The notes: generated by a model from the sequence alone, not told the origin. Counted from the first letter of the stretch, positions 1 to 64,000 are shown. The stretch: 64,000 nucleotides of DNA from Steroidobacterales bacterium (GCA_038226325.1 JBBRQO010000015.1:31278-95277); one strand, 5' to 3'. Numbers and translations are program-made.

Positions 1-997
1 GGGCGTTGGTCGCGTGGCCGGCGCTGAGCAACGTCGCCACGCAATTCGTGTGCAGGATGGAATTGATGTCGGGATCCCGCTCCAGTAGCGCCCGCGCTGG
101 TCCATCGGCGGGATTTTTAAGAAGCGCGGCGAGCGCCTTCTGCTCTTCCGGCGTCCGGGTCGCAGCCAATCGCGTGAAGTAGTCGCGAGTGGTCTCGTTG
201 AATTCCACAGGGAACGGATGCGCCTGGATGCGGACCAGGGCATTCGCGAGATGATAGATGGCGTTGTCGGGTAGCGGGCGTGAGCTGTGACCGCCCGGGT
301 TGGTGACCTCGAGCGTGTAGTTCTGCGATAGCTTCTCGCCGACCTGGATACCTTGAAAGACGGGTTTGCCCTGCGCGTCCAGCATACCACCGCCGCCTTC
401 ATTCAGGGCGAATGCGGCATCGATCAGATCGCGCTGGTTGGCGGCCAAATACTCTGCGCCATTAAAGGCACCGCTGGTCTCCTCGCCACAGGTCAGCGCC
501 ATCTTCAACGTGTGCTTGGGCCGGTAGCCCTCTTTCTTATACCGCGCCAAGGTATCGACCCAGATCGCAGCCATGGACTTGTCATCGGCGGCTCCTCGAG
601 CGAAAAAGAAGCCGTTTTCTTCGACCAGGACGAACGGATCGCGCGTCCAATCCTCGCGTCGCGCTTCGACAACGTCCAAGTGTGCCAGCATCAACACGGG
701 TCTTGCCTTCGGATCACGCCCCGGCAATATGGCGACGAGTCCGCCTTCCTTGGGATGGTCAGGCGCTGTGATCAAGTGCAGATTGGAGTCGCTAAATCCG
801 GCCGCCTTCAGATGGGCTGCCATTCGCTCGGCCGCCAGAGTACAGCTGCCCGAGGAGAGCGTGGTATTGGTCTCGACCAACTCTTTGTACAGCGCGCGAA
901 ACTCGACCTGTCCGGGAGTGAGCGAAGTTGTTTCGGCGAGCGCCGGCGCCGACAGGCTCACCAGCGCAATTCCGGCGAGGGTCAGTTGATTTATCAT
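1..997 (-). CDS. M20-family metallopeptidase, N-terminal ~332 codons only (gene runs off the left edge of the window)
   Basis: Absent from the ORF track because no stop lies inside the window. Reverse-strand translation from the ATG at 995-997 reads MINQLTLAGIALVSLSAPALA (signal peptide) ...RPVLMLAHLDVVEARREDWTRDPF...FFARGAADDKSMAA...LTCGEETSG...NPGGHSS. These are the H-x-D, GAxDDK and GEE metal-ligand blocks of M20/M25/M40 peptidases. The frame stays open to base 1. The + ORF 353..1114 is its antisense shadow. Confidence 0.75.
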   Translation of the reverse strand, partial: MINQLTLAGIALVSLSAPALAETTSLTPGQVEFRALYKELVETNTTLSSGSCTLAAERMAAHLKAAGFSDSNLHLITAPDHPKEGGLVAILPGRDPKARPVLMLAHLDVVEARREDWTRDPFVLVEENGFFFARGAADDKSMAAIWVDTLARYKKEGYRPKHTLKMALTCGEETSGAFNGAEYLAANQRDLIDAAFALNEGGGGMLDAQGKPVFQGIQVGEKLSQNYTLEVTNPGGHSSRPLPDNAIYHLANALVRIQAHPFPVEFNETTRDYFTRLAATRTPEEQKALAALLKNPADGPARALLERDPDINSILHTNCVATLLSAGHATNA

Positions 998-1091
998 GCT
1001 GTTTCCCGTTCGATTTTTATTGGGTATGAGTATACGTTATTGGCACTCGGGGGGATTCGCGCTGGTTCAGTACCATGGAGGAGAAATCAAT

Positions 1092-1400
1092 CTAGTCACT
1101 ATCGAGAACAATGATGCGGGGACCAGGTAATTCTCCAATCAATTGCCTCGCCGCCAACGGTATGTGCCCTAATCCGTAATCGGTCAGTGACGTACGGCGA
1201 GCGCATAAATAGCGATTAGCAAAGTCTATGGCTTTTGTAGCAGCGGTCCGAGTGGATTTCCTGCGCGGCGCTGCCGGTCGTGTTGCTGAGCCGCCTCGCA
1301 CGGCCGCCGCCGCACCGTGGCATAGTCTTCCGCCGTCACCTCGCCGCGTGCCACGGCCGCCAGGGCGTTGGTTGCCGCCAAGGTGAGCAGCGCTTCGTCA
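1092..1400 (-). pseudogene. decayed amidase-family gene remnant (N-terminal and C-terminal pieces in different frames)
   Basis: The part of minus ORF 1226..1528 lying downstream of the MBL stop reads LTLAATNALAAVARGEVTAEDYA...DRQRRAGNPLGPLLQKP*. This matches the pattern of amidase N-termini (..ELA.AIR.GEVS.. then ..G.PLGPLHGVP). Minus ORF 1092..1301 ends ..TDYGLGHIPLAARQLIGELPG, like the GLPIGLQLIG C-terminal block. Only about 100 codons remain. Confidence 0.35.
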
Positions 1401-1401
1401 T

Positions 1402-2184
1402 TCACGTCGCCGGCCTTGCGTCGAGGTAGGCTCGCGCAAGCGCCTGCAGGCGCTTGCGGCCGAAGCTCGGATCGTGCCCTGCGTGTACCAGGGAGACGGG
1501 CAGCGCAAGCAAGCGCTCCATCGTACACCGATAGGCGGCGACATCCGAATCCGGCAGGGTGTCGAGAAGCGGTCCGTCGTAGATCGCATCTCCCGAGAAA
1601 AGCATCTGCGTGCTGCGTTCGTAGAGGCCGATGCTGCCGGGCGAATGCCCAGGCAAATGCAGCACTTCGAAGGCGCGATCGCCGAGATCGACCACGTCAC
1701 CCTCCTGCAGCAGCCGGGTGGGCTCGAAGCCTCGAAGCCGATAATTGGCAACACGATAGCCCGGTGCCGGCACCGCCGTCAGAAGGCCACCTTCGATGTG
1801 GTATCCGGAACGTTCGATCGTGGCACGGCGCTCGGGCGCCCAAGAGTCAATATCCAGCGGGATATTATAGTGTGCAGTGCGAGCCATGTCGGCTTCCTTG
1901 GCGTGCACCAGGCGCTCGCTGAACTCGTGCATGCCACCGCCGTGGTCGGCATGAGTATGCGTCGCAACTGCCATGAGATGGCTGCTGAACAGATCCGCCG
2001 CCGCCGTCCGCAGGCTTGCCACGCCGAGCCCGGTGTCGACCAGCAGATCGGCATCTCTACCGGGGACATGCCAGATGTTACAGCGAAGCAGCGGATGGAC
2101 GTGCGGCTCCCAGAGCAGGGTCACGTCATCGATGCGTCGACGCTCGAACCAACTAGTTGCCGCAGCAGTGGTAGACACTATCAA
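1402..2184 (-). CDS. MBL-fold metallo-hydrolase
   Basis: 260-aa ORF with the H-x-H-x-D-H zinc motif (AVATHTHADHGGGMHEF) and later LHLPGHSPGS and HAGHD ligand blocks, typical of the metallo-beta-lactamase fold. Confidence 0.85.
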   Translation of the reverse strand: MIVSTTAAATSWFERRRIDDVTLLWEPHVHPLLRCNIWHVPGRDADLLVDTGLGVASLRTAAADLFSSHLMAVATHTHADHGGGMHEFSERLVHAKEADMARTAHYNIPLDIDSWAPERRATIERSGYHIEGGLLTAVPAPGYRVANYRLRGFEPTRLLQEGDVVDLGDRAFEVLHLPGHSPGSIGLYERSTQMLFSGDAIYDGPLLDTLPDSDVAAYRCTMERLLALPVSLVHAGHDPSFGRKRLQALARAYLDARPAT

Positions 2185-2190
2185 CGCGGC

Positions 2191-3228
2191 TTATGGTTGG
2201 GCGGCTTGCGCGGCACGCCCAACGGTCATGAGCGCAAATTCTTCAAAGAGCAGCTGCGCCGCCAACTGGACTGTGTTCGTCGTTGGATCGTATTGCGGCG
2301 CGACTTCGACGACATCGGCGCCGACGATGTTGAGACCGCCAAGCGCTCGCAACAGTGCAAGCCCTTCGCGCGGCGACAGTCCCCCGACTTCTGGCGTCCC
2401 CGTTCCCGGGGCAAACGCCGGATCGAAGCCATCAACGTCCACCGAAACATACACCGGTCCAGCGCCAACCACCTCGCGCGCCCGCTCGGCGATAGCCGCG
2501 ACGCCGGCCTGCATGAATTCCTCCATGTACACGACGGTCATCCCGGACACGTGTGAAAATTCCCAGTACATGTTTGAGGAGCCGCGGATGCCAATCTGAA
2601 TAGTACGCTCAGGGTCGAGCACTCCGTCGAGCACGGCGAGCCGGAAGGGACCGCCGTGGTGGAATTTCGAACCGTCGAACGCCCCCATGGTGTCGCAATG
2701 CGCGTCAATGTGCACGAGGCCTACGGGGGTGCTCCGCCCCAGCGCTTTTAAGATCGGATAGGTAATCGAATGGTCGCCGCCCACGGACAGAGGGCGCACG
2801 TTCCGAGCGTGCAGCACAGTGTAATAGCGCTCGATATCCTCGAGCGACTGTTCCAGGCTGAAGCGGCTGCGAAACGGCACGTCGCCCAAGTCGGCGGCGC
2901 GCGCGCCCGCCCGCGGCACCGTCTTGAAAACCGGGTGATAGGGGCCGATGCGCTCGATGCCGCGCACTGCGCGCGGCCCGAACCGCGCCCCCGGCCGGTT
3001 GGACACGCCCAAGTCCATCGGCACACCGATCACGGCCACGTCAAGGCCGGCGGCATCGTCTGTGGCCGGCAGATCGAGGAAGGTGGGCATGCCCGCATAG
3101 GGTGCGCGGCGCCGTCCATCGGGCGTCTGGACCTGCTCAGCAGCACGGATCAACACAGGGTCCGTGGCATCGAAGGCGCCGCCGTCGACGTAGCGCGCCC
3201 GCAGGGCCAGAAGTTTTGCTTTATCCAT
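2191..3228 (-). CDS. agmatinase / guanidino-acid hydrolase (arginase-ureohydrolase family)
   Basis: 345-aa ORF with the ureohydrolase Mn-binding blocks GGDHSITYPILKAL, HIDAHCDT and SVDVDGFDPAFAPGTGTPEVGGL. The substrate (agmatine versus guanidinobutyrate etc.) cannot be told from sequence alone. Confidence 0.85.
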   Translation of the reverse strand: MDKAKLLALRARYVDGGAFDATDPVLIRAAEQVQTPDGRRRAPYAGMPTFLDLPATDDAAGLDVAVIGVPMDLGVSNRPGARFGPRAVRGIERIGPYHPVFKTVPRAGARAADLGDVPFRSRFSLEQSLEDIERYYTVLHARNVRPLSVGGDHSITYPILKALGRSTPVGLVHIDAHCDTMGAFDGSKFHHGGPFRLAVLDGVLDPERTIQIGIRGSSNMYWEFSHVSGMTVVYMEEFMQAGVAAIAERAREVVGAGPVYVSVDVDGFDPAFAPGTGTPEVGGLSPREGLALLRALGGLNIVGADVVEVAPQYDPTTNTVQLAAQLLFEEFALMTVGRAAQAAQP

Positions 3229-3271
3229 CTCGGTGCTTTCCTCGCTGCGCGTGCAGGTTGTCAGGTCGCGC

Positions 3272-4516
3272 TCACGCGGGGCGCTTGGCGTGGACAGAAG
3301 CTTGTACTGGCGCGATGATTCGCGACGCCTCGCGCGCAGCGCGACCCAGCCCTAAAGCCGCGAGGAAACAAACATAGCAGGCGCCGACCGCGATGATTCC
3401 GAACCACAACAGCGAGGTGTAGGGACGATTGGCAATGATCAACCCGCCCGCATACGGCCCGATCGCAAGCGTCAGGTGACTAGCCGTACCATATACGGCC
3501 ACGAAGCGGCCCGTCGTATCGACGTCGTTGAAGATGATGATGAAGTAGGGAACTACATAGCTCCACATGATCTGGAACACCGCATTGATCAGGAAGAACG
3601 CAGTGATCGGATCGGCATAGTGACTTAAGCGAGTCAGGAGCCCGAGCGAGATCACCTGCACCAATGCACTTAACATCAACGGACGCGCGCGCCCGAACCG
3701 CAGTCCGAGCCAAGCTGCGGCGCCGGAGCCCAGAAGGCTAACCACGAGCCCCACGCTCAGCGCCGTCCCGGTCTGTTCGAGCGATAAGCCCGCTTCGCGG
3801 GCGATGCCTTCGAGATAGCCCCATACCGCACCAATCATGAGGAAGTAGAGTGCGGTGCCGGCGGCGACCAAGCTGCCGCGACCTGCGAGGCTTCGCCACG
3901 CCATCGGACCACTGGCCGGGCGATCTGCCGGATCCTCGGGGTACCACCGAGCGCTGACAAGGAGTGTGATCAGGAGCCAACCTGAGAGAAAGACGTAGAA
4001 CGCATCGAGCCGCCAGGCCAATCGCACGGCATCGATGGCGTATACCCCGGCGGCGCCGAACACGACCTGCAAGGAGATCAGGAGTCCGGTATTGCGATCG
4101 GCGCGTGTGGTATCGAGGACGCCGGCGAGCGCTACGGGGTAAGCGACACCGGCGGTGAGACCTGCAAGAAGCCGAACGCACAGCAGTGGCCAGAATGAAC
4201 GGATGGCGAAGCACACCATGTTGATCAGCAGAAACGCGGCAAGCGAAGCGAGCACCGTCGGTCGCCACGATACGCGCCTAAGCCACCAAGGGGCCGTGGC
4301 AGTCATTAAAGCTATACCGGTCAGGTCGGCCGACGCGAGTAGTCCGATGCGGGTCGCGGACAGATGCAGGACGTCGCCCAGCGCACCGACGAACGAAGGA
4401 AGCAGCAAGAACATCGCTTCGGTCACGGTACCGACCAGAAGCAGCGCGACCAGCGCTGCCGTTCCATCGATTGCCCTCTCGGTTCGCGGCATCGGCATGG
4501 TCATGTCGCAGGACAT
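3272..4516 (-). CDS. MFS transporter
   Basis: 414-aa ORF, strongly hydrophobic, about 12 predicted helices in two 6-helix halves. Sits downstream of a TonB receptor on the same strand. Confidence 0.75.
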   Translation of the reverse strand: MSCDMTMPMPRTERAIDGTAALVALLLVGTVTEAMFLLLPSFVGALGDVLHLSATRIGLLASADLTGIALMTATAPWWLRRVSWRPTVLASLAAFLLINMVCFAIRSFWPLLCVRLLAGLTAGVAYPVALAGVLDTTRADRNTGLLISLQVVFGAAGVYAIDAVRLAWRLDAFYVFLSGWLLITLLVSARWYPEDPADRPASGPMAWRSLAGRGSLVAAGTALYFLMIGAVWGYLEGIAREAGLSLEQTGTALSVGLVVSLLGSGAAAWLGLRFGRARPLMLSALVQVISLGLLTRLSHYADPITAFFLINAVFQIMWSYVVPYFIIIFNDVDTTGRFVAVYGTASHLTLAIGPYAGGLIIANRPYTSLLWFGIIAVGACYVCFLAALGLGRAAREASRIIAPVQASVHAKRPA

Positions 4517-4540
4517 ACGCTTCGGTCCGTCTACATTGCG

Positions 4541-6745
4541 TCAGTGCCAGCGGTAGCTGAACGTTGCGCCAATCTGGCGCGGTGCTGCCGGAAAACCGAT
4601 CACCGAGCCGCCGTCGTTGAAAATCTCACGGAAGTATTGCTTGTTAAACGCGTTCTTTGCCCAGACCGAGACTTTCCACCTATCCGTCGGATCGCTCAGC
4701 GCGACGCTTGGGTTTACAAGTCCGTAGCCGCCGATATGTTGCCGCGGATCACCTTGCACATAGTAGAACGTGTCGCCCCGGTAATTGGCATCGAGAACAA
4801 CCGTAGCCTTCAGCGTCTCGCTCAAAGCCCAATGATAATTCATCCGCGAATCGAATTCGATCTTGGGTGCGTTGCCGAGACGATGACCTACGATGCTGCC
4901 ATAGACACCGGTCGGCTGCTGCGCGAGCACGTCGGATTCGAGGACCTTGGTATTGAGCAGCCCCAGCCCGATATCCCAATTAAATCCAGTGAATGGCAGC
5001 CAACTGGTCTCCAGCTCAAGTCCCTCAATACGGCTCTTCGCGATGTTGAAAATACGGAACTCGTTGCCGACCAGCCCAAAGGCTTGCAGGTTTGTGTAAT
5101 CGTAGTAGAACAGCGCCCCATTTATACGCAGCGTGTTGTTCACCCAATTCGACTTGAAACCCGCTTCATAGGAGTTAATAAATTCGGGGCTGTAGGGCTT
5201 CTTCGCACCGATATCCGTCACATACACACCGGTGATGCCACCGGACTTATAGCCGCGCGAATAGTTCGAATACAGCAACACATCGCCGATTCGATAATCA
5301 AGACCGAGTTTGCCAGTGGGTTCGTGGTATTTAAGCACTGTATCAACCAGACATGTCGGGGTGCAGACCGTCCCGTTCGCCAGTCCGATGTCATTATTGG
5401 TGTGGTCGCCCGGCAGCGTACTGGTGCCGCCAGTGAAGTGCTTTTGCTCATCGGTGTAACGCAAACCGGCCGTGAGGCGCAGTGCCTCGGTCAGCGAGAT
5501 CTCATTGTGACTAAACAGTGCGGCTGAGGTCGTGGTCTGGTGGTATTTTTCCTCGAAGATATAAGTGTTGTAAATTGGATTGTTCGTTTCGTCGAAATGA
5601 TCGTACTCGTGCAGGCGGTCGCGGCCGAAAAAGGCGCCTGCGATCCAATTCCAACGCTGCACGCCGTCCGAGCTCAGGCGCAACTCCTCGGAGTACTGCG
5701 CGAGGTGACCGGAGTAGCGGTTCCAGCCGTTCGGCACCGGAATTGAACCGTAGTCCTCGGTGCGAACGAAGTCCAGATCCTCGACCGAGCTGATCGACTT
5801 TCCCGTCGCGAAGCCGTAGTCGTGGTCCGCGGTGACGGTAAGTCCGTTCGAAGAGTTGTCGATGAGGGGCTGCGGCTGGAATGCATGATTGCCGTGATAG
5901 ATGTTGGGGTTCTGCTGTGCGGCGAGCGCCGCATCCGCGACGCTGGTCGCGGTCTGGCCGGGCACTGCCTCGGCAACCCACTTATAGTACCAATCGTCCG
6001 ATCGATCGATGCCGCCATGATAGTTCACAAGGACATGGGTCGCACCCAGTTCCCACAACAGCTGGCCGCGCCAGCTACCGCGCCGCGACTGGCCCCAGTT
6101 TTGCCCCGTGTTGTCGTTGACAAAAAAACCTTTCAATTGCCGCTCAACCGATACCGACAGACGCCCCGAGAGGTTCTCGCCAAGCGGTCCGTTGACATAG
6201 CCCTCCGCCCCGAACAGATCCCATTCTCCGATCGTGATCGACGTATCCGCATCAAAGATCGAGGTGGGCTTGTTGGTAATGAAATTCACGGCGCCGGCCG
6301 TCGTATTACGCCCATAGAGGGTGCCCTGCGGCCCTTTGACCACTTCAACGCGCTGCATGTCCATGGTCTGGAACGATAGCTCCGCATTGTTCACCAAGTA
6401 CACCTCATCAACGTACACACCAACTGGTTGTGTACCGTTGGTGGCGAAGTCGTTGAGCCCGATGCCGCGAAGCGCGAAAATCGGCGAAGTGTTGCCGACC
6501 GCGTTCTTGGTGGTGAGATTGGGCGTCACGTTTGCAAGGTCGATCGGCTGCACCACGCCGGCCTCGGAGAGTGCTGCGCCGCTGAAGGCATCTACTGCCA
6601 CTGGAACGTCCTGCAGATTCTGGGTCCGCTTCTGCGCGGTGACGACGATCTCTTGGAGTGTTTCCTCGGCCAGGGTCATGCGCGGCACCGCAATGGCGAT
6701 GGCGATGATCGGCGAGATTGAGAGAATCCGGTGTAAATGTCTCAT
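4541..6745 (-). CDS. TonB-dependent receptor
   Basis: The ORF track gives 4541..6811. I prefer the internal ATG (M23, MRHLHRILSISPIIAIAIAVPRMTLA signal peptide). Plug motif EIVVTAQKRTQNLQDVPVAV, long beta-barrel, C-terminal ..GATFSYRWH. Confidence 0.85.
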   Translation of the reverse strand: MRHLHRILSISPIIAIAIAVPRMTLAEETLQEIVVTAQKRTQNLQDVPVAVDAFSGAALSEAGVVQPIDLANVTPNLTTKNAVGNTSPIFALRGIGLNDFATNGTQPVGVYVDEVYLVNNAELSFQTMDMQRVEVVKGPQGTLYGRNTTAGAVNFITNKPTSIFDADTSITIGEWDLFGAEGYVNGPLGENLSGRLSVSVERQLKGFFVNDNTGQNWGQSRRGSWRGQLLWELGATHVLVNYHGGIDRSDDWYYKWVAEAVPGQTATSVADAALAAQQNPNIYHGNHAFQPQPLIDNSSNGLTVTADHDYGFATGKSISSVEDLDFVRTEDYGSIPVPNGWNRYSGHLAQYSEELRLSSDGVQRWNWIAGAFFGRDRLHEYDHFDETNNPIYNTYIFEEKYHQTTTSAALFSHNEISLTEALRLTAGLRYTDEQKHFTGGTSTLPGDHTNNDIGLANGTVCTPTCLVDTVLKYHEPTGKLGLDYRIGDVLLYSNYSRGYKSGGITGVYVTDIGAKKPYSPEFINSYEAGFKSNWVNNTLRINGALFYYDYTNLQAFGLVGNEFRIFNIAKSRIEGLELETSWLPFTGFNWDIGLGLLNTKVLESDVLAQQPTGVYGSIVGHRLGNAPKIEFDSRMNYHWALSETLKATVVLDANYRGDTFYYVQGDPRQHIGGYGLVNPSVALSDPTDRWKVSVWAKNAFNKQYFREIFNDGGSVIGFPAAPRQIGATFSYRWH

Positions 6746-6790
6746 ATTGCCTCCCTTCGGGCGCGACGCGTACTCCGCCTCTTGATTTGG

Positions 6791-6807
6791 GGTTAATTGG
6801 ATTAACC
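6791..6807. promoter_or_regulatory. perfect 7-3-7 palindrome, candidate TetR operator
   Basis: GGTTAATTGGATTAACC (approx. 6791-6807) lies between the divergent TonB receptor (start 6745) and the TetR gene (start 6934). Confidence 0.35.
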
Positions 6808-6933
6808 TCACTGGTGAAGATAGCTAAGCCGAGTGCGAATTGCAACCGCAACGCTTGGTTGTCCTGCGGCGCGAAACCTGACAGAGTTTCGCAATTGATC
6901 CCGTTTCCACTAGAAACGCGCTGGAGTGCACCG

Positions 6934-7632
6934 ATGCCGGCCAAGAAGGAGCGACGCAGCGCTGATACGCCGACGCGTGAGCGAATCCTCAACGAAGTGG
7001 AGCGTCTGATCGTCCGGAAAGGCGTATACGGATTTATACTTCGCGACGTGGCGGGGCCCCTCGGCCTGCAAGTGCCCGCCATTTACAAGCACTTCAGCGG
7101 CCGAGACCATGTGCTTATCGAATTGTCGCGGCGGTTTATCGATGGCCTTTCGCGCCAATTTGCGCCGATGCAGCCAGTCGAGACGGATCCAGCGGTCGTC
7201 CTCAGGTGCCGGCTCGACGAACTGGTCGACTTCCATTTGGACAATCCGGCGTACGTTCGCCTGTCCCTTATTGATTTCGCGACTCCTGAGGGCGGTATGG
7301 AATATTTGTCGCTTGCCTCAGGCGGTCCGCTGCACGAAACTCCTCACTCCGGGCCGCTGGCTATCATGCACCGGAATCTGGCCACGTTGCTTGACGCTGG
7401 TCGTTCTGCAAATCGGTTTCGCTCCGTCGTGCCTATAGATTTTTACCGCGTTGTGAAGTCTGTACTGCTGATCCGGCTCGTCTTTCCGGATGACGCGCTG
7501 CTTACGGGTAAGCCAACGGCAGCGCAGGTGGCGGAGGTGAAGACAAGTTTGTGGGATATCGCCTGTCGATACCTGTCGCCCGGCACATACGAGACATCGA
7601 TGCGCACACCGCAGAATCGCTCACGTCGTTGA
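6934..7632 (+). CDS. TetR-family transcriptional regulator
   Basis: In-frame ATG inside ORF 6718..7632. N-terminus MPAKKERRSADTPTRERILNEVERLIVRKGVYGFILRDVAGPLGLQVPAIYKHFSGRDHVL is a canonical TetR HTH. Divergent from the TonB receptor. Confidence 0.85.
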   Translation: MPAKKERRSADTPTRERILNEVERLIVRKGVYGFILRDVAGPLGLQVPAIYKHFSGRDHVLIELSRRFIDGLSRQFAPMQPVETDPAVVLRCRLDELVDFHLDNPAYVRLSLIDFATPEGGMEYLSLASGGPLHETPHSGPLAIMHRNLATLLDAGRSANRFRSVVPIDFYRVVKSVLLIRLVFPDDALLTGKPTAAQVAEVKTSLWDIACRYLSPGTYETSMRTPQNRSRR

Positions 7633-7994
7633 TGGGGTAAACCCAACGTTGCGGCTTGGCAATGCCGTAGTCTGGCGGGGCCGACCCCGTTACCTACTTC
7701 CCGTCCCAGTTATGCTGGGACCGGCCAACCAGACCCGGCACGATTCCTTCCCCCAGTCGTCCATGATCCGGAGGGTGCTGTCACCGAGTCTGGGAGGCGG
7801 CTGGTGATCGCTGATAGGGGCTGGACCCTGATACATTCTGGAGCAGCCCCCATTTGAACTTAGCTGCTACATCTTTGGCGTGGTTGCCTGCGTAATCTTC
7901 CCCGCGTCGTCGGCCGGCGCGCACTGCCCAATACTTACTGGGGAACGCGATCCTCCCGCCACACTCTGAAAATCGTCAGTCCTGGCTGGTCGAT

Positions 7995-8315
7995 GTGAGC
8001 AGTCCCAATGAGATCCTATTAGAGTATAAGTCATACAGTGCCGAGGCGATGCGAACACTGTATGGATGGGGAGCACCAATGGCAATCGAAGGCATTTACT
8101 TCAGCATTTGCAGCTCGAGAGAGCCCCGCAAGTCAAATTGCGATTCCCGAGAAATAGCCATGGAGCTTCTCGACGCCAACATACAAAGAGCGCGGTCGGA
8201 AGGGGGGTCGGCGGGGATGCTTCACAATGGCCAATGGGAGGTTTTTTCCCCGAATCGGCCGATGATTCTGTATTGGGTTGAAGACTCAGACGGCGACGTG
8301 CAGAAGTTCATTTAA
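7995..8315 (+). CDS. hypothetical small protein (orphan ORF in a lower-GC patch)
   Basis: 106-aa ORF with no recognisable motif. Its composition differs from its neighbours. Coding status uncertain. Confidence 0.3.
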   Translation: MSSPNEILLEYKSYSAEAMRTLYGWGAPMAIEGIYFSICSSREPRKSNCDSREIAMELLDANIQRARSEGGSAGMLHNGQWEVFSPNRPMILYWVEDSDGDVQKFI

Positions 8316-8498
8316 CTCTGCCTGCGTGCCCGCCATCGCGCCCGATCTCGCGACACACCATCAAAACGGCGCGGCCAAGGCGGCCGGCAATCGTACGCCT
8401 GATTCGCCGACAGCGATCCCGCGAGAGATATCCTCGCGCTTTGCGTACGATCCAACACTGTGTGCGACTTCCTTGAGTGCAATTCGAATGCATACCCC

Positions 8499-9188
8499 TT
8501 AGAGTTTCGGCACGCGGATGCGGCTCACCATGAGTGAGCCTGATATCGCGAACAGAATCGTAAGCGGATGGAAAATGAAGCCAAGCAGCAAGATTTGACC
8601 GAACCAGAGGTTCTCGCCAATTGCCCCGCGGGCTGTAGCAAGCGCAAGGAGGCACACGAGAAAAAAAGAGGTGGGAATTGGCGTGCCCTCAAAGTACTTT
8701 ACCTTGTCGTTGCCTTCAGATAGCGCAGTGGCTGTGACGTTGTAGCGCGCCAATCGTGATACACCGCATGCGACGAAGAACACCAAAACAATGCGATCAT
8801 AGAGTCCCTGCATGCCGCAACCATATCCAATCATCGCTGGCGCGACGCCAAATGAAATAACATCTGCTAAGGAATCAAGCTCGCGACCAAGTAAGGAAGC
8901 CTTTCGGCGCCAGCGAGCGATGCGCCCGTCCAGCACGTCGAAAATAAACGCACCGAGTACCAGGCCCGCCGCAAAATAAATATGTTGCGTCTCCGCGGTC
9001 TCGACAAAGCTGATAACGGCAAAGATGGCCGCGGTTCCGCAGATCGCATTGCCCAATGTGAACCAGTCCGCCAGATGAAATTCTCTAATCATCGAGAACG
9101 GCTTTTTTTGAATCTTGCCTGTGGCCATCGGTAGCTCGTGTGCGGGTAAATGGTCCTGGGCTGGGTTGTTCTTAGCAGTATATTCCAA
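8499..9188 (-). CDS. pssA: CDP-diacylglycerol--serine O-phosphatidyltransferase (CDP-alcohol phosphatidyltransferase family)
   Basis: Exact CDP-alcohol motif D-x2-DG-x2-AR-x8-G-x3-D-x3-D in FDVLDGRIARWRRKASLLGRELDSLADVISF. Multi-pass membrane profile. An alternative start is MATGKIQKK at 9128. Confidence 0.85.
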   Translation of the reverse strand: MEYTAKNNPAQDHLPAHELPMATGKIQKKPFSMIREFHLADWFTLGNAICGTAAIFAVISFVETAETQHIYFAAGLVLGAFIFDVLDGRIARWRRKASLLGRELDSLADVISFGVAPAMIGYGCGMQGLYDRIVLVFFVACGVSRLARYNVTATALSEGNDKVKYFEGTPIPTSFFLVCLLALATARGAIGENLWFGQILLLGFIFHPLTILFAISGSLMVSRIRVPKL

Positions 9189-9381
9189 TAAAACGCATTG
9201 AATAGGCCAAACGGCAACTAGTTGAATCAGTGGTTTTGGCTGGAATGCGAGTCTCGCGATCTAACGCTTTAAAACCTAGTCGTTAGAACGAGAAGGTTTG
9301 TACACCGCCGATCGCATCACAATGGCGGGCGAGTGACATACTTGATGGGTGACGCGCGTGGAGCGAGCGTAACTTCAGGGG

Positions 9382-9960
9382 CTAATTCTGCTTTGTATAA
9401 ATGATGTCTTTGACATCGAACCCCATTTCGACAGCGCGTCCTAGAATCCGATTTACCTGATCACTTGCCATTGTCGGTGTACGACTAAGTAACCAAAGAT
9501 ATTTCTTGTCAGGCGTACCCACTAGGGACCAGCGATAGTCTGGGTCTATCCCAATCACCCAATAGTCTCCTCGGAACGGCCAAAAAAAGGTCACCTTGAG
9601 CTTCGATGTTGGTCCTCCTGCTACAGCCAGTTGCGCCTTGCCACGCGACGATGTCATTTTTCCATTAATCCTTTGGCAGGAATTCAAGACAGTGATGTCC
9701 CCGTCAGGGCGCAGAGTGTAGGTCGCAGTCACAAGCGATGCACACTTTTTCTCCCAGCTTAGTGGCAGACGGACAATCTCGTACCACTGGCCTTGGTATC
9801 GATTCAGATCGACGCTAGGCACGGCGTGCACCGAATCTGTCGCTGCATATGCCGGCATGCCTAAGAACAGCGCCCAAAGGAAACACCATGGAAATAGTAG
9901 AAGAGCGCGCAGCGTTGCGGGCTCATGCGATAGACGTTTAATACCGTTCCGACTCTTCAA
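9382..9960 (-). CDS. blc: bacterial lipocalin (outer-membrane lipoprotein Blc family)
   Basis: 192 aa, signal peptide, then VDLNRYQGQWYEIVRLP... and ..DYWVIGIDPDYRWSLVGTPDKKYLWLLSRTP, the Blc signature blocks. Confidence 0.85.
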   Translation of the reverse strand: MKSRNGIKRLSHEPATLRALLLFPWCFLWALFLGMPAYAATDSVHAVPSVDLNRYQGQWYEIVRLPLSWEKKCASLVTATYTLRPDGDITVLNSCQRINGKMTSSRGKAQLAVAGGPTSKLKVTFFWPFRGDYWVIGIDPDYRWSLVGTPDKKYLWLLSRTPTMASDQVNRILGRAVEMGFDVKDIIYTKQN

Positions 9961-10114
9961 ATCATCTTCTCCAGAAGCGTGACATTGCGCTAAAGAAGCA
10001 GGAATTCTGGTGATGTAATATTAAAGTGGATAGGGATTCGCAGCGCTATGCTACGTAGGATATCGTGCCACATCGCACACTCTCTATCCGGCAGGCGCCG
10101 ATGACGTACGTCGG

Positions 10115-10402
10115 ATGCCTGGCAGCGCAGCCGCAGCGTCTCAAAATTCCTCGCCATGTTGCGCTCGGAACTCGGCAACGCTGGGAACTATTCCAGGTTT
10201 GTTCCGAGCCGCGCTGGAAGTGCGGCAATTAGCGTTTGAGGACGAGGCCGCCGTGGAGGAAGCGTTTTACAACTGGCAGGAGGGCGTCCAGAGCGGATTT
10301 TCCGACTGCATCATTATGGTTCACAAAAGGCGCCTCGGATGCCGCTCAACGGTGACCTTTGACGGGCGGGCCACGCGGCTACCAGGCGCATCTAAGGCGT
10401 AG
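10115..10402 (+). pseudogene. PIN-domain (VapC-like) toxin remnant, C-terminal half only
   Basis: The C-terminus ..GFSDCIIMVHKRRLGCRSTVTFDGRATRLPGA matches the ..DFADCLI......G....TFD....LPG end of VapC/PIN toxins. The upstream part of the frame is not PIN-like, and no intact N-terminal acidic motif or antitoxin gene was found. Confidence 0.35.
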
Positions 10403-10484
10403 CAACTCTCCAAATTAGTGGCAACGAACACGGAAATGAGTCGCAGGCAGCGGCGGGAACGTCAGCTCAGCACAGGTCCTATTT

Positions 10485-11171
10485 ATGGGGCAGAATTTCG
10501 CGGTAATTATTCTCGGAGGCACCGGGCAAGTCGGCGGTGCGGCTGTCTCGGAGCTGCTGACCATTCCGGAATGCCGAGAAGTGGTGATGGTCACCAGACA
10601 GCCCATTGCAGCGCGATCTCGAGTGCGCAATGTCGTTCTTGATACCGGCACGGCTGACTTTGCACAGCACATTTCCGCACTGGCTCGCGAAGTGTTAAGC
10701 CAAGGTCCAGTCAGCGCGGTGAGCTGTGTGGGTGTCGGTTCTGGATCGACGCGCTGGAGCGAAGAAGAATTGAGGCGACTTGAACTTGGCGTCGTCGGTA
10801 CCTTTGCACGTGGCTGCCATGACGCCGGAATCGTCCAGTTCTGCCTGCTTTCTGCGGTAGGAAGCACGCCCCGCAGTCGGTTTCGCTATGTGCGGATAAT
10901 GGGCATGAAGGAAGACACGGTGCGCAATATCGGTTTTACCCGCCTCGCCATCTTTCGCCCCGGCATTATTGTCGGTAACGCGAATACGCCTGCTTGGCTC
11001 GGTTGGTTGGGAAGACTCGTGCCGGGGTCGTATGGCAATATTGATCTGCGAATTCTTGGTCGTTCAATCGCCGCAGAGATAGCTTTGCACAGCCGGGAGG
11101 GTGGTGAAGTCATCCGCGAAAATGCGGCAATGAAAAAACTCGCTGCACATCTCAATAGCGTGACTTCATGA
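10485..11171 (+). CDS. NAD(P)H-binding Rossmann protein (atypical SDR / HTATIP2-like oxidoreductase)
   Basis: 228 aa with an N-terminal VIILGGTGQVGGAAVSELL dinucleotide-binding motif. Confidence 0.75.
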   Translation: MGQNFAVIILGGTGQVGGAAVSELLTIPECREVVMVTRQPIAARSRVRNVVLDTGTADFAQHISALAREVLSQGPVSAVSCVGVGSGSTRWSEEELRRLELGVVGTFARGCHDAGIVQFCLLSAVGSTPRSRFRYVRIMGMKEDTVRNIGFTRLAIFRPGIIVGNANTPAWLGWLGRLVPGSYGNIDLRILGRSIAAEIALHSREGGEVIRENAAMKKLAAHLNSVTS

Positions 11172-11229
11172 CGATTCCGGCTAATGCCCAAGGAATGACT
11201 TGGAGGCACCGCTGGCAATTACGACGTCG

Positions 11230-12372
11230 TCAGCTCAACCCGGATCCGGGCGTGATTTCGCCGTTACGAAGCCTGATGCATTGCAGGGAAATGGCTAGTT
11301 CATCTTCGTACCGGCGGATGAGGCGCGCCTCGGTTTCCGTGACCAGCGACACTGCCGTACCCTTCGATCCGGCACGTGCCGTGCGGCCGACTCTGTGCAG
11401 ATAGGCCTTGCTCATCGTCGGTATGTCAAGATTGAAGATGTGGGTTACGCCGGGTATGTTGAGGCCGCGGGCAGCTAGGTCGGATGCAATCATGATGCGG
11501 ATGGCGCCGCTGCGAATTCCATCCATCGCCCGCTTGCGCTCCATCTTAGATAGCTCTGAATTCAGGTCCGCGACAGCCAGTTTGTGATGGATCAACTTCG
11601 AGGCAACCTCTTCGGCTACGTCGTTGCGATGCACGAACACGATCGAGCGCGGCACCTCGAATGCATGCAGCAGCTTGCGCAACATGTCAGGTTTGTCCCG
11701 GCTTTCGCAAACCAGAAACAGATGATCGATGTTCTCGTTGACCGCCGCTGCACCTGCTCGAAGCATCACGACATCCGGCGCCAGAGTAGCCAAGACCTGA
11801 CGAGTCTGCTGCTCGATGGTTGCAGACGCAAAAATAAGCTGTCGAGTCCGCGGCGTCGCGCTGACGATTGTCTGAATCCAATTCAAACTTTCCTCGTTCA
11901 ACATGCGGTCGGCTTCATCGATGACGACCGCGCGGATGTGCGCCGTTTTCAGCTTGCCCCGCTCGAGAAGTTCAACGATGCGTCCGGGCGAGCCCACCAC
12001 GACGTGGGGTTTGGTCTTGAGCTTGTCGATCTGCCGGTCGGTCGCCGTACCTCCGATGAGCAAAACCGAGCGTATGGCACGCGCTGCGTTTAGCGCAAGT
12101 TCACATGATTGGCGATGGATCTGGATGGCTAATTCGTGGGTGGGCGCGACGATCACGACTTGGGTCGCAGCCTGCGCAGGATCAATGCGCATAAAAAGAG
12201 GCAGCAAATAAGCCAATGTTTTGCCGGTTCCAGTCTCCGCTCGCAAATACGCGTCCTTCCCTGCAGCCAGCGGCGGAATTGCGGCGATTTGAATCGGTGT
12301 GGGATCGGATATCTGTTGCTTCGCGAGCGCAGCTACGAGTTCGGAGGGAAGGGAAAGATCGGCAAACTTCAT
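11230..12372 (-). CDS. DEAD-box ATP-dependent RNA helicase
   Basis: Motifs AETGTGKT (I), VIDEADRM (II, DEAD), SAT (III) and HRVGRTARAG (VI), in the canonical order. Confidence 0.9.
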   Translation of the reverse strand: MKFADLSLPSELVAALAKQQISDPTPIQIAAIPPLAAGKDAYLRAETGTGKTLAYLLPLFMRIDPAQAATQVVIVAPTHELAIQIHRQSCELALNAARAIRSVLLIGGTATDRQIDKLKTKPHVVVGSPGRIVELLERGKLKTAHIRAVVIDEADRMLNEESLNWIQTIVSATPRTRQLIFASATIEQQTRQVLATLAPDVVMLRAGAAAVNENIDHLFLVCESRDKPDMLRKLLHAFEVPRSIVFVHRNDVAEEVASKLIHHKLAVADLNSELSKMERKRAMDGIRSGAIRIMIASDLAARGLNIPGVTHIFNLDIPTMSKAYLHRVGRTARAGSKGTAVSLVTETEARLIRRYEDELAISLQCIRLRNGEITPGSGLS

Positions 12373-12852
12373 GAAATCAAACTCGCAATGGTAGTCAGCA
12401 ACACGGGCGCGGCTTCACATCGCCGCCTGAACGAAGGCAGCCTATCAACTCTAGCGCGGGCAATACCGATGTCGATCAGGGATGGCAATGCGCTTTCGGG
12501 AAATCTACTGTGGGAGATGCGCTCATTGGCAATGTATACAATAGATGCGATGCAATCGTTTTGTTTGCCTTAAACACATAATAGACGGAATAATAGATGG
12601 GATGGCATCTTTTGCGGGGGCTTCATGTTGGTATCCATGGAATCCACTGACCAGCTTGGCCGTATGGTCCGAGCATCCCGGCGTACCCAAAAGAAATCGG
12701 CAGGTTCTCTGGGTCAAGAGACTTACGAAGACGACTTCGAGCAGGCATAAATAAATACTGCCGCCGCAAGACGCATCCTGGCTTCGCACCCTGACTTCTA
12801 AAGGTCGTTCCCCTGGCATCCAACCTACCCTTTTCCGGGTAATCTTGGAATC

Positions 12853-14400
12853 ATGGCGTTATTCGAACACTTGGTGCTCTTGCTCTTTGTAGCTGCCGTA
12901 CTTCTTGCCGGCTCCCGCCGGCTCGGGCTGCCGTATCCCACATTGTTATCAGTCGCCGGCGTCGCAGTCGCGTTCTTGCCGTTTTCGCCAACCATTCAGA
13001 TTGATCCGCGCTTAGCACTGGTGATTTTCATTGCACCCGCCTTGCTCGACGCCGCCTACGACACGGCGCCTCGAGATCTAAAACGACTGTGGGTGCCTTT
13101 GCTGGCGCTGGCAGTGGGGGCGGTGGTCATAACGACCGCCACCGTGGCCGCCGCAGGCTGGTACTTTGCCGGCCTGCCGGTCGCGGCGGCGGTAGCTTTG
13201 GGTGCCATTGTGGCGCCGACCGACGCCGTCGCCGTCAATGCCGTCACAAATCGCATCGATCTGCCGCGTCATGGTTCTTTGGTGATTCAGGGCGAGAGTT
13301 TGCTCAATGACGCTACCGCGCTGCTCATTTTCGGAGTCGCCACCGCGGCGGCATTGCAATCCGATACGGACAATGGATTGGCGCGCATCGTGCTTGCAGT
13401 TCCGGGCGGCATTGTGCTCGGACTGGTATTAGGGAAATTCTACGTTGCCATAGCCGACGCATTTTCCGGTACCCAGTCAAGCATCATCATGCAGTTCACC
13501 GGCACTTTCGGTGTCTGGCTGCTGGCTGAGCGCCTAGAAGTGTCTCCCGTGCTCGCGGTCGTAGCTTACGCCATGGTGATCGGCCAAATCATGCCTGGCC
13601 GTGTGACGGCTCGCGACCGGGTGCAGTCCTACGCGGTCTGGGCTGCCGTGGTATTCGTCCTCAATGTGCTTGCGTTTCTCTTTATGGGATTGCAAACCCG
13701 CGCCATCATTGTCGCACTGCCTCATGAGCAACTGTGGCCGGCGCTGCGGTTTGCCTTGCTCGTTCTAGCTACCGTCATCATCGTCCGCATTGTCGTTCTC
13801 GTCGTCTATCACGCAGTGAGCAGTCACGTATGGCATGCGTTACAGCCCTCCTGGCTCCCCAAACCCCTCTCATGGCGGGGCACTTTGGTTATTTCATGGT
13901 GCGGAACGCGGGGATTGTTGACGCTAGCGACTTCTTTTGCATTGCCGCCAAATTTCCCCGACCGAAACTTGATTGTGCTGAGCGCGATGAGCGTGGTGTT
14001 AGGAACACTGATCATCCAAGGCATGACGCTCAGGCCGCTAATTCAGTGGGCGGGTATTGGCGATGATAAGGAGTTCAAAGCAGCCATGAGCAAGGCACGC
14101 ATGCAGATCATCGAGGCTGGCCTTGCATCTGCCGAGAGCGAGCCCCCGGCGGTCGCGAACATGCTCAAGAAACAGCTTCAGGAGACCATGGCCGTGGCCG
14201 GCTCTCGGCGTGATCCACAGGCGCCCACCCGCTTCGACACGGGGCTGGCACGCGCGGTGGCTGCACAGCGATATAAATTGCACGATCTGCGGGGTGCGGG
14301 CGAAATCGAAGAGAACGTGTATCATGAACTTGAGCAAGAGTTGGACTGGCTCGAGCTTTCCGCGCTACCGAGCAGCGAAATCGAGGTACAGGACATCTAA
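12853..14400 (+). CDS. Na+/H+ antiporter, CPA1 (NhaP-type) family
   Basis: 515 aa, 11-12 hydrophobic helices, conserved CPA1 block GESLLNDATALLIFG, hydrophilic C-terminal tail. Confidence 0.85.
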   Translation: MALFEHLVLLLFVAAVLLAGSRRLGLPYPTLLSVAGVAVAFLPFSPTIQIDPRLALVIFIAPALLDAAYDTAPRDLKRLWVPLLALAVGAVVITTATVAAAGWYFAGLPVAAAVALGAIVAPTDAVAVNAVTNRIDLPRHGSLVIQGESLLNDATALLIFGVATAAALQSDTDNGLARIVLAVPGGIVLGLVLGKFYVAIADAFSGTQSSIIMQFTGTFGVWLLAERLEVSPVLAVVAYAMVIGQIMPGRVTARDRVQSYAVWAAVVFVLNVLAFLFMGLQTRAIIVALPHEQLWPALRFALLVLATVIIVRIVVLVVYHAVSSHVWHALQPSWLPKPLSWRGTLVISWCGTRGLLTLATSFALPPNFPDRNLIVLSAMSVVLGTLIIQGMTLRPLIQWAGIGDDKEFKAAMSKARMQIIEAGLASAESEPPAVANMLKKQLQETMAVAGSRRDPQAPTRFDTGLARAVAAQRYKLHDLRGAGEIEENVYHELEQELDWLELSALPSSEIEVQDI

Positions 14401-14430
14401 GGTAGGAACAGCATCTTGCCCTGTGTGTCC

Positions 14431-14792
14431 CCGGTATCCGTCTTGCGTTTCGGCAAGCAGGCCCTGGTGAAGTAGTGCGCGGATGAGATTGCGCCACTCC
14501 TGGAATGGTTCTTGCCGATGCCGTAGACGCCCAACTCGTCATGATTGAGCCAAAGTACACGCTGGGAGCGACTGCCGCGCAGTATGTCCATCAGTGTACT
14601 GCGCCGAATCGCTCGCGCCGCTGCGCCAGCCGTGCCACGCATTAGAGCAGCTGTTTGGCTTCGAGAGTACACACGTCCTGCTTTCGTGGCTTGCAGCAGT
14701 TGTCGCATGTGCCGCAGTGTGGCGCATAGTCTTCGTCAAAGTAACGCAGTTGGATGGCGCGACGTCATTCGGTTGACTCGGTGTAGCTCAAT
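14431..14792 (-). pseudogene. recQ fragment (relic copy of the Zn-finger/RQC-encoding part of recQ)
   Basis: Aligns base-for-base with 31421-31786 inside the intact recQ, roughly 85-90 percent identity by eye. There is a 4-nt gap (ctcctg/gaatgg versus ctcctgtgtggaatgg), other indels, and stops. The relic translates MDILRGSRSQRVLWLNHDELGVYGIGKNHS, versus RecQ MIDILRGSRSARVLSLNHDGLSVYGIGKNHS. Confidence 0.8.
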
Positions 14793-14815
14793 CGAGCGTG
14801 GCACCGCAAAGCCGG

Positions 14816-17074
14816 CTAAAAGTCCTTCCATTCCTCTTCCGCCGCCACGCCTCCGCCGCGAGTTGGGACGGAGACCACGGGAGCGGCAGGCAACTTTCTT
14901 TTGCCGCTCAAGGGCCGATTCGCGCCGCGGCGCTCGGTCGGTACATCGGCAATTACGGATATGCTCGGCCGCGTTGCCCTTCGTGGAGTCTCCGCATTCA
15001 CGACTTCTCTCACCCGAAAACGCGCGATTAGTCGCGACAAACTCGCCGCTTGCTCTGTGAGCGCCTGCGTGGCCGCCGAGGCTTGCTCCACCAGGGCGGC
15101 GTTCTGCTGGGTCACGTCATCCATCATCGTGATCGCGCGGTTGACTTGTTCGATGCCCGACGATTGTTCGCGGCTCGAGCTGGCTATCTCGGCCATGACG
15201 TCCGTCACTTTCGTCACTCCGGCGACGATCTGCGCCAGCACTTTTCCGGAATCGTCCACCAGTTTGCTGCCTTGTGTGACTTCGCGCACCGAGTCGTGAA
15301 TCAACACCTTGATTTCTTTGGCTGCTTGCGCACTGCGTGACGCCAGGTTCCTGACTTCCGAAGCGACCACTGCGAAGCCGCGTCCCTGTTCCCCGGCCCG
15401 GGCGGCCTCAACGGCCGCGTTGAGCGCCAGTAGATTGGTCTGAAATGCAATCTCGTCGATGACGCTGATGATGTTGGCGATGCGCTTCGAGGACGCGTTG
15501 ATTTCACTCATTGCCGCGACGGCTGCATTGACCACCACTCCGCCGCGCTCCGCCTGCTCTCGAGCCGCGGTGGCAAACTCGTTCGCCCGGGAGGCGTTGT
15601 CGGCATTGTTGCGTACGGTGGATGTCATCTCTTCCATCGAAGAAGCTGTCTGCTCCAGACTTGATGCCTGCTCTTCGGTGCGCTGACTCAGATCGGCGTT
15701 GCCTCGCGAAATCTCCTCCGCGCCACCGCGAACCTGGGCCGCCGCCCGCGTCATGCTGCGCACGACCTCTTCCATGCTCTCCAGCAAACGGTTCACGCCC
15801 CCGGCCAGGAATTTGAAGAATCCATCTTTGCCTTGCTCTGCGATTCGAACCGTCAAGTCGCCGTCGATGGCCTTGTCCACGATCGCCTGCACTTCCTCCT
15901 CCGTGGCCACTTCTTGGGTCCGGTCAAGCCACTGCACCACCGTCCCGACCCGCTGCCCCTCGTCTACTATCGGGTTGACTACGATTCGCAGCCTGGCATC
16001 ACCAATGGGCAAGTCTATCGCCCGGCCGGCAGCCAGGCCATCCAGCTGCAGACCCTGTAGAGAGGGCAGATTTTGAAACATCGCGAATGACCCGCCTATG
16101 AGCTGCTCTGGATCGAACAGCGCGACTTCCCTGCGGATCTCCAGCGCGTGACTATAAAACAATGTTCGGGCCGCATCGTTGACGTAGACAATTCTACCTT
16201 CCGCATCGCACAGCATCGCCCCTGCCGACACCTTGTCCAGGGCCATTCGAATGCGCGAATTCTCCGCCGCGGAGACAGTCTCCTTCTCCGTGCGTTCGCG
16301 CAGCGCTGATTGCATGCGCATCAGGCCTTCGAGTGTCCGCCCGATTTCATCTTTGGATGTCACCGTCACGTGGCTCGCATAGTTGCCCTTTTCTATTTCG
16401 CCCAGCACATCCGTCGCGGCGTTCAGGGGAATCCGGATGGCACGAGTCAACAAAAATGCCAGCAGGCATGCAGCCGCCACGGCAGAAAGCGAAAGGATGG
16501 TGAGCAGGCGCCGAGTATTTTGGTAGGATGCTTCGAGGTCGTTCGTACGCTCACGAATCTGCGCTTTTTTCTGATCGACCAATTTTTCCAAAGCATGCAT
16601 GACTGCGAGCTGTGCAGGTCGCGCCCGCTGCAGCAGGGTGGCCTTAGCCGCCTTGAGATCGCCGGCTTCCACTTGCCGCAGATATTCATCATCGAGGGGC
16701 GTCAAGTTGGCGCGCGCCTCCAACGCCACCTGTAACAGGGTCTTGGCTGCAGATGAATCGACGCTCGCTGTCAGCGTGTCGGCATATTCATTTCTTTTGT
16801 CAGCCAGGGCGCGCACCTGTTCGATCTCTTCCTGGATCTGCGCTTTATCTTCCATGATCAAGATATTGCTCGTGTGGCGCATGGACTCCGAAAGACTGGC
16901 GGCCCACGCATGGGCCATTTCAACCTTGTTGAACTCGGGACCGGTGAGTTCATTCACGGCGGCATTGAAGCCTGCCAAGCGGGTGAGGCTCAGGCCTACG
17001 GCAACGGCGAACACCGCGATCACGCCCGCGAAGGAGATGGCAAGCTTAGCGCCGACGGAATTCCGAAAACTCAT
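14816..17074 (-). CDS. methyl-accepting chemotaxis protein (two TM helices, periplasmic helical sensor, HAMP, PAS, signalling domain, C-terminal xWxxF pentapeptide)
   Basis: 752 aa. Highly conserved MCP hairpin tip ..[37 protein letters not shown]... Ends ..EEEWKDF, an xWxxF CheR/CheB tethering pentapeptide. Confidence 0.9.
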
Positions 17075-17138
17075 ATAGATCTCCAGGTACTCATTCTTCG
17101 ACGTCGCGCGCCACCACCTCCTGTGGTCGTCTGCCTAC

Positions 17139-17165
17139 TTATCGGATCTGCGGGCGGTTTCTTGA
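17139..17165 (-). promoter_or_regulatory. sigma-28 (FliA)-type promoter candidate for the MCP gene
   Basis: The reverse strand reads TCAA-GAAACCGCCCGCAGA-TCCGATAA. That is TCAA-N15-TCCGATAA against the consensus TAAA-N15-GCCGATAA, about 65 nt upstream of the MCP start. Confidence 0.45.
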
Positions 17166-17180
17166 GGCGCGGGACCGTGA

Positions 17181-17660
17181 CTACGCAGAGAGCAAGGTCA
17201 TTACGCCACCGCCATACTTCGGCAGCTGCAGCTGAAACTCTCGGCGGCCCCGTGGAGCCTGCAGCAGCGCCGCAGCCGGCCCCGGCAGCGAATGAGCAGC
17301 ATATAGTTGGTCCAGCCTCAAATGCGGCGACGCATCGTCCATCATGAGGCGGGTACAAATATTCATGATCTCGCGTACATTATCTTTCATGACATCCGTG
17401 AGTTGCCGCGTTTTTGCGGCATCCTTGACCACGGCCACGGGCAGCATGGAGAAGGCCGCGCCGAAGCTCACCGCGAGATTCGCATCTGCGCCGCACAAGG
17501 CGGCGGGATCGCCGTTATCGGACACAAAGACTCCGAACCAGGCGCCTCCGTTGAGCGTTTGATCGAATGGGCCCCCGGGCTTTACCACAAGCCCATCGAA
17601 AAGTGTTCCCAGAATCTGCAGTATTTTCTGGGTATCGGGGAGGGGACACGTCGTAGCCAT
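17181..17660 (-). CDS. CheX/CheC-like protein (putative CheY-P phosphatase)
   Basis: 159 aa, immediately downstream of cheY. Contains D-x3-E-x2-N (DNVREIMN), the CheC/CheX/FliY active-site motif. It is preceded by a ..AALCGADANLAVSFGAAFSML.. strand-helix pattern like CheX. The proline spacing after the motif is not canonical. Confidence 0.5.
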   Translation of the reverse strand: MATTCPLPDTQKILQILGTLFDGLVVKPGGPFDQTLNGGAWFGVFVSDNGDPAALCGADANLAVSFGAAFSMLPVAVVKDAAKTRQLTDVMKDNVREIMNICTRLMMDDASPHLRLDQLYAAHSLPGPAAALLQAPRGRREFQLQLPKYGGGVMTLLSA

Positions 17661-17689
17661 GGTATCTGCCTATCCAGAGCGCATACGAA

Positions 17690-18052
17690 TCAGTGTATGT
17701 GTTTGCTCAGCTGTGTTTTGAAAGTTTCCGGCGTGAACGGCTTCGAAATCAGAAATTGGGCGCCGGCGCCCAAAGCCTTCGCGATCATGTCCGGTGTCGC
17801 CTCGGTGGTGACGAAACCAAACGTAAGTTTGACTCCGCCGTTCACCAATGCCTCGAGTAATTGCAGCCCGGTCATATTGGGCATGTTCCAGTCGCACAGT
17901 ACGAGATCCGGCTTGCATGACTTGATGGCGGCCAACGCCTTGGCGCCATCGTCAGCTTCGGTGATATCGTGACCTTCGAATCCGGCAAGGCGCAGGGTCT
18001 TCTTGACGATCATCCGCATCGCGGCGGAATCATCGACGACCAGTATTTTCAT
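17690..18052 (-). CDS. cheY: chemotaxis response regulator CheY
   Basis: Internal ATG of ORF 17690..18112, preceded by GGAGGAGAG. MKILVVDDSAAMR...DLVLCDWNMPNMTG...FLISKPF carries the receiver acidic pocket, phospho-Asp and Lys. Confidence 0.9.
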   Translation of the reverse strand: MKILVVDDSAAMRMIVKKTLRLAGFEGHDITEADDGAKALAAIKSCKPDLVLCDWNMPNMTGLQLLEALVNGGVKLTFGFVTTEATPDMIAKALGAGAQFLISKPFTPETFKTQLSKHIH

Positions 18053-18121
18053 CTCTCCTCCTAGGGCCCTATGAGGTAGTCGGCGTGCGGCTGAAGTTCT
18101 TGAAATGAACAAGCAAAACCC

Positions 18122-19231
18122 TTAAGCCAGTGGAGGGTTGCGCTGCATCGCACCAGGCACTGCGCTCACGAGGCCCAGGATTTGCGCCGCGATGTGCTGC
18201 AGTGCATGCAGTGACTGCGCCGCTCCAATTTGCCAGGCGGCCCCCGGCATGCCCCAAACCACACTCGTATTTTCGTCCTGCGCAATAGTTGCAGCACCTG
18301 CCTCCTTCATTTCCTTCAAGCCTTCGGCGCCGTCGCGGCCCATGCCGGTGAGAATGACTCCGACGGAGTGACAGCCTGCGCTCTGGGCAACGGAGCGAAA
18401 CAGCACGTCAACGGACGGACGGTGGCGATTGACCAATGCTCCGTCGTTGAGGTGGCATCGATAACCGGCACCCTCTCGGAGCACCAGCAAGTGGCAATCG
18501 CCGGGAGCGATGTAGGCATGCCCCGCCAGAATGGGTTGCCCGTCCTGTGCTTCGCATACGATGAGCTCCGAGCAGGCGTTCATGCGGTTAGTAAACGCTG
18601 CGCTGAATGCCTTCGGAATATGCTGTGCAATGACAACGCCAGGTGTGTTCTGCGGTAAGTGCACGAGGATCTCCTTTATGGCTTCCGTGCCGCCGGTCGA
18701 GGCTCCTATGGCCACGATTCGACCCGAGGGCGCGGAATGCGTCACCGGCACGCGTTTTGGCAGCACTGCGTCAGCATTATGCAGCGGCTCTACGAGCGGC
18801 CAGGGATGGTCCCTGAGCGGTTGCACCCGAGCTTGGGCCGCCACCTTGACCTTGGCAATGATTTCCTGGGCGCAGTCCTTCATCCCTCGCGACACATTTA
18901 CTGTCGGTTTCGCCACGAAGTCGATGGCGCCAAGTGCGAGCGCGTCGAGCGCCGTCTCCGCACCCTGCTGCGTGAGCGATGAGCACATGACCACGGGCAT
19001 CGGCCGCAGACGCATGAGATTGCGCAAGAAGACAAGGCCGTCCATACGCGGCATCTCGACGTCGAGCGTGAGAACGTCGGGATTCAGAGCTTTGATCTTG
19101 TCTCGCGCTACATAGGGATCCGCCGCGGTTCCCACCACTTCGATTTGCGGGTCCGAACCGAGAATCTCGGACAGAATCTGCCGCATGACCGAGGAGTCAT
19201 CGACCACCAAAACGCGAATTTTCCTTTGCAT
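18122..19231 (-). CDS. cheB: protein-glutamate methylesterase/glutaminase CheB
   Basis: 369 aa with an N-terminal receiver (IRVLVVDDSSVMR..DVLTLDVEMPRMDG) and a C-terminal methylesterase domain (IVAIGASTGGTEA, GVILTGMGRDG). Confidence 0.9.
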   Translation of the reverse strand: MQRKIRVLVVDDSSVMRQILSEILGSDPQIEVVGTAADPYVARDKIKALNPDVLTLDVEMPRMDGLVFLRNLMRLRPMPVVMCSSLTQQGAETALDALALGAIDFVAKPTVNVSRGMKDCAQEIIAKVKVAAQARVQPLRDHPWPLVEPLHNADAVLPKRVPVTHSAPSGRIVAIGASTGGTEAIKEILVHLPQNTPGVVIAQHIPKAFSAAFTNRMNACSELIVCEAQDGQPILAGHAYIAPGDCHLLVLREGAGYRCHLNDGALVNRHRPSVDVLFRSVAQSAGCHSVGVILTGMGRDGAEGLKEMKEAGAATIAQDENTSVVWGMPGAAWQIGAAQSLHALQHIAAQILGLVSAVPGAMQRNPPLA

Positions 19232-19247
19232 TGTCTGCCGTTCCTGG

Positions 19248-19907
19248 TCAAGGCAATTGCATGACGTCGGCTGGCGGCGGCGCGCTGCCTGGCGTGTGTT
19301 GGCGTTCGTGTTCGAATACGGTGCGGTTGACGGTCGCGATCAGACGCTTGACGCGCAGCTTGCCGCTCGACGGGCTGTACAAAATCTTACGAGCGAAGCA
19401 GTCTCCGAGATCCTCCGCACTGATGACCAATCCCTCGCTCTTTAGGTAGTCACGCACGAATTGCGCGTTATGAGCGCCCACATCGAACGCCAGATCCAGT
19501 ATTTTGGCGCCCCCGACTACCTTGATTTCGAGATTCTCCCGCTGTCCACCCAACTCCAGAATGTCGCTGACCAATCGTTCCATGGCGACTTTACCGTAGC
19601 GGGTCGCGGAGCTGACTCGATCGGCGGTCCAGGCGCTCGCGCCGCCGGAGCGATCGAGCGGCAGCATGAAATGGTTCATGCCGCCGATCCCCAGCTTGCG
19701 TTCGCGCACACAGGCCGACACACAGGAGCCCAGGACCGTGAAAATCAATTCATCTTGCCGCGTGACGTAGTATTCACCTGGCAAAATTCTGGCAACCGAC
19801 ATGCTCAACTGAGGGTCCCAAGTCCGGCGTACATGCGCAAACTGAGGCAGCCCTTCCGGTATCTGCGGCGCGTCAGTCATTTTTCCCGACGCGCCGATCT
19901 GAGTCAC
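19248..19907 (-). CDS. cheD: chemoreceptor glutamine deamidase CheD
   Basis: 219 aa with ..ILPGEYYVTRQDELIFTVLGSCVSACVRE...GGMNHFMLP.., the CheD catalytic Cys/His blocks. Overlaps cheR by 4 nt. Confidence 0.9.
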   Translation of the reverse strand: MTQIGASGKMTDAPQIPEGLPQFAHVRRTWDPQLSMSVARILPGEYYVTRQDELIFTVLGSCVSACVRERKLGIGGMNHFMLPLDRSGGASAWTADRVSSATRYGKVAMERLVSDILELGGQRENLEIKVVGGAKILDLAFDVGAHNAQFVRDYLKSEGLVISAEDLGDCFARKILYSPSSGKLRVKRLIATVNRTVFEHERQHTPGSAPPPADVMQLP

Positions 19908-20743
19908 TCCACTCTCCGGTAGACGGTCCGGCCGACGAGCCGGTAGCGCTGGGTGACGTTGAATAGATTCTCCGAATGCCCAATGAACAGCCAGCCCCCC
20001 GGTTCTTGAATATCGGCCATGCGATCAAAGAGAGCACGTTGGGTGTCCCTGTCGAAGTAAATGACCACGTTACGGCAAAAAATCACGTCAAACGGGCCCT
20101 TCATCGGCCACGGCTCAAACAGGTTCAGTTGCCTAAACGTGATCAACGACTTGAGTTCATCGGCTGCCGCGCAGAAACCAGGCGTTCCGGCGACCGGGGG
20201 GAACCAGCGTCTCACCCTCGCCGCCGCGACGCTGCTGAGCCGGTCTGCGCCGTATATACCGGCGGCGGCGGTCGCCACCACCTTCGAGTCGATATCCGTG
20301 GCAAGAAGCTTGATATCCCAGCCAAGTAGGTGCGCCAGCGCCTCGCGCATGACCACCGCCATTGAGTACGCTTCTTCACCTGTGGAGCAACCCGCCGACC
20401 AAAGGCGCATGCGTCGCGTGCCGGATCGCTCCCGCTCCAACTGCGGCAAAACTTCCGTGGCGAGCTGTTCGAAGTGATATTTCTCCCGAAAAAAATATGT
20501 CAGATTGGTGGTGATTGCATTGATCAATTCCTGTGTTTCTTCCGCCGGCCTGTCTTCCACCAGCGCACAATACTCAGCGAACGATGTCAGCTTGAGCCTG
20601 CGCAGGCGCCGGGCAAGCCGTCCGTAGACGAGCTCACGCTTGCCATTGGACAAAGAAATTCCCGTATGTTCCCGCACCAGCGCGCGTAAACGGTCGAATT
20701 CGCGGTCGGTCAATTCGAATTCGTGGCTGGCGGGTGAAATCAT
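19904..20743 (-). CDS. cheR: chemotaxis protein methyltransferase CheR
   Basis: True start is M202 of the 480-aa ORF 19904..21346 (MISPASHEFELTDREFDRLRALVREHTGISL). It overlaps the upstream stop as ATGA. SAM-binding block RLWSAGCSTGEEAYS. Confidence 0.9.
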   Translation of the reverse strand: MISPASHEFELTDREFDRLRALVREHTGISLSNGKRELVYGRLARRLRRLKLTSFAEYCALVEDRPAEETQELINAITTNLTYFFREKYHFEQLATEVLPQLERERSGTRRMRLWSAGCSTGEEAYSMAVVMREALAHLLGWDIKLLATDIDSKVVATAAAGIYGADRLSSVAAARVRRWFPPVAGTPGFCAAADELKSLITFRQLNLFEPWPMKGPFDVIFCRNVVIYFDRDTQRALFDRMADIQEPGGWLFIGHSENLFNVTQRYRLVGRTVYRRVE

Positions 20744-21060
20744 TGCGCGAAGTCGGGATCCGGCAGGTGCAGCATCTCCGCCACACCGATTAGGACCGCC
20801 CTCTGGCGCAGAACGGCAGAGACGCCGCACCAAGTACAGGACACGCCACGCGCCGCACTCGTCCGCCACAGGCTCGTGAGCAACTGCAATATGGATGTAT
20901 CGATATCCTCCACATGGCTGCCGTCGATCGTCAGCGGGCGCCCGCTTGCGAGGCGCGTCGTCAGTGCACGGTGCAGGTCGGCGGCCTGCACGATGGTCAG
21001 TCGCGCGTCGAGCTCGACGCGCGATGACTGGGTCGCGCGCAGCGCTTTCCTTTTGGTCAT
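20740..21060 (-). CDS. STAS-domain protein (anti-sigma-antagonist fold; CheS-like position in the che operon)
   Basis: 106 aa. ..LTIDGSHVEDIDTSILQLLTSL..RGVSCTWCGVSAVLRQRAVLIGV.. fits the STAS pattern (lDls.v..iDssgl..L). Start and stop both overlap neighbours by 4 nt (cheW/STAS and STAS/cheR). Confidence 0.7.
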   Translation of the reverse strand: MTKRKALRATQSSRVELDARLTIVQAADLHRALTTRLASGRPLTIDGSHVEDIDTSILQLLTSLWRTSAARGVSCTWCGVSAVLRQRAVLIGVAEMLHLPDPDFAQ

Positions 21061-21605
21061 GCGGCCTCCGTGCCGGGCGACAGATCGTCTGCGAGGCTGT
21101 TGACGATGAGCCGATCAATGTCGAGCAGAATGAGCATCTTGTTTTCGACCGTCGCCAATCCCTTGACGAAGACAGTATCGACGCTGCCGCAGACATCGGG
21201 AGGCGGCTTGCAATCGGCCAAATTAACGTGATAAACATCAGAAACCGCATCGACAACCATGCCCACCGTACGTCCGTCATGCCCGCCGGCCACGCGCACG
21301 ACGATGACCACTGTCGTTGGACCGAATGCAATGGTCTCCAGGCCAAATCGTCGCCGCAGATCCAGAATGGGCACCACCGAACCTCGCAGGTTGATCACGC
21401 CCAGGACATAGTCCGGGGTACGGGGTATTCGCGTCACCTTGTCCCAGCCTTTGATTTCCTGCACGCGCAGAATGTCGACCCCATATTCCTCGCCATCGAG
21501 CATGAACGTCAGGTATTGCTCGCTGCTGCCCGCGGCGGACTTGTTGGCGCCGGCTGCCGGCGTCGCGTGTTTCGAGGTTGCGTTCGCCGTGGTTGCGTTG
21601 CTCAT
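21057..21605 (-). CDS. cheW: chemotaxis coupling protein CheW
   Basis: 182 aa with QYLTFMLDGEEYGVDILRVQEIKGWDKVTRIPRTPDYVLGVINLRGSVVPILDLRRRFG, a canonical CheW domain. Confidence 0.9.
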   Translation of the reverse strand: MSNATTANATSKHATPAAGANKSAAGSSEQYLTFMLDGEEYGVDILRVQEIKGWDKVTRIPRTPDYVLGVINLRGSVVPILDLRRRFGLETIAFGPTTVVIVVRVAGGHDGRTVGMVVDAVSDVYHVNLADCKPPPDVCGSVDTVFVKGLATVENKMLILLDIDRLIVNSLADDLSPGTEAA

Positions 21606-21673
21606 AATCTGAATTCCTCCGAAGCCTGCGGCCTTCCAACCTGCCTAATCCATGATGCCGACCGCGTCATACC

Positions 21674-23740
21674 TCAGGCTGCCTGCGCCGTCGCGGATCG
21701 GCGCAGTTGCTCGGCGCTTGAGTGGATCAGGTCCGGCACGTCAATGATGAGGGCTACCGTTCCATCGCCAAGAATCGTGGCGCCGGCAATGCCCGCAACG
21801 GACTTGAAATTCGCCTCCAGACTCTTGATGACGACTTGCTGCTGTGCAAGCAAATCGTCCACGAGAAGCCCGACGCGTTTACCATCCGCTTCGACAACAA
21901 CCAACAAGCCGTCTGCGGTGCGGTTGCTGTCCGGCTCGATGCCGAACTGATCACACAGTTTGACCACCGGCAAGTATTCCTCCCGCAACCGAAATACTTC
22001 AGCGTGCCCCACCCGCGTGTTCAAGTGTTCAGCACCGAGTTGGATGGTCTCCACGATCGATAGCAGCGATATGATGTAGGTTTCGTTGCCGATTCGGACC
22101 AGCTGTCCGTCGAGGATGGCAAGCGTCAGCGGCAGACGGATACGAATGGTGCTGCCGCGACCTTCGCTGCCAAATATCTGCACATGGCCGCCCAAGTCGA
22201 CTATGTTGCGGCGAACCACATCCATGCCGACGCCGCGACCGGAAACGTCGCTGATCTTATCGGCCGTGGAGAAACCCGGCATGAATATCAGATTGTGGAT
22301 CTGTTCCTCCGTCAGCTCTTGATCCACGGATATGAGACCGCGTTCGCGCGCCTTCTGCAGAATCTTCTCTTTGTTGAGGCCGGCGCCGTCGTCGCGCACT
22401 TCGATGATGATGTTGCCGCCCTCATGAAACGCAGCCAATTGCAGGGTGCCGCACTCCTGCTTGCCCGCCGCGAGACGCTTTTCAGGCGTTTCCAAACCGT
22501 GATCGAGAGCGTTACGAACCAGGTGCACGAGCGGATCGCTGATCTTCTCGAGGACGGTCTTATCCAGTTCGGTGCCTTCCCCGATCAGCTTGATTTCAAC
22601 TTTTTTTCCCAGCTTGCGGGACAGGTCATGCACGATGCGCGGAAAGCGGTTGAACGCAAAGCTAATCGGCAGCATACGTATCTGCATCACGCTTTCCTGC
22701 AGCTCGCGCGTGTTGCGCGCCAGCTGCGAGAGCGCCTGGCGCAGCCGATCCGGTTCATTGGGACCGCTTGCCTCGGCGAAGCCGCAAAGCATCGATTGGG
22801 TAATGAGCAGCTCGCCCACCAAATTGATGATGTTATCGAGTTTATCGGTGGCGACCCGAATTGAGCCCGACTCGGCATTCGCCTTGGGCGCGGCAGTCGC
22901 CGGCGCCGCGGCCCGCTCCGTACTCTGCGAAGCTGCGCTAAGTGAGGCTATTTTGTCAGCTTCGGGCGGCGACAAGTTTGGAGGGACGATGCCGGGATTG
23001 CCGGTGGCCGTGAACTCAAGCCGGCAACGGGGATCCACCCAGTCGAAAATGTCGTCGAGAGCGGCCCGCGGAATCTGCCCGGCGATTTCGAGATCCCAGG
23101 AAAGATAGCAGGACTGCGGGTCAAGCGCCTCGAGCGCGGGAAGTCGAGTAACGTCGGCGCGCGCGACCAGTGTTCCCAAACGCTCAAGTTCGCCGAACAT
23201 GCGGGTCGGCTCGTTGCGCAGACGCAGTAAGTCGCTGACCGGCTCGAAAGAGATTCGCCAGCCCTGCGTCTGCGCGGAGTTCATGGAGTTGGTCGGTGCG
23301 GCCACTTCCAATGCCGGCTTGGGCGCAACCGGCTCGCCGAGGATTTGCCGGATGTCCGCGTCCAGTCTCGCGATGCGGGCCCGATCCAACGGCTGTTCGG
23401 TTTCCGTCGCCATCATCATTTCGCGCATGCAGTCGCAGGACTGCAGCAGGGTCTGAATCGCCTCGGCGGTGATCGGCCGCGAGCGATTGCGCATTCCATC
23501 CAGCAGTGTCTCAACGCCGTGCGTAAAGGCGGCTACTTCCGCGAACCCAAAAGTCGCGGCGCCGCCCTTGATGGAATGAGCGGCACGGAAAATCGTGTTG
23601 ATACTCTCGTCGTCGGCTGACGCATCCAGAGTCAGGAGACCCGATTCCATCGCGTCCAAAGCCTCCCGGCACTCTTGGAAGAAGACTTTGAGGATTTCCA
23701 ACATTTCTCGATCAAGGCTCATGCTCGATTCCTTCGGCAC
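21674..23740 (-). CDS. cheA: chemotaxis histidine kinase CheA
   Basis: 688 aa, GTG start. Hpt block AHSIKGGAATFGF, dimerisation and HATPase blocks (HLVRNALDHG, DDGAGL, GRGVGMDVV), C-terminal CheW-like P5 domain. No receiver domain. Confidence 0.9.
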   Translation of the reverse strand: MPKESSMSLDREMLEILKVFFQECREALDAMESGLLTLDASADDESINTIFRAAHSIKGGAATFGFAEVAAFTHGVETLLDGMRNRSRPITAEAIQTLLQSCDCMREMMMATETEQPLDRARIARLDADIRQILGEPVAPKPALEVAAPTNSMNSAQTQGWRISFEPVSDLLRLRNEPTRMFGELERLGTLVARADVTRLPALEALDPQSCYLSWDLEIAGQIPRAALDDIFDWVDPRCRLEFTATGNPGIVPPNLSPPEADKIASLSAASQSTERAAAPATAAPKANAESGSIRVATDKLDNIINLVGELLITQSMLCGFAEASGPNEPDRLRQALSQLARNTRELQESVMQIRMLPISFAFNRFPRIVHDLSRKLGKKVEIKLIGEGTELDKTVLEKISDPLVHLVRNALDHGLETPEKRLAAGKQECGTLQLAAFHEGGNIIIEVRDDGAGLNKEKILQKARERGLISVDQELTEEQIHNLIFMPGFSTADKISDVSGRGVGMDVVRRNIVDLGGHVQIFGSEGRGSTIRIRLPLTLAILDGQLVRIGNETYIISLLSIVETIQLGAEHLNTRVGHAEVFRLREEYLPVVKLCDQFGIEPDSNRTADGLLVVVEADGKRVGLLVDDLLAQQQVVIKSLEANFKSVAGIAGATILGDGTVALIIDVPDLIHSSAEQLRRSATAQAA

Positions 23741-23789
23741 ATGATTCTGGCGTGTCCGTCATCCGCGCATCACGCGCTCTAGCGTAAGA

Positions 23790-23816
23790 TTATCGACCGA
23801 GCACGCGTAAACTTGA
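23790..23816 (-). promoter_or_regulatory. sigma-28 (FliA)-type promoter candidate for the cheA operon
   Basis: The reverse strand reads TCAAGTTT-ACGCGTGCTCG-GTCGATAA, i.e. TCAA-N15-GTCGATAA (7 of 8 in the -10 element), about 50 nt upstream of the cheA start codon. Confidence 0.5.
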
Positions 23817-23878
23817 CGGCCCCCGGGCCGCCATTTGCGGGGTTCGGCACGCCGCATCGGTAAGGCTACGCATTGGCG

Positions 23879-24781
23879 CTACAACTCGTGTACCGCGGCA
23901 TGGGCGGGCATGGTCATGGGGGCGCCGGTCAGCGCAGGCAGCAGCCCCTGCGCCGATTCCTGAGTCTGCAGTACGATTTCGGCCAGGGTGGCTGGGTCTA
24001 GCTTGAGCATGCGCAACGCCATGGAGGATATTGCCGGCCCGTCGCCCATCTCCGTGCTGCCTATTTCCGCGAGCACCGCCACGGTATTCGCAACGTGAAT
24101 GATCGCCACTTCGACAGGGTATTCTTGGGCCTCGGCGGGGCGGTGATGAAACTCGATGCATTCCTGCAACACACGAGGCAGCCCCCACTTCTGCGCGAGC
24201 CTCACCCCGACAACGCCGTGATCGAATCCCATCAGCTCGCGTTCGCAGGACCATAATCCGGGCTCGTCGGCCGCGTATATCGACATCAGCAGGGCTTGCC
24301 GCGCCAGTTCAGGCGCCCGGTTGAACAACACCAATTGTCCTATATCATGAAGGAGGCCGGCGACGAACAGCGAATCGGTGCGTCCATTCTCGCGCCGCGT
24401 GGCGATATGGCCCGCAGCCAAGGCGCATAGCACGCTTTGCCGCCAAAATGATTCCATCGACACCAAATCGTTGCCTATGCCGTCGAATGTTCGGATCGCC
24501 GTTATACCGACGGTCAGGTCGCGTACCTGGCTCACTCCGAGCACTGCAATCGCGCGCTGCACTGACGCTATTTTCCCATTCTGTCCGAAGAGGGGGCTGT
24601 TTGCGACGCGCAGCAATCGCGCGGTGAGCGCCGCGTCGTTGCAGATCTCGCGCCCAATGTCCGCAGCGGAGGAGGTAGGATCATTCACCATGCTGGCAAT
24701 TCGTAGTGCGACCTCGGGCAATGTCACCAGATCTTGGATGTTCGCAACCAAGGTTTCCGGAGTCCAATCGACTTTATTCAC
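23879..24781 (-). CDS. HDOD-domain protein
   Basis: I prefer the GTG at 24781 (GAGGGG 6 nt upstream) over the ORF-track start at 24955, which would overlap the upstream gene. Sequence ..LPEVALRIASMVNDPTSSAADIGREICNDAALTARLLRVANSPLFG...AIAVLG..., GLLHDIGQLVL, ..GFDHGVVGVRLAQKWGLP..ECIEFHH are the HDOD blocks. Confidence 0.8.
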   Translation of the reverse strand: MNKVDWTPETLVANIQDLVTLPEVALRIASMVNDPTSSAADIGREICNDAALTARLLRVANSPLFGQNGKIASVQRAIAVLGVSQVRDLTVGITAIRTFDGIGNDLVSMESFWRQSVLCALAAGHIATRRENGRTDSLFVAGLLHDIGQLVLFNRAPELARQALLMSIYAADEPGLWSCERELMGFDHGVVGVRLAQKWGLPRVLQECIEFHHRPAEAQEYPVEVAIIHVANTVAVLAEIGSTEMGDGPAISSMALRMLKLDPATLAEIVLQTQESAQGLLPALTGAPMTMPAHAAVHEL

Positions 24782-24845
24782 GCTGTACCCCTCAGGCTCA
24801 ACATTTGGATACCGCGAAGTACATTCCGCAGTATGGGCCGCTGAT

Positions 24846-25157
24846 TTAGGCTTTTTGCCGAGCCCTGAAGGCGCGCAACACACTGTTGAATTTTGCGGCC
24901 GTCTTCTGCATGTCGTCGACCACGCTATTGTGCGCGACGTCGTTGTGCTTCGCATCGATGCACTTCAACGTCGATTCCATGTCGTTCAAATACTGTTTGA
25001 CGGACTGCTGCGCCGCTAGAATGTCTTGTTCTGTGGCCGTCGCCGGCTCGGGGAAATCGGTGGGCGCGCTGGGTCCGCTACAGGAATCGGCCAAACAAGG
25101 GCAGGCGCACAGGCCGACAATCGTCGCTAATATAGAACTAGTAAAGGTTCTGCGCAT
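24846..25157 (-). CDS. small secreted, Cys-containing helical protein (hypothetical)
   Basis: 103 aa. N-terminal signal peptide [23 protein letters not shown], then a hydrophilic helical segment. Sits 65 nt upstream of the HDOD gene on the same strand, with a sigma-28-type promoter in front. Confidence 0.5.
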
Positions 25158-25204
25158 GGGAGCTCCGAAAGGCAGTTCGCGCGTACGTCATGCACGCATG
25201 CTGG

Positions 25205-25231
25205 GTATCGGCGCGAATGACTCGAGATTTA
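25205..25231 (-). promoter_or_regulatory. sigma-28 (FliA)-type promoter candidate for the small secreted protein / HDOD unit
   Basis: The reverse strand reads TAAA-TCTCGAGTCATTCGC-GCCGATAC, i.e. TAAA-N15-GCCGATAC (7 of 8 in the -10 element, perfect -35 core), about 50 nt upstream of the start at 25157. Confidence 0.5.
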
Positions 25232-25354
25232 GCCCCTGGGCACGCGGAAACGATTTTTGTGACATGCGTCACACAGGCGGCGCGCCCCGCCTGGGGGCGA
25301 ATATCCGATCGTGCGCGGATCGCGTTTTCCGTCGTCTCGCCGTGGGCGCCCTCG

Positions 25355-25381
25355 TAAAGTTTGCGGCCGCTCGGTCGACAT
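25355..25381 (+). promoter_or_regulatory. sigma-28 (FliA)-type promoter candidate for the second MCP
   Basis: TAAAGTTT-GCGGCCGCTCG-GTCGACAT, i.e. TAAA-N15-GTCGACAT. Nearly superimposable on the cheA promoter candidate (AAGTTT.CG.G.GCTCGGTCGA.A). Confidence 0.4.
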
Positions 25382-25470
25382 ATTGCGGGAGACGATTGCG
25401 CCGCCACGGAAGCGAGCATGAGGCGCGCCGTTGCTGGTCGGACCCCGCATGCCTTGGAGTGGCTATCACA

Positions 25471-28083
25471 ATGAATATCGCCGCACGGATGAAAATGGCC
25501 CAAAAACTCGCGATGATCGTGATCGTGCTTTTGTTGCCCCTGAGCTATGTCAGCGTCGAGTACGCAGCCGGCCTATCCGTGCAGATCAAGGAACATGAGT
25601 CTGCAGACAACGGGCTGCACTACTTCGAAGGCCTCAAGGAAGCCGGACGCGCCCTCGCCGCTCATGCCTCATTCACAGCGACGTTATTGGCCGGTGAAGC
25701 TAATACCTCCTACTTCGACAAAAAGATACAGGAGGCCGCTGCCAGATTGGACACCAGCATCGCCTTGCAAGATAGGTCCGAGGAAAAGTACGGCCAGGAA
25801 GGCTCTCCGGAGCGCCTGCTGTGGCAGGAAGTCAAGGCCGATTGGGCCAGCTTGGCGAAGAACTGGCCGAAGCTCACTCCCGAAGCCTCGGCGCAACGCC
25901 ACGACTCGTTATCCGCAAAGCTGACCAAACTGGTTCGTCTCATCGGGGAAACTCATCATCTGGATCGCGACGGTGACCTGCAGCAATATTATCTGCAGGA
26001 GCTGTCCGTACTAGAAATACCGCGTCTGTCCTTTGAATTCGGTGCACTGCGGGCAGCCGCGGCGCCCGTCGCAGCGCAAATGCTCTCAGTCACGCAGGAG
26101 CAAGAAGCCAAGATCAATGCGATTTCCGCGAACATTCGCTTCTTGATGGACAGTGCCCATTGGAAGCTTGATTCGCTGAGCGAATGGGCGACCCGAACCC
26201 GAGATGGCGACTTCGGCGCTCAAATGAAACAAGCCAACGATGCGTTGCATGCGAGCGAAGACGCGCTTATTGGATATCAGCGCTGGGTCGCCTCGAACAT
26301 CTTGACGCGTCGACCGGTCGGTGTGGCCTCACAGGAAGTCATGGAACAAGGCGCCTCTTTCGAGACCAAGCTGACGGCGCTACACGAGCTTCTGATGGAG
26401 CAGGTGAGCACTCGTTCCGCAAAGCGGCTCGCGGGCGAGCGATCCGAGCGCAATCTAGCGCTGACATTCGTAGCCGCCATGGTAATTGCTGCCATACTTC
26501 TGGCTGGTTACTTCACCCGCGGCTTGACACGCTCGATGCGGTGCGCGGTCTCGATTTTTGCGGCGATCGAGGCGGGTCACTACGAAAATGAAATCAAAGT
26601 GAACAGTGCCGACGAGGCCGGGCAAGTGCTTCGCTCACTGGATAAAATGCAAAACACCCTGAGGGTGCGCATCGAAGCGGACCGGCGGTTACTCGCGGAA
26701 AATACGCGCGTTCGTCAGGCGCTCGACAACGCCGGCACGATTGTATTGGTGGTGGACGAGAAACATAAAATCGTCTATGCCAACGAGACCGCCAAAACGA
26801 CCTTCGCACTGCTGCGGCGCGACATCCAACGCGACTTGCCGCAATTCTCCGATACGGCATTGGTCGGCGCCTCCATCGATATATTCAAACCCGTGCAATT
26901 TTTGGACAGAGGGGCGCTCGACCGATTGCGCGATTCTCAGAGCGAGATGCTTACTCTGGGCGGCCATTCCCTCGTGTTGAATGCCAGCCCCATCGTAGAC
27001 GCCACCGGCGCCCGCCTCGGCACGGTGCTGGAATGGCGAGATCGAACCAACGGCGTCGCAGTCGAGAACGAAGTGAAGTTCGTCGTCGCAGAAGCCTTAC
27101 GCGGCAATCTGCAGGCACGCCTGCCGGTCGAGGGTAAGAGCGGCTTTCATGCCAATCTCGCGGGTGGGCTGAATGAGCTGCTCGACAATCTTTCCACGGT
27201 AGTGAGTACCATCAAGGACGCGGTAGTCGCCGTTCGTTCCAGCGCCGATGATATATCAAAGGGCAACGCGGAATTATCGGGGCGCACAGAGGCCCAGTCT
27301 TCGGCTCTACAGGAGACCGGCGCCGCGCTCGAAGAATTGACCGCTACCGTTCGGCAGTCCGCGGTGAACGCGGCCCATGCCGACGAACTCGCGAGCTCCG
27401 CGCGCAATCGTGCCGAAAACGGCGGCGTGGTGGTTTCTTCGGCGATTACCGCCATGCATCAAATCAACGCCTCCAGTCACAAGATCGCTGACATCATCGG
27501 GGTCATTGACGAGATTGCTTTTCAGACCAATCTGCTGGCATTGAACGCGGCCGTGGAAGCGGCTCGCGCTGGCGAGCAAGGTCGCGGCTTTGCCGTCGTG
27601 GCCGCAGAGGTCCGCAGCCTTGCGGGCCGTTCCGCTCAGGCTGCCAAGGAGATCAAGACATTGATCAACGACAGCGTAGACAAAGTCAGCGAGGGCGCAA
27701 AGCTTGTCGATCAGTCCGGCGAAATGCTTCAGGAAATCGTCCTTGCGGCGCAAAGCGTCAACAAAATCGTGGCGGAAATCGCGGCTGCTACCCGCGAGCA
27801 AAGTGCCGGAATCGGCGAGATCAACAGCGCCATCGCAAAAATCGACGAGATGACCGGCAAGAATGCGGTTCTGGTCGATCACGACGCCGCAGTGGCGACC
27901 GCCCTTCTGACGCAGACCAATGCGCTGACCGAAGCCATGGATAAGTACCAGATTGGCGATACTGGTGCCGTCGCGTTTAGCAGCCGATCCGTTTCTACAG
28001 GGCCAAAGGCGGAATCTAGCAAAACCGAGCCGGTCATCCGCTCGCTCTCGGGGTCGCGTCGGCACACAGGGAGCCAGCGTTGA
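25471..28083 (+). CDS. methyl-accepting chemotaxis protein (large ~300-aa periplasmic sensor, HAMP, PAS, signalling domain; no pentapeptide)
   Basis: In-frame ATG ([24 protein letters not shown]) within ORF 24886..28083. The longer ORF would overlap the divergent gene and promoter region. Same conserved tip [37 protein letters not shown]. Ends ..RRHTGSQR. Confidence 0.9.
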
Positions 28084-28196
28084 GGTATATCCACACGATT
28101 TGCGCGTTTCTGCCGAAGCTTTATTGTGCTAGAGGGTCTTGGCGCGCGTGCATAACGCGCTGCGACTGAAAATCAACCCGCTCGGGGCATTATATT

Positions 28197-28559
28197 GTGT
28201 CGATCATTCCGGTTGCACCTACCTATAAGTCGGGACAACGATCTGTGGCGCCTACGAATTCCGAGGTCTCGAATGTCGCCCGGGCGGCAGCGCTCCCGTT
28301 CCTAGGCAAACTTGCCGCGGAGTCCCCGTGGCATCCATCAGTCAGGTTGTGGCGCGCCGCACGCAGATCAGCCCCGATGAAGCCTTCCTGACAGGATTGC
28401 TGCACGGTATTGGCCGCCTGTACATCATGGTTCGAGGGGATTCGCCGATGAAATGTCCGCAGCCGTCAGCGACCAGGCCGAGGCTGAGCGACATCGAAAA
28501 CGCAAGCGCGAGGTCTTGAAGATACCTACCCGCGCGTGCACGATGCATTGGGGTGCTGA
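28197..28559 (+). pseudogene. internally deleted relic copy of the HDOD gene at 29905..30825
   Basis: Retains four blocks in different frames. (1) VAPTYKS...ARAAALPFLGKLAAE versus TAPTYGK...ARGAALEFLRRLAAE. (2) ASISQVVARRTQISPDEAFLTGLLHGIGRLYIMVR versus ASISQVVARRTKVNPDEAFLSGLLHGIGRLYIMVR. (3) FADEMSAAVSDQ versus FAPEICEAVAEQ. (4) A terminal VHDALGC* versus LHNALGC*. Confidence 0.7.
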
Positions 28560-28583
28560 TTCGCCTGCCGACGACATCGCACG

Positions 28584-29132
28584 CTAGAAGAGTTCCACCT
28601 CACCCGCGCCGTTGGCGCTTGCCGGCCGTTTAGACACAGCCGTGCCCCTGTCGGTCGAAGACGCATCGCCGGCCAGGGTATCGAACAGAGCGCGTTCTTG
28701 CTCCATGCTGTGAATTTCGCGGATCCGCTGCCGCAGCTCGTTCCACTGCACGTCCGACTTCGGCGTGCTGTCGGCCGCCATGAACTGCGCAAGCTGGGTC
28801 AGGCTGGAACAGACATGAGTGAGGCATTGCACTAAGCGGTCGTGAAACTGGATGGCGGTAGCTGCCTTGCTCGATCGAATATGCATGTCATCGTGCAGGA
28901 GCATGAGATCCTGAAATACCCTCGCCGGCGAACCCGAGAAATCGAACAGGCAACGCGCAATTGTCTGGGTCGCAGTGCTCATCGAGTGTGCCGCCTCGAC
29001 AAGAGTCGCTGCGGGGGCGTCGGTCTCGTGCAGCGCGGACTCGATTTGCGCCGAGATGATGCCCAGCATCGACACGAGGTTTTCGGTCTGCTGAAGGGGC
29101 AAAGAGCTTGCTTCACTCGCTAATTTGTTCAT
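28584..29132 (-). CDS. hypothetical protein, candidate divergent CheZ-like CheY-P phosphatase
   Basis: 182 aa, 33 nt downstream of a single-domain CheY. KAATAIQFHDRLVQCLTHV lines up with E. coli CheZ KIMMAQDFQDLTGQVIKRM (catalytic D143 and Q147 in a D-x3-Q spacing). Predicted helical. Acidic/hydrophobic C-terminus ..GEVELF, like the CheY-binding CheZ tail ..DSLGF. Confidence 0.55.
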   Translation of the reverse strand: MNKLASEASSLPLQQTENLVSMLGIISAQIESALHETDAPAATLVEAAHSMSTATQTIARCLFDFSGSPARVFQDLMLLHDDMHIRSSKAATAIQFHDRLVQCLTHVCSSLTQLAQFMAADSTPKSDVQWNELRQRIREIHSMEQERALFDTLAGDASSTDRGTAVSKRPASANGAGEVELF

Positions 29133-29165
29133 ATCAGTTAATTCCCGATGCCAACGCGGCTTGGA

Positions 29166-29528
29166 TTACAAGACCCGATTGATCGTCGCTATCAGCTGTT
29201 GAGTATTGAACGGCTTCACCAGCCAGCCGGTCGCCCCGGCCTCCTTTCCCTGCAGCTTTTTGTCCTTAGCCGACTCGGTGGTAAGCACCAGCATTGGAAC
29301 GCATTTATAGGCCGGCAGTAAACGCAATTCGCGGATCAAGGTGAGGCCATCCATGCGCGGCATATTGATGTCGGTCAGTACAAGGTCCGCGCTATGGCCG
29401 CGGGCAAATTCCAATGCTTCGACGCCGTCGCTCGTCTGCTTGACTTCGTAGCCTTCGCCCGTGAGCGTCAATTGCATCATAAGACGAATCGACGGGGAAT
29501 CATCGACAGTGAGTATCAGTCTGGCCAT
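29166..29528 (-). CDS. single-domain CheY-like response regulator (second CheY)
   Basis: 120 aa: ILTVDDSPSIRLMM...DLVLTDINMPRMDGLTLIREL...PMLVLTTES...GATGWLVKPF. Confidence 0.9.
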   Translation of the reverse strand: MARLILTVDDSPSIRLMMQLTLTGEGYEVKQTSDGVEALEFARGHSADLVLTDINMPRMDGLTLIRELRLLPAYKCVPMLVLTTESAKDKKLQGKEAGATGWLVKPFNTQQLIATINRVL

Positions 29529-29777
29529 CTTCGCATCTCCGTCTCGAACGCCCTCGTCTCCGGCAACCGGTCATTGAGAGTAACCTTCTCAGGCCTCATC
29601 TCAATGTTGCACATTTCCAGTTTCAAGCGTTGGGTTTGCTTCACATAGTCAGCACATGGAAATCCCGTCAAATTGCTGCCCATCCATGCGCCTTGCACGC
29701 CAAAGATGCACGCGTGAGATATGTGACGAGTATCACCAAAATCGCCAGCGAGACCTGCGAAGCACAGGCATTAGGGC

Positions 29778-29804
29778 TAAAGCTTAACCACAACTCGCCG
29801 TCAC
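29778..29804 (+). promoter_or_regulatory. weak sigma-28-like promoter candidate for the second HDOD gene
   Basis: CTAAAGCTT-AACCACAACTC-GCCGTCAC, i.e. TAAA-N15-GCCGTCAC. Only 5 of 8 in the -10 element, but correct spacing and a good -35. About 100 nt upstream of the ATG at 29905. Confidence 0.25.
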
Positions 29805-29904
29805 CTCTAGATAACCTATGAAGCGCTAACCTCGATTTGGCCTCAACACATTACAAGCATGCCTGTTTGAGAGTCGCCACAATTGTCTTCGGAGAGACCT
29901 GAGT

Positions 29905-30825
29905 ATGGCAAACGCCTTTACGGCCCCTACCTACGGCAAGGCGCCTGCTGCCTGCGCCGATAGCGTGGCAACGGCCGCGGCGCGGGGTGCGGCGCTTGAG
30001 TTCTTACGCCGGCTAGCAGCGGAGCTATCCGCGGGCACGGTCGATTTGCCGTGTTTTCCGAAAGTAGTGATTCAAATTCGCAAGGCTTTGGCCGACCCCG
30101 CCACCACTCCGGAACAAACCGTCACCATGGTCGGCGCGGAACCGCGCTTAGCCGCCCGCCTGCTTCAAACCGCCAATTCCACTGCGTTCAATCTGTCAGG
30201 TAAGCCGCTGGCGGATCTGCGTTCTGCAATCACGCGATTGGGCTATCGGATGGTGCAGAGCGCAGCCATGGCTTTTGCCATCCAACAAATGAAGGACGAA
30301 CATTCGCTACGCAGTATCGCGACGCCCATGAACGCCTTGTGGCAGGAATGCATCGCCGTTGCCTCAATCAGCCAGGTCGTCGCCCGACGAACCAAGGTAA
30401 ATCCAGACGAGGCCTTCTTGAGCGGTCTATTGCACGGCATCGGACGCCTGTACATCATGGTCCGAGCGGTGCTCCAATCACCCCCCATAGGCAGCGAGGA
30501 ATCTTTTCGGGATTTGGTTTCCGGTTGGCATGCGTCGATCGGCAAGGCGGTTCTGGAAAACTGGAGCTTTGCGCCGGAGATATGTGAGGCAGTGGCGGAG
30601 CAAGGCAATCACGACCGGCAACACAAAGGGGACGCGGATCTATCGGATGTCTTAATTGCGAGTAAGTTGCTGGCAGAAGCATTGAACACCGCCTCGCCGC
30701 AAATCGTCGACTATGACGCCGTCAGCTCGCTCCAACGCATCGGACTCAATGCGGACAACTGCACCCCGATCCTAAAAATCGCCCGGCATCAAATAGCCTC
30801 ACTCCACAACGCACTAGGCTGTTGA
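29905..30825 (+). CDS. HDOD-domain protein
   Basis: 306 aa. LPCFPKVVIQIRKALADPATTPEQTVTMVGAEPRLAARLLQTANSTAFN...AITRLG, GLLHGIGRLYIM, ..WHASIGKAVLENWSFAPEICEAVAEQ are HDOD blocks. Confidence 0.85.
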   Translation: MANAFTAPTYGKAPAACADSVATAAARGAALEFLRRLAAELSAGTVDLPCFPKVVIQIRKALADPATTPEQTVTMVGAEPRLAARLLQTANSTAFNLSGKPLADLRSAITRLGYRMVQSAAMAFAIQQMKDEHSLRSIATPMNALWQECIAVASISQVVARRTKVNPDEAFLSGLLHGIGRLYIMVRAVLQSPPIGSEESFRDLVSGWHASIGKAVLENWSFAPEICEAVAEQGNHDRQHKGDADLSDVLIASKLLAEALNTASPQIVDYDAVSSLQRIGLNADNCTPILKIARHQIASLHNALGC

Positions 30826-31065
30826 AATCAAACCAGTTGCGGCGGATCCGACGAAAGGTTCTGGCCTAATAGCGGACTGGCCCCCAAGGATTCATGATGC
30901 CCACGAGGCGAATCTGCATTACGCGCAAGAACCAAAACCATTTAAGGGTTTGCTACAACGGCCTTACCGCCCTTTGCCGCCACATTCAACGTTGCTAAAC
31001 ATATGGGAATAGTAATAGATGCTCGAAACAAACGAGGCCGCCGGCATAACTTCGTCACGAGAATG

Positions 31066-32913
31066 CTAGCGTGCATGTCTAATCGCCTCGATGAAACGCT
31101 CTCCGTAACGGGAGAGCTTGGCCTCGCCGATGCCGCGGATGCGCGAAAACTCGTGCAGCGTCGCGGGGCGTTGTTGGGCCATCTCGCGCAGAGTCGCATC
31201 GTGGAAAATCACGTACGGTGGAAGCCCATGCTCGTCGGCCAACTGTTTGCGCAGCGTACGCAACAATTCAAATAGTGTCCTGTCCCCGCCGCCGAGTGGC
31301 GCGCCCGTCGACGAGGCGCTTGCCTGCCGTGTCGATGGAGAGGACTGCGCCGCGCGAGCTATCTGCACGGTTTGTTCTTCCTTGAGCACCCGCCAGCTTT
31401 CTGCGTTGAGTACCAGCACCGGGTATCCGTCTTGCGTTTCCGCAAGCAGGCCCTGGTGCAGTAGTGCACGGATGAGATTGCGCCACTCCTGTGTGGAATG
31501 GTTCTTACCGATGCCGTAGACGCTTAACCCGTCATGATTGAGCGAAAGTACACGCGCGGAGCGACTGCCGCGCAGTATATCGATCATGTGTGCTGCGCCG
31601 AACCGTTCGTGCCGCTGCGCCAGCCGTGCCACGCATGACAGCAGCTGTTTGGCTTCGACAGTACGGTCCTCCAACGTTCGTGGCTGGCAGCAGTTGTCGC
31701 ATGTGCCGCAGGGTGGCGCATAGTCTTCGTCAAAGTAACGCAGCTGGATGGCGCGACGGCACTCGGTTGACTCGGCGTAGCTCAAGATCTTTCGCAGCTG
31801 CTGGCGGGCGACACGTTGCTCGGCTTCAAGCGGCTCGCCGCTGTCCGGGTCGACTTTCTGCTGGATGAGAAATTCCGCAGTGCGGATGTCGGCCGGCCCA
31901 TAAAACAACGTGCAGCGCGCCGGATCTCCATCGCGGCCGGCCCGGCCCGCTTCCTGGTAATAACCCTCAATCGACCGCGGCAGATCGTAGTGCACCACCC
32001 ACCGTACGTCGGGTTTGTTGATGCCCATGCCGAATGCGACGGTGGCAACGATGACCTGCACATCGTCGCGGATAAAAGCGTCCTGATTCGCACGGCGTGC
32101 CTCAGCATCCAAACCGGCGTGATACGGCCGCGCGGTAACCCCGTCGGACGTTAGCCGTTCGCAGATTTCCTCAACGCGCTTGCGCGACAGGCAATAAACA
32201 ATGCCGGCACCGCCGGTTCTAACAAGCCGCAACAGCTCTGCATAGGTGGCAGCGTCTTTCAGACGCACATCGTAGAAAAGATTGGGCCGGTTAAAGCTCG
32301 AGAGGTGCACTGCCTCGTCGCGTAACGCCAGCTGCGCGATGATGTCCGAACGTACCCGAGAGGTAGCTGTGGCGGTAAAAGCCAGTATAGGAACGCGCGG
32401 ATGGCGTCGACGCAGCGTCGCCAGCTGGCGATACTCGGGCCTAAAGTCATGTCCCCATTCTGATACGCAATGCGCCTCATCGATGACGAAGGCGTTGATC
32501 CCGGGCTTTGCCGCGAGCCGCTCCAGCGGGCCGGAGAGAAAATCGGTCATGAGCAGTCGTTCTGGCGCCAAATACACCAGCTTGAACGCTCCATGGAGCA
32601 TGGCCGCAATCCGCTGCTGAATCGCTTCGCGGGGCAACGAGGAGTTGATGAAGGTTGCTGCAATACCATTGTCTTCGAGTAGCCGCACCTGGTCCTGCAT
32701 GAGCGCGATCAACGGTGACACCACCAAGCTGACCCCCGGCTGCAGCAGCGCGGGCAGCTGAAAACACAGAGATTTTCCGCCGCCGGTGGGCATCAGGGCA
32801 ATGACGTCCCGTCCGGCGAGGGCATCCCTGACGACGGCCTCCTGGCCGGGCCGGAAAGCAGTAAATCCGAAGATGCGATGCAGTGAATTGGCTAAATCAA
32901 CCATGCTCGGCAT
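31066..32913 (-). CDS. recQ: ATP-dependent DNA helicase RecQ
   Basis: Start taken at MPSMVDLANSLHRIFGF (ORF track extends to 33003). Motifs PTGGGKSLCFQLPAL, DEAHCVSEWGHDFRPEY, Zn-binding C..CGTCDNCC, and a C-terminal HRDC block (LFELLRTLRKQLADEHGLPPYVIFHDATLREMA). Confidence 0.9.
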   Translation of the reverse strand: MPSMVDLANSLHRIFGFTAFRPGQEAVVRDALAGRDVIALMPTGGGKSLCFQLPALLQPGVSLVVSPLIALMQDQVRLLEDNGIAATFINSSLPREAIQQRIAAMLHGAFKLVYLAPERLLMTDFLSGPLERLAAKPGINAFVIDEAHCVSEWGHDFRPEYRQLATLRRRHPRVPILAFTATATSRVRSDIIAQLALRDEAVHLSSFNRPNLFYDVRLKDAATYAELLRLVRTGGAGIVYCLSRKRVEEICERLTSDGVTARPYHAGLDAEARRANQDAFIRDDVQVIVATVAFGMGINKPDVRWVVHYDLPRSIEGYYQEAGRAGRDGDPARCTLFYGPADIRTAEFLIQQKVDPDSGEPLEAEQRVARQQLRKILSYAESTECRRAIQLRYFDEDYAPPCGTCDNCCQPRTLEDRTVEAKQLLSCVARLAQRHERFGAAHMIDILRGSRSARVLSLNHDGLSVYGIGKNHSTQEWRNLIRALLHQGLLAETQDGYPVLVLNAESWRVLKEEQTVQIARAAQSSPSTRQASASSTGAPLGGGDRTLFELLRTLRKQLADEHGLPPYVIFHDATLREMAQQRPATLHEFSRIRGIGEAKLSRYGERFIEAIRHAR

Positions 32914-33047
32914 TGTACGCACCCCGCTGCCGCTCCGCTGAGTCAGCGGCGACGCCGAGCCCAGGGGCTTGTATTGTATTTGCGGCCATCGATGCGGCAC
33001 CATGGGCGATAAGCGTGTTCCGCAAATAAAGTATTTGGGGGGAAGGT

Positions 33048-34577
33048 ATGTTGAAGTCGATTCACATCATCTGCAGCGTATTGATGGTGCTGGGATGTAT
33101 GAACGCGCATGCGGAAAATGTGCTGCTTCGCCATGCCACCCTCTACGACGGCAGCGGTAACGCCCCAGTAACCGCCGACGTGCGCGTCGTCGGCGAGCGC
33201 ATCGCAGCGGTCGGCACAGCCCTTAAGCCTTTGCCGGGCGAGACAGTGCGCGACCTGCGTGGGTTGGCTCTTGCGCCGGGCTTCATCGACATGCACAGCC
33301 ATGCCGACCGCGGGTTGCTGGAGGATCTGGACGCGGGCACTCAGACGCGCCAAGGGATCACGACCATGGTGGTCGGGCAAGATGGGGAGTCGAACTTCCC
33401 ATTGGCAAGCTGGCTCGCAAAACTAGACGCGACGCCGGCGGCGCTCAACGTGACTAGCATGGTCGGTCAAGCCACCTTGCGAGCACAGGTGATGGGCAAG
33501 GATCTGTACCGTCCGTCAACCGCTGCTGAGCTCGCCAAGATGAAGAGCTTGCTTGGCCAGGAACTGGCGGCCGGGGGCTTTGGTCTATCGACCGGCCTGG
33601 AGTACGAGCAAGCGCACTTTTCCACCACCGAGGAAGTTATCGAGCTGTCGAAAGTGGCGGCAGCGGCGGGCGGCTTCTACATCAGCCATGTGCGCGATGA
33701 AACCGATCGTGTGTTTGACTCCTTCGATGAGGTCCTCACCATAGGACGTGAAGCCAGGCTGCCGGTCGAGATCACCCACATCAAGCTGGGATCGACCGGC
33801 GTTTGGAATTTGGCGGCAAAGCGTGTGCCGCATTACTTCGAGGTGGCTGCGCGCGATCACATCACGCTGTGGGCGGATGTCTATCCCTATAATTACTGGC
33901 ACTCGACAATTCGAGTGATCGTGCCCGACCGGGACTTCTTCAACGCACAGAAGGTCGAGCGCGCGCTCGCCGACAATGGCGGCGCCGGCGCGATCCGCTT
34001 GGCTCACTATGCCCCGGAACCGACCCTGAATGGTAAGACCCTGGAGCAGATCGCGCAGTTTTGGAATCTCAGTCCGGTCCAGGCCTACATGCGCATCGTC
34101 AAGGCCACCGAGGCCGAAGTTGATTCCGGCAAGCAGCTCGAGGACATCATCGCCACATCCATGACCGAGGCCGACGTGAAGTGGTTCATCGCGCGGCCCG
34201 AGATCGCTTTCTGCACGGACGGTGAATTGCACGGAGCTCACCCGCGGGGCGCCGGCGCCTTTCCGCGCGTATTGGGACACTATGTCAGGGAGGAGCACGT
34301 CGCGCCGTTGAGCGCTGTAATCCATCGCATGACTCAGGTGCCGGCGCTGCGCCTGAAATTGGCCGATCGAGGTAGTGTCGCTCCGAATTACGTGGCGGAT
34401 CTAGTGATTTTCGATCCGGCAACGGTCATCGACCGCGCGACCGTCGAATCCCCCGAGGCGGCGCCGCTAGGGATTCCCGCGGTCATGGTGTCCGGGAGCT
34501 TTGTGATCGATAACGGCAAACCTACTGGCCATCATCCCGGCAAGGCATTGCGTGCGTCAGTGCGCAGCCCACGGTGA
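33048..34577 (+). CDS. N-acyl-D-amino-acid deacylase (D-aminoacylase) family amidohydrolase, secreted
   Basis: 509 aa, signal peptide, amidohydrolase metal motif GFIDMHSHAD, family-typical length and ..ISHVRDE.., ..HIKLG.. blocks. Confidence 0.8.
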   Translation: MLKSIHIICSVLMVLGCMNAHAENVLLRHATLYDGSGNAPVTADVRVVGERIAAVGTALKPLPGETVRDLRGLALAPGFIDMHSHADRGLLEDLDAGTQTRQGITTMVVGQDGESNFPLASWLAKLDATPAALNVTSMVGQATLRAQVMGKDLYRPSTAAELAKMKSLLGQELAAGGFGLSTGLEYEQAHFSTTEEVIELSKVAAAAGGFYISHVRDETDRVFDSFDEVLTIGREARLPVEITHIKLGSTGVWNLAAKRVPHYFEVAARDHITLWADVYPYNYWHSTIRVIVPDRDFFNAQKVERALADNGGAGAIRLAHYAPEPTLNGKTLEQIAQFWNLSPVQAYMRIVKATEAEVDSGKQLEDIIATSMTEADVKWFIARPEIAFCTDGELHGAHPRGAGAFPRVLGHYVREEHVAPLSAVIHRMTQVPALRLKLADRGSVAPNYVADLVIFDPATVIDRATVESPEAAPLGIPAVMVSGSFVIDNGKPTGHHPGKALRASVRSPR

Positions 34578-35144
34578 ACCGGCGTCAATTTCGCGCCACT
34601 CGCCCGGCGCTAGGCCGTCGACCGTGACCAGTCCTATGCGTGCTCGCACCAAGCGCAAGGTCGGAAAGCCCGCATGTGCCGTCATGCGCCGCACCTGGCG
34701 GTTCTTGCCTTCGCGCAGCGTCAACTCGATCCAGGCCGTCGGAATCTTCGCTCGATAGCGAATCGGTGGATCTCGTGGCCAAAGGTTTTCGGGGGACTCG
34801 ATGATGCGCGCGCCGGCGGGCTTAGTGGTGACGTCACTCAGTCTCATGCCAGTGCGCAGGGCGAGTAGCGACCCGGCCGTCGGTTCGCCCTCTACCTGGG
34901 CCCAATAAACCTTGGGCAATTTGTCAGCAGGGTTTGAGATGCGCGCCTGCAATACGCCGTTGTCCGTGAGCAGCAGTAAGCCTTCGCTATCGGCGTCCAG
35001 GCGACCGGCTGGATACACGCTTTTGAAGGGAATGAAATCGGCCAGCGTGCGACGGTCCGGTGCCGGGCTGAACTTGCAGAGGACACCAAAAGGTTTATTG
35101 AAGGCAATCAACACTGGCGTCGTCTTAAGCCAGACATTGCTCAA
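34557..35144 (-). CDS. rluE: pseudouridine synthase, RsuA/RluE family
   Basis: 195 aa lacking an S4 domain. Catalytic-Asp block GRLDADSEGLLLLTDNG, KVYWAQVEG, REGKNRQVRRM. Its start overlaps the upstream radical SAM stop by 20 nt. Confidence 0.8.
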   Translation of the reverse strand: MSNVWLKTTPVLIAFNKPFGVLCKFSPAPDRRTLADFIPFKSVYPAGRLDADSEGLLLLTDNGVLQARISNPADKLPKVYWAQVEGEPTAGSLLALRTGMRLSDVTTKPAGARIIESPENLWPRDPPIRYRAKIPTAWIELTLREGKNRQVRRMTAHAGFPTLRLVRARIGLVTVDGLAPGEWREIDAGSPWAAH

Positions 35145-37098
35145 TCAAGTCCGCCGGCACAGTCGTGGCGGGGACCGCGTAGGAAGATGCGGCGCGGCGA
35201 CGCTGCCGGCCGGCGCCGCGATGGCCGCATTCAGGCGGCTCGAACCAAACGCGCACGTCTTGCTCCAAGCCGACCCCATGCATGTAACTGTAGAGCGCCT
35301 TGCGTAAACCGCCACCCAAAAAGTCATGATCGGTGCCGACCGGATCGTCAAACTGCAGGTCGTTGTGCGCAAACGTGATGTTTGGCGCAGTCCGCAGAGT
35401 GATGCCGTATATTTCGGGGTTGAGGCCGATGGGCGAATGTGCCGTTGCCGCAAAACGATGCCAGTAGGCTGATTGGATGCAACCGGCAGCGAACAGTTGG
35501 CGCACACGATCGAGTGCGTCGATGGTGTCTTGTGTGGTCTCGGTCGGAAATCCATACATCAAGTACGCATGCACCATGATTCCGGCATCGGTGAACGCCC
35601 GCGTGACGCGGGCCACTTGCTCCACCGTCACGCCTTTCTTCATGAGTTCGAGCAAACGATCCGACGCCACTTCAAGCCCACCGCTCACCGCTACACAGCC
35701 GGCATCAGCGAGCAGGCGACAGTGCTCGGGGGTAAAAGCCCTTTCGAAGCGAATATTGCCCCACCACGTGACTTGAAGTTTCTCGGCAATCAGCCGCTTC
35801 GCAAGTGCGCGCATGACCGCCGGCGGTGCCGCCTCATCGACCAGATGGAAGCCCGTCTGGCCGGTCTCTTGGATGAGACTGCGGATGCGCTCCATGATGA
35901 GGTCCGTGCCCGGCCTATCGTAACGGCCGATGTAGTCGAGCGATACGTCGCAGAACGAGCACTTCTTCCAGTAACAGCCATGTGCCAGGGTGATCTTGTT
36001 CCAGCGACCGTCCGACCAGAGACGATGCATGGGGTTCATCATTTCCATCAGCGACACATATTGCTCGAGCGGCAAACCGTCGTAGGTCGGTATGCCGCTA
36101 TCGCGTTGCGCGATGTCGTGCTGCGTCACATCGTTCTCGAGCACGACGGAGTTGCCGTGGCGCACATAGGTACGCACCAGCGATGCCGGGTTGCCGCTTA
36201 AGCGAGTCAGCAGATTCAGCAATGGACGTTCGCCATCGTCAAGTGTTACGTAGTCGAAGTAATCAAACACCCGCGGTTCGCGCAAGCCGCGCAGTTCAGT
36301 GTTGACCCAGCCGCCACCGAGGATCAGTGTTGTCTTAGGTCTGGCCGCGCGAATCGCCTGCGCCATGCGAAATGCGCCGTAGACATTGCCGGGAAACGGC
36401 GTAGTGAGTGCAACGACATCCGGTTGCCGCGATGTGAGAAGTCCCAGCGTAAGTTCGTCCAGGGTGGTGTCGATTAGAGTGGGCTCGCCTGACAGCGCCT
36501 CAAGCAATGGCTCGAAGGAAGCAGCGCTCGCAGCCAGGCGCTCGCCGTAGCGTGCGAACTCAAAGCGCGGGTCGATGCCTTGTCGCCAAACATCCGCGAG
36601 ATCGTCGATATACAAACTCGCCAGGTATCGAGCCTGCTCCGTTGAGCCCAGCGTGCCGAAGGCGGACAAGAGCTGCTCGTCAAGCGCCGCATGTTCCGCC
36701 GTCGGCGGCGGGCGCAGATGTTCAAAGCGCGGCCCCTCGGGAAGAAACGCGCGCCCGACGATGCGAAATGCCAGGCTGGGATCGCGGCCTTGCAGGAATC
36801 GAATCACGGGCTCCACCGTGTCGATGTAACGGTCGGCATGGGCCAGAAATTGCGCGATCGACGGCGGCACCGGAGCGCGCTTGCCGAGCGTGCGGGCGCG
36901 CAGCGCCAGTTCCTCGGACATGCGCGCGAGCAGCGGTGCCGAGAACAGGCGAAGGAACAAACTAAGCGACGCGTCAGCTTGTATCAGCTCGAGCCCCAGC
37001 CGGGTTGCGTGCAGGCGCAGAAATCCCGTCAGATACGCCGTCGCGGGATAGGGCGTATTGAGCTGGATCATCGGCGGGGTGACGAGTAAGACGCGCAT
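35125..37098 (-). CDS. B12-binding-domain radical SAM protein (class B) with non-canonical CX4CX2C cluster motif
   Basis: 657 aa. N-terminal MRVLLVTPPMIQLNTPYPATAYLTGFLR is typical of the cobalamin-binding domain. The DNA was re-read by hand and gives HGCYWKKCSFCD, i.e. C-x4-C-x2-C rather than C-x3-C-x2-C. Confidence 0.8.
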   Translation of the reverse strand: MRVLLVTPPMIQLNTPYPATAYLTGFLRLHATRLGLELIQADASLSLFLRLFSAPLLARMSEELALRARTLGKRAPVPPSIAQFLAHADRYIDTVEPVIRFLQGRDPSLAFRIVGRAFLPEGPRFEHLRPPPTAEHAALDEQLLSAFGTLGSTEQARYLASLYIDDLADVWRQGIDPRFEFARYGERLAASAASFEPLLEALSGEPTLIDTTLDELTLGLLTSRQPDVVALTTPFPGNVYGAFRMAQAIRAARPKTTLILGGGWVNTELRGLREPRVFDYFDYVTLDDGERPLLNLLTRLSGNPASLVRTYVRHGNSVVLENDVTQHDIAQRDSGIPTYDGLPLEQYVSLMEMMNPMHRLWSDGRWNKITLAHGCYWKKCSFCDVSLDYIGRYDRPGTDLIMERIRSLIQETGQTGFHLVDEAAPPAVMRALAKRLIAEKLQVTWWGNIRFERAFTPEHCRLLADAGCVAVSGGLEVASDRLLELMKKGVTVEQVARVTRAFTDAGIMVHAYLMYGFPTETTQDTIDALDRVRQLFAAGCIQSAYWHRFAATAHSPIGLNPEIYGITLRTAPNITFAHNDLQFDDPVGTDHDFLGGGLRKALYSYMHGVGLEQDVRVWFEPPECGHRGAGRQRRRAASSYAVPATTVPADLIEQCLA

Positions 37099-37339
37099 GA
37101 CATCAGCAGCCTAACGCAATTAGAGCTGCGCTGTCATAGCAGAAGTCAGGCAAAAATCAGCGATATCGCCAGGCTGTTCCTGATAATCCGGGATTGAAGT
37201 TCCTCTTCGGAACTTTCTCCGACTGCACCTTTCAGTCAGGTCAGTACGGCGGCTTCGACTGCTGCGGTGGGTTCGTTCGATTCTGCAGTCTGCGGCTCCG
37301 CGTGCAAAATTGCCTAAAAAAGGGGAAAATAGGAAACGA

Positions 37340-37368
37340 TTACCAAAATACCCAATTGTGGTTAAAAT
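37340..37368 (+). promoter_or_regulatory. sigma-70-type promoter candidate for the phd-zeta pair
   Basis: TTACCA-N17-TAAAAT, about 30 nt upstream of the TTG start, which itself has AGGAGA 5 nt upstream. Confidence 0.35.
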
Positions 37369-37397
37369 GACCTAGTTGTTTCGCTCAGGAGATCGTC

Positions 37398-37751
37398 TTG
37401 ACCCCCTCTAAACCCATGCCATTGACCAAACTGCCACGCGCTCCTGCGTCCGATCTGAAGAAACTGGGGTGGCGGGGAATAATGAGTGCCATCCGCAGAG
37501 AGGGGACACTGTTGGTCACCAATCATGATCGGCCGGAGGCGGTCATCATCGCTGTCGAAGAATATGACGCTCTTATGCAACGTGTAGAACAATCGGAAGC
37601 TCAGGCCGAGTCGATACTTGCGCGACTGCGTAACAACTTTGATGAGAGGCTTTCGTCGCTGCAGCACGGATCGGCAGCGACCCGTCTGCAGTCAACCATT
37701 CGCGGCCCAGCTAAGTTGCATGGGAAAGTAAAGGCCGGCTCCGGTTATTGA
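37398..37751 (+). CDS. Phd/YefM-family type II antitoxin
   Basis: 117 aa, TTG start with a strong SD. ..REGTLLVTNHDRPEAVIIAVEEYDALMQ.. is the Phd/YefM core. Its stop overlaps the next start (ATGA). Confidence 0.75.
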   Translation: MTPSKPMPLTKLPRAPASDLKKLGWRGIMSAIRREGTLLVTNHDRPEAVIIAVEEYDALMQRVEQSEAQAESILARLRNNFDERLSSLQHGSAATRLQSTIRGPAKLHGKVKAGSGY

Positions 37752-38395
37752 TGTCGAGCCGACCCGTACTGTACGTACTCGCCGGCGTCAATGGAGCCGG
37801 GAAGAGTTCAACCGGTGGCCATGTTCTCGCGCGACAGGGCATCAGCTGGTTCAACCCCGATACATTCGCTCGCGAACTGAGAGCTGCCCTCGGATGCGAT
37901 CAAGAGACGGCTAATTCTCAGGCATGGAATGAGGGCATGCGTCGACTGGATGGCTCAATCGCCCAATGCCAAAACTATACTTTCGAAACCACCTTGGGTG
38001 GAACGACGGTCGCTGCCAGAGTTCTTGAGGCGACCAAGACGCACGATGTTCTAATATGGTTTTGTGGATTGTCATCGCCAGAGCTGCACATCGCACGCGT
38101 CAAGGCGCGCGTGGCCGCTGGGGGGCATCCGATTCCGGAGCAAAAGATCCGCGAACGTTATAAGTCGGCACAAATCAATCTCATTAAGTTGATGCCTCAT
38201 GTGACGTACATCAAAGTTTGTGACAACAGTGCGGAGGCGAGCGACGATGGCACCGTGCCAGACCCCCTGCTAGTGCTGGCAATGGAGAGCGGTCAAGTCC
38301 TCACACCCGACGTCAATGATATAAAGGAATTGCAGCGCACGCCGGAGTGGGCTAAGGCAATCCTCGAGGCAGCATTGCATGGCGCGCAAAAGTAG
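37748..38395 (+). CDS. zeta-toxin / P-loop kinase-like toxin
   Basis: 215 aa, Walker A LAGVNGAGKSS near the N-terminus, size and layout of zeta/PezT-like (COG4185-type) ATPases. Translationally coupled to the antitoxin. The segment has lower GC by eye. Confidence 0.7.
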   Translation: MMSSRPVLYVLAGVNGAGKSSTGGHVLARQGISWFNPDTFARELRAALGCDQETANSQAWNEGMRRLDGSIAQCQNYTFETTLGGTTVAARVLEATKTHDVLIWFCGLSSPELHIARVKARVAAGGHPIPEQKIRERYKSAQINLIKLMPHVTYIKVCDNSAEASDDGTVPDPLLVLAMESGQVLTPDVNDIKELQRTPEWAKAILEAALHGAQK

Positions 38396-38467
38396 GTCGC
38401 CACTGAGCGACGGCGATCGCGCCGCCGCCGCTATAGCGCGCGCCGCGTCCCGTAAGAAGGCCACGCG

Positions 38468-39502
38468 TTGACCGAGCTGCCAACATTTTCGCCGTCGGGC
38501 GCACTGCGCTACGGCCAAGTCCAGACGATGATCAGTAACCTGCCGCCACTACAGTGGCTCGCGCGCCGGCGCGCCGCGGCGCTGCTGGCGAGCGCGCAGC
38601 CATTGCTGCTCGACTGCGGCGACGGCGTTCGGCTGCAGGGATTTCTGAGTTCGTCCCTTGGGCGCGGCCCACGGGCACGGCCGCTGCCGGCATCGGATGA
38701 ACCGCACGGCGCGCGCATCGCGGTCCTGCTGCACGGCTGGGAAGGCAGCGCTGATTCCTGTTACGTCATCTCTCTCGGTGCCGAGCTGCTGGCGCACGGA
38801 TTCGACGTTCTACGGCTGAATCTGCGCGATCACGGCGACAGCCATCATCTCAACCGCGACATCTTTCACTCTTGTCGTCTGGCCGAGGTCGTCGGCGCAA
38901 CGCGCGCAGTTGCGCAGCGCTTTCCCGCAGCGCGGATTTTCTTATCCGGTTTTTCACTCGGTGGCAATTTCATGCTGCGAGTCGCGGCCGAGGGCGGCGC
39001 CCCCGACGCCATCGCCGGGGTAGTCGCCGTGTCGCCGGTGCTGGATCCGGCCGCGACGCTGCTGGCGCTCGAGCGCGGCTGGCCCCTCTACCGCCGCTAC
39101 TTTGTGCGGCGATGGTCACGCTCGCTGCGACATAAGCGGCGCGCCTGGCCGGATCTGCCGGATTTCGAATCGCTCCTGCGCAGCAAGGATTTGCGCGCGA
39201 TGACCGCCGGGTTGGTCCGCGAGTTCACCGATTTCGCAAATCTCGATGACTACCTCGACGGCTATGCAATCACCGGCCCGCGGCTCTCGACATTGCGCTT
39301 CCCCGCGGCCGTGCTGCTAGCCGAGGACGATCCGATGATTCCCGCCGCCGATCTGGCGCGACTGGCGCCATCCCCGAATCTCACCGTCGTGCGCACGCGC
39401 CACGGCGGCCATTGCGGATTTCTCGAGCAACTCAATGGGCCGAGTTTTGCCGATCGTTTCGTCGTCGCGCACTTCGACCGGTTTGGCCGCAAGAACTCAT
39501 AG
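38468..39502 (+). CDS. alpha/beta-fold hydrolase (YheT-like)
   Basis: 344 aa. LLHGWEGSADSCY, LNLRDHGDSHHLN, nucleophile elbow GFSLGGN, late ..RHGGHCGF.. His block. Confidence 0.8.
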   Translation: MTELPTFSPSGALRYGQVQTMISNLPPLQWLARRRAAALLASAQPLLLDCGDGVRLQGFLSSSLGRGPRARPLPASDEPHGARIAVLLHGWEGSADSCYVISLGAELLAHGFDVLRLNLRDHGDSHHLNRDIFHSCRLAEVVGATRAVAQRFPAARIFLSGFSLGGNFMLRVAAEGGAPDAIAGVVAVSPVLDPAATLLALERGWPLYRRYFVRRWSRSLRHKRRAWPDLPDFESLLRSKDLRAMTAGLVREFTDFANLDDYLDGYAITGPRLSTLRFPAAVLLAEDDPMIPAADLARLAPSPNLTVVRTRHGGHCGFLEQLNGPSFADRFVVAHFDRFGRKNS

Positions 39503-39563
39503 CCGACCCCACTTGGATCATACCTCTAAAGTCATTATAATGACCTAATGTATAAGCATTGCC

Positions 39564-40964
39564 ATGGCGGGCTTGCGGTTGAGTAAAGTCAGCCTGGGTG
39601 ATGCATTGGTCATCGGACTGTCCAGTTCCGGCCCGTCGCAGACCATAGCCGTGAGTTTGGCGGGACTGGCCGCCGTCAGCGGTTACGGCGGAGTGATCCC
39701 CATTCTCATTTGCTTTGTGCCGATGATAGGCATCGCCATTGCCTACCAACGCCTGAATCGCTGGGATCAAAGCGCTGGCGCCACCTATACCTGGGTGGCG
39801 AAGGTGTTTCATCCCTACCTTGGCTTCTTGAGCGGCTGGATGATTCTTCTTTATTACACGCTCGGCACGACCACGCTGACCATACCCGCGGGAATCTACA
39901 CCCTGGAGCTTTTGGCGCCGGCGTATGTTGATCATCACGGGGCGATTTTTGCGGCGGGTGCGTTGTGGAATGTGCTCATCACGGGGATCGCCATCCTGGG
40001 TCTGCGGGCCGTGGCACGGGTGGAATGGCTGGTGGTCATCTTCGAATATGCCGTGCTGCTCATCGTCGCGGTAGTGGCGATCAACGCGCTCTTCCACGGA
40101 CACACCGCGGCCACATTCAGTTGGCAGTGGTTCTCCTGGGATGGGATGGGTCACATGAAGGGCTTGATGGGCGGAATTCTGATTGCCTGCTTCATGTACT
40201 CGGGCTGGGACGCGGCGGTGTACGTCAACGAGGAAACCGAGGATAAGGTCAACAGTCCGGGCAAAGCGGCGCTCGCCAGCGTGGTGATGCTGGCGCTGAT
40301 GTATTCCGTCACCACCTTTGCCTTCCAGGGCGTGTTGTCGCCGGCCGACTTGCAGGCGCATGCCGGCAATGCCTTGTCCGCCGTCGGCATTCGCCTGCTG
40401 CACAAGCCCTGGGACGCCGTCGTGGCGCTGGTGGTGCTCACCGGTACGCTGGCGTCTCTGCAATCGGCCGTGGTCGCCGCATCGCGCATGGGATTTGCCA
40501 TGTCGCGCGACCGTGTCATGCCGCAATTCTTTCAGCGTCGTGCGGCGCAGGGCGGTACACCCTGGGCAGCCACCTTGACCATGTGTGCACTCAATCTGAT
40601 TTTGCTGGCTCTCGCGCTCAGCACCGGCAGCATTGCGCTGGCCTTGAGCAATGCGGCTAGCAGCTTAGGGCTGATCTCCATCGTGTTCTACGGCCTGACG
40701 GCGGCCGCCGCTTTTTGGCAGCAACGCGCCACGCTGACCGCGAGTGCCGGCGACTTTCTCTTCGGCGGTGTGCTGCCCTCGATCGGCGTGCTGTTCAGCT
40801 TCTGGGTGTTGGTTGAATCACTGTACAGCGGCGCCGTCACCCCTGCTGTCTTGGCCTATGGCTTGGGCTCGATCGGCGTCGGCGCCGTGGTGGCCATTTT
40901 TCTGCACCGCGTCCTAGCGGTGCAGTTCTTCGAAAGGATCCCGAATCGCTATGAAATACCGTAA
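39564..40964 (+). CDS. APC-superfamily amino acid/amine permease
   Basis: 466 aa, about 12 TM helices, typical APC N-terminal ..LSLGDALVIGLSSSGP.. block. The antisense 364-aa ORF is spurious. Confidence 0.85.
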   Translation: MAGLRLSKVSLGDALVIGLSSSGPSQTIAVSLAGLAAVSGYGGVIPILICFVPMIGIAIAYQRLNRWDQSAGATYTWVAKVFHPYLGFLSGWMILLYYTLGTTTLTIPAGIYTLELLAPAYVDHHGAIFAAGALWNVLITGIAILGLRAVARVEWLVVIFEYAVLLIVAVVAINALFHGHTAATFSWQWFSWDGMGHMKGLMGGILIACFMYSGWDAAVYVNEETEDKVNSPGKAALASVVMLALMYSVTTFAFQGVLSPADLQAHAGNALSAVGIRLLHKPWDAVVALVVLTGTLASLQSAVVAASRMGFAMSRDRVMPQFFQRRAAQGGTPWAATLTMCALNLILLALALSTGSIALALSNAASSLGLISIVFYGLTAAAAFWQQRATLTASAGDFLFGGVLPSIGVLFSFWVLVESLYSGAVTPAVLAYGLGSIGVGAVVAIFLHRVLAVQFFERIPNRYEIP

Positions 40965-42291
40965 TCCGTCGCGCTCGGCAAAGAGCGCCAAATTATTCGA
41001 GCACGCCTGCAAAACCATCCCGGGGGGGATCAATAGCACGGCGCGCGCCACTTGGTCCGGTTGGGATCCGTATCCCTTGTTCGTGGACAAAGGCGAGGGT
41101 GCCTACCTGTACGACGTCGACGGCAATGTCTATATCGATTATTTATTGGGATTGGGGCCCATGATCCTGGGCCATCGACCGCCGAAGGTGACGGCCGCCG
41201 TGGTGGAGCAGATTCTTGAGCGTGGCACGGTGTTCGCGCTGCCCACGGCGCAGGAAGCCGCCCTGGCCGACAAGATCATTGCGGCGGTACCCAGTGTGGA
41301 GCAAGTGCGCCTGTGCAACACCGGTACCGAAGCGGTGATCTATGCGCTGCGGCTGGCGCGGGCCTTCACGCGCCGTGACAAGATCATCCGCTTCGAGGGG
41401 ATGTACCATGGATTTTCCGAAGGGGTGTACTGGAGCAAGCATCCGGATATCGCCGAGGCGGGTCCCGATCACCGGCCGGTGGCCGTGCCGCAGGGCCCCG
41501 GTATGACGAAGGCGGCGGGCGAGGGGCTCATTATCCTGCCTTGGAACGACATCGAGGCGCTGCGCGAAACCGTGGCGCTGCACGGCGATTCCATCGCCGG
41601 CATTTTGACCGAGCCCGTGATGTGCAACACCGGCTGCATCCTGCCCGAGCCCGGCTATTTGCAGGCCATGGCGGAGCTTGCCCGCTCACGCGGCATTGTG
41701 CTGATATTCGACGAGGTCATCACCGGATTTCGCTTAGGATTCGGCGGCGCGCAGGCGATCTATGGAATCAAGCCCGACATTTCGGTGTTCGCAAAGGGCT
41801 TGGGCGGCGGATTTCCCGTGGCGGCCCTCGGCGGGCGGCGTGAAATCATGTCAATGGTCGCCGACGGTACGGTGTCGATGGCGGGCACGTACTCCGCCAA
41901 CGGCATCGCCGTGGCCGCGGCGAATGCCGCGCTCGATGAACTCGGTCAACCCGGAAAGTACGAGGCGCTATTCGCGCGTTGCGCGCGCTTCTACGATGAG
42001 TTGTCGCGCATTTTGCGGGCGCATCGCCTGCCGGCCTATGTCGTGGGCTTGGGGCCCGTGCTGCAGGTGTGGTTTGCCGAGCATCCCATCAAGAACTATC
42101 GCGATGCCGCGCGCTACGCGAACCACGAGATGTTTCGACGCTGGTGGGAGGGCATGTTGGAACACAACATCCTGTTCCACCCGGGCGCGTTTGAGAATCT
42201 GTTCGTATCCTTTGCACATTCGGATGCCGACATCGACCGCACCTTGACGGCGGCCGACCAGGTGGCCGCCACCCTGCGCGCGCATGCATAA
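40951..42291 (+). CDS. class III PLP aminotransferase/aminomutase (glutamate-1-semialdehyde aminomutase-like paralog)
   Basis: 446 aa. LFEHACKTIPGGINSTARA, FDEVITGFRLG, FAKGLGGGFP (PLP lysine). Overlaps the permease gene by 14 nt. Confidence 0.85.
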   Translation: MKYRNPSRSAKSAKLFEHACKTIPGGINSTARATWSGWDPYPLFVDKGEGAYLYDVDGNVYIDYLLGLGPMILGHRPPKVTAAVVEQILERGTVFALPTAQEAALADKIIAAVPSVEQVRLCNTGTEAVIYALRLARAFTRRDKIIRFEGMYHGFSEGVYWSKHPDIAEAGPDHRPVAVPQGPGMTKAAGEGLIILPWNDIEALRETVALHGDSIAGILTEPVMCNTGCILPEPGYLQAMAELARSRGIVLIFDEVITGFRLGFGGAQAIYGIKPDISVFAKGLGGGFPVAALGGRREIMSMVADGTVSMAGTYSANGIAVAAANAALDELGQPGKYEALFARCARFYDELSRILRAHRLPAYVVGLGPVLQVWFAEHPIKNYRDAARYANHEMFRRWWEGMLEHNILFHPGAFENLFVSFAHSDADIDRTLTAADQVAATLRAHA

Positions 42292-43801
42292 AGATCTTCC
42301 CGAGCAGGATTTCGCGTTGGGGATTGACCTCGGCACCTCCGCGGTCAAGGTGCTGGCTCTCGACGCCGCCGGTGCGTTGGCGGGCGAGGCGCAGGGCCAT
42401 TTCGTGACGCTCAGCGACCTGCCGCAGCAGGCAGTGCAAAGCCCTGCGGACTGGCTAGCCGCTCTGTCATCGGCCATGCAAGAACTCGGTGCGTCGCTTG
42501 CTGCCCGATTCGGCGAAGGCTGGCGGCGGCGCGTGGGTTGCATTGCGTTGACGGGACAGTTGCCGACGCTGGTGTGTCTCGGCGAGAGCGATCCTGTCGC
42601 GCCGGCCATCACCTGGCGCGACGGCCGCGCCGATGAATTTGCCGCCGAGCGCCTGGGTGCAGCGCAGCGCAAGCGCATGTATGCCCGCACCGGCATGCCC
42701 ATCGACGGACGCTATCTTGCGCCCATGCTGCAATTTCATTTTGCAGATCGGTTGGGCGCGGTGCGCTGCATTCTGTCCGCCAAGGACTACTTCTTGTTCG
42801 CGCTCACCGGCGTGCGCGCCACCGAACCGTCGACCGCGGCGGGCTACGGTCTGTACGATCTACTCGAAGGCCGCTTCAGCGGCGAGCTCGCGGCCTTCTG
42901 GGGCATCGCAGTCGACAAGCTGCCGCCCATCCTGCCGTCCAACTCCATCGCGGCGCCCTTGAGCGAAGCGGGCGCGAAGATTTTGCAATTGCCGGCCGGC
43001 ATTCCCGTGACCACCGGTGCCGCGGATTCGGTGTGCGCCTCGTACGCCATGAGCGGTCTCGATGCGCGCACCGCCTCCATCAGCTTGGGGTCCAGCGCCG
43101 TGGTCATCGGCGCCACCGCCACCGCGGCTCTGGATACTTTGGAGCGCTTCTTGGTCACGCCGCACGTGCAGGCCGGCTGGTACGGACGCGAAATGGACCT
43201 GCTGGCGACGGGCACCGGCTATCGCTGGTTGAGCGAACTATTCGGTTGGGCCGAGGGCGAATTGGATGAAAGAGCGGCCGCCTCCGGCGCCGGCGCTCGC
43301 GGCCTTTCCTTTCCCCCCTATCTTGCGGGCGGCGAACAGGGCGCGCTGTGGAACTCGAAACTACGCGCCGGATTGTTCGGTTTAGGACTGCAACACTCGC
43401 AGAACGACATCGCTCGTGCCTTCCTAGAGGGCGTGTGCTTCGAGCTGCGCCGCTGCGTCGAGGTGTTGGCCGAACACGCTCCGGTCGAGCGGGTCATGGT
43501 GAGCGGTAATATCACGCGCTCCGCCACCAGCGCCCAGCTGCTCGCCGATATTTTAAAGCGCCCGGTGGGCATGGTCACCGAGAAATCGCCCGCCGCTTTG
43601 GGCGCGGCGCTTTTGGCAAGAAGCGCGGTGCGCCGCGACGCTGCCTCGGCGGGCAATGATTCGGTCTTGACGGACAATGACGCCGCGTTGGCGCGGAATT
43701 ATTCCGCATCCACCGAGTTCAAGAATCCATCCCCGATGTTGGCGGCGCGCTATGACGGCCTGTATCGAGAATACTGCGAGGTGGCGAAGCGGTGCGCCTA
43801 G
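42284..43801 (+). CDS. FGGY-family carbohydrate kinase
   Basis: 505 aa. N-terminal LGIDLGTSAVKVLALD ATPase motif, ..TGAADSVCA.., ..PPYLAGGE.., ..VSGNITRS.. blocks of xylulokinase-like kinases. Overlaps the aminotransferase gene by 8 nt. Confidence 0.85.
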   Translation: MHKDLPEQDFALGIDLGTSAVKVLALDAAGALAGEAQGHFVTLSDLPQQAVQSPADWLAALSSAMQELGASLAARFGEGWRRRVGCIALTGQLPTLVCLGESDPVAPAITWRDGRADEFAAERLGAAQRKRMYARTGMPIDGRYLAPMLQFHFADRLGAVRCILSAKDYFLFALTGVRATEPSTAAGYGLYDLLEGRFSGELAAFWGIAVDKLPPILPSNSIAAPLSEAGAKILQLPAGIPVTTGAADSVCASYAMSGLDARTASISLGSSAVVIGATATAALDTLERFLVTPHVQAGWYGREMDLLATGTGYRWLSELFGWAEGELDERAAASGAGARGLSFPPYLAGGEQGALWNSKLRAGLFGLGLQHSQNDIARAFLEGVCFELRRCVEVLAEHAPVERVMVSGNITRSATSAQLLADILKRPVGMVTEKSPAALGAALLARSAVRRDAASAGNDSVLTDNDAALARNYSASTEFKNPSPMLAARYDGLYREYCEVAKRCA

Positions 43802-43810
43802 GGCCGCAAT

Positions 43811-44584
43811 TCAAGCCGGCTTGCGGATACGCGTGTGCTCGGCGAGTTCAACCGCCTGCACCACGAAGGAGGGCGCGGTCTCCAGTCGAAACGCGAATGA
43901 CTTGGCGACGAAGATCATGCGAAAGGCATCAATGGGCTGGTGGCGCGACGAATAACTCACACCCGATACTTCCACCACCCATTCGAAATTCATCAGTGCC
44001 AGCAGACTGTGCTCGCGAGCCAAGGCCGGGCGCGAAACCAGCACCTGTTCCTCGCGCGCTTCCTTCAGGCCGTACACCTCATCCAGCAAGTCGTACAACG
44101 AGCGCGTGTCGGGCCCCCCAAGATAGGCAGATAGGTCCGGCGCCAGGATTTTCGGTATGACGGACGTCTCCCAAATGACGGGACGCTTGTTGAGCAAGCG
44201 CAGCCGCGAGACTTCCCACACCGTGGCCCCGGCCGCCAGGCTCAAGCGTTTCGCCTCCTCGTCGCTGCAGGGCCGCGCCTGGCAGCTCAACACCCTGGTC
44301 TTCAATTTGGAGCGCGCGTCCAGGTGCAGTCCATTGCGGAGGCCGCCGATTTTGGTGGTCTCGGCGTTGACGCGCGGCCGGGCGACGAAGGTGCCGCGGC
44401 CCTGTTCGCGCCGTACCACGGCCTGCGCCGATAGCTCCGACAGGGCCCGGCGCACCGTCACCAGGCTCACACCGGCGAGTGAGGAGAGCTGCGCTTCGCT
44501 GGGTAATTGGTCGCCTTCGACGAGCTTGCGCTCATCGATGTACTGCAGAACAAAGGCGATGGTCTTTTCGTACAGCGATTTCAC
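43811..44584 (-). CDS. GntR-family (HutC subfamily) transcriptional regulator
   Basis: 257 aa. wHTH LPSEAQLSSLAGVSLVTVRRALSELSAQAVV followed by a UTRA-type effector domain. Confidence 0.85.
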   Translation of the reverse strand: MKSLYEKTIAFVLQYIDERKLVEGDQLPSEAQLSSLAGVSLVTVRRALSELSAQAVVRREQGRGTFVARPRVNAETTKIGGLRNGLHLDARSKLKTRVLSCQARPCSDEEAKRLSLAAGATVWEVSRLRLLNKRPVIWETSVIPKILAPDLSAYLGGPDTRSLYDLLDEVYGLKEAREEQVLVSRPALAREHSLLALMNFEWVVEVSGVSYSSRHQPIDAFRMIFVAKSFAFRLETAPSFVVQAVELAEHTRIRKPA

Positions 44585-44631
44585 GAGGTGATTCTACGTT
44601 GATCCGCAGGGGCAGGGCGACGTCGGTTGCG

Positions 44632-44672
44632 GCAATACTTGATCGATCATTCTCTAATCAGTATGTTATTGC
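44632..44672. promoter_or_regulatory. imperfect inverted repeat, candidate GntR/HutC operator
   Basis: GCAATACTTGAT-N13-ATCAGTATGTTATTGC (approx. coordinates) in the divergent GntR / TonB-receptor intergenic region. The arms share GCAATA and ACT.GAT cores. Confidence 0.25.
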
Positions 44673-44799
44673 AATGACTTTGGAATGCGACTACATTCAG
44701 GTGGTGACGGAGGTTGGGGGAGATTGCCGTCCACGCGGGAATAACGCGTGTGCCGAATGAGGCTGCATTCGTAAAGGTTGATAATACGGGAGACGACGA

Positions 44800-47604
44800 A
44801 TGAGCCATTGGGTCACGGGCACCTTTGCCACCTGTCTGTTGGGATTGCCTTTATGCGGCCTGGCGCAGACCAGTGGGCCGCCGCACGAAGCGCAGTCCAG
44901 TCTCGAGGCCATCGTGGTCACCGGTTCCTATATACGACGAACCGACACCGAATCGCCCTCGCCGGTGGATGTGCTCACCAGCGACGACATCAACAAGCGC
45001 GGCCTGACCTCTATCGCGGATGTACTGCACACCCTGTCATCAGACAACAGCGGCACGCTGACGTCTAATTTCAGCGGCGCCATGGCGGGCGGCGCCAGCG
45101 GCGTATCGCTGCGCGGCCTCACCGTGGATGCCACCCTGGTATTGCTGGACGGTCACCGCATGGCCAACTACCCGCTGGCGGATGACGGCCAGCGCCCCTT
45201 CGTCGACATCAATTCCCTGCCCTTGGGCATTGTCGATCGCGTCGAAGTGCTTAAAGACGGCGCATCTGCCATTTACGGATCCGACGCCATTGCAGGCGTG
45301 GTCAACATCATCACCAAGAAACAGTTCACGGGTTTCGAGGCTTCCTCCGACTTGGGCTCCTCGTACAAGGCCGATGGTTTGGCGCAGCGCCTGTCGGCAA
45401 CCTATGGCTTCGGTGATCTCAGCACCGATCGGCACAATATCTACTTCAACGTCGAATACCGCCATCAGGCCGAAATCAAGCAGGAGGCTCGCGGCTCCTA
45501 CCTGAACCAGCTCGACCTGCGGCCGTACGGCGGCAGCGATCTGCGTGGCGGCATCGTGCAGGGTAATCCCGGCACGCCGGCCTACACGGCGGTGGGCATG
45601 GTGGCGCCGCTTGACCGGACCGGCGTGTTGCCGACGCAGGGCTACTACTTGCTGCCCGGCTGTTCGGCTGAGAACTTGAACTACTCCGGCGGCTGTACCT
45701 GGGATCCGAATCTGCACAAGAAGATTCAGCCGCGCTCCGAAGGCTTGGACTTGACGGCGAAGTGGACCCAATTGATCGGCGATCGCTGGACCAGCACCTT
45801 GGCGCTGTCGCTGTTTCAGTCCGAGTCCGAACAGTGGCGGCAACCGAATCAATATCTGGACGGTACTACTTTGGTGCCCTTCATCTGGGCGGGCGCCAAC
45901 GGCGCCGTGGTCGATCAGACCAATCCTGCCACTACGCAGATCGTGCTGCCGGCCAACTCCTTGGATAATCCCTTCAATCCGGCAAGTCCGTACTTCGCAG
46001 GCGCGCAGGCTTACTACGGCGCCGGCTTTGCCAATTACGTCGGCAAGCCTGCGTTCTTCTACGGTGCGCTCACCGATATTCCGGTGCAAATCACCAAGTA
46101 TCGAACCAATGTCTACCGAGTGGTGGAGGATGTGACCGCCACTCTCGGCGATTGGGACACCACCCTGTCCGCGGGCTTCATCGACACGCAGACCCGCATC
46201 ACCTACACCGGCTTCGTGCGCGCCAGCGCCTTGAATGCGGCGCTCGCCGATGGCTCGTATCGCGTCGGCCAGAATGCCTCGTTGAATCCAGCGTCGCTGT
46301 ATCAAACGCTGGCACCTGCAACCCACGACACGGCAACCTCGAGTCTGGCCTTCTTCTCCGCCAATGCTTCGCGGCCCTTGATGCCCCTGCCGGGCGGCGA
46401 TCTCGCCATTGCGCTCGGCACCGATGCACGCTTCACACGCTTGAATAATCCCGGTGAGCCCTATGCCACCGTCGGCGACATCGCTATGGACGGCAGTTTC
46501 TACGCCAAGGGAACCCAGGATGTGTACTCGGCCTTCACCGAACTCTCCGCGCCCCTCCTGCACTCGCTGGAAATGAACGCCGCGGCGCGCGTCGATCGCT
46601 ACAATGCGGCGGGCACCGCCTTCACGCCGAAGTTCGGCGTGAAATGGAAGGTGGTTCCGCAATTGGCGCTGCGCGGCACCTTCGCTCGCGGCTTCCGCGC
46701 GCCCGGTATCGCGGAGAGCGGCAACAGCAGCGCGGCCTCCAGCACCTTTGCACCGCTCGATCCGGCGCGCTGCGGCGGCTCGAATTTGCCGAACACGCCG
46801 CTCGACTGCGGCCGCGGCTATATCGCCGTGCTGTCGACGGCGAATCCGAACTTGAAGCCGGAACATTCGCGCAGCTACACCCTGGGATTAATTTTCGAGC
46901 CCGTGCACAGCATTAATTTCACGGCTGATTACTTCAATATCAGGCGCACCAATGAGATCGTCGGCGCGCCGCTCGATCCCAGCCAGGCCGTGCGCGCGGC
47001 GCAGGCTCCCGGCACCAATTATCCGGGGGCCATTCTTTATTATGCGACCCCGTACATCAATGACTCGGTCTCCTTGACCTCGGGCTTGGACGGCGAGTTG
47101 CGTTCCACCTTCTCGTTGGGCGCGCTCGGCTCTCTGACCGCAAAGGCCGATGCGACCTACTTGATCGAGTCCACTCAGGTCACCGAAGGTTCGGAGTATC
47201 ACTTCGCGGGTACGGTGGGACCCTCCGCCTTGAGCGGCGCCACGGGCACGCCGCGCACCCGCGGCTCCGTGACCCTGGAGTGGAGCTATCAACCGGTGAC
47301 CGTTGGCGCCACCCTCAACTATCGCAGCCATATGTACGGCGTGGACCCGGCCAACGGGCCGGTGTGCTTGCAATTGACGGATCCCAACCCGCATTGCTAT
47401 GTAGCCTCGTTCACATACTTGGACATGTACGCGCAGTATCACGTGACGCCGAAAATTCTGGTGACTGCCAATGTCACCAATGTGACCAATCGCCTGCCGC
47501 CGCTCAATACCGCCACCTACGGCGGCACCAATTACAACCCCTCCTTGGATCAACCCGGCGCGGTGGGGACGTTCTTCCAATTGGGCGTGAACTATCACTA
47601 CTGA
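44800..47604 (+). CDS. TonB-dependent receptor
   Basis: 934 aa, signal peptide, plug LEAIVVTGSYIRRTDTESPSPVDVLT, RVEVLKDGASAIYGSDAIAGVVNIITK, long barrel. Confidence 0.9.
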   Translation: MSHWVTGTFATCLLGLPLCGLAQTSGPPHEAQSSLEAIVVTGSYIRRTDTESPSPVDVLTSDDINKRGLTSIADVLHTLSSDNSGTLTSNFSGAMAGGASGVSLRGLTVDATLVLLDGHRMANYPLADDGQRPFVDINSLPLGIVDRVEVLKDGASAIYGSDAIAGVVNIITKKQFTGFEASSDLGSSYKADGLAQRLSATYGFGDLSTDRHNIYFNVEYRHQAEIKQEARGSYLNQLDLRPYGGSDLRGGIVQGNPGTPAYTAVGMVAPLDRTGVLPTQGYYLLPGCSAENLNYSGGCTWDPNLHKKIQPRSEGLDLTAKWTQLIGDRWTSTLALSLFQSESEQWRQPNQYLDGTTLVPFIWAGANGAVVDQTNPATTQIVLPANSLDNPFNPASPYFAGAQAYYGAGFANYVGKPAFFYGALTDIPVQITKYRTNVYRVVEDVTATLGDWDTTLSAGFIDTQTRITYTGFVRASALNAALADGSYRVGQNASLNPASLYQTLAPATHDTATSSLAFFSANASRPLMPLPGGDLAIALGTDARFTRLNNPGEPYATVGDIAMDGSFYAKGTQDVYSAFTELSAPLLHSLEMNAAARVDRYNAAGTAFTPKFGVKWKVVPQLALRGTFARGFRAPGIAESGNSSAASSTFAPLDPARCGGSNLPNTPLDCGRGYIAVLSTANPNLKPEHSRSYTLGLIFEPVHSINFTADYFNIRRTNEIVGAPLDPSQAVRAAQAPGTNYPGAILYYATPYINDSVSLTSGLDGELRSTFSLGALGSLTAKADATYLIESTQVTEGSEYHFAGTVGPSALSGATGTPRTRGSVTLEWSYQPVTVGATLNYRSHMYGVDPANGPVCLQLTDPNPHCYVASFTYLDMYAQYHVTPKILVTANVTNVTNRLPPLNTATYGGTNYNPSLDQPGAVGTFFQLGVNYHY

Positions 47605-47614
47605 GCGGCTCCGC

Positions 47615-49525
47615 ATGCACCCTCGTACCCTAAGGCTTCGGACCGGCACCTGTGTCGGCATGTGTCTGCTGTGGGCAGGCTTGGCGCGCTCAGCCCCGCT
47701 CGACATGGGCAGTATTGTGGTGGATGTACGCGAGGCGCCGCGCGGCATCATGAAGGCGCACTTGCACTTGCCCGTGACGCCCGGTCCCTTGACGCTGGTG
47801 TATCCGAAGTGGCTGCCGGGCCGGCACAGCCCCGCAGGTCCCGCGACCTCGTTGGCCGCGCCGCGCTTTACCCTGCACGGCGCGCCGCTCGCGTGGCTGC
47901 GTGATCCTTTGGACATGTATGCTTTCCACCTGGATATGCCGCAGGGCGCGAGCGAATTGGATTGCGATTTGGAAATCCTCACTTTGCCGGCGCCAGACGG
48001 AGTAGTTCAGGGGACGGAGACGCCGCGCAGCGCCACCGACTCGCTCCTGATCCTGGAATGGAATCAGTTGCTGCTGTACCCGGCGCACACTCGCAGCGAC
48101 GATCTTACCTACCATGCCGCCGTGCGCCTGCCCCCGGGATGGAAGTACGCCACCGCACTCACCACCACGGTTACCCATGATGGATCAGTGGAGTTCGCGC
48201 CGGTCTCCTTGACCACGCTGGCGGATTCGACCTTGCTGGCGGGGCGCTATGTAAAGGATGTCAGCCTGGGCGGCTCGCCGGCCGTGACCCTGCACATTGC
48301 CGCCGACAACCCGGTGGCGCTCAATATGAGCACGGACACGCAAGCTCATTACCGCGCGTTGGTGCGCGAAGCCTCGGCTCTGTTCGGCGCCACGCATTAC
48401 AATCACTATGACTTTCTCTGGTCGCTCACCGACCAGATCATGCCGGATGGCCTCGAGCACCATGAGTCCAGCGACAATCGCTCGCCGCTGCGCGCCTTGA
48501 TCGATGATCCCGTACGGCGCGCGGAAGCGAATTTGCTGCCGCACGAATACGTGCACTCCTGGAATGGAAAATTCCGCCGGCCCGTGGGCCTTGCCACGCC
48601 GAATTATCAGGAGCCCATGCTGGATGAGATGCTGTGGGTGTACGAAGGACTGACCGAATACCTAGGGGATGTGCTGGCGGCCCGCAGCGGCCTACTCACC
48701 GAAGGCGAATTCCGGGATGAGCTGGCACGCATCGCCGCCGCCATGGACTCACACACCAGCCGCCAGTGGCGCTCGCTGCAGGAGACCACCGTCGCCGCGC
48801 AGCTGCTGTATTACCAATCCCGGGGCTGGGCGGCGCGACTGCGGCGTCAGGATGATTTCTACCAGGAATCGGCGCTGCTCTGGCTGGAAGCGGACTCATT
48901 GATTCGGCGTGAGTCCAAGGGCCGCAAGAGCCTGGACGATTTCTGCAAACTGTTCTATGGGCAGCCGAACACGGCGCCCCAGGTGAAGCCCTATGATTTC
49001 AACGATCTGGTGGCCGCGCTCAATGCCGTTCACCCCTACGACTGGGCCGGGTTTTGGCACGAGCGCTTGAATCGCCTGCGAGCGAACGCGCCACTCGAAG
49101 GTTTGCAGGCCGCCGGCTGGCATCTGGCTTACACCGCGGATCCCTCCAGCATGCACTTGGCGCACGAGGCCGATGATCGCGATCTCGACCTGCATTACTC
49201 TTTGGGCTTCTATGTGGATGACGAGAACGCGACGCTGGGTGACATCGTTCCCGGCTCGCCCGCCGATTTGGCCGGGGTCGCGCCGGGCAGCCATTTGATC
49301 GCGCTCAACGGCTACAAATGGTCCAAGGAATTATTGCACGACACCCTGACGCATCCGCGCGAGGCCGCCACCCCACTGACATTGCTGATTGAGAAGGATG
49401 ACATGTTCAAGACCTTGGATTTGAATTACTCGGGCGGCGAGCGCTACCCCAATCTGATTAGGGATTCGGCAGTTGAAGATTTACTGGGCAAGATCGCGCA
49501 TGCGCGCGCGGCGGTTCGTCCATGA
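47615..49525 (+). CDS. M61-family metallopeptidase (glycyl aminopeptidase-like) with C-terminal PDZ domain
   Basis: 636 aa, signal peptide, HExxH in LPHEYVHSWNGKFRRP, PDZ-like GDIVPGSPADLAGVAPGSHLIALNG. Confidence 0.85.
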   Translation: MHPRTLRLRTGTCVGMCLLWAGLARSAPLDMGSIVVDVREAPRGIMKAHLHLPVTPGPLTLVYPKWLPGRHSPAGPATSLAAPRFTLHGAPLAWLRDPLDMYAFHLDMPQGASELDCDLEILTLPAPDGVVQGTETPRSATDSLLILEWNQLLLYPAHTRSDDLTYHAAVRLPPGWKYATALTTTVTHDGSVEFAPVSLTTLADSTLLAGRYVKDVSLGGSPAVTLHIAADNPVALNMSTDTQAHYRALVREASALFGATHYNHYDFLWSLTDQIMPDGLEHHESSDNRSPLRALIDDPVRRAEANLLPHEYVHSWNGKFRRPVGLATPNYQEPMLDEMLWVYEGLTEYLGDVLAARSGLLTEGEFRDELARIAAAMDSHTSRQWRSLQETTVAAQLLYYQSRGWAARLRRQDDFYQESALLWLEADSLIRRESKGRKSLDDFCKLFYGQPNTAPQVKPYDFNDLVAALNAVHPYDWAGFWHERLNRLRANAPLEGLQAAGWHLAYTADPSSMHLAHEADDRDLDLHYSLGFYVDDENATLGDIVPGSPADLAGVAPGSHLIALNGYKWSKELLHDTLTHPREAATPLTLLIEKDDMFKTLDLNYSGGERYPNLIRDSAVEDLLGKIAHARAAVRP

Positions 49526-51843
49526 AGCGGCTGCAAATGATCCGCGGCATGCTGGCCGGCGGCGGCCTATTGTTGACCGCGGGCGCGTTCGCGCAGCAGG
49601 CGCCGATCGGCGCGGCCTCGACGTCGGCCACGTCCTCCAATGAACTCGGCGACATCATCGTCACCGCGGAAAAGCGCAGTGAGAGTATTGAGCGCGTGCC
49701 CTTGAGTATCGTGGCCTACGGCGCGCAAGCCCTGGCTGAAACCGGCGTGCAGGATTTCTCATCGCTGGCGGCGCGTATACCAGGGGTGAGCCTGATTTCG
49801 GCAGGGCCCGGACGCAGCAGCTACTCCATTCGGGGCGTCGCCTCGGTGGGCGGCAATGCGCCGACCACCGGCTTCTATGTGGACGAAACGCCCATCCTGC
49901 CTTCCGGCGGCGACGGCGCGACTGCCACTATTGATCCAGATTTGTTTGACCTGGCGCGTGTTGAAGTGCTGCGCGGGCCGCAGGGCACTCTGTACGGCGC
50001 CAGTTCCATGGGCGGCACGGTGCGCCTCATCACCAATCAACCGAATCTCACCCAAGAAGAGGGTGCAATCAAGGTCGAAGGTTCCGATACCGCACACGGC
50101 GGCGGCAATGTGCGCGTCGACGGCATGATCAACATTCCGCTCATCGACAATCGGGTGGCCCTGCGGCTGGTCGCGACCTACAAGGACTTCAGTGGATTCA
50201 TCGATCGGCGAATCGGCGTGTGGGCGCCGAATCCCGACGCGCAGGCGGGATTCCCCGCCTATCCGGTGTCCCCCGCACAACCCACCTCGGTGGTACACGA
50301 TGTTAATACCGACAGAACCTTCACCGTGCGCACTCTGCTAAAAATAGCCGTCACGGATGCCTTCACCATCACGCCGTCGGTATGGCTGCAGGACACTCAG
50401 GCCGGCGGGCCGCCTGACTTTGATATTCCGGAGGGTGGTTCCAGCCATGCGCTGGTGCAAAATCGCCCATTCAATATCTCGGAGGCCTATTCGGATCGCT
50501 TCACGCTCAGCAATCTCACCATGAACTACGATTTGGGGTGGGGGAGCGTGTTGTCCACGACCTCTTATATGCAACGTCACGAGACCACGCCCGACGATGA
50601 AGCCGAGGCGCTGGAATACAATATTCCGCAGGGACAATTCGTGCCCAGCGTGTACGCCCCCATCGTCACCACGCGCGAACTCACCGAAGAGCTGCGCCTC
50701 GCCTTCGCCCCGCAAGGTTGGTCCTTGAGCGGTGTGGTCGGCGGTTATCTCAACAACGCCAATCGCCATTACTACGTCAACTACGCCACGCCCGGCTACA
50801 ATGCCTTATTCGCTAACTCGCCCACCTCCATTGCGTTTTTCGGCCCGGGACCCTTGAGCGATATCAATTACTCGCAGCACGGCGACTACGCGCCCAAGCA
50901 GTACGCGGTATTCACCGAGCTCAATTACCAGATTACCAGCCAGTGGAAAGCCACGGCCGGTGTGCGCTGGTATCAGCTCCAATACACCACCGTGCGCTAC
51001 GAAGATGGCTTGAGCAATGGTGGTCCGTCGGTGTCGGACGGCAGCGCTAAGAACAGCGGCTTCAATCCCAAGGGCGAGATCTCCTATCAAGCCACCGACA
51101 ACCAGCTGTACTACGTAAGCGCCTCCAAGGGTGTGCGTCCGGGCGGCGTCAACACCAGCAATCTGGCGCAGAAAGGTTGCGATCAAGACTACGGTCCGTA
51201 TGGTCCGGACAGCGTGTGGAATTACGAAGGCGGGGCCAAGACTCGTTGGCTCGACGGCGCGCTCACGGTCAATGCGGCGGCCTACTATATAAAGTGGAGC
51301 GATGTGCAGCAGGGCCGTACCTTGCCCTGTTCGTATCAGATCACCGAGAACGCCGGGTCGGCAAAAGTCCATGGGGCGGAACTCGAGTTGCAGGCTGCCG
51401 TCGGGGGCCCTTTGATCCTAGGTGCAGGCTTGGGTTATACCAAAGCCGTGCTCGCGGCCGATGCGCCTTCCTTGAACGGCGTCGCCGGCCAGCAGTTGGA
51501 AAACGTGCCGCGCTGGAACGGCAATGCCTCGGCGAAATATTCGTTCACGCCGGCCGCCGGTTACTCAGGCTATGTACGCGCGGATGAGCAATATGTAGGC
51601 GAGTCGTATCCTAACTTCGAACGCACCGATCCGGCCACCTTCCAGCGGGCCTATGCCATCCTCGACACCCGCGTCGCGGTCAGCCGCGACAACTGGGAAG
51701 GCAATTTGTTCGTCGACAATGTGCTCGATCGGCGCGCCGCTTTGTCGAAGTTCATTTCCGACAATTACGACGCCTCGAATCGCACGCGCATGTACACCAA
51801 TCGACCGCGCACCATCGGGATCTCGATACAACGCACGTTCTAA
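49522..51843 (+). CDS. TonB-dependent receptor
   Basis: 773 aa. ELGDIIVTAEKRSESIERVPLSIVAYG, RVEVLRGPQGTLYGASSMGGTVRLITN, terminal ..IGISIQRTF. Start overlaps the M61 stop (ATGA). Confidence 0.9.
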   Translation: MKRLQMIRGMLAGGGLLLTAGAFAQQAPIGAASTSATSSNELGDIIVTAEKRSESIERVPLSIVAYGAQALAETGVQDFSSLAARIPGVSLISAGPGRSSYSIRGVASVGGNAPTTGFYVDETPILPSGGDGATATIDPDLFDLARVEVLRGPQGTLYGASSMGGTVRLITNQPNLTQEEGAIKVEGSDTAHGGGNVRVDGMINIPLIDNRVALRLVATYKDFSGFIDRRIGVWAPNPDAQAGFPAYPVSPAQPTSVVHDVNTDRTFTVRTLLKIAVTDAFTITPSVWLQDTQAGGPPDFDIPEGGSSHALVQNRPFNISEAYSDRFTLSNLTMNYDLGWGSVLSTTSYMQRHETTPDDEAEALEYNIPQGQFVPSVYAPIVTTRELTEELRLAFAPQGWSLSGVVGGYLNNANRHYYVNYATPGYNALFANSPTSIAFFGPGPLSDINYSQHGDYAPKQYAVFTELNYQITSQWKATAGVRWYQLQYTTVRYEDGLSNGGPSVSDGSAKNSGFNPKGEISYQATDNQLYYVSASKGVRPGGVNTSNLAQKGCDQDYGPYGPDSVWNYEGGAKTRWLDGALTVNAAAYYIKWSDVQQGRTLPCSYQITENAGSAKVHGAELELQAAVGGPLILGAGLGYTKAVLAADAPSLNGVAGQQLENVPRWNGNASAKYSFTPAAGYSGYVRADEQYVGESYPNFERTDPATFQRAYAILDTRVAVSRDNWEGNLFVDNVLDRRAALSKFISDNYDASNRTRMYTNRPRTIGISIQRTF

Positions 51844-51845
51844 CG

Positions 51846-52610
51846 ATGACAGCGCCTTCCTCAAACATTCTCTGGCGCGCCAGCGGCGTCGAGTTCTCAC
51901 GCGCCGCCGCGGATCAAGTTGCCGCAGTGCTGGCGCGCAAGCAGGACGCCGTCATTGCCTTGCCCACGGGGCAGACTCCGCTCGGCTTATATGCCGAATT
52001 GGTGGCACGCGTGGCGGGCAATCGACTCTCGATGCAGAGTGCGCGTTTCTTCAATTTGGATGATTACCTGGGCTTAGGCCTCGAACATCCCTTGGGCTAC
52101 GCACGTTTTTTGCGGGAACATTTCTTGACGCCTGCCGGCGTGCCCGAGAGGCATGTCCGGCTGCTGCACGGGGACGCCACCGACCTCCAGGCGGAATGCC
52201 GCGACTACGAGGCGGCGATTGCGGCATCGGGCGGACTGGACCTGGCGATTCTGGGGTTGGGTACCAACGGGCACATCGGTTTCAATGAGCCCGGCAGTGA
52301 TTGGTCGGCGCAGACGCATGTGGTGTCGTTGAGCCCCGAGACGCGCGCCACTCACACGGCGCAAACTCAGGCCAAGTTCGCCATTCCGCAGTCCGGCATT
52401 ACCGTCGGGATTGCGACCATTGTCGCAGCGAAAGAAATCTTATTGCTGGTCGCGGGTAGTGGCAAAGCGAGCGCGCTGTCCGCGTTTCAGCGTGGTATCC
52501 CGGATCCGACGTGGCCAGTGACGGCGCTGCTGACTCATCGGCATCTCACGGTGCTGGCCGAAGCACAACTGCAATCAGCAACCGGCGCAGATGCGTCGGC
52601 GCTAAGCTAG
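51846..52610 (+). CDS. nagB: glucosamine-6-phosphate deaminase / NagB-family sugar-phosphate isomerase-deaminase
   Basis: 254 aa. ALPTGQTPLGLY, FFNLDDY, LAILGLGTNGHIGFNEPGS. Begins 2 nt after the preceding stop. Confidence 0.75.
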   Translation: MTAPSSNILWRASGVEFSRAAADQVAAVLARKQDAVIALPTGQTPLGLYAELVARVAGNRLSMQSARFFNLDDYLGLGLEHPLGYARFLREHFLTPAGVPERHVRLLHGDATDLQAECRDYEAAIAASGGLDLAILGLGTNGHIGFNEPGSDWSAQTHVVSLSPETRATHTAQTQAKFAIPQSGITVGIATIVAAKEILLLVAGSGKASALSAFQRGIPDPTWPVTALLTHRHLTVLAEAQLQSATGADASALS

Positions 52611-52613
52611 TCC

Positions 52614-54026
52614 ATGAGCGGGTGTGCGGCGCTGAAGGTGCGCTGGTGGGCGGCGCTCGCGCTGCTCGGCGCCGCTTCGCTCGGCAATGCCCGCGACTTT
52701 CGTCCGGCGGTGGATCGCTACCTGCAAGCCGAAATGCAGCGTCAGCATATACCCGGTATTGCGCTGGCGGTAATGAAGAACGGCAAGCCGCTGTACGTCA
52801 AAGGATATGGCGTAGCCACGTTGGAGCAGCCCGTGGCGGTGACCCCGAACAGCGGGTTTCAATTAGGTTCCATCGGCAAGCAGTTCACCGCCGTGGCCGT
52901 CGTGATGCTCGCCGATGAGGGCAAACTGAGCTTGGATGACCCTGTGTCCAAATACTTGCCCGAGGTACCGTCAAGCTGGAGCAAGGTTACGTTGCGACTG
53001 ATGCTCAATCATCAGGCGGGCATCGCGCAGTACACGACGCCGCAGCGCCAGCTGTTGGATTTGTCGCACGACTACAGCGACGCCGAACTGATAGCGCTCG
53101 CCATCAGCCAGCCCCTGGACTTCGAGCCCGGCACCGACGTGTCCTACAGCGATGTGGGGTACGTGCTGTTGGGATTCGTGATCAACCGGGTGGCGGGGGA
53201 GTTTTACGGCGATTTTCTGCAGCGGCGAATCTTCATGCCCTTGGGGATGAATCGCACGCGCGTCATTTCCGACGCGGACATCGTTCCCGGGCGCGCTAAT
53301 GGATATGAATTGCGCGACGATGGCAGCCTGCGCAATCAGACCCCCGTGTCGCCGGCGCTGAATCGTACCGCTGACGGCAGCCTCTACTCCACCGTGCTTG
53401 ATCTCATCAAGTGGGATGGGGCGCTAGACGGCGACGCGATATTGCCGCACGCGGAACTGCAGCGCATGTGGAGCGTGGATGCGCACCGCAATGGGCAGAG
53501 GCCGCTGTATCACTATGGCTACGGATGGGAAAACAATCACCTCAATGGCCTGCGGGTCATTGAATACGACGGCAACTGGCAGGGATTCCAGGCGGTGATG
53601 TCGCGCTACGCAGACCGGAGACTCACGGTGATACTGCTCACCAACTTGGCGTTGTGCCGCACCGAACGGTTGGGTCACACCGTGGCTGGATTAGTGGATC
53701 CTGCGCTCAAGCCCTATCCCAAACGCATTGCCGACAACACGCCGGCGTTGAGCCAGAATTTCGAAAGTCTTCTGGCCAAGGTGCGGCAGGCGGGCTTGGG
53801 AGCATCACTGCCAGAATTGCCCGCATCGATTCCGCTGCAAACATTGCGACGCGATCTCGATGAGTTGGGCCCCATCCTGCACTTCAGTGTGGCGTCGGAG
53901 CATGACACTGCAGAAGGCCGGGACCGCGTATACCGCGTCGAAGGCAAGGACATGGTGGAGTTCTACACCGTCAGCTACGGCAGTGACGCCAAGATATCGG
54001 CCGTGGAGCTGTTTCGGGAATACTGA
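52614..54026 (+). CDS. serine hydrolase of the beta-lactamase / D-aminopeptidase (class C-like) family
   Basis: 470 aa, signal peptide, S-x-x-K in LGSIGKQFTA, downstream YSDVGY, plus an extra C-terminal domain of about 100 aa. Confidence 0.85.
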   Translation: MSGCAALKVRWWAALALLGAASLGNARDFRPAVDRYLQAEMQRQHIPGIALAVMKNGKPLYVKGYGVATLEQPVAVTPNSGFQLGSIGKQFTAVAVVMLADEGKLSLDDPVSKYLPEVPSSWSKVTLRLMLNHQAGIAQYTTPQRQLLDLSHDYSDAELIALAISQPLDFEPGTDVSYSDVGYVLLGFVINRVAGEFYGDFLQRRIFMPLGMNRTRVISDADIVPGRANGYELRDDGSLRNQTPVSPALNRTADGSLYSTVLDLIKWDGALDGDAILPHAELQRMWSVDAHRNGQRPLYHYGYGWENNHLNGLRVIEYDGNWQGFQAVMSRYADRRLTVILLTNLALCRTERLGHTVAGLVDPALKPYPKRIADNTPALSQNFESLLAKVRQAGLGASLPELPASIPLQTLRRDLDELGPILHFSVASEHDTAEGRDRVYRVEGKDMVEFYTVSYGSDAKISAVELFREY

Positions 54027-54106
54027 GGGTCGGGCGCGGCGATTGCAGATTTCGCGCGTCGTCACGTTAGGCACCGCGATTCAGGTGTTACGCCAGGGCG
54101 CCTTGA

Positions 54107-55027
54107 TCATGGTTGACCCTGGCCGCCCCCGGCTCCGTAAATGTTACCCGTAGTGAAGCTTGCATCGCTGGCGGCGAGTTGCACATAAATGGAGGCGAGT
54201 TCCGCGGGTTGTCCCGGACGGCCAAGTACGGTTGTGCTGCCAAAGTGCTCGTACTTTTGCACCGACGCCCCGCCGCTGATCTGCAAGGGAGTCCATACGG
54301 GACCTGGCGCCACGCCGTTGACGCGAATGCCCCGGCCGCCAAGCTGCTTTGCCAAAGATTTTACGTAGTTCATCGTCGCCGCCTTGGTCTGCGCATAGTC
54401 ATACAATTCGGGCGAAGGATCGTAGGCTTGTTCGGAGGTCGTGCCGATGATGCAAGATCCGGCGGTCAAATGGGGCAGGGCGGCTTTGATGATGTAAAAC
54501 GGGGCATAGATGTTGGTCTTCATAGTGGCATCGAAGTCCTCATCGCTGATGTCCAGGATCGATACCTTGGATTGCTGTCGTGCTGCGTTACACACCACGA
54601 TGTCGAGTCCCCCCAACTTTTCAACCGCCTCCGTCACCAAGCGGTGGCAGAATGATCTATCGCGTAAATCACCGGGGATTGGCACAGCGGTCCGGCCGGT
54701 TTCTTCGATCAACTGTATGACCTCGCGAGCATCAGGCTCCTCTGCGGGAAGATAGTTGATTGCAACGTCAGCGCCTTCACGCGCGTAGGCGATGGCAGCA
54801 GCACGGCCCATTCCGGAATCGCCGCCGGTAATGAGCGCTTTACGTCCGGCCAGTCGGCCCGAGCCCCGATAGGAGGTTTCACCATGGTCAGGCTTCGGGT
54901 TCATTTTGCCGGCGAGACCTGGCCAAGCTTGAGTCTGCTCTGGAAAGGGAGGCTTGGGATATTTTGTGCGGGGATCTTGTTTCATGAGCGGCTTCTCGTG
55001 ATCACGGACATTGGCGGGGATAAGCAC
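54107..55027 (-). CDS. SDR-family oxidoreductase (YghA/YhdF-like)
   Basis: 306 aa. ALITGGDSGMGRAAA (TGxxxGxG), NAAR, Y-x3-K in YAQTKAA. Confidence 0.85.
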   Translation of the reverse strand: MLIPANVRDHEKPLMKQDPRTKYPKPPFPEQTQAWPGLAGKMNPKPDHGETSYRGSGRLAGRKALITGGDSGMGRAAAIAYAREGADVAINYLPAEEPDAREVIQLIEETGRTAVPIPGDLRDRSFCHRLVTEAVEKLGGLDIVVCNAARQQSKVSILDISDEDFDATMKTNIYAPFYIIKAALPHLTAGSCIIGTTSEQAYDPSPELYDYAQTKAATMNYVKSLAKQLGGRGIRVNGVAPGPVWTPLQISGGASVQKYEHFGSTTVLGRPGQPAELASIYVQLAASDASFTTGNIYGAGGGQGQP

Positions 55028-55185
55028 GCAAGAATACGGATGCCTATGGGACTCACCAGTGCGCGGAGGCGCTAGTGCGCGTGAGATATGTTTACTGCAG
55101 ATTGTAGGTGGCGCTTACCGTGGGCGGGCTTGCGGGGACGCACATTTAAGAAAACCGTAAACACGGAAATAGCATCGTACTTTCG

Positions 55186-55232
55186 CCGCATCGCTCGGCA
55201 ATGTCCGCGACTGTCGTCCGGCGGTGGATCGC
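55186..55232 (+). repeat. 47-bp direct repeat of the 5-prime (signal-peptide) end of the serine hydrolase gene
   Basis: ccgcatcgctcggcaatgtccgcgactgtcgtccggcggtggatcgc here, versus ccgcttcgctcggcaatgcccgcgactttcgtccggcggtggatcgc at approx. 52672-52718 (3 mismatches in 47). Weaker similarity may extend left to about 55107, interrupted by a 45-nt AT-rich insert. Confidence 0.6.
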
Positions 55233-55278
55233 GATGATCATTCGAGTGATTGAAATATAAAGAGGTATTACCCTGTGG

Positions 55279-55295
55279 ATTCATTTATAATGAAT
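55279..55295. promoter_or_regulatory. palindrome overlapping a TATAAT box, candidate operator of the XRE gene
   Basis: ATTCAT-TTATA-ATGAAT (6-5-6 perfect inverted repeat) containing TATAAT at approx. 55286-55291, 30 nt upstream of the ATG at 55321. Confidence 0.35.
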
Positions 55296-55320
55296 TTACT
55301 ATAAACCTGAGTGCTTTCCG

Positions 55321-55785
55321 ATGCCCTCCGATGAGGCAACGATTCAGTCATTGCGCCGCGATCTGGCACTGCAGGTGTCGCGGATCGCCCTGCGTCCCGG
55401 TGACACGCAAGTGGCTGCTGCCCAGCGCCTTGGCGTTCCCCAGCCGACATTGAGCAAGATCATCAATGGTCGCGTGTCCGATTTATCGATCGAGTTTCTG
55501 CTTCGGATTGCCGTGCGTGCGGGACTTGCGATCACCCTGCAAACCGGTCGCGACGCCGAAGAGGCGGGCGCCTTCGTTTCAGGTCTGGCGCATGGACGCA
55601 TTCATGCGCAGGGATCCAAACTCGCGAGGGAAGCCCGCGACTCGTTAGCGGAGTCCGAGCGTCGATTGGCGCCCGGCGAGCGACTTGAAGCCTTCCTCGA
55701 GCACAACCAACTGCTTGGCACCCTCCAGCAAGCAGCCCGCGCCGCGGAGGAGCGGCGAGTCCACGGGCTCCCAGGCACATCATGA
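55321..55785 (+). CDS. XRE-family helix-turn-helix protein with a C-terminal extension (antitoxin-like)
   Basis: 154 aa. ..DTQVAAAQRLGVPQPTLSKIINGRVSDLSIEFLLRIAVRAGLAITL.. is the HTH_XRE pattern seen in HigA-like antitoxins. About 70 extra C-terminal residues. Stop overlaps the next start (ATGA). Confidence 0.7.
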   Translation: MPSDEATIQSLRRDLALQVSRIALRPGDTQVAAAQRLGVPQPTLSKIINGRVSDLSIEFLLRIAVRAGLAITLQTGRDAEEAGAFVSGLAHGRIHAQGSKLAREARDSLAESERRLAPGERLEAFLEHNQLLGTLQQAARAAEERRVHGLPGTS

Positions 55786-56336
55786 GAACTCAGCGAGCGG
55801 GCCAATCGGCACTCCTCTTCCTTGATGTCGTTGAAGTCCTGGTTCGCGAGCAAATCGATTATTTAGTCATCGGCGCCTTCGCGCTCGCCGCGCATGCCGT
55901 GGTGAGAGCCTCGAGTGACGTCGATGCATTGCTGTGGGTTTCCTACGCCCGCCTCAAAACGGTCTCCGAGATATTTGCAGTTGCCGGTTTTAAAGTAACG
56001 CTTCGTCGTGGCGATGACGATGACCCCATTTTGAGCATGCTCGTCTTGAGCGACCGCCACGGCAATCGAGTAGAGCTTCTGGGCGGTCTACGCGGTCTCG
56101 ACCCGAAGGTCTTCTCGCGTGCCATCGAAGTGCCCTTTCATGGCGTGAGTTTGCGCATCGTCGGTCGCGAGGACTTCGTCGCCGTGAAGTGCTTCGCCGG
56201 CAGCCCCCAGGACCTGGCGGATGCCCGCGCCGCCTTTGAGGGAGCTCGCGGTCCGGTGGATCTCGATCTTCTGCGGGCCGTGACGCGTCGCTTTGGCCGC
56301 GCAGCGGCCGATCGTCTCGAGGGACTGCTCGCTTAA
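55782..56336 (+). CDS. minimal nucleotidyltransferase-fold protein (pol-beta superfamily)
   Basis: 184 aa. VIGAFALAAHAVVRASSDVDALL fits the hG[GSA]-x9-13-D-h-[DE]-h NTase signature. Translationally coupled to the XRE gene. Confidence 0.55.
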   Translation: MRTQRAGQSALLFLDVVEVLVREQIDYLVIGAFALAAHAVVRASSDVDALLWVSYARLKTVSEIFAVAGFKVTLRRGDDDDPILSMLVLSDRHGNRVELLGGLRGLDPKVFSRAIEVPFHGVSLRIVGREDFVAVKCFAGSPQDLADARAAFEGARGPVDLDLLRAVTRRFGRAAADRLEGLLA

Positions 56337-56415
56337 GGGGAGGGAAGTGCGTCGCGTAGCGCGGCCGAGGTAACCTCAGCCGCGCCGCGCGACACGGTCA
56401 GTGATCGGATCCGCA

Positions 56416-57096
56416 TTACTCTGCCACGGTGCAGTCTTCCGATTTCTGCTCCCGTTTCGCGGCGCACCACACCACCACGCCGTGAATAGGCTGTACCCCG
56501 AAATGTTTGGTCGCGGGTAACCCGAGCGTCACGGTCATATTCGAGTACTTGACGGTCGTCCCTCCGAGCACACACAGAGTCAGCGGCGACGGATTGCCGA
56601 ACGGTGCCGGGCCACCATTGCCTGTGATGAATGCAGTGCCGGTGACCACAAATCCGCCGGTGACGGGCGGCTTGAACGTCGGACAACTCGACCAATCGGA
56701 ACTCACTACGCCGTCGGTCATGCTGATGTGGTGGGTGTGGGCGCCGCGAGTCGTGGGATCGTCCTTGTTAACGGAAGGCTGCGTAACCCCATTGACCACG
56801 ATGGTCTGCGTAATCCCGTAGTCGGACGTCTCCATGTTCATTTCGGCCGAGAACTTGGCGGTGCTGTGCCGTAGATCCACGTCCAATGACCATTTGCCGC
56901 GCATTTCGTAGGGACCGCCCGCGGTGACCGCGGCCGACGGGGTGTAGTCATTGATCAGGCCTCGAAAGTGAACCGCTGGCTGCGGCGACGACGGCTCTCG
57001 ATCTGCCTCCTCAGCCATAGTGAGTCCGCCGAGACCGACTACGGTTGCCAGGCTAGCGACGCCGGGTGCGATCCACCTGAATGCTTTGTTGTTCAT
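56416..57096 (-). CDS. secreted hypothetical protein (beta-rich, four Cys)
   Basis: 226 aa, signal peptide MNNKAFRWIAPGVASLATVVGLGGLTMA, Gly/Thr/Val-rich body, no recognisable motif. Confidence 0.55.
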   Translation of the reverse strand: MNNKAFRWIAPGVASLATVVGLGGLTMAEEADREPSSPQPAVHFRGLINDYTPSAAVTAGGPYEMRGKWSLDVDLRHSTAKFSAEMNMETSDYGITQTIVVNGVTQPSVNKDDPTTRGAHTHHISMTDGVVSSDWSSCPTFKPPVTGGFVVTGTAFITGNGGPAPFGNPSPLTLCVLGGTTVKYSNMTVTLGLPATKHFGVQPIHGVVVWCAAKREQKSEDCTVAE

Positions 57097-57277
57097 CGTA
57101 ATATCCCTTGCTTTGTTCGCGCCAAACGCGCACTCGAACCTTCGGCCGTCTGACCTGGGGGGTCAAACGGCAATGCGCGGAATGGGCGTATTACCGTCGA
57201 ATGCCGTGCTTTGCCGCAGCGCCGTTAGCCACATACAATGGTCTCCCCAAGACTGGGGACCCACCCCGTGAGGCGCG

Positions 57278-59365
57278 ATGGATAAGCCGTCTTCTGACGT
57301 GCCGGCTGGGCCTAATGACGGTCGCCTCGACTCATGGAAGAAGATCGCGGTTTATCTCAAAAAAGATGTAACCACCGTGCAGCGCTGGGAGAAGCGCGAA
57401 GGCATGCCTGTGCACCGCCACCAGCATGACAAGGCGGGCTCCGTGTACGCTTTCAAGACAGAACTGGACGCGTGGGCGCACGGCCGGCGCGATCAACCCT
57501 CTTTGACAGAACCGGACGCCGAACTGGGCCCACGGGACTCGCCGCCGGCAGCGGCTAAATCAAATGCTCGCGGTAGGGCGGTCACCCTACTCATTGGAGG
57601 CGCGATGGCGTTCCTCGCCGTCGGCGCACTCCTCTGGATGCAGCGCACCGACCGCTTCTGGCGCAACCCGATCGCGGGTGCGGCGTATCAGTCACTCACC
57701 GGGTTCGATGGTCAAAACGAGGCGGCTGCCGTATCGCGCGACGGCCAGTTCGTCGCCTTTCTGTCGGATCGTGGTGGGCGCACCGATGTCTGGGTCACGC
57801 AGGTGGGCTCGGGACAGTTCCACAATCTCACTCATGGGATCGAGGGAGAACTGGTCAATCCTGCGGTGCGCACGCTGGGATTTTCGCCCGACGGCTCGCT
57901 GGTTATGTTTTGGCTGCGCCGCAAATCACCGGAGCAGGACATCAGCATCTGGGCGGTACCGACGTTGGGCGGTGAGCCCAGGCCCTACCTCGCGGGAGCG
58001 GCCGAGGCCGTGTGGTCGCCCGACGGCAATCAGATTGCTTATCACACGCCGGGACCCGGCGATCCGCTGTTCATCACCAACGGTAAAGACCTGTCCCACA
58101 CGCGACCTGTCTTGGTGGCGCCGCCGGGATTGCATAACCACTTTCAGGTCTGGGCACCCGGAAACAGGATCTATTTCGTTAAAGGCAGCCTGCCCGATCA
58201 ATTGGACGTCTGGCGGGTGGGACTGCAGGGCGAAGCTGCGCAACGCATCACCTCGCAGACCACACGCGTGACGTATCCGGTGCTGCTGGATCCGCGCACC
58301 TTGATCTATCTCGCGAACTCACCCGACGGCGCGGGTCCCTGGATATACGGCATGGATGTGGAGCGGCGCGTACCGCACCGCCTAAGCTCAGGGGTGGAGC
58401 AATTCACGTCGCTGGCGGCGAGCGCGGATGGGCGGCGGGTGATAGCGGCGGTATCGGAACCGGAACGGACATTGTGGCGCGTCGCCATCGCCGATACGTC
58501 AGCGAGCGATGCGTCGGCGAGCGGTGCGGCGCCGAACGTGGCGACGCCCGCGGTAGCGACGCCCGACGAGTCCCCTCCTGTGCGCATTGCGCTCGGCACT
58601 GGCAGCGGATTCGCGCCCCGCGTCGGGCCCGACTATTTACTGTATGTCGCCGCCGCCGGTGCGGGCGAGAGTATCTGGAAAATTGCGCGCGGCGCGGCCG
58701 TGCAGCTGTGGGCCGGTAAGGACGCTCGCATCATCGGCGGTCCTGCTGTCTCGGCCGATGGACGGTTCGTTGCATTCTCCGTCAGGCAGCGCGGTCAAAC
58801 CCTGCTGTATCGCATGGGAGCCGACGGCACGCAGACCAAGATCGTGTCTGAGTCCCTTGAGCTTCGTGGCGAGCCGGCGTTTGCGCTGGACGGATTGTCG
58901 GTCATCTCGGCGGCCGAGGATAAGGGAGTGCCGCATCTGTTCCAGATTCCTCTCGAGGGCGGCACTCCCTCACCGTTGTTAAGCGCCTACTCCGTCGATC
59001 CGGCCTGGTCGCCGGATGGGAAGTTCGTCGTTTACTCAGGCGCCGACGTGGGCACGAAGTTCACGGTGAGTGCCGCCACCGCCCAAGGCGCGCCGCACGC
59101 ACTGCCGCCGCTCACCCTGACGCGCGGCTCGCGACATCTGGTGTTTATTTCGGGAGGCCGCAAGCTGGTGTTCCTGCAAGGGGAGATGCAGCACAAGAAT
59201 CTGTGGGCGGTGGATCTAACGACCGGCGCGATGCAGCAGCTCACCCACGTGCCCGCAGATTTCGACGTGCGTGATTTTGATATTTCCACCGATGGGCATG
59301 AAGCCGTGCTGGAGCGCGCGCAGGCGCGCTCGGATGTGGTGGTGATCGATCGGCCGTCCACCTGA
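57278..59365 (+). CDS. membrane-anchored HTH protein fused to a TolB-like (PD40) beta-propeller
   Basis: 695 aa. N-terminal LDSWKKIAVYLKKDVTTVQRWEKREGMPVHRH (HTH), one TM helix (VTLLIGGAMAFLAVGALLWM), then repeated ..SPDG..(V/I)A(F/Y).. PD40-type repeats. Confidence 0.75.
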   Translation: MDKPSSDVPAGPNDGRLDSWKKIAVYLKKDVTTVQRWEKREGMPVHRHQHDKAGSVYAFKTELDAWAHGRRDQPSLTEPDAELGPRDSPPAAAKSNARGRAVTLLIGGAMAFLAVGALLWMQRTDRFWRNPIAGAAYQSLTGFDGQNEAAAVSRDGQFVAFLSDRGGRTDVWVTQVGSGQFHNLTHGIEGELVNPAVRTLGFSPDGSLVMFWLRRKSPEQDISIWAVPTLGGEPRPYLAGAAEAVWSPDGNQIAYHTPGPGDPLFITNGKDLSHTRPVLVAPPGLHNHFQVWAPGNRIYFVKGSLPDQLDVWRVGLQGEAAQRITSQTTRVTYPVLLDPRTLIYLANSPDGAGPWIYGMDVERRVPHRLSSGVEQFTSLAASADGRRVIAAVSEPERTLWRVAIADTSASDASASGAAPNVATPAVATPDESPPVRIALGTGSGFAPRVGPDYLLYVAAAGAGESIWKIARGAAVQLWAGKDARIIGGPAVSADGRFVAFSVRQRGQTLLYRMGADGTQTKIVSESLELRGEPAFALDGLSVISAAEDKGVPHLFQIPLEGGTPSPLLSAYSVDPAWSPDGKFVVYSGADVGTKFTVSAATAQGAPHALPPLTLTRGSRHLVFISGGRKLVFLQGEMQHKNLWAVDLTTGAMQQLTHVPADFDVRDFDISTDGHEAVLERAQARSDVVVIDRPST

Positions 59366-59428
59366 GAATTCCCTTCATCTCTGACCATCCGATACATCGA
59401 AGCGCCGCGCTTCATTGATGAGCGAGGA

Positions 59429-59896
59429 ATGAAATGTGCTGCCGAGCGGCTTATCGAGTGCCGCGCTGCTCCACGCGAGGAAGTGAGCCTCGGGGAGCGG
59501 CAGTTCGAGAGCTTCGACTACAACCCCGGTCGCGGCGGCGAGGTCGCCGACGCCTTGATCGAGGGCTGCAGCGGTTATTTGCAAAGCGATGGGTACGAGG
59601 TCTATGCAGGCGCCAGCGCGCGTGCGGAGCTGATTCACGTGGGCTGTTTCGCGCACGCCCGCCGACGGCTGTTCGAGGCCCTCAAAGCCCTACCCAACGG
59701 CGTTCGCAAAAGCGAGTCGGCCGCCTACGAGGGGGTGCGCCGGATCGATGAACTCTACGCGACCGAGCGTCAGATTAGAACCTTGAGCGACGAGGAGCGC
59801 ACCCGCATTCGCCGCGAACGAGCGGTGCCGCCGCTCGAGTCGCTCCATGAGTGGGCGACCCGGCTGCAACGCGACACCCCTCAAGAACATGGTTGA
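59429..59896 (+). mobile_element. IS66-family transposase fragment (internal DDE-domain part only)
   Basis: ..YLQSDGYEVYAG...IHVGCFAHARRRLFEAL...IDELYATERQIRTLSDEERTRIRRERAVPPLESLHEW.. matches the central IS66 Tnp blocks (LQtDGYagY, CwAHaRRkF, LY.iE..ir....eeR...R). No N- or C-terminal parts, no TnpA/TnpB genes, no inverted repeats seen. Confidence 0.7.
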
Positions 59897-59961
59897 CAAA
59901 TTAGTCGAATGTAGCTACATTAGCGCCACATAGCGCACCCGCGCTTGAATATAAATTCAAG
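59893..59961 (+). promoter_or_regulatory. sigma-70-type promoter with two perfect palindromes (candidate DinJ-YafQ operators)
   Basis: TTGACA (59893-59898)-N17-TACATT. The -10 lies inside the 14-bp perfect palindrome AATGTAGCTACATT (59908-59921). A second inverted repeat CTTGAAT-ATAA-ATTCAAG (59944-59961) abuts the ATG at 59962. Confidence 0.45.
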
Positions 59962-60270
59962 ATGCTTTCCACACTCAAAACCACTGATGTTCGTTCGCGT
60001 ATTGAGCCCGAGATCAAGGATCGGGCCTCCAGCGTACTGGCGGAATGCGGCCTGACCTTGAGCGATGCCATTCGTTTGTTCTTGCGCCAAGTCGTGGCTC
60101 ACAAGGGTCTGCCCTTTGAGATCAGGATGCCCAACGCGGACACCATTGCGGCTATGAGGGAAGCCCGTGCGATCGGGAAGGCCCGATACGTGAGGGCACA
60201 GAAACTTTTTGATGACCTCGAAAAAACCAGCGCAGCAAAAGCGCGCACGCCTGCCAAGAAACAGCGATAG
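59962..60270 (+). CDS. dinJ: RelB/DinJ-family type II antitoxin
   Basis: 102 aa. ..VRSRIEPEIKDRASSVLAECGLTLSDAIRLFLRQVVAHKGLPFEIRMPN.. is the DinJ ribbon-helix-helix core. Confidence 0.8.
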   Translation: MLSTLKTTDVRSRIEPEIKDRASSVLAECGLTLSDAIRLFLRQVVAHKGLPFEIRMPNADTIAAMREARAIGKARYVRAQKLFDDLEKTSAAKARTPAKKQR

Positions 60271-60533
60271 AACCCGGCAGTTTGCTAAAGATTGGGAGCG
60301 GTTAAGTCATTCAGGCCGCTTCGATATGCGCAACCTCAAAGAGGTAATGCTGCTGTTAATCGCAAATGACAGTCCATTACCGGCGGAGTACCGGGACCAC
60401 GATCTTGCCGGTGAGTGGGCGGGGCATTCGTGAATGCCATATTGGCGGGGATTTTCTGCTCATCTACGATCTGCGCACGACAGATACCGTGATCTTTACG
60501 CGAGACGGGACGCACGCAGATCTGTTCGAGTAA
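60209..60533 (+). pseudogene. yafQ: YafQ-family mRNA-interferase toxin, interrupted by a +1/-2 frameshift near 60424
   Basis: ORF 60209..60433 reads ..RTRQFAKDWERLSHSGRFDMRNLKEVMLLLIANDSPLPAEYRDHDLAGEWAGHS*. The next frame continues RECHIGGDFLLIYDLRTTDTVIFTRDGTHADLFE* to TAA at 60531-60533. Joined, they give the full YafQ pattern (..DH.L.G.W.G.RECHI.PD.LLIY....L...RTGTH.DLF). Confidence 0.7.
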
Positions 60534-60769
60534 AGTTCTTTCCCATTCAGGGCCTGTAAACTTGCGCACCAGATGATCGAGGGCATGCTGCCGTATGCCT
60601 CGGGGCAAGATTGTCATAGACCTTACATTGCAGCAGAGACTAACTTCACATTGATGGCGACGATGGGTCGTGTGCCCTGAGTGTGATCTGGTGTCGGGGG
60701 TGATTGAGAGCTCGGGCACGCGGTTCAATCCGATCCTGACTTATTTGGGCTGAGACGTAGTCGGTAAAG

Positions 60770-61117
60770 CTAACGGCTGTAGCGCATCCGGCTACCTAAG
60801 CGTACCGACATGTCAATTTCCGCGGCGGACAGCTCCGCTGGGAAGTAAACGCCCGATATGTGTGCGGCGTGGAGGCTGGCGCCGTGCATCTGGCAGCCGC
60901 GTAGGTCGAGGCCGCGCAGGTCCGCCTGGCGAAAATAGCCGTCGGAAAAATCAATGTTGGCGATATCGACGCCGCGCAGATCGAGGCCGCGAAAATCGCA
61001 ACCGCGCAAATCGCAGAGTTCACCGGCCTTGCGCCGCCGATTGAAATCCTCGAAGTTGCCCTCGCGCAGCAGCAGGTACAGGGGGTCGGCCGATTTGCGG
61101 GGTTTACCGGTGCTCAT
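60770..61117 (-). CDS. pentapeptide-repeat protein
   Basis: 115 aa. LRGCDFRGLDLRGVDIANIDFSDGYFRQADLRGLDLRGCQMHGASLHAAHISG shows A(D/N)LXX-type 5-residue periodicity. Confidence 0.8.
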   Translation of the reverse strand: MSTGKPRKSADPLYLLLREGNFEDFNRRRKAGELCDLRGCDFRGLDLRGVDIANIDFSDGYFRQADLRGLDLRGCQMHGASLHAAHISGVYFPAELSAAEIDMSVRLGSRMRYSR

Positions 61118-61227
61118 ACCCTGGCATCGGCAAGAAACCCGGATTCTTGACTTCGGTACCTAGCCTCCAAAAAAATACCGTTTAGGCGGGGGGCCAGCGT
61201 ATCCACCGCCCCGGTCTTATATAGAGT

Positions 61228-61794
61228 ATGACGGTGATGACGGATCTGCCCGACCCTGCATCGGACCCTGCTACGGCGGCGGGTCTGCCGGCTAGTTTTG
61301 CCGGCGGCTCACGCCTCGCGCGCTGGGTGCGCGACTATGCCCCGGATTTACATCGCTTTTTGGCGAAGCGGCGGCTGATTGAAAGCGACATCCAGGACGT
61401 GTGCCAGGAGGTATACCTGCGGTTGCTGCGTTTCGATCGCACCGAGGTGGCCATCAACCCCCAGGCCTACCTAATCCGGGTTGCCGCGAACGTCGCGCAC
61501 GATTTCAGGCTTCGCCGCCTCCATTGGGTGGCGCTCGACCCGGAATTGCCGGAGGAAGCGAGTCCCGATCCGGGACCGGAACGGCTGGCGGAAATGAGCT
61601 CTCGGCAAGGTCAGCTGATGACGGCACTGGCGTCGCTGCCACCACTGTCGCGCGCCGTGTTGGCGCTGCAATCGCAGGAGGATTTAACATACGAGCAAAT
61701 CGCGCACCGCTTGGGCGTGACTCGTCGCTCCGTCAAGCGCGCGGTGGCGCGCGGTCTGGAGTTGCTGCGGACTCAAATGCGAGAGGCCAAGTAA
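61228..61794 (+). CDS. ECF (FecI-type) RNA polymerase sigma factor
   Basis: 188 aa. Region 2 DIQDVCQEVYLRLLRF..AYLIRVAANVAHDF, region 4 LTYEQIAHRLGVTRRSVKRAVARG. Confidence 0.85.
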   Translation: MTVMTDLPDPASDPATAAGLPASFAGGSRLARWVRDYAPDLHRFLAKRRLIESDIQDVCQEVYLRLLRFDRTEVAINPQAYLIRVAANVAHDFRLRRLHWVALDPELPEEASPDPGPERLAEMSSRQGQLMTALASLPPLSRAVLALQSQEDLTYEQIAHRLGVTRRSVKRAVARGLELLRTQMREAK

Positions 61795-61795
61795 G

Positions 61796-62917
61796 GTGGC
61801 TGTGGAAACCGAAGAATCCTCCAGTGCGCTCGAATGGATGATGCAATTGCGTCGCGGCGCGTTGTCGACAGCTCAAAAGACCGCCCTGTCCGACTGGCTG
61901 CGTGATTCACCCGCGCATGTGCGTTCTCTTTTGGAGCTGATGCTCCTTGATCATGACCTGCGGTCGCTGCCGATCAGCCCCGAACAGATGAACGAATGGC
62001 TGCAAGAGGCGCGAAACGCACCGGAGGAACCGATTCCGCTGACTCGATCTGCCGGCACGTGGGCGGAACAAACCCTGTTTTCAGACCAAGCGGTGCGCAG
62101 CGACTCTTCGATGGCGATGGCGATGGCGGCGGCGGCGGGCGAGCGTCGCGTCTCCCGGATGCGGTGGAGTACCGCGGCCGCGGTCGTGGTGGCCGTTCTT
62201 GGCGCGTTGGGCCTGAGTCGTTGGGAGGCCGGTCGCTACGCCACTGGGCTTGGCGAGCAACGCGTCGTCACACTGGCCGACGGCAGCGTCGTCTCGCTCA
62301 ATACCGAATCCGCGCTCAAGGTGGACTTGTCGTCGAGCCGGCGCGCCATCATCCTGCTCAAGGGAGAGGCGTTTTTTAGGGTGGCACACGACGCCTCTCG
62401 CCCTTTTGAAGTGCAAGCCGGAGAAGCGACGGTCAGGGCGGTGGGCACGCAGTTCAATGTGCGCATGGCGCCGCAGGCCACCGTCGTGAGTGTGCTGGAC
62501 GGTACTGTCGAAGTGCGTGAGGCCGTCAACGCCGATGCCGCGGGCTCGGCCGCCGAACCCGCGCTGGCGCTGCGCGTCACTAAAGGCGAGGAAACGCGCA
62601 TCCCAGCTCTCAATCCCAAGCTTGCGAATCGCTCCCCGCTCACTCGATCGGGCAATCGCGCCGCCCAGCGCGCGGCGGCGTGGACGCAGGGTCGCGTGGA
62701 CTTCGATACCGTATCGCTCATTGATGTGATCGCCGAATTTCAGCGCTATCAAATCGTGTCCGTGCAAATCGATGATCGCGCCACCGAAGAGCTCAAACTG
62801 ACCGGCTCGTTCGATGTACACGACCCCGAATCCGCGCTGGCATACGTCGCCACAATCCCGGGTATCGCCGTCGAAAAATTAGGCGAGCACAGGTTTCGCA
62901 TTCACCGGGCTCCCTGA
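61796..62917 (+). CDS. FecR-family transmembrane anti-sigma/sensor protein
   Basis: 373 aa. N-terminal ALEWMMQLRRG..LSDWLRDSPAHVRS, one TM helix, periplasmic FecR block VTLADGSVVSLNTESALKV...GEAFFRVAHDASRPFEV...VRAVGTQFNV. Confidence 0.85.
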   Translation: MAVETEESSSALEWMMQLRRGALSTAQKTALSDWLRDSPAHVRSLLELMLLDHDLRSLPISPEQMNEWLQEARNAPEEPIPLTRSAGTWAEQTLFSDQAVRSDSSMAMAMAAAAGERRVSRMRWSTAAAVVVAVLGALGLSRWEAGRYATGLGEQRVVTLADGSVVSLNTESALKVDLSSSRRAIILLKGEAFFRVAHDASRPFEVQAGEATVRAVGTQFNVRMAPQATVVSVLDGTVEVREAVNADAAGSAAEPALALRVTKGEETRIPALNPKLANRSPLTRSGNRAAQRAAAWTQGRVDFDTVSLIDVIAEFQRYQIVSVQIDDRATEELKLTGSFDVHDPESALAYVATIPGIAVEKLGEHRFRIHRAP

Positions 62918-63025
62918 ACGAAATATTTTTGCAAGGAGGGGGCCACTTCCAGTCGCACGTCGGTCATTACAGTAACGGCATTCAAGAAAAAGAGCCGACC
63001 GATTCGATGGCCACGGGGAAGACGC

Positions 63026-64000
63026 ATGACTGGATTCATTTCGATCGCCAAAGGCATCCGCCACCTCACTCTGTGTGCCGGCGTGCTTCTCTGCAGCGGC
63101 ATTGTGATGGCGGAACCACAGGAGCTGCGGCTCCCCGCGCAACCGCTGGCAAGCGCTCTGCACGAATTTTCACGACAGACCGGTATCCAAGTCGCCATCA
63201 AGTCGGAACTGATCGACGGCAAGATCGCTCCCGCAGTCAACGGACAATTGGAGGCGGCGCGAGCGCTCGCCATGTTGCTCGATGGCAGTGGCCTAGAGGC
63301 GTATCCGGTCAACGCAAAGACCTACGGCATTCGCCGGGTGTCCGCCGGGGCTTCGGATAGAACCGGCGCGAACACCGGCCCGGCGGCAGATCGAGCGGAG
63401 GAGACGCCCCCTTTAGTCCTCGCGCAGGCGGAGCGCGCAAACGCCGGCGACATTCCACCCGGTCCGCAGAGCCTCGAGAAGGGAGCGAGGTCCGCAAACA
63501 ATGACATGAGCGGCGTCAAGCTCGAAGAGAATGTCGTCACCGCGCAGCGGCGCACCGAGCGCCTGCAGGATGTTCCCATCAGTGTGACCGCCTATAGCCG
63601 GGCGACAATGGACGCTCAAGGGTCGCGTACCATCGACGATCTGTCGCGCCTCACGCCGGGCGTCACGTTCACTCGCGGCGGCGCCAATAACAACAATTCC
63701 GAATCCTCCGCGATTTCGATCCGCGGCATATCCTCCGATGCCGGTGCAGCCACGACGGGCATTTACATCGACGACACGCCGATCCAAAGCCGGCATCTGT
63801 CATTCCCTTCCTTCAATGCCTACCCGGCCTTGTTCGACATCGATCGGGTTGAAGTATTACGCGGCCCACAAGGCACGTTGTTCGGATCGGGATCCGAGGG
63901 CGGCACAGTGCGCTTCATTTCACCGGAGCCCGGACTTGACAAATATTCCGCTTACGCCCGCTCGGAGATCGCCGCAACCGCGCACGGCGACCCGGTGTAC
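63026..64000 (+). CDS. TonB-dependent transducer with an N-terminal STN signalling domain (FecA-like), 5-prime 325 codons; continues past the right edge
   Basis: Not in the ORF track (no stop in the window). From the ATG at 63026: MTGFISIAKGIRHLTLCAGVLLCSGIVMA, STN block LPAQPLASALHEFSRQTGIQVAIKSELIDGKIAPAVNGQLEAARALAMLLDGSGLEAY, plug NVVTAQRRTERLQDVPISVTAY ... RVEVLRGPQGTLFGSGSEGGTVRFIS. Confidence 0.85.
   Translation, partial: MTGFISIAKGIRHLTLCAGVLLCSGIVMAEPQELRLPAQPLASALHEFSRQTGIQVAIKSELIDGKIAPAVNGQLEAARALAMLLDGSGLEAYPVNAKTYGIRRVSAGASDRTGANTGPAADRAEETPPLVLAQAERANAGDIPPGPQSLEKGARSANNDMSGVKLEENVVTAQRRTERLQDVPISVTAYSRATMDAQGSRTIDDLSRLTPGVTFTRGGANNNNSESSAISIRGISSDAGAATTGIYIDDTPIQSRHLSFPSFNAYPALFDIDRVEVLRGPQGTLFGSGSEGGTVRFISPEPGLDKYSAYARSEIAATAHGDPVY

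Follow-up and report, generated by a model that had tools for sequence, protein, structure and literature searches.

Introduction

Genomic islands that use a tyrosine recombinase integrate at the 3′ end of a gene and are bounded by att direct repeats. In Streptococcus pneumoniae, transformation reportedly induces merodiploidy, with tandem duplications bridged by incoming DNA; those that Johnston et al. are said to have described in 2013 were large, unstable, and made from self DNA. In E. coli crosses that sought homology-facilitated illegitimate recombination (HFIR), 56 of the 60 recombinants were single crossovers of circular molecules, which duplicated 109–950 bp of the target (PMC3240628). 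Among the works cited for HFIR in PMC5361080 are those of de Vries and Wackernagel (2002), Prudhomme et al. (2002), and Meier and Wackernagel (2003), and in Vibrio the T6SS and Rhs arrays have been proposed to hold orphaned gene remnants left by HFIR (PMC5361080).

Here we analyze a 64,000-nt stretch of a Steroidobacterales genome (GCA_038226325.1, JBBRQO010000015.1:31278-95277; "the window"), in which a chemosensory (che) locus lies between a decayed and an intact copy of recQ sequence. As in Campbell-type insertion-duplication, the insert sits between direct repeats of an internal-to-3′ piece of its target, one complete and one truncated; the repeat length that we reconstruct, 732 bp, would fall inside the 109–950 bp observed for the single-crossover ("SCO") class (PMC3240628), and a recombinase gene is unnecessary. 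The window case differs in having arisen naturally, in a Steroidobacteraceae genome from an uncultured organism, and through a circle that is presumed; what was inserted is no plasmid but a 16-kb cluster of chromosomal operons, and the left repeat would since have been shortened by 429 nt, with about 8% of its bases lost as well. With HFIR it shares one homologous anchor and one joint without homology (at most 2 nt of microhomology at either joint), nonhomologous DNA trapped beside a conserved gene, and an orphaned gene remnant like those of the Vibrio arrays (PMC5361080), whereas in textbook HFIR a linear fragment causes loss or replacement of recipient DNA and here the target segment is duplicated. 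Like tyrosine-recombinase islands, the window has direct repeats of a target gene that bracket a horizontally moving module, with a che-less site in a relative, but it has no integrase, tRNA or tmRNA target, or short att core, its repeat consists of hundreds of bases of internal coding sequence, and the copy of the module in a second species lacks such a repeat. Merodiploidy likewise makes a duplication, when one DNA fragment pairs in alternative ways with two copies of the chromosome; in the window, in contrast, only a short arm would have been duplicated, since stabilized by deletion.

A decayed recQ repeat beside the che locus

MAFFT, blastn, and local alignment agree that window positions 14430–14791 are a direct repeat of 31419–31785 within recQ (Table 1). 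A sequence-only reading of the window had placed this colinear pair at 14431–14792 and 31421–31786, both on the minus strand, and the alignment bears out both the pairing and the shared orientation. Identity, judged there by eye at 85–90%, comes to 89.6% across an alignment of 367 columns (E = 1.4e-139 to 1.6e-137). The same reading had noted a 4-nt deletion, further indels, and stops, and we find 33 mismatches, two gaps (4 nt and 1 nt, both deletions on the relic side), and two in-frame stops in the relic, at recQ nt 1245 and 1367. A genome-wide search returned the relic and the intact recQ as the sole two copies, 16.6 kb apart.

The relic corresponds to recQ nt 1219–1585 (aa 407–529), where Pfam places the last part of the Zn-binding domain and the greater part of the RQC domain. 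With only this part of the 1938 nt remaining, and with two frameshifts in addition to the two stops, its coding capacity is gone, and on its sequence we regard the 362-nt element as a functionless recQ pseudogene fragment. The intact gene retains at 31066–31418 the HRDC-coding end, the stretch deleted from the relic copy; it is 97.9% identical in nucleotide sequence to the recQ of a close relative represented by contig L023, and its nearest other proteins, among 5.8 billion searched, are 87–88% identical in amino acid sequence.

As the earlier reading had proposed, the relic fills the gap between the antiporter and MCP genes: a spacer remnant (14401–14432), the relic (14433–14791), and, from 14792, the 24 nt past the MCP stop account for all of it. 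Spacer homology to L023 ends at the deletion junction (GTCCCC/GGTATCC, with CC as the most microhomology possible), and the other joint, of recQ nt 1219 to position 14792, reads GCTCAA/TCGAGC, so that neither shows more than 2 nt of homology.

Table 1. Features of the che insertion and its flanks, in window coordinates
Feature	Position	Strand	Evidence
Na+/H+ antiporter gene, complete, left flank of scar	12853..14400	+	Pfam PF00999, E 3e-46
Antiporter–recQ spacer remnant, first 32 of the 108 nt in the che-less relative	14401..14432		L023 2273–2304, 26/32 identical
recQ relic, pseudogene fragment (recQ nt 1585..1219), 362 nt	14430..14791	-	89.6% identity, E 1e-137
Insert relative to che-less L023, 16,262 nt	14792..31053		L023 aligns up to 14432 and again from 31054
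che module proper, shared with MAG GCA_025358295.1 (G055)	14803..30832		89.7–91.0% nucleotide identity to L033, L034
Unique spacer, 221 nt, HDOD2 stop to recQ 3′ flank	30833..31053		Without homologue in genome or compared loci
12 nt downstream of recQ stop, common to che-less relative; probable right end of duplicated unit	31054..31065		Homology to L023 restarts (31054 = L023 2369)
Intact recQ, relic partner at 31419–31785	31066..33003	-	Pfam DEAD, Helicase_C, RecQ_Zn_bind, RQC, HRDC
Amidohydrolase gene, right flank, also in che-less relative	33048..34577	+	Pfam PF07969

Age and lineage of the relic

The relic clusters with the recQ genes of the window and of L023 (bootstrap 100). Within that cluster it falls outside the window–L023 pair, on five sites (UFBoot 92), with alternative topologies not rejected by an AU test (p = 0.09), and it has diverged neutrally by about 6.8%, two to three times as much as each lineage has changed since window and L023 parted; the relic split therefore looks older than the divergence of the two intact genes. 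Omega on the relic branch is about 0.8–0.96, and a value of 0.1 is rejected (p = 5e-6). For the relic branch pS is 0.068 and pN 0.054–0.065, compared with pS 0.068 and pN 0.011 for the functional branch over the same time, and the relic's changes are skewed from GC to AT (13 vs 6). These rates indicate a relic that has been neutral since its split from the functional lineage, i.e. dead from the start, and its placement indicates that it is native to this lineage, the same species-level lineage as the intact recQ.

The sequence-only reading took the divergence to argue against a recent duplication, and the repeat is indeed both real and not recent. Its favored account, in which a foreign incoming recQ replaced the resident gene, lacks support on three counts: both copies come from one species-level lineage (bootstrap 100), the relic has decayed neutrally throughout (omega 0.8–0.96), and, compared with the che-less relative, the intact recQ shows no greater divergence across the duplicated part than elsewhere. 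A linear double crossover is unable to yield a duplication, and a single-crossover or illegitimate step is thus required.

The che module and its mobility

Gene content between the repeat copies is chemosensory throughout (Pfam), as had been claimed: MCP, a CheX-like ORF, CheY, CheB, CheD, CheR, STAS, CheW, CheA, HDOD, a 103-aa ORF, MCP2, an HDOD relic, a 182-aa ORF, CheY2, and HDOD2, with two MCPs, two CheY, HDOD proteins, and three small ORFs among them. Relative to L023, the insert comprises this module and two short flanking stretches, 24 nt to the left and 221 nt to the right. No homologue of the 221-nt spacer was found in the genome or in any fetched locus, and its similarity to the recQ flank of genome G056 is not significant (score 15; shuffles up to 17). 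Within the che locus there is another pair of a relic and an intact copy, formed by the HDOD relic (28197–28559) and HDOD2 (29905–30825) around the cheY2 cassette. An integrase-mediated island was also considered and rejected, given no integrase or transposase among the called genes of the che locus, the window, or G055 (Pfam), no tRNA at the module, and no terminal repeats longer than 8 nt at its ends.

Another species, G055, carries the module at an unrelated site, with hut/amidohydrolase genes on one side and redoxin-HDAC-rpsL on the other; the window genome has this site, without che. Nucleotide identity between the two modules is 90–91%, vs 75–86% for the hut, HDAC, str operon, recQ, and radical-SAM genes, and CheA is 94% identical in amino acid sequence in G055 (next best 76%). 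The module's borders are gene-tight in both species, and it is absent from five species equally close as G055 (G056, G052, G101, G102, and G105). These comparisons support the earlier suggestion of a discrete module and show that it has moved horizontally.

In the composition comparison that the sequence-only reading called for, the module looks native: its GC is 59.0% vs 60.8% (11th percentile), tetranucleotide distance lies at the 86th percentile, and GC3 resembles the flanks. Such native composition is consistent with exchange inside the genus. The G055 copy has no flanking repeat and no recQ-derived border, and together with the native composition this identifies the repeat as the scar of this insertion rather than as a general border of the module. 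The sequence-only reading had named a che locus without a recQ border, combined with native composition, as grounds for treating the repeat as an unrelated local event; both are what we observe, which goes part of the way toward that refutation.

A che-less relative

L023, a Logan contig from an uncultured close relative (97–98% identical), carries the antiporter, a 108-nt spacer, and full-length recQ, with neither relic nor che locus, and so answers yes to the question, raised by the sequence-only reading, of whether the antiporter directly adjoins recQ where che is absent. Its positions 1–2304 align to window 12130–14432 (97.1%) and 2369–3341 to 31054–32026 (97.9%). The antiporter is 97% identical in nucleotide sequence, and in more distant relatives (about 87%) it has a different gene neighborhood. 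Run X2, from the same organism as the window, covers 14790–31070 in full; runs X3 and X4 have no long contig over this interval at a likeness of at least 85% and no che contigs, and a 3949-nt contig of X3 spans 32002–33600 with 25 differences.

The 429 nt missing from the window's left copy are exactly L023 spacer nt 33–108 (76 nt) and recQ nt 1586–1938 (353 nt, the recQ 3′ end), so that the deletional decay of one copy foreseen in the earlier reading would have taken the form of one 429-nt deletion that trimmed the old copy. Searches for a genome with an untrimmed 732-bp left arm found none. Because the relic branches outside the window–L023 recQ pair, with two to three times the divergence, L023 is probably no simple pre-insertion ancestor, and either would be a later excision product or would have exchanged flanking DNA with the window lineage. 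No model accounts well for the distribution of derived changes in recQ nt 1586–1938, five in the window genome vs none in L023.

Origin of the repeat

Direct repeats of the target flank the insert, one of them is continuous with the rest of recQ, and L023 has a che-less site with a single uninterrupted recQ. The best reading of the locus is a duplicative-insertion scar formed via recQ homology, in a single crossover with a circular intermediate or in something akin to it. We assign a probability of roughly 55% to the view that joining of the 16.3-kb che module to the chromosome, just downstream of recQ, duplicated part of the target and that the relic is the left arm of this duplication. The ancestral order would have been antiporter, 108-nt spacer, and recQ, still kept by the 98%-identical relative. 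Entry of the module would have taken one homologous exchange in the 3′ third of recQ and one illegitimate joint, of recQ nt 1219 to the base 24 nt beyond the MCP stop, the likeliest route being Campbell-type single-crossover integration of circularized DNA on which a 3′ piece of recQ accompanied the module. The result would have been direct repeats of about 732 bp, a length read from L023 rather than from the window genome, on either side of the module, each consisting of recQ nt 1219–1938 and 12 nt of its 3′ flank, with the right copy running on into the remaining recQ and so still functional, and the left copy, lacking the 5′ two thirds of the gene, dead at birth. The deletion of spacer nt 33–108 and recQ nt 1586–1938 would have come afterwards, and neutral mutation would then have worn the left copy down to today's relic. 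Among the sampled relatives, che lies downstream of recQ in none, and neither a circular intermediate nor a donor arrangement with che next to recQ was observed.

An unlikely, though the least unlikely, alternative is that che already lay between antiporter and recQ and that a tandem duplication was followed by a large deletion within one genome. Illegitimate sister-chromosome exchange would have doubled the unit from 14792 to recQ nt 1219, and a deletion of about 16.7 kb would have taken out the first of the two che copies together with the first recQ 3′ end, so that only nt 1219–1585 stayed behind; the che-less relative would reflect a separate che deletion. The final structure and its two joints would be identical, a never-functional relic of the same lineage would need no donor, and the relic could predate the window–L023 divergence. 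Three independent illegitimate events are required, however, and a big nonhomologous deletion must precede homologous collapse of a 17-kb tandem repeat, when such repeats usually collapse fast by ordinary homologous recombination (duplication instability). The spacer–recQ joint of L023, 12 nt past the stop, would be a coincidental endpoint, yet it fits the end of a duplicated unit, and two che copies occur in no genome seen, with a single copy in the window genome and in runs X1 and X2.

We consider somewhat less likely still an event of the opposite polarity, a classical HFIR into a recipient where che, the 221-nt spacer, and recQ were already in place. What entered would have been a linear L023-like fragment with the helicase gene, the antiporter, the spacer, and recQ nt 1938–1219, which recombined homologously on its left side and was joined illegitimately, through its recQ end, to the base 24 nt beyond the MCP stop, with the relic as the trailing end of the incoming DNA. 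No circle is needed, and one homologous plus one illegitimate joint is the HFIR pattern (PMC3240628, PMC5361080). Compared with the 87% relatives, the antiporter has itself been relocated, as a block of one gene, and window–L023 divergence climbs near the junction, with 13 differences in the last 200 nt vs about 2.5% elsewhere. Against this, 732 bp of perfect recQ homology predicts a clean double crossover deleting che rather than an illegitimate joint, the relic lies outside the window–L023 recQ pair rather than with L023 recQ, and no che-recQ strain without the antiporter was found.

Improbable, too, is a templated filler, in which a break at an existing antiporter–che junction was repaired by a template switch that copied about 730 nt of recQ from 16 kb away, the che-less relative arising later by homologous recombination between filler and recQ. 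Both novel joints would then come from a single event, and the mere 12 nt of recQ 3′ flank in L023 and a relic older than the window–L023 divergence would be accounted for. To our knowledge, though, templated patches of this length are an undocumented outcome of bacterial break repair, and the recQ 3′ end of L023 should descend from the decaying copy, yet it has no derived changes in nt 1586–1938.

In Logan (de Bruijn) contigs from this organism (runs X1 and X2), the graph breaks at a 29–31-nt word common to both copies (14719–14749 = 31713–31743, or 14720–14748 = 31714–31742 at 29 nt), so that the 109-kb MAG contig, and plausibility, are what support the order across the repeat. That an assembler mis-joined the sequence at this word, where two graph traversals are possible, or drew the relic from a second strain in the metagenome, is nonetheless very improbable, as single Logan contigs hold the relic with unique sequence on both sides, two independent runs give the identical structure at equal depth, relic-specific substitutions are equally dense on either side of the word (4 in 43 nt, about 25 in 290), and the other traversal would leave the genome with a frameshifted recQ alone.

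Implications

The event is of a known and ordinary kind, though well documented. Clean excision by recombination between the two arms is no longer possible, since it would leave a recQ that is truncated and frameshifted, and the module is now fixed in place. More speculatively, read-through from the antiporter would make relic RNA antisense to recQ mRNA.

The HDOD relic and HDOD2 pair, the gene-tight che borders in two species, and the relocation of the antiporter hint at a recurrent process. It is conceivable, if a long shot, that Steroidobacteraceae shuffle operon-sized cassettes between sites and species without a dedicated mobility gene, through illegitimate excision of circles and re-entry by single crossover. 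A captured fragment of a neighboring gene would serve as the anchor for re-entry, and trimming of one repeat would "lock" the cassette, since excision would then destroy a gene essential for fitness, here recQ.

The recQ repeat and its relic

A direct repeat of recQ sequence around the chemosensory (che) locus, proposed by a sequence-only reading of this stretch, proved real: MAFFT, a blastn self-comparison of the window and local alignment all place the left relic on a segment of the right recQ in the same orientation, with 89.6% identity over 367 columns (E ~1e-137; coordinates in the table). The two arms differ at 33 substituted positions and by two gaps, of 1 nt and 4 nt, where the left copy lacks bases, and the longest perfect match still common to the arms is 31 nt. 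The repeated segment corresponds to nt 1219-1585 of the gene (aa 407-529), and the relic carries two in-frame stops and two frameshifts. Only two copies were found by a genome-wide search of the 4.9-Mb assembly, and nothing but chemosensory genes and small unknown ORFs lies between them. The intact gene is identified as recQ by its domains; read from its first ATG, the ORF encodes 645 aa, while close homologues are all 612-625 aa and cover only ~95% of it, and translation probably begins 20-30 codons further downstream.

Over the relic, gene callers annotate in Logan contigs of the window organism an ORF of 81 aa that matches the RQC Pfam family; our own ORF list extends it to 103 aa by starting at an ATG further upstream. 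This ORF is the frameshifted relic in one reading frame and should not be entered as a gene. No Rfam family, promoter or terminator was detected in or around the relic, and we saw no evidence of a function.

Positions of the features discussed, in window coordinates
Feature	Position	Strand	Remarks
Peptidase M28	1-999
Antiporter block	12817-14402		single-gene block
Antiporter	12853-14400	plus
ORF over relic	14397-14708	minus	not a gene
recQ relic (left arm)	14430-14791	minus	recQ nt 1219-1585
Substitution cluster in relic	14671-14692		recQ nt 1318-1339
Insert relative to che-less relative	14792-31053		16,262 nt
che module shared with G055	14803-30832
HDOD relic	28197-28559		direct orientation with HDOD2
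HDOD2	29905-30825		intact
recQ	31066-33003	minus	DEAD, Helicase_C, RecQ_Zn_bind, RQC, HRDC domains
HRDC-coding end of recQ	31066-31418	minus	recQ nt 1586-1938
Repeated recQ segment (right arm)	31419-31785	minus
Radical-SAM/RluE pair	34554-37121

A close relative without the che locus

The window organism was found in two sequencing runs of one study (X1 and X2), and a close relative in two runs of another (X3 and X4). In a 3341-nt contig of this relative (L023), nt 1-2304 match window 12130-14432 at 97.1% (from the 5' end of the helicase gene through the antiporter to 32 nt past its stop), and nt 2369-3341 match window 31054-32026 at 97.9% (12 nt past the recQ stop and the recQ 3' half); a second contig runs on through recQ into the amidohydrolase gene. 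The relative's antiporter and full-length recQ are convergent over a 108-nt spacer, and the relic is absent. No long contig in X3 or X4 covers 14790-31070 at 85% likeness or more, whereas X2 covers this interval completely. The che-less site that had been predicted in relatives therefore exists.

Compared with the relative, the window contains the insert, an extra recQ copy that ends at nt 1219 where it abuts the insert's left end, and a gap of exactly 429 nt between the spacer remnant and the relic, comprising spacer nt 33-108 and recQ nt 1586-1938. Neither junction shows useful homology: the joint between recQ nt 1219 and 14792 reads GCTCAA/TCGAGC, and the deletion joint (...GTCCCC/GGTATCC) has a microhomology of at most 2 nt. 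The simplest reconstruction from these alignments would be a 732-bp direct duplication, made up of 12 nt of flank and recQ nt 1219-1938, that frames the insert and whose left arm was later cut by the 429-nt deletion.

Polarized differences between the window and L023 recQ copies are unevenly spread. The HRDC-coding end contains six, of which five are derived in the window copy and none in that of L023; elsewhere in the compared region derived changes are about even (5 vs 6). This 5:0 asymmetry matches none of the histories that we considered and may be noise.

Origin and age of the relic

In a maximum-likelihood tree of the 367-nt segment from the relic, the recQ genes and nine relatives, the relic groups with the window and L023 recQ genes (UFBoot 100), and all other species, at most 86% identical, fall outside. 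Within this clade the window and L023 genes pair at UFBoot 92, though alternatives stand in the AU test (p = 0.09). At nt 1242, 1328, 1365, 1479 and 1497 the relic has the outgroup state, and the window and L023 genes have a common derived state. The relic branch carries 6 synonymous and 15 nonsynonymous changes (pS 0.068, pN 0.054-0.065), a ratio of 0.8-0.96 that is compatible with neutrality, and an omega of 0.1 is rejected (p = 5e-6); over the same interval the functional path has pS 0.068 and pN 0.011. Changes in the relic are skewed from GC to AT (13 vs 6). Given its neutral branch, the relic has been nonfunctional for essentially all of the time since separation.

On the tree and the neutral branch, a foreign donor was rejected for either recQ copy, and the relic does not derive from a foreign recQ of long divergence. 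The earlier proposal that an incoming foreign recQ replaced a resident one does not hold. Its other elements stand: the module has defined borders and is mobile, a relative lacks che at this site, and one copy has decayed.

Seven relic-specific substitutions are concentrated in 22 nt (recQ nt 1318-1339), changing QPRTLEDR to KPRKQDVC. One of them, at nt 1328 (Thr to Lys), matches other species and so retains the ancestral state; the others resemble clustered mutations or fall in a variable linker that connects the Zn-binding and winged-helix domains.

At ~6.8%, the relic's neutral divergence exceeds by a factor of two to three that accumulated per lineage between the window genome and the relative, for which pairwise values are 5.8% at third codon positions of the antiporter, 3.3% in intergenic sequence and 3.1% at those of recQ. 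The che-less relative is therefore unlikely to represent a plain pre-insertion ancestor. Two histories would fit: loss of the module in its lineage through recombination of the 732-bp arms while these were still intact, or coexistence of the two haplotypes with continued exchange of flanking genes. Differences from the relative increase towards the junction, with 13 in the last 200 nt, and weak constraint on the antiporter C-terminus could also be the cause.

Formation of the duplication

A linear double crossover replaces DNA and is unable to duplicate its target; a duplication around an insert is the product of a single crossover by a circular molecule. Because of this, and because in E. coli crosses aimed at homology-facilitated illegitimate recombination (HFIR) 56 of 60 recombinants were single crossovers of circular molecules with 109-950-bp duplications (PMC3240628), we favor, at a probability of roughly 55%, a model in which a circularized fragment carrying che and the 3' part of recQ, with its one illegitimate joint between recQ nt 1219 and 14792, would have integrated through recQ homology. 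For Vibrio T6SS and Rhs loci, related processes have been invoked to account for orphaned gene remnants beside incoming modules (PMC5361080).

Three other routes are also compatible with the data: a tandem duplication followed by a 16.7-kb deletion is unlikely, a mirror-image HFIR event, in which the antiporter side is the incoming DNA, is slightly less probable still, and a templated filler copy is improbable. An assembly mis-join at the 31-nt word shared by the arms is very hard to credit.

Mobility of the che module

A cluster look-up placed variants of MCP, CheB and CheY2 on a 73.7-kb contig of a metagenome-assembled genome, GCA_025358295.1 (G055), where the module is 89.7-91.0% identical to that of the window. 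It lies there between hut/amidohydrolase genes and redoxin-HDAC-rpsL-rpsG-fusA, and no flanking repeat was found around it. The window genome has the equivalent of this site on another contig (C31), without che. Its flanking genes are only 75-84% identical between the two genomes, and recQ with its radical-SAM/RluE neighbors 85-86%. Among 185,579 species genomes the best CheA match is that of G055 (94% identical), followed by one at 76%; the module is missing from five species that are as close as G055. The suggestion that the che locus is a discrete, horizontally moving unit is thus borne out by its likeness at an unrelated site and its absence from equally close species. The module genes include no integrase or transposase, and neither a tRNA nor terminal repeats were found. 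Composition is native (GC 59.0% vs 60.8%, tetranucleotide distance at the 86th percentile, GC3 like the flanks), which would fit exchange within the genus.

The G055 site is variable in both lineages, as che and redoxin are found there in G055 and a 348-aa ORF (C31:7455-8501) with a lysine/arginine/alanine-rich N-terminus (MATVKAKSKAGRPRK...) in the window genome. The che locus itself contains a second relic/intact pair, in which a decayed HDOD relic with internal deletions and the intact HDOD2 flank the cassette of cheY2 and the 182-aa ORF; the relic pieces resemble HDOD2 aa 7-40 (50%), 147-188 (77%) and 300-306. This relic also occurs in G055 (164-aa HDOD ORF) and is therefore older than the split of the two che copies.

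Gene order in other relatives

Synteny comparisons across the first 40 GTDB relatives and in seven recQ neighborhoods were uninformative. Most of this very large genus is too far removed (recQ ~68% nt, antiporter at most 49% aa). In the seven closest species (G056, G052, G101, G055, G102, G066 and G105; recQ 81-86%), neither che nor the antiporter lies downstream of recQ, and the genes are arranged as recQ-(amidohydrolase)-radical SAM/RluE-antiporter-peptidase. Apart from L023, searches of further runs (X6-X9), JGI metagenome contigs and 5.8 billion proteins gave nothing above 88% aa. Two candidates were set aside: a second recQ 3' copy in G052 (712 nt), which is at a contig end in an assembly with 7% contamination, and a native recQ 3' flank in the 221-nt spacer between HDOD2 and recQ, suspected from a match to G056 that was not significant in a shuffle test.

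Relative to loci of ~87% identity (L024-L032), the antiporter block has been relocated as a single gene, with homology stopping 36 nt before the start and 2 nt after the stop. In those loci the antiporter lies between the radical-SAM/RluE pair and peptidase M28 and adjoins neither the DEAD helicase gene nor recQ.

The best HDOD2 homologs in other genus members (58-66% aa) are usually 1-8 kb from recQ (for example, G117:C1:1683954-1687673, G123:C4:286345-289635 and G008:C6:7024-13488), upstream and on the same strand where orientation was worked out (G008, G117, G123). The HDOD gene of G066 (39% aa) is convergent with recQ, as in the window. This proximity may be coincidence or old linkage.

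Conclusions

The insertion would once have been reversible through the reconstructed 732-bp repeats. The 3' end of recQ is now missing from the left arm. An exchange between the arms that remain would yield a truncated, frameshifted recQ, so clean loss of the module by this route is no longer possible and the insertion is fixed. By its ~6.8% neutral divergence, the scar would place the event before the window genome and the 98% relative diverged. It is a clearly resolved case of a familiar type of recombination scar and no new system, useful for annotation and for the study of operon mobility without an integrase. With its che-less site known, it offers a clean natural example of a 16-kb chemosensory cluster moving, with neither integrase nor transposase and with no tRNA target, within and between uncultured Steroidobacteraceae of soil and sediment, and of the scar that such movement leaves.
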